DNA from: Moniliella sp. 'wahieum'
Lineage: Eukaryota
DNA: 64,000 bases
Assembly (NCBI GenBank): GCA_003971905.1
Contig: RSEE01000005.1
Coordinates: 682,001 to 746,000, forward strand
Direction: 5' to 3'
Below the pieces are notes generated by a model. The model did no database searches and was not told the DNA's origin. It saw only the letters and a program-made list of their open reading frames with translations. The stretch's first letter is position 1. Each line of letters starts with the position of its first letter. Made by a program: the position numbers and the translations under genes. This document shows positions 1 to 64,000 of this stretch, piece by piece.

Positions 1-99
1 CAGCGCTCGCACGTGGGCCGCCCAAAAGCGCCCAGCGCTGCTCTCCGCTCCGCAATAAGGTACTAGTTGCTGTAATAGGCCCTAGGCAAGATGATAAAT

Positions 100-141
100 T
101 GCATGATGCATGATGCATGATGCATGATGCATGATGCATGA
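100..141. repeat. (TGCATGA)6 palindromic heptamer array
   Basis: Six perfect TGCATGA copies; the phased unit is the palindrome ATGCAT plus G. Confidence 0.95.
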
Positions 142-1383
142 TAGGCTCCCTCTGCCCGAACCCGGAGCATGTGACTGGCCGGATGCCGGTGCCAGCGACC
201 AGGGTCTTCCGCCCGGCATCTGGCTCGGCAAGGGGTCCACACCGCACACCGAAGCCCTGCCGAAACTTGCCGATGCGGGCTACCACGGGCCACTGCACGG
301 GGGGGCAGTCAGTGCGCTTGGCGCCAGGCTGCGCAGCAGCGCTGAGCGCACGCAGCTTGGCGTTCCATTATCGCCTGCTTTTCATGCTTGGGCCGAGGCC
401 GAGCGCTGAGCAGGGGGCTCTCTTGCGAACAGCCCATGCGGCTGCGCAAGGCTGTGCGCACCGAGGGCCACAGCGCGAGGCAGGCGCAGAGGTCCACCGT
501 CGATCCTGTCATGGTCTTTCTCCTACAGCAGGTGGCTTCTGCCCAACAGGGGCACCTGCCAGACGCAGATAGCATGGGCAAGAGCATGGGGAGCGAAGTG
601 GCAAGGAAGGGAAGGGAGGAGAGAAGCGCGAGCGGCGCGACAGGGAAGCAGCAAGCAATTTCCGCGGGGGAAGAGGGTGCGCGGGTGTGCGTGCGGTTGG
701 ACATGGGATGGGCCTGCGAGTGGCTGCTGGTTGTGACGTGACGTGTGACGCCCACGCATGAGTACCACGGATAGAGTACCTGAATGGGGTGAGCGTGAGC
801 ACGGGCGCTGGGCACTGCGGCGCGGAGGCAGACGAGGGCAGGCACGCAGGAGCAGGATGCCGAGGCAGGCTGCTGGCATCCCAGACAAGGGGAGCTGCGA
901 GCGCCTGGTATGTGGGGGCGGAGCGCAGACGCTGCTAGGGACGGGGGCCGGCGAAGGCTTGGCGTGGCGCCGAACAGGTGGTGGCATGCGGGAGCTCGGC
1001 AGCGCCTGTGTTGCTCTGGTGGGTGCTAGTAGCATGCCGCCGCAGCCGTCCGAGCCCACGGGCACTGCGGCACCAGCCCACACTCGGCCACTGGCGCCCG
1101 CTCGCTTGCTCGACGCTCGAGCGCACGCTGCGGCACTGCGCAGCTGGCCTCGGCGCCCAGCCGGCAGGGCTGCTACTCGGCAGTACACTGTACAGCAAGC
1201 ACGCCAACCCAGCCCGCGGCTTCGGACGAGCGCTGCCGTCTCTGTCGTGTGCCTGGCCACAGGGCTGGGGTAGCAGGAATGGCCTCCCATGCCACTACCC
1301 TCTCCCGCTCCCTCCCCCTCCACCCCCCAGCACCACCAGCACCACCACCACCCGCCCGTCTTCTCTCCCTCTCCTTCCCTCGC

Positions 1384-3364
1384 ATGTCAGTCACCCGGGC
1401 ACAATGGACCAGCCAATTAGACCAGGCCCTGGTCGAGGCCTTTGCACAAAACACCCCTCTGTCCCAGTCGGTCCTCCTCGGGCCGCAACAGCTTTTGGCC
1501 CGCCGTGGCCCGGGCCATGCCACTGCCCATCCCCGCCAACCACGAGGACGAGCGGGAGCTGTGCGATTCGCTCCGGCATCGACTCAAGCGTCTGCGTCAA
1601 TACGCCGCTCAAATCCATCGTCTCCTCACTCACCCAGCCCAGCTCTTTGTCTGGGACCCCGTCTCCTTCAAGGTTCTCCCTTCCCCCAGCACCCCCACTG
1701 GGCCATCGGATGACACAGCCTGGGCCTGCATCGGCAATGCGACACTGCGCCATCGTCTGCGCCATTCCACCTTCCCCTGGTACCCACGCCTGGTGTTACT
1801 GCTGGATGACGAGGATCGTCGCACAGCACCCTCGCTTTGTCTCTCTCTTCCTTCCTCCGTATCCACCGAGGTAGGGAGCGAGCCATCGGCTCCCAGCTCG
1901 CTGGCTGCCGTTATTGCCTCGCCTGAAGCTTCGAGCTCAGCGCAGAGGGGGCGTAAACGCCGTGCCACCACCGCCTCCTCCTCCGCCTCCTTGTCCTCGA
2001 CTGACGACCTGTCCACACTGTTGATGAAAAGCAGGCCGATCTAGCCTTGTTGCCCAAGAAGCGTGCCGGCACCACGGACGGATCTCCTGCTGTTGAAAGG
2101 CACAGACTCAACAGTCCGGTGGGCAAACGAGCATGGACAACCGAGAGGGATGTGATGTTGGTCGAATGTTATATGGATAGTTTGGCCTCGGCCCCATCGG
2201 ATTCCTCGACCTCTGGCCCGGCGCCTGGGATTCGAAGGACGAGCAGTGTGTGGCGGGGGATTGTGCGAAAAGTGTTTGGGCCCTTGTTTGAGGCAGGCGA
2301 GGAGCGTGAAGCGGGGGATTCGGCACGGCATCGGCTCAAGAAACTGAAAGGCTATGCGGCGCAAATTCATCAGCTGCTCAAGACGACCGACCAACTCTTT
2401 GTTTGGGACTCGACCAATGCCTGCCTTCGGGTCAATACGGCGTTGGGCCACGACGAGGAGGCCACCTGGGCCAAGATTCGCAACCCCCAAGTACGCAATC
2501 GTTTGATGCGAGCTCATTATCCTTGGTTTCCACGCATCCGCATCGCCGAGTCCGACTTGCCCAGCACCTTTTACACCACCACCTTGGCGCTCACCTATTT
2601 TCAAGGTTCGCCTAGGTCACCGGTCCAAGCACAGTCTCTTCATCCACCCCGGCCCCTGCTAGGGTATCCCTCCCTCCCCTCTCCTCCCCCCTCCACCACG
2701 GACACTACAGGGGCAGACCCAGTACCCATTCGCTTATTCTGCTCGTCAGTATCCATCGTATGAGGTCCCCCCTTCATATCGTTTGCCCCTTGGCCCAGCA
2801 CATACACCGTACTTTGTTCGAGAGGAGCCTGCTTCCACAACCTGGTCCGGGGCTCGTCTGCCCCCTCTCGCGCGGAGGGACGGGCCGAGCAAGAGCTTGA
2901 CAGATCCTGCTCACCATACTGTCCTGCCCTCCCTGCGTGGCCCTCGTCGTAGCCATCCTGCTCTGCCTGCCTTGACCTGGACCGGTGCCCACCTTCTGCC
3001 GCTCGCCCATTCCGACAGACCCGTACCCTCCCACCGCTTCCTACCTTAAGAAAGCACCTTCGCCCCCGCCCTACCACTTTTCCCTTCGCCTCCCCTCCCT
3101 GACGTCCTCGCCGGAACCCGGTTTGGGAAGCGTGACGAGCAGCAGCCACATCATCCTCTCCGACATGGAACGCGGCCTGTGTGGGCCGCATCCCAGGCCA
3201 CCACTTACCTCGTGGGCCTGACCAAGCTCACCTCGGCGCAGCGGGAACTGTTTGAATCCGTTCGCCGATTCGATCCGGCCTCCTCGCTGGCCGACAGGGA
3301 AGGCGAGCGCAGGCGGGCGGAACGGGCGTATGCGTTGTTGGGCCAGCTCATACCACGTCCCTAG
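1384..3364 (+). CDS. Protein with two tandem Myb/SANT-like (Myb_DNA-bind_3-type) domains; frameshifted, internal structure uncertain
   Basis: Joined ORFs 1249-1713, 1442-2044, 2047-2763 and 3179-3364. Repeat 1: QWTSQLDQALVEAF...FWPAVARAM...LRHRLKRLRQYAAQIHRLL..QLFVWD...W...FPWYPRL. Repeat 2: AWTTERDVMLVECY...VWRGIVRKV...ARHRLKKLKGYAAQIHQLL..QLFVWD...W...YPWFPRI. Could be two adjacent genes. Confidence 0.6.
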
Positions 3365-3568
3365 CCCTCCTGCCTGGCATGCGTGCCATTTTGACTGTCC
3401 CCTCGCTCGCGCTCGCTCTTTCCCACCTTGCGGGGGCTGCCACAGCTCGGGATGTGCTACGTTGTTGTATCTATATTTCTATGGATCGGCTGATATGTGA
3501 TAGACCGCGGACAGCAGATAGGAGGGGTGCCTGTCCCGAGGTGGGAGGCGGGGCGGATGGATTTCTTG

Positions 3569-4089
3569 TTACGGGCTGGCAGGCCTACCTTCAGGATGAA
3601 GGTTGACAACAATGTTGCCCATGGTGGATTGGGAGTAGGGGCAAATGCCCTCGGCCATCTGCATCAGTTTCCCCACCGCCTGCTTGTCCGGCTCGGAGGT
3701 CAAGGCGTAAATGTCAGCGGCAAAGCCAAACAGTTTGCCCGTGTCGGGCGGGCCGACGTGCACCTCCACCTCAATCGCCAAATCGGGGGGGACAACGAGC
3801 TTGTGTTGCCGCGCGCCGAGCTGGAGCGAGGAGAAAAAGCACGCGCTCCAGCCGGCGGCCATCAACTGCTCGGGGTTCACCCCGCTCTGCATGCATGGCC
3901 CGGCACGCCCAGCTTGAGCTCCAGCCCGGCCTCGGGCACCCGCACGTGGCCCGCGCGGGCAAGACCGGCCGAGGTGCCGGTGGCGGTGTACTTGATGCTG
4001 GTCAGGTGAGCCACGGCGCGCCGCGGCGGGGCGGCAGACAGTGCGCGCGGCAGAGAAAGGATGCGCGCGGCGGGGGCACGGAGCAGCAT
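3569..4089 (-). CDS. ohr: Ohr (organic hydroperoxide resistance, OsmC/Ohr family) peroxidase with predicted mitochondrial presequence; one frameshift near 3895
   Basis: KYTATGTSAGLARAGHV (catalytic Arg region), NPEQLMAAGWSACF (Glu and peroxidatic Cys), CPYS (resolving Cys). N-terminus MLLRAPAARILSLPRALSAAPPRR is Arg-rich with no acidic residues. Confidence 0.9.
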
Positions 4090-4398
4090 GGCGGTGGGGG
4101 GGACTATCTATATCCATGACGTGCGGTTGGGGCTTGAGGTCGCATCACGTGACGCATGAAATGGCCCGGGGGAGTGGGTGGGGCGGTGGCACGTGACGGG
4201 GGCGGTGGCGCGCGAGAGGCAAGGCGGACGGGCGGAACGGGGCGGCGGAATGGGCGCGGCGCTCCGTATTCAGACGCGGGCGGAGTACTGACTAGGGCGG
4301 CCGCCTGGCTGCACCACCTGGCCCAGGGCGCCCCCAGAAGCAGAAGCGTGCGCCACCAGTCTTCGCCTGCGGCCGACGCCCCCCCCGCCCCCTCCGCC

Positions 4399-7172
4399 AT
4401 GGCCTCCTTCTTCAGCCAGGTCTCGTCCTTCATCGGCCGCACCAACATCTCCTCCAAACACCATCGACGACCACTCTGCGCCCGCCATCGTCGGCCTCTG
4501 GAAGGTGTACCGCGGCACCCGCTCCTCCTCTGCCAGCGTCGCTGCTGCTGCTGCTGCCTCGCCTGTCGCCCGCCGCGACGCCAGCATCTGGGTCCACCGC
4601 TTCGACAGCTCCCGAGGGCGCGACAAGAGCGCCATCGTCGCCCAGGCACGCAAGGAAGCCAGTGCGCTCGCGCGCTTGCGCCACCCCTGTGTGCTGGAAG
4701 TGATTGAACCGCTGGAGGAAACACGCGCCGAGCTGACGTTTGCGACCGAGCCCATTGTAGCGCCCCTGCGCGATGCCCTGGCGCACGACCACCGCGCCGA
4801 CGTCCAACTGGACGAGGTGGAAGTCCAAAAGGGCCTCCTCACCGTCGCGCGCGCGCTTGACTTTCTCCACCAGGCCAACATGGTCCATGGCAACCTGACC
4901 CCCGATGCCGTGCTGATCAATGCCAAGGGCGACTGGAAACTGGCTGGGTTTGGATTTTTGACACCGCTCCAGCAACCGGACGGGTCCGCCACGCCTTGGT
5001 CCTTCCCCGAATACGATGCTTCCCTCCCCTCGGCGCTGAGCCGGGATTGGGATTACCTGGCGCCCGAGTATGCGCTGGACGCAGCAACTGCTGCCGGCCA
5101 ACGACCTCTACTCTCTGGGCTGCATGGTGTACGCAGCCAATTCCAAGGGGGAGCCGCCGTTCCGAAATGGGCATTCGGCCATCACGCTCCGGCAGCACGC
5201 CGATGCCATCACGGCCCAGCTTCATTCCACTGCCTGGTCTCGCCTGGGCCGGGATTTGATCGATCTGCTGGCCGGGCTGCTGACACGGTATCCAGGCAGT
5301 CGCTTGACCGCCGCGCAGTTCCAAGCCAGCAACTACTTCAACAACCTCCTCGTGTCCACACTCAAGTTTATGGAACGCGACTCGTTTGCCGGGCGGCAAA
5401 AAGAGGAGCGAGTGTCGTTTCTCAAGGGGTTGCTTAAGGTGCTCCCACAATTCTCCGATCGCTTGCTCCGACGAAAAGTGATGCCGGCGCTGTTGGAGTT
5501 AATGTCAGACCGATCTCTTTTGCCCTTTGTCTTGCCCAACATCTTTTTATTAGCAAGAACCTGTCCCTCATTGAGTTCCAGACCAACGTTCTCCCCAAGC
5601 TCGAACCCCTCTTTGTTCTTGCCGACCCGCCGCAAAACCAACGTACGTGCTCCTCTTTTTTTCTTTCCCCTCCCGCCCCCTACTCCCTTCACTTTCCATC
5701 TTTCTTTGGCCCCTTTCTGTATACTAAGCCCACACATCCATCTCGCCCTTTTTCCCTTTAGTTTTGCTGATCGACGAGATTGATCTTTTTGTGGCCAAGA
5801 CCAGCCCGGAAGCGTTCCGGACGAACGTGACGCCGCTCCTGTACGCCGGTTTGGAAAACGAGAGCGCGACGGTGCAAGAGCGTGCACTGTCGGTGCTACC
5901 GCGGTTGTTGGAAGTACTTGGGTTTGCCCATGTCAAGGACACACTCCTTCCTCGCGTTGCCCAACTCTTTTCCCGCACCAAAGTGCTCAGTGTCAAATGC
6001 AAAACCTTGGTCGCGTTCCATGCGATGGTTGATACCCTGGACCGATACACACTCACCGAGAAGCTCGTCCCGCTCCTGGCGCGCATCAAGACCAAGGAGC
6101 CGTCGGTGATGATGACCTCGTTGACGGTTTATGTCGCGATGGCAGCCAAGGTCGATCGGGAGACGCTGGGCGCAGCGGTGCTGCCCCAACTGTGGATGAT
6201 GGCCATGACGCCCTTGCTGAGTGCCGACCAGTTTACCGAGTTTATGACTGCGATCCAGGAGATGGGCGAGCGGGTCCGTCGCGAGCAACTCGCCCATCTG
6301 CGCGACATGAAACGCATGCAGGACCATACCGAGAGTTACGTTGCAGGCGGAACAGCGGGCGCGCCCAGCGCACCGAGCGGCGGCGAGGTGGACTTTGCCA
6401 CCTTGGTCGGCTCGGGCGGGAGTGGGGGGACGAGCTCCGAGCCGCTCGATGGCTTGTCCGCCCGCGCCCCAGCTACCATCACCCCGACCCTCACCCGACC
6501 CTCACCCCGTCCCACACGGGATCCCCCGCGTTCTTGACCCCCATCGTGACGGGTACCAGCACGGGGGGGATCATCGGCGGCGCCTCTCCCAGCGTTGGTT
6601 CGGGGATCAACTCGTTTACGCCTCCCTTGGCTCCCTCGGCGCCCCCCGCACGCGCTCGGGCCGCCGCCCCTCCCACCCAGCGCCCGGTGCGTATGCAGTC
6701 CACGACGTCTAGCAACGCCCCGCTCCTGCTCCTGCTTCTGCTCTGCTACTGCGGCGTCCCTTTTCCTCGCTTCGCAGCACCCTTCCACCCTTCGCCCCTT
6801 GGCTCGCCCTCGCCAGCCCCCTTGTCCGGCACGCTGTCCGTAGCAGGGATGGGCGCGTCGTTGCCTCCCCTCACACCTACCACCAGCTCGCTGGGGCCGC
6901 TATCCTCGGCGTTTTCTACGCCCGTACCGCCCTCGAGCTCTGCGTCGGGCATGGCGAGCATGGGCATGGGCATGGGCATGGGCACGGGAAGGGGAACGGG
7001 AACGGGAACGGGTATGAGTATGGGCATGCTCGCTCCCTCCCCGCCGCCGGCCCAGCACGCCTCGCGCGCCAGCTCGCCCGCCTGGTCCGGGGGCGTCTTG
7101 ACGCCTTCCAAGCCGCCCCAGCCTTCCCGCCCGCGAGCCAATGCGTGGGCGGACTTTGATCCGCTCAAGTGA
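4399..7172 (+). CDS. SCY1: SCY1/SCYL2-like pseudokinase with HEAT region and low-complexity tail
   Basis: KEASALARLRHPCVLEVIEPLEE, FATEP, VHGNLTPDAVLINAKGDWKLAGFGF, DYLAPEY, EKLVPLLARIKTKEPSVMM, C-terminal WADFDPLK. Intron 5643-5761 (GTACGT..ACTAAG..TAG). Several frameshifts. Confidence 0.9.
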
Positions 7173-7177
7173 ACTGA

Positions 7178-7240
7178 GGACGGCGGACGGCGGACGGCGG
7201 ACGGCGGACGGCGGACGGCGGACGGCGGACGGAGGACGGA
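7178..7240. repeat. (GGACGGC)7 heptamer plus two GGACGGA variants, just after the SCY1 stop
   Basis: Read directly; followed by degenerate AACGAGG-type heptamers to about 7285. Confidence 0.9.
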
Positions 7241-8006
7241 ACAACGAGGAACGAGGAACAGGGAAGGAGGAACGAGGAAAGGAACATGGGCCTGGTTGCG
7301 GTGCGGTGCGCTGGTACGGTCCTACCGTCCTGGTTTGGCCTCCGTCGGCCGAGGTACAAGTAGATGTAGGTGCTTGGAAACCGGCAGAGCGGCGGGGGGG
7401 CAAGGTGCGAGAAGGAGCCAGGCCAAGGCCAAGGGCCTAATCGCCAGGGCAGCACAGCCCAGCACAACGCCAAATGCCAACGTACATGACCGGCACGCTA
7501 GCCTTTGCACTGCTAGAATCGGAGGCGGCGAGGGTGGGACGCCAATGCAAACGTCACCGCGACCGCGACCGCGAATGCCGACTAGCGCCTAGAAAGGAGA
7601 TGCCCGCCGGCCTCATGGCCTCTGGTCCTGGCGCCCCGCGTGGCGTCCTAAGGCTCAAGGTCGCTCAAGATCCAAGATTCAAGGGGGGTAAGGAACTATT
7701 GAACGTTGACCTATCCAACCAGCCACTTGCGTCGCCGCGCTACAGCGCTCGGGCACAAGGTGCATCAAGTAGGATCTAGCATCCGTCGCGTCCTCGGCGC
7801 CCTGCGGACGTCACGGGCGTCGGGGAGCTGAGGTATACTGAGTAGGCTAGGAGGCTAGGAGGCTAGGAGGCTATGGGGCTATGGGGCTATGCGACCACTC
7901 CTCTCCCCTCGCGCCTGCGCAACGCAACGCAACCATAGACGTGGCAGTGGCACACAGACACGAAGCTCCGAGGCGAGGGGGGGGAGGTGAATTTGCCACG
8001 GCAAAA

Positions 8007-8041
8007 CAAGGCAAGGCAAGGCAAGGCAAGGCAAGACAAGG
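8007..8041. repeat. (CAAGG)n pentanucleotide microsatellite
   Basis: caaggcaaggcaaggcaaggcaaggcaagacaagg. Confidence 0.85.
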
Positions 8042-8614
8042 TAAGGTGGTAAGGTACCTGGTACATGGTACAGTGGTACAGAGGCCAAGGGTGGCCGGTG
8101 GCATGGCCATGGCCATGGGCATACCAACCCAACCAAACAAAAAATGGTCCAAAAAGGGCAGAAAAACAAGCTGAATGGGCAAGGGGGCGCGAGGGAGCGG
8201 CGCAAAACGGTAGCAGTGCCGTTCAGGGTCAGTAGGGAGCGGTGGTGAGAGTGAGAGTGAGAGCGAGAGCGCGAGTGAGAGTGAGGAACGAGGATGAAGA
8301 GCGAGAGAGAGACTGAGAGCACGGGTGGGAGCGGGAGCGGCAGGGGGGGGAGAGGATGCTCGATGATGAGAGCCGGGACAAGGTCCAGTTCAGGGCAGCT
8401 AGGCCGACGTGGGACATGGCGAGACGTAGGAGGTAGGACGAGACAGGGGATGAGGGTCCTAGGGGTTTGGTGAGCATCGGCCCAGCGCCTCCTTGCTCTT
8501 CCCTTTCCCTTGTCATTCCGCCAGCCAACGAACGAGAGCATAGGGGGCAGCAGTGGGAACTCTAGGAGAGCGCGCGCGCGCGATAACGAGAGAGGGGAGA
8601 GAGAAAAAGAGAGA

Positions 8615-10868
8615 TCATTGTGCCATACCGTACCCGACGGGAATAGGGCTTGGGAACAGATTTGGCCCGGGGGGAGCGGGAGGCGCGGCAGTGGGGTAGC
8701 CTGCGCCGGCGGGCGGCCCGGCCGATAAGGGGAACGGGTTGGTGGGGGGTCCAGTGGGTGACGGGGCCGGGGGCTGGGGCTGGGGGGGCAGGTGCGCCGG
8801 TCCTACGCCGTTGGACGAGGGCAAGGAGTAGGAGCCCAGTGGCGAGGGGCTCGGGTGGAGGAAAGGGTTGGTGGACTGCCGCCAGTGTGGGTGGGTACCA
8901 ATGGCGCAGGGGCGAGGGGGGCGCTGGGGCTCATGCCAGGCCAAGCACTCGTCTTGCTCAAAGGAAGGGCGGCGAAACACTTGTCCTCATCGGAGACAGG
9001 ACCGGCGAAACGTTCATCCCCATGGCAGGCACCACAGGTGAAGCACTGTTCCCCGTAGGTGTGCCCCCCAGTGACCCATTGGCCCCCATAGCAAATGGAT
9101 TGAGCGAACCACGCCGCAGGTCGGGAGCCGGAGCCGGAGTAAAGCCCATGCTGGATTGGGTCGAACCGGCGGGCACGGCCAAGCCAGTCGTTCCGAGTGG
9201 CTGGACCGCGTGCCCGCCGCACTGACCGAACGTGGGCCGGCGCCAAAATACGAATTGCCGCTCTGTTGCGGCACAAGCGGGGCCGAGGTAGGTGTCGAAG
9301 GCGGGGGCGGCTGGGCCTCCAGCGCATCGAAAAACGATGTGACTGGGTCAGTGGCGGGAGCAGAGACGGGCGCGGGGACGGGGGCGGGGGGCGGTGCTGC
9401 GGTAGAGCCCGTACCAAACGGAACAAACGTCGGCAGAGAAGAAGGTTTGCCGTACCCCAAATTAGCCGAGCCGGGACCCGATGAGATGCCTGGACCTGAA
9501 GAGGGAATACCTGGCCCAGATCGGAGGGCGAGACCATGGGATGCGGCCGGTGGAGCGTTGACAGCAGCAAGGGCGGGTGCCGTGGTCTGGGTAGACCGTA
9601 GGCTAGAGGCGGCCGACGCTGACACGGTGCGTGCCCTTGCTTGCGTCGGTGCCTCGAGGCTGGTGAACACTGGCGCGTTCGAAGAGAAGCGGTGGAGGTG
9701 GGGTAACACTGCGGAACGAGACACTGTGGGGGGAAGGAGAGACGAGGGAGCGAGAACGGCGCTTCTGCCCGGGTGACACGCTTCCAACGGAAACGGGACC
9801 CAGGCCAGGACTCATGCGGGGGCTAGGGCGGGTGGCAGAGACGGAAGAGGAAGTAGATGGGAAGGTGGTCGCATGCGGCGAGGGAGGCAAGCGGGCAGAA
9901 GAACTGCGTCTTTCGTCGTCCCTGTTGGCGATGAATGTGGCCCTGCGCACCGCCTTGGCCGAGGCCGAAAGCGAGAGTCGTTTTCTCAACGAAGGAGTTG
10001 ACCTTCCCGACTCTGGCATGCCAGCGCGGTCGTACGAAGACGTAGAGGGAAGAGTGGGGATCATTTCGGCCTGATACGGCTCGAGGATTTCCATGTCGCC
10101 CGGATCGTCATGTGCGTCCCATGCCTTTCCGCGCGCCTTGGCTGATTGGCGTGCCTTCATGTTGCGGGAGGGTGGACTTGGACCGTTTTGGCGCCAGAGG
10201 GTCGTCGGGGGGAGGGCGCCAGGCCCACGACCGCCTCGGATCCAGTTCCAGTTCGCTCTCGGATTCTTCTTCGGGCTGGGGCCGGGAGGCGTGGGAGCCG
10301 GCAGGGTGGGTGGGGTCCGAGTCGAGCGTGGAATGGATTGCCTTGGTCACCACGTCGTCCTGATGGGCCAAGAAGGACTTGAGAGCGACATCGGCCTCGT
10401 GGATGCGTTTGTGCTGGGCTGGGTCGGGGGGCGGGAGGTTGGTGGCATAGGCTGGGGCCGACGAGCGCGCGTCCGGTCATGTCTTCAAGCAAACGCAGGT
10501 CCGCTTGTGACAGCTCTTCCAACGCAATCTCGACCATAGCGCCTGGACGGTGTGGAGGCGCAGCTTGCAGCCCCCGGCCAGTGAAGCCGACAAACTCGGC
10601 GTCGACACTGAACTGGCCAGTGCGATCGTGCCAGCTGTGGGTGTTGGTGGCCAAGGGCGGGCCCTTGGGTGGCTTGCGGTCGCGGTTGCGGCGGGGGGGT
10701 GATGTGGTGTGGGCGGGGGAGCCCGGCGGGGTGGCGAGTGGGCTCTGGGGGGAGGCAGGATGGTGGGGCAGGGGGGGCGGCGGGGGGCGTGGGCGTCGGA
10801 GAGGCGGAGGGGGTGGAGGGTGCTCTTTCGGCGGGGGGGGTGGAGATGGAGCGGAGGAGGGAGAACAT
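8615..10868 (-). CDS. SHD1 (Sla1 homology domain 1) protein with Pro/Ser-rich tail and NPF motifs; frameshifted
   Basis: HSWHDRTGQFSVDAEFVGF..KLRLH..VEIALEELSQADLRLLE matches the SHD1 pattern (W.DR.G.F.V.A.F). Tail frames contain LNPF and TNPF (twice). The start ATG at 10868 is a best guess. Confidence 0.65.
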
Positions 10869-11399
10869 GGGTGGTGGTGGGGGGGGGGGGGCGGCTGTGG
10901 CTGTGGTGGTGGTGGCGATGGCTGTGGCGGTGGTGGTGTGATGGGCGGGTGCTGCTGCTGGTGATGGTGGTGAAGAGGAGGGTGCCGGAGCAGGCAAAGG
11001 CGTGGCTGCGCAACGGCAGGCGTGGGAGAGCCCCCCACAGCTCCAACCCGCTCCAACCCAGCTCCCGAGCCGATGCGGTGGCCGCCAGCGTCACGCGTCA
11101 CGCGTCATGCATGCGCCATGCAATGCCTCCCTGCAGTGGGCTGACAGTGGCAGGGTGCTGCGCATGCAGCTGAGCTCAGCACCGCGCTGGGCTGCCACAC
11201 CCGCTTGCTCCACCAGCGCTTGCCCCCACATGCCCGCGCGCCGCCCCCGCCGCTCCACCGTCGGGCATGCCTGCCAGGGGCTGTCGCCTCCTGCCGCCCA
11301 CCCACGGCCGATCCCAGTAAGCTCTGCATTCAAGCATACACGCCCCCTCCCTTGCAACTTCACAGCTCCACCCTGCCCAACCCACCCGCACGACGGTGC

Positions 11400-11420
11400 G
11401 TACTGAGTACTGAGTACTGA
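11400..11420. repeat. (GTACTGA)3 palindromic heptamer array
   Basis: AGTACT palindrome plus G spacer. Confidence 0.85.
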
Positions 11421-11564
11421 CTAGACGGACTAGCATCCGCCGTAGCCCCCATCCCCACATACCTCGGCGAGAAGCGAAGCGCCTGTGCCGCTCTTGGTCA
11501 CCTACCCCGTTGGTCAGATGCATGCGCCATCGCCATCACCATCACTGGACCAGAGCATGAGGAC

Positions 11565-12556
11565 TCAGACCGAGTACTCAGCTGAGTGAATATCGATCGC
11601 ATTCCTGCCTGCTTCTTCCCTCCTGCATGGGTCAACCGCTACCCTCGCCCAGCCGGCGTCGGCGTCCCTTCTCGCCCCTTCAGCCGTTCCCCCGCGCTTG
11701 CCTCCTCCTCCTCGCTCTCGTCCCCATCCGCCTTGCCATCCAAATCCGAGCGGACCAGGTAGGCCAAACGTCCGCCGTCCTTCCTCCCGGTCCTGCCCAG
11801 GCCCTGCCATCAGCGGCGTCCGTCCCCCCGCGCCGCCTCGGCCCAGCGTAATTGTGCCGCCGAGAGCGCGGAGGTGCGAAAGGGAGCGAGGCGAGATGGG
11901 CGCCCGGTCGTACAAGGGACTGAGGCGATTTGTGGTGAGAACACATCGTCTTCGTCTTCACCCTCCTCTAGCCGCCCCTCTATCCCTCCACCTCGCTCGC
12001 CATGCGCGGGGCAACAGGAAGAGCACCGTGGACAGCCACGGGGATTCCTGTCGCACGGGCACTGGGTGAACCAGGCGGCGACGTGGGGGAAAGCGTCCTG
12101 GCACGCTCCTGGGCCCATCCGGCTCCAGGTCATGCTCTTCGCAAGCAGGGAAGGCCTGATCCCATGTACGTCTTCCTTGGCCAGCACGCGTTGCAAGCGC
12201 CGTATGCTGGTGCATTTCGACGGAGCATCCGACGTGCGCTGGGCCGAGCGGATTGTGCGGCGCGGGCCACGTGCGCTGCCGCCAGGGGGTCAGCGCTGCA
12301 GGGGCGTGCAAGGCTGCCCCCTTGGGGTGGGTGTCGGTGCTAGGACACGCATCGAGGCCCGAGCCCAAGGCGAGCGCAGATGGCCGTCGTGCTGACCAAA
12401 CGGGCGTGACGGGCGAGGAGCCGGCACCGAGGATACACGTAGCTGTTGACGTGGACCGGTCAGAGGGTGTGGAGAAGGTGAGATCGGAGGGCGTGGCGTA
12501 GGCGTGGGCGCTGGGGGAGGGTGGTTGAGCGGCGCGCGGAACGGAGTGGGGGCCAT
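11565..12556 (-). CDS. Hypothetical protein, frameshifted
   Basis: Overlapping minus-strand ORFs with coding-like GC content and a pyrimidine-rich leader before ATG 12556; no family recognised. Confidence 0.3.
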
Positions 12557-12903
12557 GGGTAGGGTAAATGCGGCGGCACTGGGGACGGGTGGTTGGTGGA
12601 GGGCGGGGCATGAAGAGGAGAGGAGGCAGAGGAGGGAAAAAATACGCGCTGGCTTAAGCTGCTGATTAGCGCCGACGCCCAGCACTGCGGGAACGCGTCA
12701 CGCGTCACGTCGGTCCCAGCGGGTCTTTGAGCACTTTGAGCGGGGCAGCGCATGCAGCACTCTGCACGCCCCGCGCGGACCAGCCGATCCCACTGCCCCC
12801 CTTAACCCAGCAGGTAGAGTGGCCCAGTGGCCGCCCTGTGCGCCGAGGATGGGGGCAGTGTCCTAGCGCAGCCAAAGCACATTACAAACTGCACAAAAAA
12901 GAA

Positions 12904-12975
12904 TGGACGAACAGGGAATTGAACCCCGGACCTCATGCATGCTAAGCAAGCGCTCTACCCCTGAGCTATCCGCCC
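12904..12975 (-). tRNA. tRNA-Ala(AGC), no intron
   Basis: Reverse complement GGGCGGATAGCTCAGGGGTAGAGCGCTTGCTTAGCATGCATGAGGTCCGGGGTTCAATTCCCTGTTCGTCCA. G3:U70 Ala identity pair; T6 Pol III terminator at 12895-12900. Confidence 0.95.
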
Positions 12976-13521
12976 GCTTGTTGCAGCTCGTCGAAGCGTG
13001 GCTGCCCTGTGCTTACTGTGGCCTGCAGCGGGAGCACCATCCCTTGTATATGAGCAAAGCATGCTCGTCTTCATGCCGCCGCCCGTGGCCCAAAGCGTGG
13101 ACAAAGAGGACGCAGGGTGGCCGCGTTGCTGTGGCCATGGCCAAGGCCAAGGCCTGCAGAGCGTCTATAACAGGCCACCTAGGGGGGTCGCCCCCGCCGG
13201 CTGGGGGTGTGGGTGTGGGCTGTCGAGGCACAAGTAACCCCGCAGCGCATGCGTTGGCCCCATGCGAAGAGAGGAGAGGTGGGAGTCCCCATGCGCTCCA
13301 GCCGGGCCGCCGCTTCGTAGGCGTCGGAGCTCGAGGCAGCAACCAGGAGCTTAGCTTTCCCCTTCGCGTCCACCACGCGCCCCCCGGCGCCGGCGAGCAG
13401 GCTGCGGCGGGGTTCAAATTTTACATTAGCAAGCCCGCCGGGTGCCACGTAGGCGGCCGACGCGGAGCCACTTTCGTCGCCATCTTCTTCGGTGTCTCTT
13501 CCACATCCTGTCCTGGCCGCC

Positions 13522-15988
13522 ATGAGCTCCTCCGTGGCCTCGGGCGTAGAGCCGTCTGCGCCCAGCCGGGATGCGTTGCGATCACGTGCAAACGCGCCTG
13601 CCGCCCCGTCCCCACCGGCTCCCCCGCCGCCTCCTCTGCCACCCCGGCTGCTCCCGTACCCCGCGCCAACGGCATTGCCCCCCCCGTCATCCCGCCTGCC
13701 CTGGCCCCGGCCGAGGAGGCGGTCACCCGCTACGCGCCCGTCTCCCCTGCCATCTACCGCAACCGCACCGATGTCCCCGCCATGCTTTTCCTCTTGGCGG
13801 CGCCTTTGCCTTGCGTTTTTACCAGATCCATCACCCGGCCGAGGTGGTGTTTGACGAGGTCCACTTTGGCAAATTTGCCGCCTACTATCTCCGCCGCGAG
13901 TACTTTTTTGACGTCACCCGCCTCTGGCCAAGCTGATCAATGCTGCTGTTGCCTGGCTTGCTGGGTTTGACGGCAAGTTTGAGTTTGACGACATTGGAGA
14001 CAAGTATGTTGAGCACAACGTGCCCTATGTGCGCATGCGTGCTGGTCCCGCCTTTCTCGGATCGCTGCTCGTTCCCCTTGCGTACGCCATCATGCGCGAG
14101 TCGGGCTATGGGCAGGTGATTGCCACCTTCACCGCCTGTCTTGTGTTGTTTGAGAATGGGCATATCGTACAAGACCGCCTCATCCTCCTCGATGCTGCGC
14201 TGGTGTCTTCATGACAACCTCCATCTACGCTTATATCAAGTTCTACAAGGAGCGCTACAATGAGTTCTCGGCGCGCTGGTGGTTCTGGATGTTTGTTACG
14301 GGCGCCAATCTGGCGCTGACCATGTCGTGCAAAATGGTGGGGCTGCTGACGATCTTCAGCGTTGGTACGGCGGTGGTATGGGACCTGTGGAACTTGCTCG
14401 ATTACCGCCGAGGCAAGAGTATGGTACGTCCTCCCCGTCATCTCACTCTGCTAGTCTTCCGCTGACGATTCCTCCAGACGACTTTGTCAAACACTTTGCT
14501 GCGCGTGTTCTCGGCCTCATCCTCTGGCCGGCGGTGGTCTATCTTTTGGTTCTGGGTCCACTTTGCCATCCTGACCCGCAGCGGAACGGGGGACGCATTC
14601 ATGTCTCCGAATTCCAAGAGACGCTGGAAGGCAATCCGCTGCTGGCGGATGCGCGCGAAATTCACTATGGGGACCGGATTGTACTGCAAGACAAGGGAAC
14701 CGAGGCCTTCTTGCACTCGCATTGGGACACTTACCCGCTTCGGTACGACGATGGCCGGGTCAGCTCCCAAGGCCACAAGTAACTGCCTATCCTTTAACGA
14801 TACCAACAACATTTGGGAGGTGGTGCCAACCAAGTCGCTTCCAGACGGATACAGCGGCGAGGAGGCCGTGTGCGCAACAAGGATATTGTGCGTTTGTTGC
14901 ATGTCAACACCGAGTCGGTCCTCATGAGCCATGATGTTGCGCCCCGCTCATCCCGACCAACGAGGAATTCACAACCTGGCCCTGGAACGATACCAGCCGC
15001 TACAATGACACCCTCTTTGAGTTGCACATTGACGGGGCGGGGAAAGATACGGGGGTAGCGTGGAAGTCCAAGGCGTCGAATGTACACTTGGTTCATGTTC
15101 CAACGCGCGTCTCCCTCTGGACGCACGACGACGAACTCCTGCCCGAGTGGGGGTTCAAACACCAAGAGGTGAACGGCAACAAGAACGTGTTTGACAAGTC
15201 GGCGCTGTGGGTGGTGGATGAGTTGTATCCCGACGAGTCGGCGGACGATTACGAGGAGCGGATCAAGCCCATGCCGCCCAAGCAGGTGACCAAGATGAAC
15301 TTTTCAAGAAATGGGCCGAACTGCAGCTGACCATGCTCCACCAAAACAACCTGCTTACCTCGTCCCATCCGTATGCCTCGGGTCCCCTCAACTGGCCCTT
15401 CCTCATCTCGGGCATCTCCTTCTGGACCAACGGGGATCAGCAAGAGCAAATCTATATGATTGGCAATCCGGTTTCGTGGTACATTGGCACTCTCTCCCTA
15501 AGTATGTTTGTCGGCATCATCCTCGCAGATGCTCTGGCTCCCAGCGGGGGATTTACCCCATCCCTTCTGCCATCCGCGGCCGGCTGCTGTCGTCGGGAGG
15601 ATTCTTGTTTGTCGCCTGGCTTTGGCACTACTTGCCCTTTTACCTCATGAACCGCCAACTTTTCCTCCACCATTATCTCCCCGCCAACATCCTTGCCTGC
15701 CTCATGGCCGGCACAGTCGTCAACTTTGTCCTGACCGAGTCGATCAACTTCCCCATTTCGCGTCCGGGACCCGGCTTGCGCGATGGCTTGCTCACCTACA
15801 CTCGCCGTGCCCGGTTCAACTTGATTGACTCGACCTCCCTCTCGATCCTGGTCGGCCTCTTGGCACTCGTGGTGGCTGGGTTCTGGTGGATCGCCCCGCT
15901 CACCTATGGCTGGCCTTTGAGCGCAGAACAGTCAAACAGCACCAGCTCTTGGCCACCTGGACCTTGCACTTATCAAGCCTTTCCCTGA
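13522..15988 (+). CDS. PMT4: Dolichyl-phosphate-mannose:protein O-mannosyltransferase, PMT4 subfamily
   Basis: VVFDEVHFGKFAAYYLRREYFFDV, SCKMVGL, MIR region FLHSHWDTYPLRYDDGRVSSQG, SSHPYASGP..WPF, RQLFLHHYLPA. Intron 14424-14477; many frameshifts. Confidence 0.92.
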
Positions 15989-17342
15989 TCTAGCCCTCGG
16001 TGTCATGACGAAAGATGCAGGAGGGTGGCGTGCTTGTGTTGGTTTGGTTGTCTCCCCTCTCTCCGTTTTCTACCTTCCTTTTTCTCCTCATTTCACGCCC
16101 CTATCTCTCCCTTCTGCCCCTTCTTCCCATCAGCAGCCGGTCCAAAACCCTCTTTGCATTCTCATATCCGAGCTGGTGGACACAACGGCCCGCCGATGAC
16201 CTCTGTCAGATGCCGGACCTCCCTGCCGCAAAGGTCAGACCGTAGTGAAATAGAAGTCGCCTTTACGCAACCCACTCTTGCTCGTGGAACAACCGTCATC
16301 AAACGCGCCATGTTTCGCCGCATCTTTCTAGCGGACGTATCGCTCGTGCCGTACTGTTCGATCTGTCCTACCTAGCGTGGAAAGCCGAAAAAGCAGGACA
16401 AGACCCGTTCATCTCAGCTCTGTGACATTGCATTAGTCTTGACCGTGTTCCTTGGGCACACTAGGTCCGTTTGGTTGATCGTCATTGGCCCTCTGTACTG
16501 ACTCCCCTCTCCATCTGCAGATTCCCATATTCCTCTCCTCTCCGCTTTACCTCCTAGTCTCACCTCTCGTACCACAACAACTGACGTGATAAATGCCTCT
16601 TCGAACTGGCTGCCAGCACCCCCACGCATCGTCATAACAGAAGTATGACTAGTACGGAGGAGATGAAGCACCCATCGGCGGACAGCCTTGTCTCGAAGCG
16701 CTTCATCCCAGTCTCATATATTGACGGTCGAAACAAGTGTCTGGGGTACCGCCCTCAAAGTAAAGCGAAGCGCGCGGTGTCCATATGTCCCCGCAACACA
16801 TTCGCAGCTGGGCGTCCAGTCTTCTGTATTATCGTTGGCCAACAAGCATCATCCTTGCTCCGTACCTCGTCCCATTCTTCTTCGCAGGCTGGGCGGAACC
16901 TGATCATGTTTTTACAGAGGCCCAACCGGAACCCACACCGCCCCACAGCCACTGGTATCTCTCAAGACATGGGAAAGACGGTGGGTTCCAATGTGACGGC
17001 GAAGTGTGGTGCTGTTAATTCAGTTGGGACGATGAGTGCCGTTTGAGCGTCCGTGGTGGGAGGTATGGTGGTATCTTGATCGGAGCGAAACGAGAGCCGT
17101 ATTTTGCTCTCAGATCTCATCGACTCTTCGGCCAAGGAATCCGATGTGGGGCAAATGGTGACGTCGAGACGCTATACAGGGGGATTACCATTACCTACGT
17201 CTCCATGTGAACCGATGGGACCATCTGGATAGTCTTCTTCTACTGAGATGAAGATTCCAGCAGGTGGCGAGAATACGAGGGAGAACAGGATACTAGTCAG
17301 ATCGTAGAACCGAAGTGGAGAACTAGGAATCGGAACACAAAA

Positions 17343-17423
17343 GGACGGCTGGCGCAATGGTAGCGCGTCTGACTACGACTGGTTGTAATCAGGAGGTTGC
17401 AGGTTCGACCCCTGCGTCGTTCG
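17343..17423 (+). tRNA. tRNA-Arg(ACG) with ~9-nt intron (17379-17387)
   Basis: GGACGGC TG GCGC AATGGTA GCGC G TCTGA CT ACG A[ctggttgta]A TCAGG AGGTT GCAGG TTCGACC CCTGC GTCGTTC G; T-run terminator near 17445. Confidence 0.92.
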
Positions 17424-17668
17424 ACCCGACAGGGCGTCCTTAACTTTTTTTTGTCTCGCACTATGTGACCGCACTCTATGACCACACCTCTGTCCTTATC
17501 TTTTGCTTGCTGTTTGGTCGACGATGATCAGGAGGAACACCTTCAAGTGCTCATCAACTAAATACGGACGCAAGAACCTGAGGACTTGGAAGAACCCCCC
17601 CCCCACCCCGGGTTGATGAAGATGTCATTAGAGCGTTTGCCACCGTACAAAAGGAGGCCGACAGTTGC

Positions 17669-20600
17669 TCAAAATACATTTTGGGCTCGAATCTGATCCA
17701 GCTTCTTGTGGATCTCGCTGGGGGTGCGGTCAAGCTCCTCAGCAATAGCCGCTTGGCGGTCGGGCGGCAGCAGAGCAAAGGCCTCGCACAAGTCCCCATC
17801 AATAACCGACTTCACTGGCGCATACATCGACCGGAAAGACATGTGATCCCGCGCCAACGGGTTCAGTATGCCTCCTTCGGCACGGAGGTGCATCTCGAGC
17901 GTTGAGAGCAGGTCAGCATCCTCTTTGCTGGCAAAGGGGATTAGCGCTCCAATTGAGCCGCCCAAGCACGTGTAGACAAGCACCGAACGACCCCCTGGTG
18001 CAACGGGGGCCAAGGTTAATGAGGTGACGACATCCCCCAGATAATAGTGAGCCACTAGCTCACTCCGGTAGGGAGCACCTTGGAGATACGGTTTCTCATG
18101 CACAATCGTGAGCCCTGTGGGGTCCTCATCAACCGTGTTGGACACTGAGGCCGGCAAGCGAGAGAGCCAAACGTTGCCAAACTTGTCCCCGCCAGCGACC
18201 GTATCGTAATCGACCATAGCCAGGGCCGAAGTCCAACGAGGGAGGGTATCCTCAGCAAAGATGACCAGACGATTGTCAACCGCCTTGTATGCGACCCAAA
18301 CGATGGACTCTTGTTGGTCGCCCACGACGATGCGCGAGCCATAAGAATCGAGCGAGACAATGGTCCAGGGCAAGCGCCGGTTCTCAACTTTGCGGAGCAA
18401 CTTCTTTTTGCCCAGTTCATAGATCCTCAAGATTTTGCCCATCCCGGCCAGCAATCGGCCTTGGAATGGCTTGAGGGCCGTTGGGATCTCATCCACCTCG
18501 GTTCGATGCACCAGGTCAATCCCTTGCCGTCGGGCGAGACGAGGTAAGTGGTCAAGAAGCAGGCCCGCGCCGAACGAGGAATAACGTGCATGTCCACCGC
18601 CGAGCCTACCACCACATACACTGCAGTGGGATCCGGAGCCGAGGCAAATTGGATCGTCGTGATTGCCAAAGCGGCCTCGTTGTGCTCCAACACCACCTCA
18701 TTCACTAGTGCTCCCACTGACGGATCCACCACTGCAATCTGGGAAGCCCATTGACCCGCTTCGGCCCGAACCGGACCAAACTGGTCAGCCGGAAGGGCTA
18801 ATGCAGCCATCTCCTCGTCCTCGAGGGGACCTAGAATGGCTGTGCGGGCCTCAATCCTCTTCTTCTGAGCCCAGGGGACAGTACCCGATGGTCAGCACAC
18901 GAGAGGTAAAAGACGACTGAGACGGTGCCGAGTCAACGCCGGGGGTTCCGGTCAAGGGGATCGTGTCGGCTTTGACCTGGTTACCCAGTTGGGGGATGCT
19001 GAGGATCCGAAGGGTTCCCCCCACCACGCCGACCAGGCCGTCGGGATAGAGTTCAGCGTGGAACGACCAGACATGGTCCAGTGCATCGTAGAGCAGGGGA
19101 GAGAAGTACCCCGACCTTGGTATTGTAGCTGATCCATGGCCTAGACGAAGAGCCATGACGGCCGGTTCGCCATGGACCGAAATGCGGACCAATGTCACTG
19201 GCTTACCCCCCAAGAAGCGCGTCCGCGTATCTGTCAGCTGTCCCCGACAGCACGTCCAAAACCGTCCGCAACAACACCCCGTTTTGCAGACCAATGTTGA
19301 CAAACAACGTCGCTTCCGTCCGATTCACCGCCGTGTCGTGCATTTCCGCAATCACAATGCTGGAGGGCGGGGCGGTGAGAGCTTGCATCGACATGCGTTC
19401 CAATGTCGAGGCCGGGTCCAAGCTGTAAAGGCGCACCGTCTGGTCCGCACATCCCACCGCCAAGTACGGTGTCCGCAACCGTCCGGGCGGGATGGGACCC
19501 ACTGAAAGGGTGAGCACGTGAGCGCCCATGGGAACCCGCTCTTGGTATTCGTTTAGCTGTCCGTCTTGGTCCAGCTCAAAGTAAATGATCTCGGTCGTGC
19601 TAAGTGCGATGACAACTTGGCGCTCGTTGGTCGTCGCAGCGACAATGTAAGTTGGTTCCCCGCCCACGTTTGGTGTGGTCCATTCGGTCAAGCTCTTGTC
19701 CGCTTGGATGTGTCGAATGCCACGAGGGTGGACTTGAAGCAGTGCCGACTCGCCCATTTGCTGTACGGCCAGCGTCGGTTCGGATGCCAAAAAGCCCGAG
19801 TCTGTCACCTCGTTGATCGAATCGCCAACGGAGAGGACAATGGTGACATTGAGGAAGCTGAGCACAATGTACGAATCAAACTCGTCCCCTCGACGCAGCT
19901 TAGTGGACCACATGCGACGGGTTGCCTGGCAGGTCGGAGGCAACCGATTCCTCGACTTCAAGCCCAGGGCGAAGCATTTGGAAACTGCTCCGTGGCCCTG
20001 CACCTGATGCGACAAAAATTTGTGCAGAGTCCTGTGCCAACGCATTGCTGGCCACCCCGTCCACATCGGGTTGAGGGCGGGTAGCTCGTCAACCCAGAAG
20101 GGTTTTCTAGCTTTTGTGGCACAAACTCGGGTACAGGCGGGGCACGTCGGTCATGCCAAACCCTTCATAATCGGTCGAGGCGTATTCGGGCATATCATCA
20201 TCGTCACCTAGCTTTTGGAAGGTATACAGCATCGACGGCCCCGACTCGCAAGCGACAAACAGGAAGCCGAGGCGGAAGATGGCCAAAGAGCTGGCAACAG
20301 GAACGGTCTCAAAGTACTTGATCCGAAGCGAGACAAGCTGTTCGTTCTCGTGATCGATTGTAATCTTGAACAGATCACCATCCTCATTTTGGACCAAAAT
20401 GAAAAAGGCCGCTTTGAGTCGGTGGCATACGCTGGCGACGATCAAGTTGCCCCTCCTGTGCTCTTTGGGCTGGAGCGGATTGGAGCGGCGCGGAATGGGC
20501 ACCCGATGGGATTCTACACCCTGGTGTCGATAGGTAATGTAGTCTTCACTGCAGACCAATACACCGCTGGGGCCTTCCCAGCGGTTGGTTGTCTCGTTGT

Positions 20601-21397
20601 ACCCACCGGGCACTTGGATTAGCATGTTGGATCTTGGGTCCACCGGGGTAGACCATTTCCGTACCACATGATTCAGGCTGAAATCCATCTCGTAGTACAC
20701 CAAAAGCTGCCACCAGAAAGTAACCAGCAGTTTCGTCAGTAAAAAAAAGAAAAAGGGTATCGAGCAAGCAAGGACCATACCTTTGGTGTTTGATCGAACG
20801 CCTCCCCCGTTGGATCGCGGTCCGCCTCCTCGTAGTCCACCTCGAGCGCTGCAAAGATCGCATTTTCGTACCCCACATCCAACGCGCAAATGGTGGTGAT
20901 GATCGCATGCGGACGCTGGGCCTCCAGTGGAGAGGAATGGTAAGTTTGGCCTGCGAGTCGCGGTTCAGCACATAGACCAGCTTGGACTTTTCCACAGCTG
21001 CCAGCATCACCGCTCTGCCCTTGGGGTCCACTGCGACATACTGGCCGGGTACGACGCGGCGGGAGCCGGTGCGACCAAAGGCGTGCCAGTGGACCTGGAT
21101 GAACAGATTGCGTGCCGGCTCGTACTCGAGGATCACGACGCCTCCCGCATCGGACCCAACGACAAGATAGTCTTTGTTCCGTCCCACCAAATGGAAGGCA
21201 GCGATGCTGCGGATGGTGGCGAACGCGTTCTGCTCGCAGACAGTGACCAGCTTGCCCGTCTCCGTGTCGGGGCGGAGGAGCTGGAAACGGGTGCCGAGGG
21301 CCAGCACGATCTCCTGCGTACGCGTCCCGGAGAAGGAGCCGAGGGCGATGCCGTTGATGGCGGATGCCTTGGAGAGCGTCAAGGACAGCAAACGCAT
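17669..21397 (-). CDS. RSE1: Pre-mRNA splicing factor RSE1/SF3B3
   Basis: [80 protein letters not shown]. Intron 20707-20780; spliced length about 1,200 codons, as expected for SF3B3. Confidence 0.97.
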
Positions 21398-21938
21398 GCG
21401 CAGACGGGCCAGCAACAAAGTGGTGGTGGCGATGGTGGGTCGACGCGAAGTTTTGGGCAGAGGTGGCTGGATGGGTGAGTGGGCAACGGGTGATCTGTCT
21501 CTTCTAGCCTGGCCTCAGGGTCTCTGTGCGGCGATTCAATGTTCAAGCCAGCGGCACGTTTCAAGCTCCTGGCTGCAACTACTTTCAAATTGGCATGGGG
21601 GCGTCCACACCCAACTTCAATCCTCCAGAAATACTTCTATCCTCCAGCCTGCCCGCAAGTGTCGCTGCCTCGCTGCGTCTCGACGTGCCCCACCCCGCCG
21701 GTTTACGGCGGCAGAGGCAGGATGCATTGCGTGCCCATATATCAAGGCTGTGGGGAGGGGACAACAGGGCGGTGCTAGCGACAGGGTAGACAAAGAGAGT
21801 GGGTGGAGGCCGATGTAGATGAGGCCAACAATGCAAGGGGGACAGGAGCGCGGTCGTCATGGCCGACGATCAAGGACAAACCGAACAGAACGACAACTGG
21901 GATGGGGGGTAGGAAAGGCACCAGACAAGGGTGGTCAA

Positions 21939-23523
21939 CTATTGGCCCTTGCGCTCCTGGTCGCGCATCCGGATTTGGATCCGCTCGATCGCTAGCAGGC
22001 GCTCGGCGAGCGTGGGGTGGGAGTGGCGCATGGCCGAGTAAAGAGGGTCGTTGTGCATGGCCGACAGGTTCTGGGTGCCGAGTTTGATGAGCGCTTGCTT
22101 CAGCAGCTCAGCGTACCCCTTGGCGTGGGTCTGTGTCAACACACTCACCGCCTCCTTCGCAGGCACCCCTGCCGCCTCGGCCTGCTTTGTCGTCTCCTCA
22201 ATCTCGCCCAGTGTCGGTGCAGGGCGGGAGGCATAGCAAGCAAACGCATCAGCCTGGTACTCAATCCGACGCACGATTGCATTCAGCACAAACTCAATCA
22301 CCGTGTCAAGTGGCGAGACGACAAGTTGGAACAGCTCCATACCCACAAGGACAGGGAGACGTCCCCGGGCCCTGTGGGGAACCCAAAGGCGTGGAAGAGG
22401 GCGTGGTTGTGGATAAAGAGCGCCAGAAGAACCATCTGGAACCAAATTTGCAGCTGGGCGACCAGCATCAGCTTGAGGTTATCCTTGTGAGCCCAGTGCC
22501 CCAGTTCATGCGCTAACACGGCCTCGACCTCGTCGGGTGTGGCCTTGTCAATTAGAGTGTCGTACAGCACAATGTGCTTGGGCCCGCCAGGGAGCATGCC
22601 GTAAAAGTAAGCGTTGCTGTGGGACGAGCGACGCGACCCATCAATCACGTACACGTGCTTCAGAGGAAATTGAAGCGAACCAGCCAGAGCAAAGACTCGC
22701 TCCCGCAAAAGGCCATCCGGCAAGGGAGTGAGCTTGTTGAACAGAGGTTGGATCAACAGAGGATAGAGAACCTGGGCAATCAGGATCCAGACCAGCAAGA
22801 ACGCGGCCACATACGTTGCAAACGAATCACCAGCCCAGCGAATGATCCAAACAATCGCTGCGATAAAAGGGGAGCCAATCACAAAGCTCATTACCCAGGA
22901 GATCAGGGTGTCCTTGACGTAGATGGCTGGCGTCAATTTATTGAATCCGTGTCGCTCCTCAACAACAAAGTGGTAGTAATGTCCAATGGCATGTCGGGAA
23001 TTGTCTTGACGATGAACATAACCGACACGTAGACGATCGAGCGGACAATCTACTCAAGGACAGCAGCTAGCAGTAATAGTGGGAATAGCAGCGTAACAAA
23101 ACAACAGTTACAGGAGTCGTCAGTGAAGGTGCCCAAGAGGTAGGCAAAATCGGGTCGACACGTACCTCCGAGCCCGCATGAACCCGAGCCACGCCAGCAT
23201 CTCACCAGCCACACGCCAGAGGGCGGCGAAGCCATTGGTGTAGATTAGCGCCAAGCTGGTCCGGTATGCACGGCAGCTTTGACAAAGTTGAAGCGGGCCT
23301 TGTCACGACTGTAGGAGGAAGCTTTGCGGTACGTTTCCAAGTCCACATGGGCCGCCAGCGCGGCCGGGGGCGTAGGGTGGGAAAGAGGCGGTACTGCCGC
23401 AGCCCAACGTACGTCTCGAAGGCCCAGACAAGCAAGACGGTGGTGAGGATAACAGGTTTCCAAGGACCGTCTCGTCGTCTGCCACCGTTCGGCATGATCC
23501 GTGAAGGACTTGACCGCGTCCAT
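21939..23523 (-). CDS. STE24: CaaX prenyl protease 1 (M48 zinc metalloprotease)
   Basis: IDGSRRSSHSNAYFYG, HIVLYDTLI, HELGH (HExxH), EYQADAF, HSHPTLAERL. Intron 23050-23165. Confidence 0.95.
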
Positions 23524-24400
23524 GATAGGGAAGCGTGGTGGTAGTGGGTGGGGACTGGGAAGGAAGCCCTCGCTCGGTCCTTCCGCATTCCCGCATTTTT
23601 GTCGTACGGAGCGGCGCGCGTTGAAACAAATAATTTCCCAATCCATCCGCCAGCAGCACAGCAACCAGCAGGCCAAGCATATAATTGCGCTGGCGTCGAT
23701 CGGGGTCTCGGTAGAGGAGCTATTCTCAAGCCACCCCCACGCCGCTGTCCGCCAACCAACGTAATCCGCTCCAGCATGCCGTGTGTCTCTGGGCGTTGGG
23801 AGCCGGCCGGAAGAGGCCGGGAGGAGGTCGGAGAATGCTCGGCCTCTCCCACTCTCGGCTAGCGGCTACGTTGGGTTTGCGGGCGTCATGCATCAGCGGC
23901 ATATAACAGGCACTACTCAGAGCCACACGCCGGTGCAAAAATGCGTCCGCGTTCCAACCCATTCCCACCACATGCTGCAGTGACGAGTTGTCTAGCTCCA
24001 TTCTGCTCTGCCCCTCATACCCTACGTGATGTTCTTTCCACACGACCGACCGATGCGGGCACTCTTTTGCAGAGTTAAGCCGGGGTGTTGGGGGCGGGGG
24101 CTCTATCTGAGAAACACAAACAAAAGAACCATGCAGTTCAAGTGCCCGCCAAAAGCCTATCCGAGAGCGGTGCAGTCGGCGGTGCGGATGGTGTCGATGG
24201 TCGCCGGTTGCTGGTCGCTGGCGTCGAGACGAAGGCGTGAAGCCAAGGGCAGCAGCCGCACGGTGCTGGACTGGGGTTGAACATTTCATGCAGCGCCCCT
24301 GGCGGCTGGCGGTGCTTGGCTGGCCAGGCGGCCCCCACGCGCTGCTAACACGACCCCTGGCGACAACTCCAGCACCAGCAACTCCAGGTGCGCCGTCCGC

Positions 24401-27400
24401 ATGCCACCGACCCCTCCGCCGAGCTGGGCCGCATCGGCGAGCTCAAGCGCTTCACCCTCTGGGAGACCCGCACCCATTTCTATCTCGTCGCATACAACAC
24501 CGCCCAGACCCGCTACCGCGTCCTCAAGGTCGACCGCTCCGTCCCCCAGCCCGCCCAATCAGCCCCATCAGCCCCATCCCCCTGTCGGCCCCATCAGCCT
24601 CATCAGCCCCGTCGGCGCCACCGGCCTCGCCGGACCAGCACCCACCATCGCCGCCCCCGCCTGACCCCAGCACCCCCACAGCCGCTGCCTCCGGCGCCCC
24701 ACTCCCTCCATCGCTGGCTCCACTGCCGCGCCATCCGCCGCCTCCAGTGCGGCCAAGCACGCCCTGCCGTCTTCCCTTGCCGCCCCTCCACGCCCTCCGC
24801 GAGCACTGCCATCCCCGATAATGCGTCTCTCGCCACCGCCGGCACGGTGGCACCTCCCTCTGCCCTCACATCCTCCCTATCCTATTCCGGCCCAGCTCCG
24901 AGTACAGCCACCACTGTCACCGCCACACCTGCTGCTCCCGCCCCGGGCCTGTCGGACCATGCCAGTCGCGCCCCCAATTTTTCCTTGTCGGCCAGCGGAG
25001 AGCCCTATCTGTATACTAACACGGCCGAGCGTGCTGTGGCGCCTCTGTATTACGGCCTCGGACGACCCTCCCGCGGGAGGCGACCAGGGTGGCACAGGGG
25101 CCGCACCGACTCTGGCTCAGTCAAACCAGCAAGTGCTGCCTCCCACACCCCCATCCCATCCCATCGCCCCCACCACCGTCACCTCTCCCAGGGAAAAACT
25201 GAAGTGCCTGACCCTCTCCCGGCTCCGCCCCCGAGTGATGCAAGTGCCCCCGCCTGGCAGCTCAACATTGTTGCTGATAAGGTTGTGTATACGCGAAGCA
25301 GATTGACATGCTCCTTGATGCCTTGCGGGAGGGCAACAAAGCATCTGGCGGCCTGACTGATCTGGGACGTTTCTATGGCATCGTCGGCTTTGTGCGGTTT
25401 TACGCGGACTACATGGTCCTCATCTCGCGCGCCGTTCGGTCGTTGCCCTTGTTGGAGGCCACTACATTTACCACTGTGACGACACCTTGGTTCTTCCGGT
25501 GTGAGCGATCCAGCCCAGCTTGCAGCGCTTCCAGGCAAAAGCAAAGCGCGCGACCAAGCTGAGGCGCGGTACTTGGCCATTTTCGTCAGGTCGACTTGGC
25601 CAAGAACTTTTACTTTAGCTACACTTACGACTTGACCAACCTCTTCAAAACAACCTCACCCCGCCCCCCAAAAATGGTCCGGATTCGTCTGCTTCGCCAC
25701 CCGATGGGTACACTGCCACCAGGCCCGCTACCAACCCCTGACCGCGTGGGGATTCAACGAAAAATTGTTTGGAACCACCATCTGCTGATGCCAGCCTTTG
25801 GTTCCTCGGTCCACGCTCACCCCGTTGCAGCAGCTGGGTGGGCAACGCCTTCCGGATCGACGAAGAAGATGACTCCCGCGGGAAGTGAGTGGGTCCTGCC
25901 ACTGGTGTATGGGTTTGGGACCAAGCCAAGCTGTCCGTGCTGAGCCGGACAGTGTACGTGACGCTGATCGCGCGGCGATCGAGGCATTTTGCTGGTGCCC
26001 GCTTCAAGCGAGGCGTGACCGAGCATGGGCAAGTAGCCCAAACGATGTGGAAACAGAGCAGATCGTTTCTGAACCACTTACCACTTCCTTCTTTGTCCCG
26101 GCTCAAGACCGTACTTGTGGTGCACCCCTGCCACCGCAGGCCATCCGTTCGCAGCTGAGGGAGGGACGAGCGGAGCGCGGCAGGGACTGTGGGCGCCTTG
26201 TCCCCGGTTCACATCCTATGTGATGCATCGCGGCTCGATCCCGGTGTACTGGACCCAAGACTCGACCAATATGAGCCCGCGTCCGCCGATCGAGATGAGC
26301 GTAGTGGACCCATACTATTCAGCAGCCGCGCTGCACTTTGACGATCTCTTCCGTCGTTATGGGGCGCCGGTGATCGTGCTCAACCTAATCAAGGCAAGGG
26401 AAAAGCAACCGAGAGAGTCCAAGTTGCTCTGGGCGTTCAGTGAGTGCATCCAATACCTCGATCAATTCCTACCCCGTGGCGCGCTCAAGTACATTGCCTG
26501 GGACATGTCCCGTGCCAGCAAGTCCCACGACCAAGATGTCATTGGCGTTTTGGAAGACATTGCGGAGGAGACGCTGGACGCAACCCAGTTCTTTCACTCG
26601 GGCCCTCCTGCCTCGTCTCGCTCTCCAGCACTGGTCAACTCGGCGGGACCGGGAGGGGCCACGTCTGCTGCGGCCGCGGCCGAGGCAGCCGCTGCCGAGG
26701 AAGCGTCCCACGGACAACCCGCTTGGATTCAGTTGCAGTCTGGAGTGGTACGAGTCAACTGTGTGGATTGCCTGGATCGTACCAATGCGGCGCAGTTCAT
26801 GATTGGCAAAGCGGCGCTGGCTCATCAACTGCGGGCGTTGGGTTTGCTGGCAGCCCCCTCACTCCCGTTTGATTGCGATGCGGTCAACATGCTGACCGAA
26901 ATGTACCACGATTTGGGCGATACGATTGCACTGCAGTACGGCGGATCGCACTTGGTGAACGGTGGCCACCTATCGCAAGATTAACGCTTGGTCCTCCCAC
27001 GCGTGACATGCTCGAGGGCTTGAAGCGATACTATGCCAACTCGTTCATTGATGCCGAGAAACAAGCCGCAATCAATTTGTTCTTGGGCGTGGACGATGCG
27101 CCGGGGCCCGGTACGTTCTCTGCCTCTGCTCTGTCCGGACGTGCTGCCCCACCATCCGAAACAAGTCACCATCGGGCCCCAGCCTTAGTTCCGCTCCACC
27201 TCCGCCACCCCACTTGCCCACCAGTGGGCACGGTCAGCCGTGCCAGGCGTGCCTGGGCTCGCCAACAGCGCTGTCCGTCCTAGACGCGTCAACCATCCAC
27301 GCTAACCGTGACTGGTACGTGCCGGCCCACATAAAACGTTGCAGACGACGGCGGAGCGGGCGGATCGGCAAGCGAGGCTCGCCGCCGTTGTCGCAGCCGA

Positions 27401-28240
27401 TCAGGCGGGCTTTTGGACCGCTATTACCGCCCTCGCCTCTTTACCGACTTGGCGCGCCACCATGCTTTCAAGATGACCGAGATGCCCCAGGCGCTCCCGC
27501 CGCCTGGCGCTCCCGATCCTCTTGTTGTTCTCTCCCCCTTTGCAGCCACGGAGGGGAATGGATGGCATTGTGGCGCGGCGGGCGGTGCATGCGCGCAACC
27601 ACCGTTGCCGGCCCATGTCGCTGATGCCCATTCACGAGCTCGGCCCCGCCGTCGGCGCGAGGGCCACTGGATGGGGCGACGAAGGAAACCGTTGTCGGCC
27701 TTGGCAGAAGGAGAAGATGTGGTGCCAGACGCGCCGTTGGAGAGGGAGGAAGAGAAGAACCGAAGGACGACGAGTGGACGCATGCAGCACTCAACTCGGT
27801 CGCCGTCCTGAATCGGCCTGTGCCGGCCCTCTGCCACGATCACCACAAACGCAGTCGACGGTCCCAATACTATGCGCGATACACCGCTTCGTCCTCAGCG
27901 CCGCCGTCGGGCACGCGGGGCAAGCCGGCGCCCTTGGTTGGCACGAAGGTCCCCTCGGCCGATCTGGAGTTGTACACCCCACATGGTTACCCAGATGGGC
28001 CCGCCGCCTGCCCCGACGCAGGGGCGACGTTCGGCCCCAGTCCCGACTGCTGCCTCTGTACTTTTGACTCCCTTGGACTCGAGCAAAACATCGTCCACGA
28101 GCTGGCTCGCTCCCTCGGCATTGGCCTATGCTGAGGTGCTCCCCGGTGCCAAGGTGGTGCGGGACGAGTTGGACCCGAACGAGACAAGATCTGTGAATAT
28201 ACTCGATGGGTCCATGGGCCCCTATGATGGGGGGCTGTGA
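24401..28240 (+). CDS. FIG4: Polyphosphoinositide phosphatase FIG4 (SAC domain)
   Basis: [67 protein letters not shown], catalytic [16 protein letters not shown] (CX5R), [11 protein letters not shown]. The 3' end is approximate. Confidence 0.93.
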
Positions 28241-28471
28241 CTTTCAGTCGGGACGCATTGAACTCGCTCGCCCTACCCGCATTATATGCATGATGATGGC
28301 TCGCGTTGGCTTTAGGGTAGGTGCGGTATATGTTCCAGGTGCTCAACAGGTTCTTCTTCATCCCATCATAAACGTTCTCCATGTGCTGGTACTAGCAGCC
28401 AAGATTATGGAGCCGTTGACGAGGAAAATGACGATAGCTTTGGCGGTATTTTGAGGTTACTAGGCATCCAT

Positions 28472-29355
28472 TGTTACGGGGCGCTCCGGTTATCTCCGGA
28501 CGCGAGCCCCGTTTAAGTCGTAGACATCTCAGATCTCAGCCCAACACGCGTCAGTCCTGTTAGACTAGCGAGAGAGAGCCAGTCGACACCTTATCCATGC
28601 CCGTCATGGTCGCATGGGCTCATCGGTACGTTGCTTTGTGCCCATTGCGTCCAGTCTTAGGCAGAGCCCTTCCTGCTGCGCCCGACTACGCAGCGTCAGC
28701 GCGTCAGCGCCTTTGAGAGCACGGGCTGTGCATTAGTCTTTACCTCTCTGGAAAGCGCCCCGCATTCTGTCTATATACCTCTGTCATGGGGCACTTGAGA
28801 CCTGGTTCCTTCTGGTGTATATAAGCAGCCATGTCTCAGGCTTGCTAGCTGTGGTCCTTGATGACCACATCCTGTCTTTGGTCTCCTCGACTACCATGGT
28901 GTTCCTCTCTCGCCATTCCACCTTCTGCCACCCTTACGCTTACGAATTTATGACTTACGTTGAGTACGCTGCAAGCCGCGGTTACTCTCATCAGTAGCGC
29001 TTGCTCTTCGTTAGGACTTTGTTTGTTCCCGCCAGCTAAAATACAGCGTACCGAGTGTGATATGAACACTGCGAGGAACAGAGTAACTTCGGAGCTCCTG
29101 GACCCCTTCAGCTGGTCTAACGACCTACGTACGCGGCTCCTACCTCGAAGGGTCTGAGTTACGGCCTTTGCACGCAGACAGCCACCGAAACTAGAGGATC
29201 TCCCTCGCCTCTACACCCGCTCGGTTCAACCAGGATCTGAAGCAGGACCTAACGTACGAGACACCGATTGGCTTGTCCAAGGGTTTATACCCCTAAACTA
29301 CAGGGTGGGTCCCACCTCGGGACCTCCCCCATGACTTCATCATGATGGTATTACA
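28472..29355. mobile_element. Possible solo LTR (~880 bp)
   Basis: Non-coding block starting TGTTAC and ending GTATTACA with internal TATATAAG near 28819. No target-site duplication and no second copy in the window. Confidence 0.25.
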
Positions 29356-30240
29356 CTTGCGGATCTGGGGCGGTGGTAACCGGTAATCCACAGTCTATGC
29401 TTCCCCGGCCACTGGGAACATGCCAACATCGCACAGAATGTCAGTTTTACGCAGTGCTAGGCTTGACCCACTAGACCCGTATGGGCCCCTATAAGGTGTG
29501 ATTGCTATCAGTCGGGAGATGCTGTGTTCACGTTCACCTCTTAGCTGTGCCCCCTTCCTTCTGCGAAGCTGCATCTGAACCTCTAGTCCGTCCATATAAT
29601 GTATGCAAAATCCAACTGCTTCCCTTTCCTTCACCTCACGTTTCCTGACACAGAACCATAGCTGATGGGAGCGTGCCCCTGTGCTCCCTCGATGATCGCG
29701 CCCGGTGAGATAGGCTGTGTGCGCAAGAAGAGGATGGGGTGAATGGGGCGTTTGGAAGTCGAGCAAATTCCACGTATGCATGCCTCGAATAGAGCGCTCC
29801 CGTTCAACACGGCGCAACTGACTTATCAGCTTCATGCCACAGATAATACCCATCCATGGAGCCCCAAACATCTTGGAACCTTGGGTTCTTCGCGGATTTC
29901 GCTGTTTTGTATAGATGCAACGTCGAAAAAACGCATTTTGTGGGAACAGGACCGCCCCCCGCGTCGGTGTGCACGGTGGTGACGCCACACTGGTGTAGTG
30001 GCGCCGGCGGCCCAAGTCCGGAACCTTCGAGTTCATTTCTTGCAATATTCCTTGGCGGGCAGGAATATTCTCTAGCCTCTTGCACACACTATCATCTGTC
30101 TGGGCGCGGGTCTTTCACAACGGTTTCACCTGTGACGAGGGGGAGTCGTCGCACGGTAACCGACCGTAATGAAGACAGCACTGGGCGGAGGCGCTGAGGG
30201 TAATACAATGCTAGGCCAAAAAAACTCCGTGTATTATAAT

Positions 30241-30362
30241 TGTGCGAGGCGCCGGCCCCGTTCCGCCTCTGTTCCGCTTCTTCCTGTTCCGCCTCCGGCT
30301 GCCTTACCCCTGATTGCATCCACACCACCTCTTCCCTGCCTTGCTCTCCTGCCACTGCCACA
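30241..30362 (+). mobile_element. Short LTR-like repeat, copy A (probable solo LTR)
   Basis: TG...CA ends; aligns by eye with 32709-32833 (tgtgcgaggc..ggccccgttccgcctctgttccgc..ggctgcctt.cccctgattgcatc..cacacca..gccttgctc). Confidence 0.6.
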
Positions 30363-30509
30363 ATAGCATAAGAGGAGGTGCCCTGTGTACTATGGGACGG
30401 AAACAAGTCAGGATGGGGAACCTAATCTTTCAGAGTGCACGAATAGCGAACAACGCAGCGAGCAGGTCGGCTTGACGACCGCCTTGATCAAAGCCATGTT
30501 CGCGGCCAA

Positions 30510-33500
30510 TGGTTACCCGGTTACGCGTTACGCGTTAAGTGCTACATGCATGATGGATGATGCAGGATGCATGACATCACACACATCACAGTACACTGGA
30601 ACGGTCTGAGATCTGAGACTGGAGATCTGACATGGCAGAACATGAGACCCTGAGGGTAGGAGATCTGAGACCTGGGGTCAGCTGAGGCGCTGAGGCGCTG
30701 AGGCGCTGAGGCGATGAGGTCACCGGTCACCAGTCAGGCCAGGCCCCAGGCCCCAGGTCTCATGATCTCTTCGATCACCCATCTGCATCATGCATCATGC
30801 ATCCTCGGCCACCTAGTCACCGCGTCACCGGCCAGACAACCAGGACCGAAGGCGCCCTAAAATTATACAAGGCCAGAGGCCTATAACCTGTAAGATGTAA
30901 CGGGTCTAAGGCCCAATGCATAACTAGTAACTAGCCTAACTAGTAAGCAACAGCTACCTGGACCCCAGATGCATAGTGCCTGATACCCGAGGGGCTGGTA
31001 GATGCATTATCGATCCTTGATCGATGCCTGAATGTTCTGAACATCGACTGGTCTCCATCACAAGTCAACGTCAACGATGCGAAGCGCCAAGGGACCCATC
31101 TAAGTGCCTGAGCCCCAAGTTGATTGCGATTTGCATTTGCTCCCACACCTCGTCACCCTGTTCTGTATCTCCTCTTAGATCTTAATTACACACTTCCACG
31201 CGCCCACTTCTCGAACTCCTCCCAAACAACGATTGTGAATTAAATTGCCGGCAAGTTGGTCAAGCTACGACAAAAACACTCAACCCTTTTTACAATAAGC
31301 GCAAATAAAGCCCAAGCCTAAGAGCCTATAAAGCCTAACAAGAGCTCAAGCCCTAATAAGCCCTACACGCTAAGCCGCTGCCATGTACTAGCCCTGCCTG
31401 GTCCAACTTCGGAGTAGCGCTTAAGCTTTTAGCGCTTAGCCTAAGCCTTGACGCTGTTTTTGATTTGAAGCTTGATGCTTGATGCTTGAAGCTTGATGCC
31501 TGAGCCTGAAGCTTGAAGCGAAGCTTGAAGCTTGAAGCCTCTTGGCCTGAAGCCGGAGGGGCGGCTGATCCTCGGCCAACCTCGTTGCCAGACCTGCGTC
31601 CTCTAGAACGCCTCTCCAAACACGCAACTCTCCATAACCCTCAAGCAAATTAACGCGGGGAACTCAGCTTGTTCCCCGTTACGCGTTCCGGTTGTTACGC
31701 GTGTTATGCATGCACCATGCACCATGCTACCATGCTATATGCGACGCGCTCAGCTGCGTTAAACGCTGTGAATCAACTTTACAAGCATTTACTACAAAGT
31801 TTTAGGCCTTAGGCCTTGGGTTCCAAGAGGTTCAACACTACGTTCAACTGAGCGGTTAAGCTCGCGTTCAAGCTTTTCAGCTTCAAAAGGTACTTCTTAT
31901 ACTGCAGGTACTGTGCTGCCGGTCCAAGGTGCTTAAGAACGGAATGTTGAACACTGCGCCGGGTGGGGCAATGCAGCAATGCGTGTACCGCTTTTGATTG
32001 TTACCTGTTATACTTTGGCACTTCATATAACCACAGCACAGCAAAAATGAAAAAGGCATCATGGACCACGCACACTCTCTCTGACGCGCCGTCTCTACGC
32101 TATAGAGGAGGGCTAGTAGATAGTAACTAGTAAGGGCAGGTCCAGCGGTAAGGAAAAGCGAGAATCGATCATCAATCATTAATCATCACCATAACGTTTT
32201 GCGTTTAACATCGAGGAGCGGGGTTGACCACGTTGACCGGTGAACGATGATCCGAGGCTATTGGATGGCGCAGTGTTGCGGCGGGCTGTTTGTTTGAATG
32301 ACTTGAATTGATACCGAAACAATCACGTCGGACCGAGGCACCGAGGCCCGAGGAAAGCTAGTACTCGTGACTAGTGACTAGTAGCTGCTAAGTTACTAAC
32401 TCGCAAAAGGGCCGTTTTTCTACTCCACTAGCCATTCCCGCTGTTGGCTTGGCAGATGGTGCATGATGCATGATGCATGATGCATGAGATCGAGAGCAGA
32501 ATGATAGCGGTGCCACGTGTCCATGTCACTAGCTATTTGCAAATTGCACTATGCATCACGCATCACGCATCACGCATCACGCATCACGCATCAGATCTCA
32601 GATCTCAGATAGGTCTTTCCCATCGTGTTCATCATGCATGTCACACTCATCCAGCTGCCAAATGAGCTAACTTTGCCAGAAGCCCCAGGTACCCGTTGCA
32701 CATAGACGTGTGCGAGGCGGCCCCGTTCCGCCTCTGTTCCGCCCCTGTTCCGCTCCTCCCTGTTTGTCCCTCCGGGCTGCCTTCCCCTGATTGCATCACA
32801 CCATCTCCCCTTTGCCTTGCTCGCCTCCCCACATGGTGACGAGAGTGGGATTCGAACCCACTCCCCGGAGTGGCCAGTTCGAAGCTTGAAGAGCTGAAGC
32901 TAGCTTAAATTTTAAAGCTTAATCGATAATCAGTACGTTCAGTAACTAGTAAACGTTTAAGTACGTTAAACGTTGACGTTTTAACGTTATTCATTGAAGA
33001 TGGAACACGTTCAACTCTTCAACGTATTCGGTCCTTGGACCGTCCACAGTCGGTCCTCAGGTTCTCAGGATCATCCATACTTGGTCCTCGGTATCAAAAT
33101 CGGCACCGAACCGTTCCAGCAATGTTCTCGGCTGCCGATGGTGCAGCACTGTCAAGGAACGCGCTCGGCGTTCGGCGTCACCCGTGCAACGAGGTAGTAG
33201 TCGGAGTAATTAGCTTTTTCACGTTTACGTCGTTTAACGTTAACCGACAGGGTGCAGCACTACTGCCTGCTTCACAGCTTCGAGCTTCACTTCAAGCTTC
33301 AAGCTCTTCAAGCTGCAGCCGCTGAGGTTCGGCTCGGCTCAGCTAATGCACTAATGCCTGGTGACCGGTGACCGGTGACCAGTGACCGGTGAGGCCGGTG
33401 ACCAATGCTAATTGTCACGCGTTACGCGTCACATATCACACGCTAAGCATTCGCAATCGTAGAGCTAACCAGCGTAAAGCTTAAAGCTTAAAGCTAGAAA

Positions 33501-33800
33501 GCTTAACGCCGCGAGGAATGATCGATGGATCGATGATCGATGGTCTCGATAATCGATACTCGATAATCGATAATCGAAGTCCCTAATCATTATCACCAGC
33601 AACGGAGTGCGGCTCGCTCAGTGCGCTCAGTCCGTTCAGTGTTGTTCAGTGGTTCAGTGCTGAGGTACTGATCGGTGGTCGCTTTGAAGCTTGATCGATG
33701 ATCAAGCGTGACGCGTGACGCGTACCGCGTAACGTTACTAGTCACTAGTCGCGGCCACTGGTCACCGGTCAATAGTCACCGGTCACCAGTCATCAGTCAT
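30510..33800. repeat. Mosaic of short palindromic-heptamer arrays (ACGCGT, AGATCT, ATGCAT, ACTAGT, AAGCTT, AGCGCT, AGGCCT, AACGTT, ACCGGT, ATCGAT units)
   Basis: Examples: 31465-31540 (TTGAAGC)n; 31804-31816 AGGCCT-T-AGGCCT; 32460-32487 (TGCATGA)4; 32591-32610 (TCAGATC)n; 33360-33403 (GTGACCG)n; 33519-33577 (ATCGAT-N)n. Confidence 0.85.
32709..32861 (+). mobile_element. Short 5' LTR (32709-32833) plus tRNA primer-binding site (32834-32861); truncated LTR retroelement
   Basis: TG...CA repeat immediately followed by TGGTGACGAGAGTGGGATTCGAACCCAC, the reverse complement of a mature tRNA 3' end including CCA. No gag/pol follows. Confidence 0.7.
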
Positions 33801-34015
33801 CAGTGGTCTCTCCGCCGGCCGTCACGCTCACGCTTTGCGGTTGACGCACTCGTGTTGCCACTACGTCGCACAATCCACCAGGCCTCTACGGCGTTGGGGT
33901 TGTCGGTCTCCCAAGGGAAAATTTCCAGCTTTCTACCGCCCACTCGCTGGTGCATCCGCTACCACCACACTTCGCCCTTGCCGCGCCTCCACCGCTGTCA
34001 ACACACCGCGCTCCG

Positions 34016-35544
34016 ATGCCCGAACCCGTCCTTCAGAGCAGCTGGCAAGGCTATGCCGCCACTACCCAGGACGCTCTCCTCCTCTTCGAGGCCGCAAAGC
34101 GGGGCCACATACTCAAGGTGCACCGTCGCCTCAAGCAAGACGAGCGCAAACGCCTTATCCGCAGTGGCCAGATCTTTGTTTTTGATGAGCGCGAAAGTGG
34201 CATCAAGCGCTGGACCGATGGCCTCTTTTGGAGTCCTAGCCGCATTCTCAACAACTTCCTCGTTTACCGTCAAATGAACCGCCGCGCCCCGAACGATGCT
34301 CCTTCGTTCCCGTTCATCAATGATCCCTCCTCCCGTCCAAACACAACCAATTCAGATGGCGTTCCATCCCCCGCCGAGCTTGAACTTCAAGCGGCGCGTG
34401 ACCGCTCCACCAGTCTTGACTCTGGCCTGGCCGCCATCCAAGCAGGCTCCCTGCCTTCTCGCGTCCTGCTGCCCAGCGGCGCAAGTCGGAGCTGCAGCGC
34501 AAGATGGTCGGAAATCTGCACAGCTCGCATCCTTTGTTGAAAACGGTCTATGCAAAAAGGTGAGTTCTTGGCTCGAATTCCATTCTTGAATCCCGTTACT
34601 GACGGAAAGGTGTCTCCACCAGACCATCTCAATTGAGGTTGATGGCACAACTCACCACTTGATCTCTTACTATTCATTGGAAGATGTGAGCAGCGGAAAG
34701 TTGCGTTCGCCCTCGTCCATGCCCGAGTTTTTCTCGCTCACTATATCGCCCATGTTTCTAAACGAGAAACACTTTCGTGTGCCCCCGCGCATTGAGGTTG
34801 ATAGAAACGGAATTCCTCGCTATCGGGGCGAAGGCAGCGATCTGATGCAAAGACGGCCCTTATTCCCGCCTCTCTCACCTCGTCTGCGTTCTCATCGAGC
34901 TCGGGCAAAGCATCTCTGAATCCACCTAGCTCTGTGAATGCCCCCCTCATGGTCGATTCGTCTTTGCCTACGGGACCTCCTATCTCCTATCGAGTTCCTT
35001 CCGCGATGGTTTTAGACTCTCTCCCGACCCAAGGCCGAACCCTCTCCCAGCCTCACACTCGTGGGCTCCCGCGTACTCTTCCCATCTACTCGCTTCCCCG
35101 CGTCCATCTAAGCCCATCCGCGCCGTCCCGCACTCAGGGACTTCGGGCTCTTTGGGCGTAGAGGAAAGCTACTATGCCCGCTCTTCGCGACGTGTATCGC
35201 CCTACCCTACACTTCCTCCTCCGTCACGCTGGGCGCCCCCTTACAATCCTAACCCACATCGCCCCACCCCTATACCGTCTGCTGCGCCAAATGCTTCGCA
35301 GGGCCCATATATGCCAACTCTCCCACCCTTACACCGCGCGCGTCCCGTGCATTCCACCTTACCACCTTCCTCCCGACTTGGGGGTTTCGAGCCTTATGGC
35401 TACCCTACTGAACGGCCTCCGCATTCCATTCCCCCGCCGGCGCCTCCGTTTGTCTCCACTACCCCACCTCTGCCTCACTCCGCCACTCCACCTCCGCTTC
35501 CACGCGACGATGCGCCTCACGCTTGGGCGTATGCCCAATATTAA
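34016..35544 (+). CDS. WOPR (Gti1/Pac2 family) transcription factor, Gti1/Wor1/Ros1-type
   Basis: WOPRa: WQGYAATTQDALLLFEAA..LIRSGQIFVFDERESGIKRWTDGLFWSPSRILNNFLVYRQ. WOPRb: ENGLCKK|TISIEVDGTTHHLISYY across intron 34560-34622. GIKRWTDG..WSPSR fits the Gti1 branch rather than Pac2. Confidence 0.9.
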
Positions 35545-36200
35545 GGTCTCCGTGCCATATCCTGGCGGTCCACCTCTTAAGGCTCCTTGTTTTCCCCTCA
35601 GGGATGACGATCCATGACTTCATTTCTTTTCACGTCTGTATCGGTTCTTTACGTTTTGATATCTTTTTCGACATTTCCCCCCCTCTCTTTCTTTCCCTCT
35701 TCCCTTCCGCGGGGCCCGTCAATGGCATAGATGCCAACAGTACCAAGTGACTATCTGGATCGTAGTTGCGTGGGATGGATATGGGGGTTGAGTTGAATCC
35801 CACATTTCTGCCCTTCTCTACCGCTGGTTCTTTCCCCTTGCCACAGCGTTAAGGCTTGTTGTGAAATGTTGGTGATCCAGAATGTCTCATAGTCTCTCAT
35901 CCGTGAGCAAAATGGCGCACCGCGCCCGATACCCGCATAATGGCGAGGGAGCCCGGGCGAAGGGGATGGAAACACACCTTGGGTCGTTTCGATCTTCCCC
36001 CATATACGGAAGGCTGTTCATACCTCCTATACCATGCCATTGAGGAAAGGCATATGATTGGTGAATGTAGTTAGAAATGATATAGGATGCATCAGCGAGG
36101 TGCACGTATACACGGGGGGGTGTAAAAAATTAATATTTTGCTTAGATGACCACATCACCCAAAAATGCGTAGAATTTGGTGCGGAACGTTTTTGACATTG

Positions 36201-36314
36201 TGGCCACATGAGGTTAAGCGCTTTGGCCCAAGAGGTCAAGCGCTTTGGCCACATGAAGTCAAGCGCTTTGGCCACATGCGCTCAATGGCTTTGGCCACAT
36301 GCGCTCAAGCCCTT
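36201..36314. repeat. Five tandem 22-23-bp units, consensus TGGCCACATGNGNTCAAGCGCTT
   Basis: Units start at 36201, 36224, 36246, 36269 and 36292 with no spacers between them. Confidence 0.9.
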
Positions 36315-37339
36315 AGCTCAAATGTGCCCAAACGCTTAGCTGTTGATTGGATGCGTGCTTGTAGGCTCTCCAACCGGCTGGCTGGCATCGATCCAGAACT
36401 ACTAGATTTATAGGCAGGGTAGGTATTTTTTAGGTATAGAATGCATTCGAAGATCGCTGGGAAGCGATGACACGGCAACCACGGTTAGGTGTGACGTCAG
36501 ACGGAAGCACCACAACGTAGTAGAGCAGCGAGCGGTTCAGAAAGTGGCAGGTTACTGTGAGGGGAGTGCGCACTAGGGAGAAGCTGGCCAAGTCAGCAGC
36601 AGCATAGGGTTAGCGAGAGACACAGAAGATGTGCGACGGACTCACGGGTTAGGCGATGAAGACGGCCAGTAGCGAGGGCAAGCGGGATGAAATCGGAATG
36701 TGCACTGGTAGAGCGAACAAGGTCAGGAACAGCGTCAGCATATAACAGAAGGGACGTACGACGGCGAAACAGGTCAGATAAGTCGAGGCGAACAAGACGA
36801 GACGAACCAACCGGGGATTCGCTGCATGCAGCAGCTGGGTAGACAGTGTCAGTGGCAGGACAACTCCAAGCGCGAAGTACGGAGGACGTACGATGGCAAG
36901 GCAGACGAGCCAAGCGAGAGGACCTCAGGCGAGGCAAAATGGAACCAGACGGACAAGGCCGAAGGTGAGCGAAACGGTGCATGCACGTCATGCATGCGAC
37001 CCACAGGGTCAGCAGAAGTGTGGGGAATGCGGAGGAAGCGGGCACGTACGATGACGCTGCGGATCAGGTGAAACGAGGGCAAGATGGCCCGCGAGGGGGA
37101 GTCTGTGTACGCGGGGTCAGCAACAGAGCGCTGGTGGGCAAGAGAACACATACGACAAAAGCAATGCAGACAGTGAGAGGGGGCCGGGGCGAGAGGCAGA
37201 GGGGGCGTTCAACAGCGATACTGACGAGGCGAGGAGGACGGAGTGTGGCGGGAGAGGGAATGGAGACGTACGGCAGCAATGCAGACCAGGCGAGGAGAAC
37301 CGAGCGATGGGGGCGGGACTAGCAAGGCGGTCAGTAAGC

Positions 37340-39671
37340 AGTGCAGGCAGCAACGATGGTGATGTTGATGTCCAGGGGAAGAAGATGGTGCTGTTGCGCC
37401 GTGGGACAGAGCACTCTGCGATGTGCTGGCTGCAGAGATGGGATACTGGTTGCGACGGGCGCCATGCGTCTGCCGGACCTGTGACAAAAAAAGCACCACC
37501 AATGCATATCATATGTACAACCCATCTCGCCCATCCTTTTACCAAGTCGCCACCACCATGTTTCGACGTCGGCTCACCAAAATGCCGACCGATGGAACGA
37601 GCTCGCACGCGTGCACAATAGGACAGACACATCTGCTGTACCTTTTCCCGCGGCCTGATCCACGATGAAGCAGGACGAGAGGTTGCTGTACCAGTTCCCT
37701 GCTTGCCCAGTTCAACCGATGTCCGGTTTCATGCATGCACACGAAGGTGCGCAGGTACAGCCACAACGTGGTGCTGGGTGCGAGGATGGGGGCCAGTCAC
37801 GCCATTGACGAGGTGGCCGAAGATGCGAGCATGCCCCAGCCACACCTGACGCATGCTCGCCTTCCCTTGCTTCCAGTGCCTCCTCGCCTGTAGACACTAC
37901 CATGGCCGAGGACGAGTTATGCCAGACGTAGCCCAGTGTTTCCTTTGGACCACCTTTAAGAGCCCACGGGCGTGTCCTTTGCCGCCCGCGGGCGCATGAC
38001 AACCCGCTCGGCGCCCCGAATGAGCGTGTCGAGCAAATCCGCAACCAAGAGACTGATATTCATCAGCGATCTCAACACGGAGCGCAGAGGGCACCAATAT
38101 CCGAGCGAGGGGTTTGTTGGCTAACCTAAAGACTGTGGGGTTGGGAAGGATGTGCGCACTATGCTTGTGGCTCTCCCATTCGCGGCACTCCCCATCCTCG
38201 AGACCGGAAAAGAGGCAACGATGAGAAGGAGTTCACGTTTCCGATTCCGGTTTATGACGCTATCGTCGCGGCAGCCGACCTGCATGGTTTGCTTTCCAGG
38301 ACATGGTCCCGGCTGCCGGGCAGGCCAGGGCGCAGTTCATGGTACGTCCCACAGTCGATTGATATACGGGTTTAGACGCTGGCATGCCTGTTATGGCTGG
38401 AATAGTACCGGACGACCCAGACTGCATACCGACTGATCGAGCGCCTTTCGAGACTCGGCCCCGACAGCGCCATGATCGCGACGCGACCGAATCTCCATCT
38501 CCTCCTGGCGCATATGTCTGATGCGCTCGAATTGTTCGGCCCTCTCCAGAACACGGACGCTGCCTTCGAGGGTCGCGTGAAGCACATCTTGCCATTGCAA
38601 CTTCCAGAACCTCCCGCGTGACACCTTGTACAACGTCATGGTCGCCGAGAAGATTCTGCATCACTCTTCACCGGGGTACGATGTGTCTAGTGACGGCTCG
38701 GTGGTGGCTCGGCCTGGGGCTCCTCCCGGGGTGCTGGAGCAAGGGAAGGAAGAGCCCGACTACGACTCTGATGGCATGGCGATTCCACGAGTGGTGCTGG
38801 CCCCAGCCAAGAACCAATCCTCGGTGGGTTGCAACAACCTCACCGAAGAGGTGCTGGGTCGTTTCCAGTTGGCGGACCGTGTCAAGGTGCGGGCGCAGTA
38901 CCTGGTGGGCAAGGCGGCTGTTATCGCTACAGGGGAGATGATCCGTGTGGGGATGAACGTGACGATCGGCCAGAAGTCGGCCGAGTACAGCGCGTCCGCC
39001 GACTTTGTTATTGGCAAGATCCTCCGGATTGGGCGCGACCCGTTGGATGAGAAGGCTGCCTGGGTCGGGTACAGGGCGTACCGTACATCATCACGGGTAG
39101 CACGCATCGCTCAGGCTGCCGCATTGTCCGCAAACTCAATGATGGTGATGCTCCTGAAGAGTTGCCCTATTGACGGTGAGCACCGATGAGTGCTGAATCC
39201 GGCTGCGTGACGATTGCTCATCAAGTACTGACACTGGGACATTGACCACAGGATGTTGGCAGCGAGGCGCCTCTCCAGCACGCCTGCACCAAGAAGTGCA
39301 TGATAGAGCAGGACGGCCAGAAAGTACTGGTGCACAACTACGAGAAGGACCCGATCTCGGGGGAGAACGAGGCGATAGAGTACTTCATCCCGGCGGCGTC
39401 TCATTTTAAAGCCAAGAACGGGAAGCGGCTGGTATTGAACGAATACGCTATGCGAAGTCCACCACACCACAAGCCGCACATGGACTTGAGGATCAGCTGG
39501 AAGTCCCCCAAACTGAGCGCCAACGCGCTGAGCAAAGACGTGGCCCAGAGGATTGCAACGAACGGTGCCATGCACCTGTGGGACAAGCGCGCCAAGAAGA
39601 AGACACCTGCCGTGGCCGCTGTCGGAGGAGGGGGCAACAGCGACGACTCTTCGGACAGTGACAGTGATTGA
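37340..39671 (+). pseudogene. CMC-type DDE transposase, disrupted and apparently 5'-truncated
   Basis: Hand translation: ALCDVLAAEMGY..CVCRTC (~37411-37482), RPNLHLLLAHMSDALELFGPLQNTDAAFEGRVK (~38485-38582; HxxxxH..FGP..FE motif), LQHACTKKC (~39271-39299), then ORF 39300-39671. Probable intron ~39176-39251. Confidence 0.6.
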
Positions 39672-40845
39672 TGCGAGAACCAAATGGACATGCATTGCGC
39701 GATGAGGATGAGTATAGGTTTGGTGGCAGTCGTCGGTCGTCAGTAGCCAGGCCATAGGGTGGTGCGCATCCTGGACCCATCAGCCTGAACCTCTCCATGG
39801 GCTGCGCTTTGACATGATGCGCATGCGCACATAAAAGCTTCTTTTGCCGGCGAAACGAGCCAGGTGACGGATGACTGTCATGCGTCCCATGCGCAGGGGC
39901 ATGGCCGAAGCGAAGGGGCGGTTATGGAGTAAGAGGCCAGACGGTGAGGCGTGGGTTGCAGCCCCAAATGCCTGTCGCCACAAGCGTCGGGTCTCTGCCA
40001 CCGGCCTCTTCAGCCCCACTCCGCTTATCCAGCCCATCTACCCATTTTCCAATCCCGCCATTACCCTTATTTCAATTTTTCACTAGTTGATTGTCCTATC
40101 GTGTTTACAGTGGAAAACGTACCCACCATGCGTCCTGGTATAGTCCTTTTTATCCCTTCCATGCCCCGCACACACGCGAAGCTCTCTTCGCTCAACCACC
40201 CTCGTATCGTCCGCCTTGACACGGGCGAGAATGGTACGCCATGGTGCGCTCCCCCTTGGTCTCCGACCCAGACCCAACAACGTGTCTTGCCTCAGAAATG
40301 CGGAGCGAGCGAGGCTTCCCTCCACCGCCTGTCTCCTTCGCAGCGGGAAGCCTGGATGAGGCTCCGGAGTGGCGCCCCGGGAGGCAAGCGCCACAGCGAA
40401 GAAACCCCCAAAATGAAATTTTGGGTCCGTGCGGGCAAGGAGACTGAGCGATAGGGTTCGCGGCGAGCCCGCTGCACGGGGGCAGAGAGGCGGGGTCGTG
40501 CAGCGGGGGGCGAGTGTCGGGCGCCACGGACAGTGCTCGCGCTGCGACAGTGTGGCGAAGTGGCCCTCTGGCTCCGATCCAGCCAACACGCAGCGTTTAA
40601 CGTTCAACATTCAACCTGGCCCGGCCGCCCGCCCAGCCACCGGCGCTCGGCGCTCCATCCCACGCGTCGGGCGGGCGGTGGATAACACCTGCCACCACCA
40701 CCACTGCCAACACCGCCACCGCCTCCACCGCCCCCGCCACCTCCCTCTCTGCCTTATTTGCCTCCCCCCCCGCCCCCCCCCCTGCTAAATCAGCTCTCCC
40801 CTCTCCCCCACCTGTCCGTGTTTTGCTCAACATCGAGGTGGGACG

Positions 40846-42624
40846 ATGGCAAGCGACCCCGATGCTGGCTGGCGCTTTGCCCAATGCTTCGGCGACAAAG
40901 GCGAGGTCAAGGAGATCACTGAGGGTGCGTTGTGTCGCCCTACCTTGGCTTCCCGTCTCTACCTCCTTCCACACTCCCGCGGCTGCGCTCGGCGCAGTGC
41001 GGCAGGGCACGGCCTAGAAGATGTTCTGCTCTGCTAACCAATGACTGACCTGTACCCCCTTTGTTGTTGCCTCACCCCTGTTCAGCCGACATCATCTCGG
41101 CCGTTGAGTTTGACCACACTGGCGATTACCTTGCCACTGGTGAAGGGAGGACGTGTGGTGCTCTTTGAGCGCAATGACTCGGTACGTGCTGTTAGTATTA
41201 GGTGGCTGGACACTTGGCCCGATGGGAATTCGGGAAAGGGAGGCCCCAGCAAGGCGAAGGAAGAGGCGAGTACTGACGATATGCAATCCAACAGAAAAAG
41301 GGGTGCGAGTACAAGTTCTACACTGAGTTCCAATCGCACGAGCCCGAGTTTGACTACCTCAAGTCGCTCGAAATTGAAGAGAAGATCAACAAGATCAAGT
41401 GGTGCCGAAGGCAAAACGCAGCCCATTTCCTGCTCAGCACTAATGGTGCGTCATTTCCCGCCCCCGCTTCTCCAGCTTACTGACGCTCTGGACTTTTCCT
41501 GGACAGACAAGACGATCAAACTGTGGAAAGTATTTGAAAAGTCGCTGCAGATGGTGGCGGAGAACAACTGTCCGAAGGTTTTGCTCCCCCTGGTGCCTAC
41601 ACTTCCCGCGCGCTTGTTGATCCAGGGAGCGTCGTTCCTGGCAGCGGGATGCACCTCCGTCTGCCGCGGATCAACATCCACGACACCATTGTGGCGGCGG
41701 TACCGCGAAGATCTATGCCAACGCACATGCTTACCACGTTAATTCCATCTCGGTCAACTCTGATGCGGAGACGTACATGTCAGCGGACGACCTGCGGATC
41801 AATCTGTGGAACCTCAACATCTCGGACCAGTCATTCAACATGGTTGACATTAAGCCGGTCAACATGGAGGAGTTGACCGAGGTGATCACTGCCGCCGAAT
41901 TCCACCCGGTCAACTGCAACCACTTTGTCTATCCTCCTCCAAAGGCACCATCAAGCTGGCAGACATGCGCGACTCGGCGTTGTGCGACCAGCATGCCAAA
42001 ACTGTTTGAGGAGGAGGAAGGGGATGCCGCGTCGAAATCCTTCTTTTCCGAAATCATCAGCAGCATTTCGGATGTCAAGTTTTCCCATGATGGCCGCTAC
42101 CTCTTGTCGCGCGACTACCTGACTCTGAAGGGTGGGATGTCAACATGGACCGTGCCCCCGTGGCCACCATCCCGATCCACGACATCCGCTCCAAGCTGTG
42201 CGACTTGTACGAGAACGACTGCATCTTTGACAAATTTGAAGCGCTCTGGGGCCAGACGACAAACATGTCCTGACTGGTTCGTACAACAATTATCTCCACA
42301 TCTTGACAAGGACCACCCGACCCGGCTGCCAGTGGCGTGACGCTACAGGCAGATAGAGCGCGTTTAAGAACAAGAAGCTCGGCGGCAAGGGCCGGGGCAA
42401 GACACCGGGTCCCGGGCGGGGTGGCTCAAGTCGACGTGGACAATGTCGACTTTAGCAAGAAGATCCTTCACGCCTCGTACCACCCGCATGAGCACACTGC
42501 TGCCATCGCAGCAACCAACAACCTGTTCATCTTTACAGCCGCTGGGGCTGGCCAAGCACCGCAGATGGTGCAGGCGGTGCAGCCTCCGGCCTTCCAGACC
42601 ATGCCTGCCCAACCGGCCATCTAA
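40846..42624 (+). CDS. CDC55: PP2A 55-kDa regulatory B subunit
   Basis: [89 protein letters not shown]. Introns 40925-41085, 41182-41294 and 41446-41506. Confidence 0.96.
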
Positions 42625-45600
42625 GCCAAAGCCGGGGGGCAGACGACGAATAATCTGACGAATGCTCCACAGCCCTTGTGTGGAGGCGAGCAGTGAAATT
42701 GGCGAGCTTGGAAGCTAGAAGTTGGGGGCTCCCATGGGGCCAGACATGGCGTAGCTGAGCATTCATGGATGGTGATGGATGCCCAGGACTGTCTGGGCTG
42801 AAAGGATGGGAGTTGGGAGGAGATAGGGTTCGTCGTAGAGAAAACATTGACGTCGATGATGACGTCGATGTCATGTTGGGCTGGGCAATGGCGCAGCTTT
42901 GCGAGAAAATCAGGGGCTATAGGTAGGGCTGCGATCTGCGATGGTCTGAATCAATGATCAACCTGATTGCTGAGCTCCAGCCCCATCATGCATGGTGTGT
43001 CACTCCCATGCCATGACCGGGTCCGATCAGAGCTGGAGGTGACTGAGAGCCTGCAAACCATACGGGTTGTGGCTCAAGTTGAGCTCCAACATCGTCAAGG
43101 AGAGAGGATGAAGGCGAGGGAACGATGACGAGTGCGAAAGAAATAATAGGAGCGGCACTGACACCACTGGATGAAGGTGGATTCCGGGAAATTCTTGGTG
43201 GGGTGTGGGATGCTTTCGATCGATGCATCGAAGAGGGGATAAAGGCGATCGATAGCGGAACCGATTGAAGAAAGTTAGTTGATTCGGTCTTTTTCTGCTC
43301 GGGCTAGAGGCAGTTTGTGCTTGCCAGTTGTACACAGGACATTGTCTGGTAACTAAAAAGAAAGATGGCTCGGCTCCTCGTTTTTCAGAGCTGTTGCACG
43401 TAACCGTAACAGAGGTCAAAAAGGTCAGATTGACACCAAGGGAAAGCCACACAATAATGAGCGTTTTGAGCTCTGTCCATATTGTCTAACGTCACTTGCT
43501 GGTGCCGGCAAAACAACGAGACGTTGAAGGTTGACAATGTTGACAAGTTGACATGTGCATGCTCAAGGGACGCATTTTGTCCAGGATTATATAGCTCTTT
43601 GGCCCTTCTCCACGAAAAGGCCACAGGCATGTCGTGGGAGAGAGGAGAGGGAAGAGCCACGCCGGTGACCTACCACTGCATCCTGTCATGTTCAAGCGGG
43701 GGGCACATCGGAGCGCATCACGTGCTGATGAGCATCGACCGCAGTGGTAGCCGATGGGACGAACATATACAACACGGGTAAATGGTAAAAATAGTTATCG
43801 CATGGATGTCATCGATAGTGACCTTACTACTAAGGAGTGACTATTGACTCGTGATTAATGATTATAGTGGTCGTATTCCAGTAGAGCACATTCTGACACT
43901 CTGCGCCCTCGATATGCCAGGCGCTCGCACGCCACACGGATGCCATCGATGGATGAGGCTTCGCATTGGGTCGTCCAGCGGGCGCCCAAAATGGAGCCAA
44001 GGCCACCTACGTACATCTGTGCCCGCCGGCTCTTGCAGCTTGGCGAATGCGGAGAATGATTAATGAAGCTTGAAGCGTTTGAAGCTTATCAGAATAAACT
44101 TGCAGCGTGCTTCGGAAGCTTGAAGCTTTGAAGCTTGAATCATTAATCATATCTAGGCTGTGGAGCCCCGCTCGGGCCTGGGGAGGGTACCTGTGGGGGC
44201 ACACGTTACGGCAATATGCATTAGTCGTTATCGGGTGGGGTCGGAACGGCTGGGATGCATCATATTGGGACTTGGCGTATAGGAAGGACGGGGAAAAGCT
44301 GGAAGGCAGAGCGAGGACGACACGTATTATGTTGTGACAAGGGGTCGGACACAACATCCAACAGGTCTCCCCGTGGGATGAATTGCGCAGGGTCCACGGG
44401 TGGCGCCGGGTAGCTCTTGTCTATAGTTTAGTTTAGTGGGGGAGCCAGGGTTCGTGTGGGTCTTGCTGCGTTGCCTATGACAAAAACAAGCTGCTGCGCA
44501 ATCCATCACGTTCTGCGGAGGGCCGCGTGACGTGTGAGGAACCTGTGAGTGGGTGTTACATCTTACGCAACTGGACCAGGAATTCTTTGGTCTATACTAC
44601 TCTCAGGAGTATACTCCTCACTGATGTACTGATGCAATCACTTTCAAGCATCAAGAAGAGTCCAATCCAAGCTCAAAAGGTGTTTCAAAGACGGGTCTAT
44701 AATCCCAGAGGGTTGCTACCACGGTTGCGTGAAAAGCAACTACGTGGCTCAGCTTGCTCTGATAACGGTGGGTATATTAATAGTAGACCGGAGGAGCCCA
44801 AGCTCTCGGGAGGAGAGCCTTTTGGGCATGCAATGCAATGCCGACGGTGGTTGAAGTGTTGAGATCTAATTAAGTCTCTCATGATCTCATGCACCATGTG
44901 CATCACGGCACGCCACTTAGGAAAAGACACAGGGGTTCGAAAAGAGGCCCCGTTGTATTCACGTGTATTAAGAGGTCAAAGAAGGGGAGGATAATCGATA
45001 GATGGGTATACGAGTGGCGAAGAGAGCGCTGATGCATGATGGGGAGTCTGAATCCTCAACTGAGTACACTGAGTGTTGCTAGTGTTGAATGTTACTGTGC
45101 TGAAGCGGCGAGCGGGATGCTGATTCGCTGGTGGAGAGCACTTCTCGGTATGATGGGCGTCACATGTGGGGGTCGGAGATGAGAAACGTCCCAAGAAAGG
45201 GTGAAGATGCATGGCATGCGAGAGGAAAAATATGGCTGAAGCGTTTTTGATATGCTCTGTTTTAGGCACCTCGACCTTTTCCCGGGAGTAATATATACGG
45301 TGCGATCTCCTGAGATCATCGATCAGACCTTGGCCGAAAGGAGCGCGAATTATGAATCGAACATCGGGGGCTATCCATCTGCATCAACCCACAACCATCC
45401 TGAATTACAGTCCAACCGCAACGATGGAGACGGCTGTTGTGGCCGAAGCGAAGGAAGGATGATTCATTAGATTGATCAATGTGTTTTAGCTAGGTTCTAG
45501 AGATCTGGGAGGTACGTGCTTACATGATTACAATGGGGAAAGGCTGGCGTGGAGGGGGGATGCCTGGGATTTCGCATGCAGCATGACAAAAATAAATCTC

Positions 45601-45869
45601 TGCGAAAAGCGGCGTGCTTGGAATGAAACTTTTGATGGTGGAAGATGGGGTTGGATACTGGGGCCACCGTGAGAGAGTGGCCGAATAGGCTGCTCGTGGC
45701 AAAGTATCCAACAGGGTGGCGAGCTGAGCGCACTGAGTAACCGAGGACCGGGCGTAGGCCGTAGGACTCATCGACACCAACCAAACTTCGCAGCCGCAAA
45801 ACACGCCGGGGTAAGCGCTGGGCCCTGGAAGCCACCGAGGGGCCGCACCGAGGCCGCAAGAATGGCGTC

Positions 45870-46665
45870 CCTGACCGGTGACCTCACCAGTGATTGTGTG
45901 ACCGGTCTCCTACGGTGATCAGTGACTAGTGACTAGTGACTAGTGACTACGGTAGCAGTACCAGTACCGACTTCTACGGAGTAGTGACTTCAAGCTACCC
46001 TAGTTACTAGTTACTAGTGATCAATGATTATCGATTAGTGGCTTCAAGCTTCACTAGCACTAGTGAGAGCTAGTGAGGCCGAGAAGAAGCAAGTCAGCTA
46101 GTCAGATAGGGGGGTTTGACGAGATCAGTACTAGGTTCCTGTGGCCATCAACGAACAGTCGTTAGGCTTGTTAGGCCTTGGGGTTCCAGCGCCCAGCTCC
46201 CGCATTACAGAAGAGCTGAGCCGCTGATGCAGATGTGTGATGGCGTGGACGTGTCCGCGGTACCGCTGGTAATCACCGGCTTCAGGGCCCACACGTTCAC
46301 GGGAAGGCGCGGCAAGTTGGAAGGGTTTAGCTGAAGAAGACCTAAAAAAAACTAACGCCTGTGACTACTGGTAACTAGGAAGTAGTAACTAGGAACTGCC
46401 GAGGGGCCGGTGAGCCGGGTGGAGGGGCCTGCTGCGAGGCAAGGCCTTGGTGACGGAGCGAGGAGGCGGTGGCGGCAATCGGGAAGGGATGTGGCTGGTG
46501 CGCTGGACGAGCACGGGGGCGGACTGAGTTGGCGAGGGGATGGCTGGTGGCTATTGGATACTGGATGGCGCTGCGATGGGGACGTGTGCGCTGTGACATG
46601 TGGCATGTGACATGTGACAGGTGACCGGTGACATTACGTCGGGCAGCACCCGTGACACTGTGACG
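45870..46665. repeat. Second cluster of palindromic-heptamer arrays (ACCGGT, ACTAGT, ATCGAT, AAGCTT, ACATGT)
   Basis: 45922-45949 (GTGACTA)4; 46001-46020 tagttactagttactagtga; 46593-46632 gtgacatgtggcatgtgacatgtgacaggtgaccggtgac. Confidence 0.8.
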
Positions 46666-47128
46666 CGGCAGACACATGGCAGATCGATGGCAGGGCGGAG
46701 GATGATATCACCGCTCGACCAGAGATCATGCATGCATGCCCGCCGTGCTTCCGCTGCATGCGATGCGGGCCAGCGGCGGGCAGGGGGGCAGTGCCGGGGC
46801 GGGAAAAAAAGGAGGGAAATGCTGGGGTTGGGCGCTGCTGGCTGGTGCCGCCTGGGGCTGGCCAGGGCGGCGTGCGGCCTGAAGGCAGCGCAGCACAGCA
46901 GCTGACCGCCCGTGGCTAGCGGCTGGCGCCGGGCGCCCCGGGCGGCTGGCGGCTAATAGCACGCGGCTGCCACCTGCGCTTTTCCCCAAACCACCATCCG
47001 AACGACACCCACGTCAAGAAGCAGCCACCCAGGCCCCGCCCCGCCCCGCCGCCCACACCGTCCGCCCCCGCCTCACCCGCCACCGCCACCGCCACCGCCG
47101 CCTCCATCGCGCCCTCACCCGCACCCCT

Positions 47129-48765
47129 ATGCTGAGTACTCCATCACCCTACCCCCTGGTGGAGACCGGCGGTCCAATACCAGACGACGCCCAGATCGAC
47201 CAGAACCGTGCCTCCATCAATGTCGACTACCTCTCCCACCAGTGGACCGACGAGGATGTGTGGTCCAGCTGGAAGGCCATGACCAAGAAGAAGCATGAGA
47301 TTGCCAACGGTATCCGTCTCGAGAACGCCTCCTGGCGCACTTGGGCCAAGCAGCGTGGCAAACTCAAGACCATCTCCCCCGAAACACTCAACTGGTGCGT
47401 GCCTTCTCCTCGTCTCTTTTGTTTCCTCCCCCCCCCCTCTCCTTTTCCCGGTTCTAACCTGGACCTCCCTGTCTGTTCTCTTCGTTCGTAGGCTGAAGGA
47501 CAGCGACGTTACCTGGCTCTATGGACCTTTGCACGAGCACGCGGACCCCGTTCCGCCACCCAAGGTGGCTAGCGTCTCTGAACGCTTTGGCCTTGACTTG
47601 GGCCACCCTGGCACCCTTGCTGCCAGCCCTTCCCTCCCCCCTTTCCAGAGCCAGAACCAGACCGGCGTCACCGACGGCGCTGCGCCCGAGGCCTACCCCC
47701 CGTCAAGCGTCCGGTGGACGAGAGTGGGAACTTGATGGTGGAGGGCAGGGCGCCATTTGCCCATGCCGGATTTGGAGGGTACGTGAACAAGTCGGGCAAA
47801 AAGTCCATCCTGAAGCACCGCACGATTGGTGATATCCTTGCCCACCCGGGCGAGCTGGCCGTGCCGACGACTGAGCTGGGTGCAGCCAGCAGGGAAGAGA
47901 GTGATGCCGAGGGAAGTACCAGCTCCCACCTTGACAAGGGCAAGGCGCGAGCGAGCGATAGCGACGACGGGTCCGATCCGCCCAAACGCCACATTACCTT
48001 CAACACACGTGTTGAGCAGTGCATTGCTCTCGACCCGCTCGACGTGGATGATGAGGCCAGCTCGGAAGGGAGTGTAAGCAGTAGCGAGGACGAAGGCCTC
48101 ACCATCCCTCGCGCTGGCTCGAGAGAACGTCGGGCCAGTGCCGTTGTTCCCGATGACCCCCCTTCCTCTTCCTCCTCCTCCGGCACGCATTCCACGATTG
48201 CCATGCTGGCACCCACACGACTCAAGGCGTATGGACCCATGGCGCGGGGTGCTCCACATGTGGTTGACCCTTCTGGCTTTGTGTTGGATGAAGAGGAGTA
48301 TGGGTACGACGAGCCCGCCGCTCGCACCTGGCAGCTGGTCGATGACGACGAAGAAGATGACGAGTACTACCCACGAGGGAAGATTACTACCACGATGGCA
48401 GCGACGAGTACCTCCCTGCCACGGGGGAGAGCATGTATGACGACGATTTGCGTGACGAGGCCGACATTGATATGCTGCCCCCAGCCCCGGTAACCTATGC
48501 CAGTCCCAACTCTGGGTCGGGAGCTGGGTTTGGGTCTGTGCCTGCCTCGGGCCCCGGCTCCGGGTTGGGCTCGAACAGCAGCACTCCTCCTGGCGAGGCT
48601 GAGCCGAGGGGCAGACCCTCGCAGCGCTCCCACTCAACGTCGGAAGAACGGATGCAGGATGCGCGCCGACCCGGCCGGCGGTACAATGGGTCGTACGCCG
48701 CTGCCGCCGCGGCGTCGTTGCCGTCCAAGTACGAAGGCGGCACCAGCTTAGACTATACCGCGTAA
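47129..48765 (+). CDS. REG1-like PP1 regulatory subunit (DUF1752 domain)
   Basis: VDYLSHQWTDEDVWSSWK..RLENASWRTWAK..ISPETLNW|LKDSDVTWLYGP across intron 47395-47491; KSILKHRT; RHITF (RVxF-like PP1 docking motif) followed by VEQCIAL. Confidence 0.85.
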
Positions 48766-49109
48766 TCGCGCCTATGTGATATCTTGAGTAGGACGGCTAC
48801 CCTGGGGGCCCGGTGCCCACGCAACCCTTTCCTCCTCTTCCAACCTCGCTTCTCCCTTTCACGTTGCATGCATCCTTTTGTGTCCAGTGTCTGCTGTGCT
48901 AGTTTTCCCCGCCATGCAGGGATGTCGGAGGGGACCGGGGACTGATGGAGACGGTGTTCTAGACGGGGTGGGCTGCTGCTGCGTGAACGTGGCCTGGCTC
49001 TTTTTTCTCGAAGGTAAGGAGGCGGGGGTGGGCTGGCGATTCAATATTCATCCTCCTCCACGTCTCGGTTCGGGAAGGACTGCACAAAGGGGCGATGAGA
49101 CCCAAAAAG

Positions 49110-49208
49110 AGGAGTAGGTCGGACTCGAACCAACGACTTCAAGATGATTAGCAGCCTCTTTTCCAGGCTCGTTGCAATCTCACACGCTAACCGCTGCGTC
49201 ACTACTCC
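49110..49208 (-). tRNA. tRNA-Cys(GCA) with ~26-nt intron (49146-49171)
   Basis: Reverse complement GGAGTAG TG ACGC AGCGGTTA GCGT G TGAGA TT GCA A[intron]A TCTTG AAGTC GTTGG TTCGAGT CCGAC CTACTCC T. U73 discriminator; T5 terminator. Confidence 0.92.
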
Positions 49209-50159
49209 GGTGCGGGGGCCAGCCTATGGCCTATGGCCTTGCAGCCATGCTCAACAGTGCGACACCACTAACACCACCTGGATGTTGTGCTCGTGGTAGT
49301 GGCGTTCTTGTTGTCCACAGCCGGAGGTCCTCTCGTTTCCGTTACGTTGGCTTGCCATCACAAATCCACCCAGCTTGAGTCACTCCGTCATAGGAAACCG
49401 CGATAGCGCGATAGCCGGCAGGTCCTCTGCTGTATACTTGCCAGTGGCCGTTCAACGGGGTTATGTATACGACTTGGATGTCCAACCCCACAAAGACAGC
49501 AAGCGCGTACACTGTGATGGGCGTGAGAACCTGTGCGCCAGGCATGGGGTCGAATGGGAGGTCCACTCGGTGCAAGGATACGCCGTTTGAGGAAAAAGAT
49601 GAGCGTACTGGCCTGGTGGGATCCCATTTCACACGCACGCCGACGGTCAAACGGAAAGGTAGGAGATGGAGTTGTGGGTTTTGGTGGATTGAGAGGCGCT
49701 ACAGTAGGCCAGTCTGCAACAAAGGAAAGAAACAGCAAAGGGGGGTGCTTCGCGGACCTCCCGGACCTGCTTGTCCCCGGTTGCCCCCGGAACCTCCGTT
49801 TCTCAACGGGGGCACAGCAGTAGACACAATCGCCTCTATTTGGCCAGCACACAAATACGATCGGTCTCAGTGTACCAAGGAACCCAAACTTGTTATTTAA
49901 CGTAACGCATGAAGCGAAGCAGACAAGCGAAAGAAGGGGGATGATTGATGAGAAGACATGTGAGAAGGGATGGCGACAGGTGCGTGGAGAGAGAGAGACC
50001 GGATGAAGGGTGAAAGGTGTCAATGATGGGGGGTGAAGCCGGTGAAGAGGCAGAGGCAGAGGGAGAGAGGAATGACGAAAAATGCAAGGGTGGAGAGAGC
50101 TTAAAGAACAGTGTGGTTGAAGCGTTGACCAATGAAGCTAAAAACGAACCATTCAGGTA

Positions 50160-52078
50160 TCAGATGAAGATCATGTCGCCCTCTGTTCCACAAATGGGCG
50201 GGCGAGACCGATCGGGAGGGCAGGTATCGATGCGGGGGACGAAGGGGGGGGGTGGTGGAATAGGACCGTGTACGACAGACACGGGCGAAGCAGGAGAAGC
50301 ATCAGGCGACGCAGAAGACGAGGAGGGGAAAAAGTATCCTCCCAAGCCCTGAAGCGCTAGCGATGTGAGTGCCAACAGGCTTTCCGGCTGCGGTGCAAGA
50401 GGGGGCAAGTCCTTGTCCTCCCACGAAAGCGGTGGAAGAGTCAGATCCCGGCCCAGTTGGAAGAAGTCCGGCCCCGCACTTCCCGGGAGGGGAAAGATCC
50501 CATGCGACGGAGCAGGGTGGACAGCAGCAAGGGAGAACGTCCATTGGGGGTAAAAGTCGGTTTCCCGTTTGGCAGAAACAGCAAGGGTGTGAGAGACGGA
50601 TCCTGGCACATGCGATTTCACTGGGGTAGATACCACCGTCTCATCCGACTTGGGTTCGAAGCAGAAGGAGGAGGAGCTCCCATCCGGGCTGGTGGGGGCA
50701 GTGGATACAGAGATGCGCAGGCCCTGCTCTGAGGCTGAAGAGTCTGTCGAAGCCGCATAACTGCTGACCGGGTCGATCCCAAGAGGGGGGGGTGGGAGCG
50801 TGCACGCTCCTCCCGTTCCTGAGCCAGGGTGCCGGCTAGAGTAAGAATCTGTTGACGCATAGCCCCCAGGAGCTGAACAGTCGATTCGGGAGAAAGTCCC
50901 ATGGGAAGAGAACTGGTACCAGTCCGGCAGGTGCGTTCGTATCGTCGTGGGAGAGAGACCAAGGCCGGTGCCAGCTCGGCAGGAGTGAGATCAGGTAGCG
51001 TACCACCAGCCGGGAGAAGACTGATCATGCGCACGGCTTTAGCGGCGAGACCGGCACGGAGGTGGGCCTGTTCATTGGCTCGCTCAGTCTCGGTAGCCAG
51101 CTTGCCCTCCAGCTCAGCGCAGCGTTGTCTCCACCCGGAAATGTCGTCGAGGTACGTGTCCCGCTCGTGCTGGGTGAGAGCCAGGGTTTCCTCCAGTTGA
51201 CAGATACCGGCCTTGTGTGCCTCCTCGGTCATCCGGGCTTGGGCTAGTAAGCCTTCGAGAGACTGAATGCGCGCTGCCAACGTTTCGCGCTCCTGCTCCC
51301 AGGAAGAAAAGTGGGGTGCATGCTGCTTCTGGCTTTGGCTCATGAGGTTTTGGACATGGGCATTCTCCTTGGCGATGGAGTCAGTTGAAGGAGGACGGGA
51401 GATGGTGGGAGATGGAGGGTGCCAGAGCTGGTTCTCCTTCTTCTCTTCATAAAAATCCTCTTCTTCTTCTTCCTCTTCCTCGAGGAGGGTAGAAAGTCCC
51501 TGCCCAGGTGGGGAAGGGGGAGATGATGGGGCTGGTAGGCTAGCTTGGACAGGCTGGACGGGGTCTGCAGGCTCTTTCAGAGAGTTGGGGCGGGAACGGC
51601 CCTCGAGCTTGTCCAGAGCCGATTGGCGGTCGCCCAAGTCTCCGTCGCGGTGCGCGACAGCGGGGAGAGGCAGAAAGTCCTGGTGGGCAAAGGCAGAAAA
51701 GAGGACGGAGGCGCTGGCCACGGATTCGCGGGAGAGGCGGAGCGATTTGCGCTGGTCGGCCGACGAGTAGCTTCCGGGGATGCTAGCCAGGTCCTGCTGG
51801 CCCGTCACACTGGCATGCCGTTCATGACGACTGGAGCGCTTAGGGGGCGAGGTGAGAGGCGGGGCAAACAGCAGCGCCGCGTCCTGCACGGACGCCCGCG
51901 TCGAGGCTGAGCGCGAGTGGCGGCGCGGCGGGCGGGCAGACATCTGCGGCAAGGCCAAGTCGAACGCACCAGGCGTGACAGGGAGGGGCTGGGGATGCAC
52001 GTGTGCGTAGGGGAGATGGACGGCCAACTGGATGCAAGGACGAAGGCGTCGGCAACGTTGACATATACGGCGCAGCAC
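50160..52078 (-). CDS. Hypothetical coiled-coil protein
   Basis: 486-aa ORF with poly-Glu tract and heptad region (WEQERETLAARIQSLEGLLAQ..ERDTYLDDISGWRQRCAELEGKL), probably continuing by frameshift into ORF 50160-50636. Start uncertain. Confidence 0.6.
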
Positions 52079-52470
52079 CTAGTTAGTACTGGCGGCTGGT
52101 GGGCTAGTCGCCCCGCTCAGCCGTAGCCTTCAGCCCAGCCCAGCCCCCAGGGGCGGCACAGCGCCCGTGTGTCAGCCCCGGCTCCATCCCTCACCTGAAA
52201 TATAGCAGCTTGTAACCACAACCACCTGCCCATCCACGTGCTCCTCGGACGATCCGGCGCTGGACACGGAGCGAGTTGCGCCTGCAGCAACAAGTTCCCA
52301 TGTCGCACGTCGCAGGCGCCAACTCACCACACTCACCCGAAGCACCGACCCATTTTTCCAAAGCATGCTTACCTGGCTGGACCGCACCTTCCCAACCTAT
52401 CGAGTAGCCTACCAGTAATGCAGTAATGCACACGACACGTCTGCAAAAATGGCAGGGACACGTCCATTGC

Positions 52471-53884
52471 TTAGTTGTGTTCCTTGAGAGGTGTGGCCTG
52501 GCCGGCCTTGACATTGCCCCAGCCAATCAGACGCCAGTGCTTGTCCACCCGGCGCGACAGCGCCACTTTTTCGTCGTAGTCCGCGCACACCGGCTTGGTC
52601 AGTGCGATTCGGACCATGTCCGCCTTGATCGACAGCACCCTCCCGCCCGTGGTGAGGGAGCCAATCGAGAGCATCAGCACCTCGCCCGCCTCCAGCTTGC
52701 GCACCTTGACCTGCTTCTTGTCGTCCGACGCCACACCCAGCAGCCGCGCAAGAGGAAGTAGGACAGCTCCAGTTCATGGTACACCGTCGGCAGCGACCCG
52801 GTCTCACCGAGCACCTGCCCCACAATTCCATCTCCGCGACACAGCGTCGGGTCCATCTTGGTCCCCGCACCAATCAGCCCACCTGGCACGGCAAAGTCCA
52901 AATTGTTGTGTTCGGCGTGGAGCGAGACAACACGGGTTTGGATCGGCATGGTGAGCAGGTTGCCCTGCTCATCGCGCGTGCTCAACCCGGGTCGCACCTC
53001 CACCTTCTGTCCCACCTTGAGCACACCGCGCAGGATTGAGCCTCCTGCCACACCACCCTGCAGCTCCTCCACCTCCGCTCCTGGCTTGTTGACGTCAAAG
53101 GAACGGATGATAATCAGACGCGCCGGAGCGGTAAAGTCGCGGAGGGGGATAGGGATGGTAGTGACCAATTGTTCCAGAACGGCATCAATGTTGTACTTGA
53201 GCTGGGCACAGATGGGCACAATGGGCGAGTTGGCCGCCTGGGTCTTGTGGGTAAACCGCTTGATTTGCCGCCAGTGTTCCTGGGCCGCCTCTTCGCGGAT
53301 CAGATCCACCTTGTTTTGCAGAATGATAATGTGGTCCAGGCGCATGATCTCAACGGCAGCCAAGTGCTCGGACGTTTGCGGTTGCGGGCACGGCTCGTTC
53401 GCCGCGACCAGGAGCAAGGCAGCGTCCATGACCGCCGCACCGTTAAGCATAGTGGCCATAAGAATATCGTGCCCGGGACAATCAACAAAGGAGACGTGGC
53501 GAACGAGGTTGAGGGTGCCGCCGCACCCGGGACGCTCACACTTGGGGTGGTCTTCCTTGTCGCTGGGGAAGGAGGCGTAGTTGCCTGGGCGCAAACAGGA
53601 CGGGTTGTCGCATTTGTAAATCTTGGCATTGGCGTACCCAAGCTTGATCGTAATGTTGCGCACCAGCTCGTTCTTGAAGCGGACCGTCTGGACACCCGAG
53701 ATGGCCTTGACTACGGTCGACTTGCCGTGGGCGACATGACCAATGGTGCCAATGTTAATGGTGGCCTGGCGGCGGATGACCTCAGGGGGAGAGGGGTGAG
53801 GGCGTCGGCGTTAACGCTGATGTTGCGGACGCCATCGGTGATGCTCTCGATGGTGGCGGGGGCCTGGAGCTCGTCAAAAGCCAT
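52471..53884 (-). CDS. GCD11: Translation initiation factor eIF2 gamma subunit
   Basis: [83 protein letters not shown]. No intron seen; about two frameshifts. Confidence 0.96.
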
Positions 53885-54651
53885 GGTGCGAGAAGAGGTG
53901 GTGGCGGCGGCGTGTGGGCAAAAAAGGCGGGCTGGGCAGATGGCCGAAGAAGGCAAAGAGGAGACACAATATTTTGCGGGCTGACGTAAGACACTCGACA
54001 CCTCCCCCCTACGGGCTGCTGGGTGGGCGGAGGGCAGGCGGACACGGGTGAGTCAGCGGAGGCGGGCTAACCCTAGTGCGCCTGCCTGTGGAGTTGGCTC
54101 GGTGGGATCGCAGCGGTGGTGCTCGCCAGTCACGCGTCACGAGTCACTCCGTCCCAGGCGGGCGAGAAAGCTTCGGCGGCGGTTGGATCGTGTGCCTGCC
54201 GACCGGCGCTTGCGTCAGCTCCTCCACCAGTGTAGAAGGCCCTCGCAGGGGGGGCAGGCTGACCAGCGTCTCGCGCTGGTCTCCTAATTGAATAATGAGC
54301 TAGCTCGGACCGAAAACGGATGAACGAAGAAGAACACCTCCGGTCCACTCTGGGCATAGTGCCCACAGCAACAAGCAGCATCTACGGAACAAGGAGTGGA
54401 GAACAACGGCTGCCGTCATGCATGCCAATACTTAGAACAAATCAGCCCAATCTGGGCTTAACGGCCCGGTGGCACACGCAGTACGGCAGAATGGCAAACA
54501 CGATACACCACTCAGTCCAAACACACATATCATCAGCAGCTGCTTACTTACGCGACACCTCAACAGGCATAAGGTGTCACGGATACGATCGTCTAATCAA
54601 TCTTCATGTCCAAGGCAATCTCACCCAAGGCAGTTCCAGGTCCCCGGCGAC

Positions 54652-56817
54652 CTACTTGCGCTTGTTCTTCTTTTTCTTGTTTTTGCGCGGCCCCGTGCCA
54701 CGGGAGAGGGAACCGTAAGGGGTGGATGTGGTACTTGAGATCCCCTCCGAAGGCGGTTTGTCCTTGACCTCCGCCTCGTCCGCCTCGGCCGCACTGGTCC
54801 CGTTTTCGGGCGCAGAGACCGTTTCACCGGAGCGGACACATTTCCGTGCCCGCCGCGGGAACAGACGAGGGGGCATCCCGTTCCTCCTCCGGCTTCGATT
54901 CCGGCTTCTTCGCTTCCGGCTCCGACTGAGGCGAAGGCGTAACCACCTTTGATGTGTCGACAGCCTCTGCCGCTGCAGCCGGGACTGGCTGGCTGCCTTC
55001 TGGGGACAGTGCCTCCACCGCCTCAGCCACTGGCTCTTCCGTTACTGTCTCCTTGGCTGTCGAATTTGCCTCCGCCTCCGTCTCAGCCGGAACAGCCAGA
55101 ATTGGAGTTGCGGCTGGTGCAGGAGTCGGCGCGGGAACCTGCGATGAGGCGCGACGGAGCTGGAGGTGAAGTAGGGAGGCTGGGACGTTTTCTGAACCCG
55201 AGGTGGAAACACGACGAATGGTTCCGTCGCCAGGCACGGTGAGCAGGTCGCCCGTGCTGATGGCCGAGTTGGAGCGGGACCGTGAGTTGGGCAATGGCTC
55301 TTGCTCCGGGGTCCAGGTGGCAGTGCGCTTGATCTGCACGCGGCGGAGCGGGGCATTGGCAAGGGAAGAAAGGGTGGATGTGGTGCCGGAGGTACCTGTG
55401 CCAGTCTGGTCGTTCAAGGGGGTGAGAGGACTGGATGCCTTGCCCCCGATTGGGCGGGGGAAGGGAGCCCAAATGTGCTCCGGCGGGCGGGGATGCGCTT
55501 GTTGCGGCGGCGCTCGATAATGCCCCGCACCAAAGGCTGCCATGCACCTTGTTTGGCGGCGGCAGAAGCATTGTGGGGTTGAGAACGGGTGACCTTGACC
55601 TTATTGTGCACATCGAGATAGACGTCAAACTCATCCACAATCTCGCGTCCAATCATTCCTCAATCACGTCTTCAAGCGTCACCACGCCCAACGCACCGCG
55701 GGGCTCGCCAGGGTAGTCCGAGACAAGTAGCATGTGCGACCGGCCCTGCTGGAAGTAGTTGAGACAATCAAACAGGGTGAGCTCGGGTGGAGCTTCGGGC
55801 AACGCAGCAAGCTGGAAGCGGGAAACTTGCTCGGCGTCCTCGGGGTCATACGAGATGAGGTTCTTGACGAGGAGCATACCCAGCACGGCGTCCGGCTTGC
55901 CTGGTTCATGTACGGGGATGCGCGAGTAGCCGTGGTGAACCAACGTTGCCACTCCAGCCTCGTCCAAGACCGCATCTGACGGCAGCGTAAACAATCCTCG
56001 ATCGGCGTCATAATGTCCTTGACTGTCTTGTCGTTCAGGTCGAGCACGGCTCGAATGATGGTCACCTCATCGTTCGTCAACGTTTCTTCACCCAGCGCCT
56101 GGTGCAACGAAACAAAGGTCTTGAGTTCGGCCTTGCGATAAACAGTACCATGTTCTTCGCCCAGGCACCAGTCGAGCAGTTTCGCCGTCGGCCAGGCAAT
56201 GGGCGCGAGGAGAATCATGACTGCATGCACCATAGGTGCACAGTACGCGCCGATCGCCAGACCATACCGGGCACAGATGGCCTGTGGGACGATTTCACCA
56301 AGATGACAATGAGCAGGGTCGATGTCAACACGGCACTCAGACCGCCGCCAAAATCAGAGAGAAAGACGGGCAGCGTTTCATTCACAATTACGTTGCCCAA
56401 GAGGGAGAACGACGAGGACCCAGTGTCGGCCCTTCTCGAGCAGATTGAGCACGACGCGCGCCTCGCGTTGCTCAGACTCGGTACCACTTGTACTGAGGAC
56501 TTGAAGGTTGACCATATCCAGCCCCATGAGCCCCAGTGTTAAGCCGGCAAAGACACCGCCGAGAAGGACAAGACCTGCGATGCTGAGCAGGCTCATGATC
56601 AGCTGGGCGTCGGTACGGGGTGGGGCAGGCAGCGTAGAGCCGCCATGGCCGAGGCTGGAGACGGGGGCGGCGGCAAGGAACGGCAGCAGAGGGAGGGCAG
56701 CGATGGGGCGGGCGGCGAGGAGGAGGGAGAGGAGGCCGTGGACGAGGCGGGCGCGGGTGCGAGGGCGTAGGCGGGGCCCAGGCGCGACCAGCTGGGCGGT
56801 GGGGGGGGCGGGGGCAT
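54652..56817 (-). CDS. MAM3: CNNM/DUF21 plus CBS-domain membrane protein (MAM3-like)
   Basis: LVLLGGVFAGLTLGLMGLD, LLGNVIVNETLPVFL, YRKAELKTFVSLH, GYSRIPVHEPG, FQQGRSHM, GVVTLEDVIEE. Confidence 0.9.
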
Positions 56818-57564
56818 GCGGGGGGGGGTGGCGGGGGTGGTGGGGGCGAAGACGCAACGGGCGGTCGAATGTTATTTCTTGCCACTCGCCCTCTCGCTCT
56901 TCCGGCCTCGTCCGCCCGATTCAGGCGGCAGAGGGCAGCAGAAGAGCGGCAGACGCACGGGGCAGCATCCAAGCGTAAGAAAATGCTTGAAGCCTGACGC
57001 ACAAAGCCTAATTGGCCTCATGCATCATGCCGCAGACGCCCGCAAGAGACGGGGCTAGGGTTGTCCATGCGCTCGTGTCACCATGTCACCACATGTCAAC
57101 ACGCGGTCAACGCACCCTGTCCGCCATATTGGCGTACAATACTTAGTACTTATGGCCAACACACCCGGCACAGCGGTCTCCATGCTCAACTAACACCGGC
57201 GCCGGCTTCCCTCGCACGCTCCGCCGGCCCCTTGCGCATGTGGAGACGGGGAACAGCCAGCAACCCACGCGAGCGCTTCCGCCGTGCCCTCAAGCATTTG
57301 AGGGTGGCTCGATTCGTATCCGCAAGCTTCGCTGATAATCGTAATCGATAGCAATCGATCGGAGAGGCCGATCCCACCTTTTTTGTTGCTCGGCAGCTGG
57401 CACACCCTCCGATGACTCCGAGTATCTCTACGAGTATCTCCGGACGCGCTGCTGCCATTAATCAGCATTTGTCCCACGCAAGCCAACCGCTCGAAGCCTC
57501 TCCTCACGCACCGTCCATCCTTCTTGCGGCTCCAGGCCTCCCCTCCTGTCTTTCCAGTCCTCCC

Positions 57565-58037
57565 ATGTCCCCTCTCCCGCCGCCCGCACCCGACTCGACG
57601 CTCCCGGGTGGCTACACTCTCGTGGTGGGGCCTCCACCGTTGGACGAATACCTACGCCTGCGCCGCGAGACCGGCCTGTCACCCAAGACGGCGGAGCAGG
57701 GACGGCCGGCGCTGGCCAACAGCTGGTCCTGGGTCCATGTTGTGGCCAAGGGGGATGATCAGGCGCACCCTCGTGTTGCTGCGATGGGCAGGGTCATGGG
57801 CGATGGGGGGTGGTACTACTGCATTTGCGACATGGCCACCGATCCTGACCACCAGCGGCGCGGGCTGGGCAAGTTTGTCCTTTCGTGGCTGCTGAAGGAC
57901 ATTCGGGCCCGCTCCCTCCCGGCGCCTACATTACCCTCACGGGCGATCCGCCTGGCCAGAAGCTGTATCGCTCCTTGGGCTTCAAGGACTCTCACCCCAG
58001 CTTGGGCATGTACATCCTCGACCCCAAAAGTGACTAA
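57565..58037 (+). CDS. GNAT-family N-acetyltransferase (AttT-like); one frameshift near 57922
   Basis: EYLRLRRETGLSPKT, MGRVMGDGGWYYCICDMATDPDHQRRGLGK (acetyl-CoA motif A), then in the shifted frame AYITLTGDPPGQKLYRSLGF. Confidence 0.85.
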
Positions 58038-58607
58038 AAAAACCGAGCCATACCCATCTCAATCCCGTTCCCTCTTCACACATGGCGCGAAGAATGCAAC
58101 CTGGTGCCGGCCAAACGAGGCATGCCGCTCTCGCGCTATGCAGTTGGTGCGCCCCACCCGTTCTTTGCTTGACTGTGAGCGGGAATGGTCTCTGGTTGTC
58201 CGTGTCCCATGTGATCGGGTGGGATGTGTCTGGAGGTAGCATGGTGAACAGAGAGACAGTTTGTTGGAGGCATCGTTGGAGAGAGTGGGGGGTGGAATGT
58301 CCTCGGCTGAATACATTTCCCACACTCCTATTGCTGAGGCCAAAGGAAAACAAAGCCAAAAAGCGAAGCCAAATCCGAGCCGGGCAAAGCCGCAGCTAGG
58401 CACGTGCCTCCGCGTGTGGCGCAGCCTCGTTAGCAGGCGAAAGGACGCAACTGCTGTTTGACTGGGCGGAACACCGCACAGACACCTGAGGCCTGTCAGT
58501 CCACAGGGCAATCTAACTTTCCGCGCTCGTTCTCACGCTCGTTACGCCACCAGCCATCCCCCTGCCGCCCCGACACGCTCCAGCCTTATCATCACCAACA
58601 TCCTCTG

Positions 58608-60950
58608 ATGCCCTCTTCTCTCCGCGCTCCGTTCGGTCGCGATAATGGTGCCTGTCCCGGCAGCCCAGCGCTCGGGCACGCCTCCGGGTCCATTTCCCGA
58701 ACCAAAGCGGCCTCAGCCCCGTCGGCAGTCAGCACAGCACTTCCCCCCCTGGCTAGCGCCGCCGACCAGTTTTCCACCTGCCTCGATGCCGTTCGTAAAG
58801 CAGTCTATGCCCAGGAAGAGAGGAGACATGCCGCTTCCCAAGGAGCGGGAAACGATTGCCCCGGCCACGTGGACGGAGGAACGATGGCGCAGGTGGATGA
58901 TCTTTCTACCACGCCACTGTCGCTTTCAATCGATTTCATTCCTCCTTTCCCTGTGCACGACAGAAGGGGAACGGAGTTTGATGACCCTGCACGATCCGCG
59001 CAGTTCTTCCTCGCTAGCAAGTGGGACCAGTTTGGATCAGAGCTGTGGGAAGGAGGACACCTGGGTCCCTCTAGCCCACAGGATGTGCCACGACGTGGTC
59101 GGCAAGCGCTGCTTTACGTGCCGAGCAACTTACAGCGGTTTGGGGCGAGGTGCAGGAAGAAGTAGACCTCCGCCGGCGCGAGGTGGTGGAGGACAAGCAG
59201 ATGCATGTGTTTGCTTCGGTGGTGGGGCAGGCGAATGAGCTAATGGACTCGCTCCAGCGCGCGCTGGATGCACAACAGGACGTGGTTCATCAATGGAGCG
59301 AAGTTGAGACATCTGTTTCGGCCGTGCTGGGACCGCCCCTGCCCCATGGAAGCCCTCAGCCCACGCAGACCTATTGGATGCTCAAGTCAACCGTGGAGGA
59401 GATCGAGAAAGGATTCACCGCCGTCGAAGCGTTTGGCTCACAACTTCAAAAACGTGGGAAAAAGACTGAGATCAAAGTGGGGTATTACGTTCCTAGTGTG
59501 GAGCGGGCGTTTGCTGGGTTGGGTGCCATGCTCCATTCCCGCACTACGTTGCACGGTGGAGAGGAGCGGATGCGCCAGCAAGCTGTCACACGTTGGGATA
59601 GGCTCACGGAAGCCTCGGCAGCCCAGAGCAAGGAGAGCAGAAGGTGCAAGGCACGGCAAGAAAAGGTTCTGCTTCTGCTGGCAAAGGAACTCCTGACATA
59701 TAACGATGCAGATCCTACCCTGGTACGGTCCGCCCTCGCCCTTGTTCTCGCCGCCAACGCCGTCGCGGGGAGAGCAAGCGGAGCAACGAGCACCCATCCC
59801 CCAAAATGGTACTACTACCCCACCGGGGACCAAAAAGAAGATACCATCTTCGTCCTCTTCCTTGCCTCGCTTATCTCGATCACGCCCCCCCGTGAGCTTG
59901 GGCAAATGGACGCCTTCCCCTTCGCCCTCGGCAACCAGCCGGCAGCGCATGTCACATCAGGTTTCAACCGCGCTAACTCCCACTGAGCACCGTGCCATCC
60001 GCCTCCTCCACCCCTGCCGCAGAGGGCCCGACCAGCACACCGCCCTCTCCCTATCGGGCTCTTCTCGGGGGAAGAAAGCGGATGCGCGTCTGTTGCGCCC
60101 GTCTGTTCGGGGCTCCGAAGGCTCTGCCCGATCCACGAAAGGAGTGCCCTTTCCTGCCAGACCATATCCAGCTCCTGCCTCCAAGACCTGCCAGGTCCTT
60201 GTTCCCCACATCCCGCTCGGTGGGCAAGTTGGACAGCACCCACTCCCTCTATGATTCCTCGGCGTCCTTCTCTTCTCCAGTGTGACCAGTGCAAGTGGCG
60301 CCAGTGGCAGCGGCACCACCACCACCGCTACCTCTGCCTCCTTTTCCACTCTCCCCACCCCCCGTCGACGCGGCGCGACAGGTGCTCGAACGGCGTCACG
60401 CGCCTCCGTTGGCTCGAGCACGAGCACCGTTGCTCCTACCCCGCCCCAGTCGCCCGCGAGGAGGGTGGAGAGGGTGCGTGGCCCAACGCCCGATGCGGGC
60501 GTGGTGCAGCGTGCCGCCGCTTAGGGGCGTTTGGCCCGGTGCCATCCGCCCGGTGTCCCGATCGGACCCCCGAGTGCGAACCCCAAGTTTTCCCGTGCCT
60601 CGTCCGCGCTTCGGCGCGAGAGACAGTTTACGGCGAAAGCTCGGGGGGGCACTACCGGCCGAACAGGTTGGATGCCCTGGACGTTGCGGTGGCCCGGGTG
60701 GCCAATACGTTAGGAGTCAGCATTGGCCGTCTTGAGCCTCCCCTGTCGCCGGGGCAACGGTTGGACTTGAGCCCTGGGAAGAGCTGCAGGGCCGGTACGT
60801 ACTGGCGGGCTTCCGGTCAGTTGCAAGGTCCTCCAGCTCCACCGAGGCCGGCAGGATGGGAAGGCGAAGACGGTGTGCAAAGTCATGGTCCGCTCGGAGG
60901 GGTTGTGGCAGGATCTCGAGACGTGGCTCTTGAACCATATTGAGCGTTGA
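58608..60950 (+). CDS. GAS2/GAR-domain protein (predicted microtubule-binding), frameshifted
   Basis: Helical N-terminal region, Ser/Thr-rich linker, then HYRPNRLDALDVAVARVANTL and hand-translated KVMVRSEGLWQDLETWLLNH, resembling the GAR motif VMVRVGGGW..L...L. Confidence 0.6.
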
Positions 60951-61936
60951 CATGTGGACAAGCACCGCTGCCTATCCGGGAACCCCCGCTCTTTACTATG
61001 GTCCCACCAAACACGTTGAATGGCCTCGTATCTACCTTTACATTGTCATACCCCATCTTGTTTCCTCCGTGGTGGATCCCCCTCGTCCTATGTGGATCTA
61101 AAGTCCAAATCACCGCCCCGCTCCTCTCCCTCCCCCACATACTCACCTCCCTGAACAAAGATGCATTCCCTCGTTGGCCTTCAATTCCAACAAGGCCGCC
61201 TTTCCTGCACAGGGTGGATAATGCGGGCCACCGCCACTGGGGGTGCATCAGGCTTCGGCCACTTCTCGGGGACGATCACTCGAGGTAGGATGGGAACCAC
61301 ACGAGTTAGGACAGTGGCCCCACAGGTCCCGTATCCCCCAGTAGTGTGTATCCAGGTGAAGGAAGCTAAGCGCTCTTGGGTTCTAGGAGCAGAGTGATGG
61401 CCCTATCTGCTCACTCGCCTGAACCTATAGGCCGCGAGGCCTTCTCCCAACCTACCCCATCCGCACCAACAACAATTGCAGACCAAGATGAGGAAGGGAG
61501 GCAATATACCATCCCTGTGTGAGTTCATGTAGATGGGCTGACCTGCGATTTCTATCTTGACAGCCTTTGCCGCAGATGAGCGAATGGATCGAATCCAAAA
61601 CTAGAAAAAAGCCAGGGATGCGTGGGGAACATCGGATAGATAGAAGTAAGACGTCGGAGAGAGAGAAGGGGAGGGAGATGAGGAGGTGCAGCACAGAAAG
61701 ACAAGCTTGGGTCGAGAGACCAAGAAGCATAAGCGGACTTTGCCAGCGACGATGGTAAGACCGGAAAAAGAGGGATGTCAAACCCAACCCCCCAGCGCGT
61801 GGGGCGGTATATACATAGAGCTTGTCAAGCAAGGTGGGGAAGATGTGAGTCCATGAGAATGCGCCCGAAATGAAGGCCGGGGCAGGTATGGCGGGGCCAG
61901 GTGCGATAAAGTAAAGAAGAGGTGCGTGGATGGGGC

Positions 61937-62400
61937 TTAGTGGGCCAAGCCATGAGTGGCCGCCGTCCGCTCGGCTTCGAGACGTTGCTTGTTGGCTTGG
62001 AACGCCGCGTGACGCACTTGGTCTTGCATTGCACACTTGTGTTGCTCCGGCAGGCGGTGTTGGGCGCAGAATTGGAGCTTGCAGTGCGGGCATTCGCCCA
62101 CCAGCCGCACCGCAGCATCCCGGCACTGGGCGTTGGCACCCTCCTGGGTCAGCTGGCCTGCATTGTGTTGGCAGCGCTTCTTGCCTCCGCCGCGGAGGCG
62201 GAGAACGAGCGCAGGTCGTCGGACGGGAGCGACTCGGCATCGGCGACCCACGAGTGGGTTGCGGGAGAGAAGAGCCGCTGCTCGTCTACCGCAAAGCCAG
62301 CTAGGCCGTGGAGGAGGGCCTTGGCCTGGGCGCCGGTGGCGCCAGCGGGGAGGGAGAGGGGCCAGGCGTGGCCGGACACGGAGCGGACAGTGAGCTGCAT
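61937..62400 (-). CDS. Ubiquitin-like domain fused to AN1-type zinc finger
   Basis: MQLTVRSVSG..VDEQRLF, frameshift, LVLRLRGG-GKKRC..C..ECPHCKLQFCAQHRLPEQHKC (AN1 pattern). Confidence 0.85.
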
Positions 62401-63379
62401 GGCGGAGGGGGGGGGGTCAGGAGGGGAGGAGGCAGGACGGCAGGCAGACGAGGGAAGGCAGAGGGGCAGGGGGCGTACGAAAGCGAAGGGCGGGGGAGGA
62501 GAGAGAGCGGAGGCGGGAGGCGGAGGTGGAGGTGGAGGAGGAGGAGGAGAAAAAGAGGGGGAGGTGTTATCGGGGCTGCTCAGCGGGGGCGGGGCGCTGG
62601 TTCGAGGGGCCAGGCGACCTGCCGTCTGGGCCACAGCCGGCCGGCTGAGGAGAGCCTGCGACTGCGTTGGTGAGTGCCTGGCGGAGGCCGCGTCAGCGCG
62701 CCAGCCTCAGCCCGACGCCACACATTAGGTCAGCACCCCCCTCACTCGTCACTTGTCCATGCCACTCGCCGGCTGTTCCTGAGCCCTGCAGCACGGCGCC
62801 AGTGTGTCTCCCTGCATGTCCCACATGACATCATCGCCATGGCGATCTTCCGTCTTCGCCATCATTCGTCAGCGTCATGCATCATTCACGCACGCCTCGC
62901 CTCAGCGCCTTGCGCTGGCCTCCATCACCGATCCGCCTCGTTCAGCCATTCGGCCCTTTCAGTCGGCGTACTCAGATCCTCAGAATGCACTCCATTCTGA
63001 ACTCGGTCTGAGTCTTGCATATTCCACCGTTTTTCTCCGCAGCTTCACCCGTCACGGCACTATACTGCCTTGGCCAGTTTCGGCCACTTTTTCGGCAGGC
63101 TTCGGCCGTTGCTTCGAGACCATTGAGGTGGTGCGCTCTCTTGCTTGATCTTGTGCGCCTTTTGCCAACTCATGTCCGACATCAACGTTCAACGTTCAAC
63201 CCATACACTGCCATGCTGCGCATGCTATGGGTCCTATCATAGTGGCAATAGCTACTCCGCATAGACCAATCGCATCTCAGATCTCTCACACCCATCCTCT
63301 AGGAGCCCCCCGGCGCGATATAGAAGCACTAAACATTTGGCAGTAGGCCATGGCTCGAATCAGTAGTTACTCGTTGCCA

Positions 63380-64000
63380 CTAGTCGTCGGCAACCCGAGG
63401 GTACACCCTACTCTGGGCCGCCTTGTACTGCTCCCGCACCACCGGCGACGCCACCGGCTGGAGAATGGTGTCTGTCGGCGTCACCCACTTGGGTGCGAGC
63501 CGAGCAGAACCCAAGCCGCCTGCACTGCACCTCCACGGGCCACATACTCCCCTGGGGTAGGCACCTGGATCGGGGCGTCAAACACGTGACGCGCCACCTG
63601 CTGCACGGCCTTGTTCGACGCCGCTCCACCAATCAGGACCATACGACGTGCCTCGACGCCTCTTTGATCAGCGCCGCCACGCCTGCAGCGAACAGAGTAG
63701 ACCCTCGACGTAGGCCCGGGCCAGGTTGGCGCGCGTACAGTTGGTTTGAGTCATCCCCATCAAAGAGGCGGTAGCGTCTGGCAAGTTCGGCGTCCGCTCT
63801 CCGACAAAATAAGGGATAAGTGTCAGTCCCGCCGCGCCCGGCGGCGCTTGCAAGGCGAGATGGGCCAGTTGCTCCACATCCACGCCCAGGAGCTCACACC
63901 CAGCTCGCAAGATCAAGGCGCCATTCAACGTGCAGACCAAGGGAAGCACTCGTCCATCTGCAGCACAGAACCCAGCAACGGTGCCGGTGGCATCAGACGG
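63380..64000 (-). CDS. xylB: Bacterial-type xylulokinase (FGGY family), 3' part; gene continues beyond the window
   Basis: DATGTVAGFCAADGRVLPLVCTLNG, PYFVGERTPNLPDATASLMG, NLARAYVEG, VLIGGAASNKAV, VPTPGEYVARGGAVQAAWV, PVVREQY; stop at 63380. Confidence 0.85.

Follow-up and report, generated by a model that had tools for sequence, protein, structure and literature searches.

Upstream regions of the fungal genome studied here (Ustilaginomycotina) carry short palindromic repeats with a period of seven bases, and on balance we lean towards reading them as the excision footprints of a cut-and-paste transposon. The pattern itself is real and genome-wide. It was noticed in a window, a stretch of 64,000 nucleotides, by a sequence-only reading that described tandem arrays of an A....T palindrome plus one spacer base. 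The period is borne out, but the basic unit is a 12-base scar, TNA XY Y'X' TNA XY, and not a tandem array; related forms with periods of 8 and 9, absent from that reading's list, exist as well. The 7-bp target is written ZW-TNA-XY (nnTNAnn) and the mirror bases Y'X', and scar classes are named +7, +8 and +9 after the bases added, i.e. the period. The palindrome is even, XY|Y'X', without a central base. Unlike in ordinary heptanucleotide microsatellites, a templated rule common to all 16 cores creates the seed de novo. No literature report of a comparable scar density was found.

All 17 positions quoted in the sequence-only reading carry the palindrome given for them, exactly or a few bases off. 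In the window, identical A....T palindromes separated by one base occur 26 times compared to 0.06 in 100 block-wise dinucleotide shuffles, the C-, G- and T-initial versions being found 0, 1 and 0 times; mixed pairs were counted 9 times (0.41 in shuffles). Genome-wide, ATGCATGATGCATGATGCAT yielded 493 matches (reversed control 0) and TGAAGCTTGAAG 5,310 (reversed control 3), the latter against 21 for a non-palindromic core of the same composition. By a scaled estimate the 12-base rule has about 65,000 matches per assembly. The window holds 50 loci of the +7 class and 64 together with the +8 and +9 forms. Pure-AT cores had been thought missing, which was wrong: TTAA is found at 32174, 43852, 44055 and 44138, AATT at 32905 and ATAT at 49039. 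With 15 of the 16 cores in the window and TATA in the flank of the other haplotype, all 16 occur. Their frequencies depart from the local background for GCGC (4 vs 16.7), TATA (1 vs 8.2) and TGCA (26 vs 14.6), for which the footprint model has no explanation.

The geometry is fixed. Within 124 kb, TNA with 2-base arms gave 117 matches compared to 0.8 in shuffles; the remaining spacings and arm lengths were at or near chance, and ANT, CNG and GNC centres gave 0, 3 and 2 matches. Within 169 kb, the second copy extended upstream by 0, 1, 2 and 3 bases in 277, 28, 12 and 1 cases (expected 0.7, 0.3, 0 and 0). The extra base of +8 scars equals W in 28/32 cases, and in 13/15 of those immune to homopolymer error; the two extra bases of +9 scars equal ZW in 12/26, and an upstream match was seen in 1/5 of the +10 cases. 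For one core genome-wide, the +9 pattern was counted 214 times (18 reversed) and the +10 pattern 37 times (5 reversed). Among the listed genome-wide rows, inspected by hand, ZW matched in 18/33 of the +9 rows with a spacer other than AC or GT, and three upstream bases matched in 0/25 of the +10 rows with a spacer other than TAC. A spacer of AC or GT without the matching upstream pair occurs in 36/100 genome-wide +9 rows, which therefore require a second round or slippage. The +8 and +9 classes imply that the duplicated unit extends at most two bases to each side of TNA, and no fixed flanking bases were found beyond nnTNAnn apart from neighbouring units. Mirror bases number two, occasionally three. 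Read as sequence, each scar combines a symmetric 7-bp target, nnTNAnn, with 2–3 inserted mirror bases and a second copy that is trimmed. Joints appear biased to microhomology within the unit, with Z = X' in 15/29 +8 contexts and both flanks matching in 13/53 isolated +7 contexts, compared to V = X' outside the unit in 2/16 local +9 contexts (Fisher p 0.012); the genome-wide clean +9 rows, with 7/18, are less clean than the local ones. Joints bearing mirror bases of both ends are nearly absent, with one each at lags 10–13.

All 50 +7 loci of the window lie outside genes, mostly upstream. None of the 50 falls within genes or elements, whose spans total 31.6 kb, and loci are equally absent from the 128 TNA sites of three 3' stretches, compared to 40 loci among 575 sites upstream. 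The long region upstream of a Gti1/Pac2 (WOPR) gene (28400..34015) carries 29 +7 loci among 388 TNA sites; the gene of this transcription factor family itself (34016..35544, plus strand) has no scars inside. The same upstream region contains a +8-unit array, C TCA GCGC on the minus strand (30681..30710), the +9 scars GG TCA ACGT GG TCA AC (32223..32238, minus strand), with the 7-bp unit complete in both copies and a 2-base mirror insert, and AC TGA GCGC AC TGA GC (33616..33631, minus strand), and the +8 scar C TAA TGCA C TAA TG (33343..33356, plus strand), each present in both haplotypes. A second scar-rich upstream region (43801..47129) has 11 +7 loci among 187 TNA sites, +8 loci at 44120, 44620, 44877 and 46092, and the +9 scar AC TGA GTAC AC TGA GT (45059..45074, plus strand), as well as a TGA CTAG array (45921..45948) and a mixed CATG/CCGG array on TGA (46606..46631). 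Elsewhere in the window we found arrays of TCA CGCG (11089..11107), TGA GTAC (11402..11420) and TCA ACGT (63182..63200), a +7 scar whose flanks both match, CG TCA CGCG TCA CG (12696..12709), and, in both haplotypes, the +9 scar CT TCA CCGG CT TCA CC (50032..50047, minus strand) and the +8 scar C TCA GATC C TCA GA (62971..62984, plus strand).

The assembly contains two collinear haplotypes about 2.5% apart, whose comparison reproduces the rule. Among seven-base indels 13/39 fit it exactly (control centres 4, 0 and 4), and of those of 7–18 bp 10/120 fit exactly without being plain tandem copies (control centres 0, 0 and 0); 18/120 are plain tandem copies. Empty alleles TAA GG GC (32131..32137) and TCA GT CC (58496..58502), both on the plus strand, are matched by TAA GGCC TAA GG GC and TCA GTAC TCA GT CC in the other haplotype, and TGA AG TG (44851..44858, plus strand) by two AGCT units (+14). 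Conversely, the other haplotype is empty at the +7 scars TGA CCGG TGA CC (33760..33771) and at 44138..44149, with the pure-AT core TTAA, both on the minus strand, and it lacks the five-core (TGA TGCA)n array at 102..141. The mixed array AA TGA TTAA TGA AGCT TGA AG (44055..44075, plus strand), whose AGCT unit the other haplotype lacks, is by its sequence apparently the product of one event on either side of a single TGA. These differences show what look like templated insertions; in one case a paralogous copy of the repeat shows the event to have been an insertion, and for all others this direction is presumed. Four-base haplotype indels fitting a TNA model were found in 0/56 cases, and on inspection 48 isolated dinucleotide differences gave no excess of TNA-related double substitutions.

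A mutational process dedicated to TNA sites, one of two origins put forward by the sequence-only reading, gains support from the haplotype indels and the fixed geometry, with a hairpin-like step. Rather than simple template switching, the +8 and +9 scars suggest a symmetric event with a 7-bp stagger, closed by end joining. In the footprint model the transposon would insert mostly in open upstream DNA at the staggered symmetric target ZW-TNA-XY and duplicate its seven bases. At excision each flank would be sealed as a hairpin precisely at the junction, and a host nuclease would open it 2–3 bases from the tip, leaving Y'X' or sometimes Y'X'T as mirror bases. End joining would then keep one mirror overhang, the other end being trimmed by 0, 1 or 2 bases: +7, the commonest product, would join via the T/A match guaranteed by the TNA centre, +8 would retain W and +9 ZW. 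Because the scar would keep its target, repeated hits from either side and later slippage could build homogeneous or mixed period-7 arrays. We infer an element that once lay between the copies, a covalent hairpin and the action of host enzymes.

Footprints of end joining, along with flank hairpins, have been described for hAT, Transib, MULE and RAG (PMC5499845, PMC1978519). By analogy, the scar grammar is that of flank-hairpin transposase footprints (MULE Muta1, Transib, hAT Ac/Ds) and V(D)J coding joints with their P nucleotides: as described for these, a target of fixed length is duplicated, mirror bases extend one flank while the other is variably trimmed, and joins apparently favour microhomology. 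MULE duplications of 8–10 bp and the precise excision of Muta1 in >90% of events, as given in these accounts, differ from the 7 bp and the scars here (PMC5499845, PMC1978519), and in Table 1 of PMC1978519 the palindrome of the Ds footprints is centred on an unpaired base. The scars share the symmetric target preference; a 7-bp target with a TNA centre sets them apart from the flank-hairpin systems as described. PIF/Harbinger elements target TNA or TWA, with a 3-bp duplication and a DDE_Tnp_4 transposase; they were rejected as the duplication reaches 7 bp, TNA-TNA at lag 3 is not enriched (108 vs 101.7) and PF13359 gave no match. Strict hAT elements (Ac/Ds type), whose duplication is usually 8 bp and whose palindrome has the lost terminal base's complement at its centre, do not agree with the even palindrome and with the missing hAT dimer and DUF659 matches. 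Repbase does list hAT families with a 7-bp duplication (PMC4455052).

Neither the element nor a matching transposase was found in the regions and domains searched. An intact element flanked by a TNA-centred duplication of 7 bp was not seen among the large haplotype indels of the 124 kb, and terminal-repeat scans of ~0.3 Mb of the 69.5 Mb genome (~0.4%) gave no convincing one. Pfam returned no match to hAT dimer, DUF659, PIF, MULE, KDZ, RAG1, Plavaka, P-like or CxC1 domains; these blanks weigh little because Pfam also missed a CACTA-like family of ~25 copies that is active here. This family was rejected as the source, with 2-bp duplications in 7/10 copies, mismatched flanks in 3/10 and none of 7 bp among the 10. 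Additionally, a CACTA-type transposase gene without terminal repeats lies on C17, with scars in its own upstream region, and there is a second match on C34.

Three further origins are highly unlikely. A sequencing or assembly artefact is unlikely to the point of being barely conceivable: one-base indels between haplotypes are frequent (1,197 in ~117 kb aligned, ~1%) and genes are frameshifted, but the same 12-mer stands in both haplotype contigs at 36/65 loci, several +8 and +9 scars are likewise common to both, and genes hold none of the 50 loci though one-base errors do occur there. Ordinary 7-bp tandem duplication with slippage, the palindromes arising by chance point changes, is scarcely more plausible and largely refuted already. 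Seven new 7-base events lie one mismatch from a tandem copy, and multi-unit arrays and the 18/120 indels are plain tandem copies; however, the +14 and +16 events are exact under the rule and 3–5 mismatches from a tandem copy, the palindromic core far exceeds the non-palindromic one, and other centres lack enrichment. Slippage accounts for growth, not birth. Like ordinary heptanucleotide microsatellites the arrays gain and lose whole units, later growth being tandem, but the new allele is no plain tandem copy in the 10/120 indels. Selection for arrays of TGA/TCA/TAA transcription factor half-sites at 7-bp spacing, the other origin suggested earlier, is likewise highly unlikely. It would suit the strong upstream clustering, above all at the WOPR regulator. 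Yet none of the 16 cores or of the four middle bases is missing, the middle bases standing in background proportion, so that no specific conserved motif is seen; at lag 7 there is no enrichment of complementary half-sites (19 vs 15.5), nor a clear one at lags 3–5, only 36/65 loci are common to haplotypes ~2.5% apart, and the spacer bases copying ZW in +8 and +9 scars would stay unexplained.

More serious, though still rather doubtful, is a template switch of a single-strand flap, which amounts to an inverted triplication in miniature (AXY direct, inverted, direct). Starting at a nick immediately 5' of T, W or Z, the polymerase would displace the strand up to Y; 2–3 flap bases would be copied, and the flap would re-anneal and be ligated, leaving a 7–9-base loop. 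Identical +7, +8 and +9 products would result with no element required, two-sided mirror joints would be scarce, and the predicted terminal pairing agrees with Z = X' in half of the +8 contexts. Precedents are the DUP/IN/DUP products of Okazaki-flap errors (PMC13334657) and palindrome extension in rad27 yeast (PMC5677150). Against it, the route offers no reason for strict T-N-A, for a turning point fixed two bases past A or for the mirroring two-base limit upstream; its prediction of V = X' in +9 scars meets counts jointly near background, and replication errors ought not to avoid 3' intergenic DNA. Small inverted triplications (SIT), which arise from FEN1/Rad27 failure and are described as not present in wild-type yeast, share the slippage-prone direct-inverted-direct architecture, but the published events are far larger and variable, with a median of 148/160/148 bp, a spacer of 30 bp, junctions of 6 bp and an inverted part of at least 20 bp (PMC13334657), compared to 3–5-base segments without spacer in a single TNA-specific geometry here. 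Both haplotypes carry a FEN1 gene, each half of which matches FEN1 structures, and its frameshifts differ between haplotypes, resembling the assembly's errors. No FEN1/Rad27 defect is apparent from this. Short-range template switching and quasi-palindrome correction also yield short inverted copies of adjacent sequence (PMC5453318, PMC7954356, PMC5677150). Both differ in that TNA-related double substitutions show no excess here. We know of no tie of either process to one trinucleotide or geometry.

Compared to the footprint model, an element-free origin is improbable, and somewhat more so than the flap route. A host-encoded, RAG-like nuclease, e.g. a domesticated transposase, would make cuts of 7-base stagger at nnTNAnn in open promoter chromatin and turn ends into hairpins, and V(D)J-like joints would pile up with no mobile element. 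The grammar would be identical, no element was found in the regions scanned, and the C17 gene with its upstream scars and the C34 match could fit such a nuclease. A plain staggered cut would hardly yield a zero-loop mirror join together with a full duplication unless fill-in came first, whereas insertion then excision would supply both naturally. De novo duplications ID_TOP2A by topoisomerase II, described as plain, of 2–4 bp and without mirror insert (PMC8795545, 10.1101/2020.05.22.111666), similarly involve a staggered enzyme cut and end joining, but differ from the up to 7 bp with mirror insert here, where none of the 56 four-base haplotype indels fits the TNA model. If a RAG-like nuclease were nevertheless at work, it would keep writing V(D)J-type joints into regulatory DNA and seed expandable repeats, which would amount to a heritable, enzyme-defined promoter diversifier in a fungus.

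The period-7 repeat pattern is real. Palindromes were found at 17 of the 17 positions quoted in the sequence-only reading, exactly or a few bases away. Pairs in which an A....T palindrome is repeated identically after a single base occur 26 times in the window compared to 0.06 times in shuffled sequence (100 shuffles, 1-kb blocks), and the corresponding control pairs with C, G or T as the first letter number 0, 1 and 0. Mixed pairs of A....T palindromes are in excess as well (9 vs. 0.41 in shuffles). The claim that pure-AT cores are missing did not stand: TTAA, AATT and ATAT cores are present in the window, and a TATA core was found in flanking DNA of the other haplotype.

The rule can be written as TNA XY Y'X' TNA XY (12 bases, the prime denoting the complement), where XY Y'X' is the palindromic core; we refer to this form as the +7 scar. 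It was counted 117 times in 124 kb (both strands, overlapping) compared to 0.8 expected, and 132 times in the other haplotype (140 kb). In the same 124 kb, the control centres ANT, CNG and GNC gave 0, 3 and 2 matches, TNA with one-base arms 7 (7.9 expected) and with three-base arms 0, and a TA centre with two-base arms 3 (1.0 expected). One rule 12-mer is present in 5,310 copies in the assembly, its reversal in 3, and a sequence of identical composition whose core is not palindromic in 21. The middle base N is at background (G or C in 40/55 vs. 76%), and single-mismatch neighbours at the first T match the substitution spectrum of the genome, as expected of decay. Core frequencies depart from the local background. 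As 86 of 104 ten-base cores are copies of the left or right flank, the core is locally templated, which also rules out the terminal bases of a transposon as its source.

Pairs of identical TNA triplets are in excess at lag 7 (161 vs. 17), at lags 14 and 21, and also at lags 8 and 9 (41 and 43). Complementary triplets showed no enrichment at the tested lags, which argues against the earlier suggestion of selection for half-sites. Likewise, the same 12-mer stands in both haplotypes at 36 of 65 loci, unlike conserved binding sites; this agreement excludes a reading artefact. The lag-8 pairs read W TNA XY Y'X' W TNA XY and the lag-9 pairs ZW TNA XY Y'X' ZW TNA XY. In 169 kb, second copies with 0, 1, 2 and 3 upstream bases number 277, 28, 12 and 1 compared to 0.7, 0.3, 0 and 0 expected, and the sole three-base case is readable as three mirror bases plus two. 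Where one extra spacer base is found (+8), it equals W in 28/32 cases and in 13/15 of those in which homopolymer error is excluded, so that such errors can be ruled out as the source. The two extra bases of +9 equal ZW in 12/26 cases, and the three of +10 match upstream in 1/5.

For the GTAC core, genome-wide counts are 214 for the +9 pattern (18 when reversed) and 37 for the +10 pattern (5 when reversed); these rows were tallied by hand, for +9 the first 100 of the 214. The +9 spacer equals ZW in 49 of the 100 rows. It is AC or GT in 67, 31 of them matching ZW, although such spacers can also come from arrays; in the other 33 rows the match is 18/33 (p about 1e-12 against 1/14). All three upstream bases match in 4 of the 37 +10 rows, each with the spacer TAC, and in 0/25 rows with another spacer. 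ZW is kept in 6 of the +10 rows, and in none of these does the added base equal V, the base preceding Z. With upstream matches in +8 and +9 and mismatches in +10, the unit is therefore ZW-TNA-XY, with N as its centre of symmetry, and extends no further.

The joints resemble products of end joining: Z equals X' in 15/29 +8 contexts and ZW equals Y'X' in 13/53 isolated +7 contexts, compared to V = X' in 2/16 +9 contexts (Fisher p 0.012 for the in-unit versus out-of-unit contrast). The contrast is weaker in clean genome-wide +9 rows, where V equals X' in 7/18, with a pooled value of 9/34 that is close to background. Hardly any joint has mirror bases from both ends.

The second haplotype is carried by contig C27 in collinear order, with 2,861 mismatches versus 113,898 matches. 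One-base indels between the haplotypes number 1,197 (about 1%), genes are broken differently in each, and frameshifts hit conserved genes such as the SCY1-like kinase, Gti1/Pac2 and FEN1. Since the assembly is unpolished, broken reading frames here are not to be read as evidence of pseudogenes. The SCY1-like kinase fragment shares 64–68% identity with named Tilletiaria, Thecaphora, Ustilago and Tilletia proteins, with nearer matches at 96% and 86%; judged by this similarity, the host is a Ustilaginomycotina fungus. A second Gti1/Pac2 gene pair on contigs C9 and C18 shows 72–74% DNA identity over 1.2–1.6 kb to window positions 34004–35563, which suggests that an older duplication underlies the haplotype pair. 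The region upstream of this second pair is likewise rich in scars.

Comparison of the haplotypes revealed 39 seven-base indels versus 19 of five, 25 of six and 21 of eight bases. The model fits 13/39 of the seven-base indels exactly, the control centres 4, 0 and 4. Among 120 indels of 7–18 bp, 10 that are not plain tandem copies were reproduced exactly in one or two rounds (control centres 0, 0 and 0); with one mismatch allowed, the result is 16 vs. 0. Events fitting the rule lie at window positions 32131, 33760, 44064, 44138 and 58496, with a +14 event at 44851 and a +16 event at 46042. Against the rule, all seven new 7-base events are one mismatch off a tandem copy. The direction is set for one event, outside the window, which a paralogous repeat copy with the short form polarises as an insertion.

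About 0.3 Mb was analysed, made up of the window with 60 kb beyond it, 140 kb of C27 and a small number of short loci. The assembly totals 69.5 Mb in 223 contigs, and the window lies on contig C5. The 65 loci in 124 kb correspond to a scar roughly every 2 kb; scaled up, this would give about 65,000 rule matches and about 35,000 loci per assembly. In long promoters, scars occupy 7% of TNA sites. Within gene and element spans (31.6 kb, read from the sequence) 0 of 50 +7 loci were found, with 29/50 in 5.6 kb upstream of the Gti1/Pac2 gene and 11/50 in 3.3 kb upstream of another gene. No +7 locus falls on the 128 TNA sites of three 3' stretches (p 0.0005). The 3' intergenic sequence at 7178–8319 is full of purine-rich microsatellites (GGACGGC, AGGCTAGG, CAAGG, GTGAGA) with lengths that differ between haplotypes, and has 0 TNA scars. 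Further genes of the window encode an OsmC/Ohr protein (3563–4090), tRNA-Ala (12904–12975), tRNA-Val (17343–17423), a CPSF_A-domain splicing factor (17669–21397), a CAAX protease (21939–23523), a SacI-domain phosphatase (24400–28200), a GTP_EFTU-family factor (52510–53885) and a CNNM protein (54640–56820). Three small tandem reading frames lie at 1404–3363, the first two of which look related by eye and share an R-LK--AAQIH-LL stretch.

Behind the observed grammar, two-base limit, microhomology bias and location we infer an element, a hairpin and enzymes, and we regard the excision footprint of a transposon with a 7-bp target, the simplest of the readings, as somewhat probable. The transposon would insert, and fill-in would duplicate the target ZW-TNA-XY. 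On excision, each flank would be sealed as a hairpin exactly at the junction and opened two or three bases from the tip, yielding Y'X' or Y'X'T; joining would keep one overhang and trim the other end. The +7 form would be the main product because the centre always offers a T/A match. Since the scar retains the target, hits from both sides would give mixed arrays, such as the one at 44055 with TTAA and then AGCT on one TGA, and slippage would then lengthen the arrays. Hairpin opening by Artemis takes place about two bases from the tip, and open promoter DNA is a preferred target of Mutator and Hermes.

The scars work like P-nucleotide excision footprints. Excerpts of PMC5499845 describe hairpinned flanks that host enzymes open and join for MULE, Transib, hAT and RAG, and a Muta1 hairpin of 43 + 43 bases, which like the scar palindrome has no central base. 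In contrast, the Ds footprints listed in Table 1 of PMC1978519 have an unpaired centre. Strict hAT, PIF and the local CACTA family were each rejected as source by their tests. The kind of scar is known, but its scale and regularity were not found reported, and no description of the rule was found in the searched literature, which covered main texts and few subscription papers. A metagenome scan with a four-unit AGCT array as query matched at least 121 loci. Among those listed, 4 contained a single additional rule 12-mer built on a different core and none showed the rule across cores; within these metagenome loci, no second genome with the rule was seen.

Large haplotype indels in 124 kb represent solo-LTR-like pieces and tRNA-derived SINE-like, non-LTR and CACTA-like elements, none with a TNA-centred 7-bp duplication. 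Solo-LTR-like insertions in C27 at window positions 33162 (844 bp), 49425 (219 bp) and 57304 (293 bp) have short target duplications of about 5 bp without TNA and were dismissed as source. A CACTA/Mirage-like DNA transposon of about 4 kb at 36111–40083, present in this haplotype only, has 23-bp subterminal repeats at 36201–36314 and a right end without the outer terminal bases; its reading frames are not recognised by Pfam. Its family comprises about 25 copies with a terminal repeat beginning CACGGGCG. Followed to 10 other copies, it was ruled out as source by 2-bp duplications, seen in 7 of the 10 checked. PF02992 gave two matches, on C17 and C34. The C17 match, a CACTA-type transposase gene at positions 2680–5740 of locus L163, has no terminal repeats and carries scar arrays in its own upstream region; it looks domesticated. 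A short tRNA-derived SINE-like repeat (32709–32869 and 30241–30353, with a minus-strand B-box-like motif and CCA, by eye) has many copies genome-wide, the copy at 32709 being missing from the other haplotype. A 3.5-kb non-LTR-like element, inserted in C27 (L021) at window position 31296, has related fragments in L002, L016 and L030 and contains what we take to be reverse-transcriptase-like motifs. A 100-bp dispersed repeat with small hairpins (29980–30080) recurs twice in the next 20 kb and at many loci. Scans of about 0.3 Mb for terminal repeats with duplications returned only scar arrays and chance pairs. The transposase profiles PF05699, PF13359, PF10551, PF18758, PF12940, PF18759, PF21787, PF04937 and PF18802 gave no match, as did the controls for 6 of the 9, and these blanks weigh little because Pfam also missed the active CACTA-like family.

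The source may be an element that is rare, extinct or divergent, or something other than an element; for the last case, an element-free nuclease that makes the scars appears quite improbable to us. A template switch at a flap, by which the scars would be a miniature of small inverted triplications, yields the same products as the excision footprint, but offers no reason for TNA, the fixed turning point or the mirrored two-base limit, and we consider it rather unlikely. Small inverted triplications, with a median of 148/160/148 bp, are tied to FEN1 loss and absent from wild-type yeast in the excerpted text of PMC13334657, whereas FEN1 is present in both haplotypes here. No such fixed rule appears in the excerpts of PMC13493898 and PMC5677150 on palindrome extensions in rad27 yeast; excerpts of an Aspergillus preprint (10.1101/2025.01.14.632981) report AT-rich centromeric triplications, and those of PMC8795545 Top2 signatures of 2–4-bp duplications. 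A uracil/long-patch repair variant of the flap model was set aside, as it accounts for the T but not for the +8 and +9 classes.

A profile search of the assembly gave no evident loss of repair genes at the level of domain families, with 12 matches for XPG_I (FEN1 included), 21 for MutS_V, 1 for uracil glycosylase and 5 for dUTPase. The five dUTPase matches lie on four contigs and uracil glycosylase has one, where haplotype pairs are expected; the unpaired counts may come from frameshifts.

If the scars are excision footprints, the genome would preserve tens of thousands of hairpin-repair events in a form that can be read and dated, and so offer natural data on the opening and joining of hairpin ends in a fungus. 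It would also provide a gauge of the cut-and-paste activity after which no element remains, and would give a whole class of microsatellites a direct origin. The prediction is a transposase not yet described whose 7-bp target is centred on TNA, or a similar host nuclease. With this grammar, alignments are enough to test the question, and the scan is applicable to any genome.
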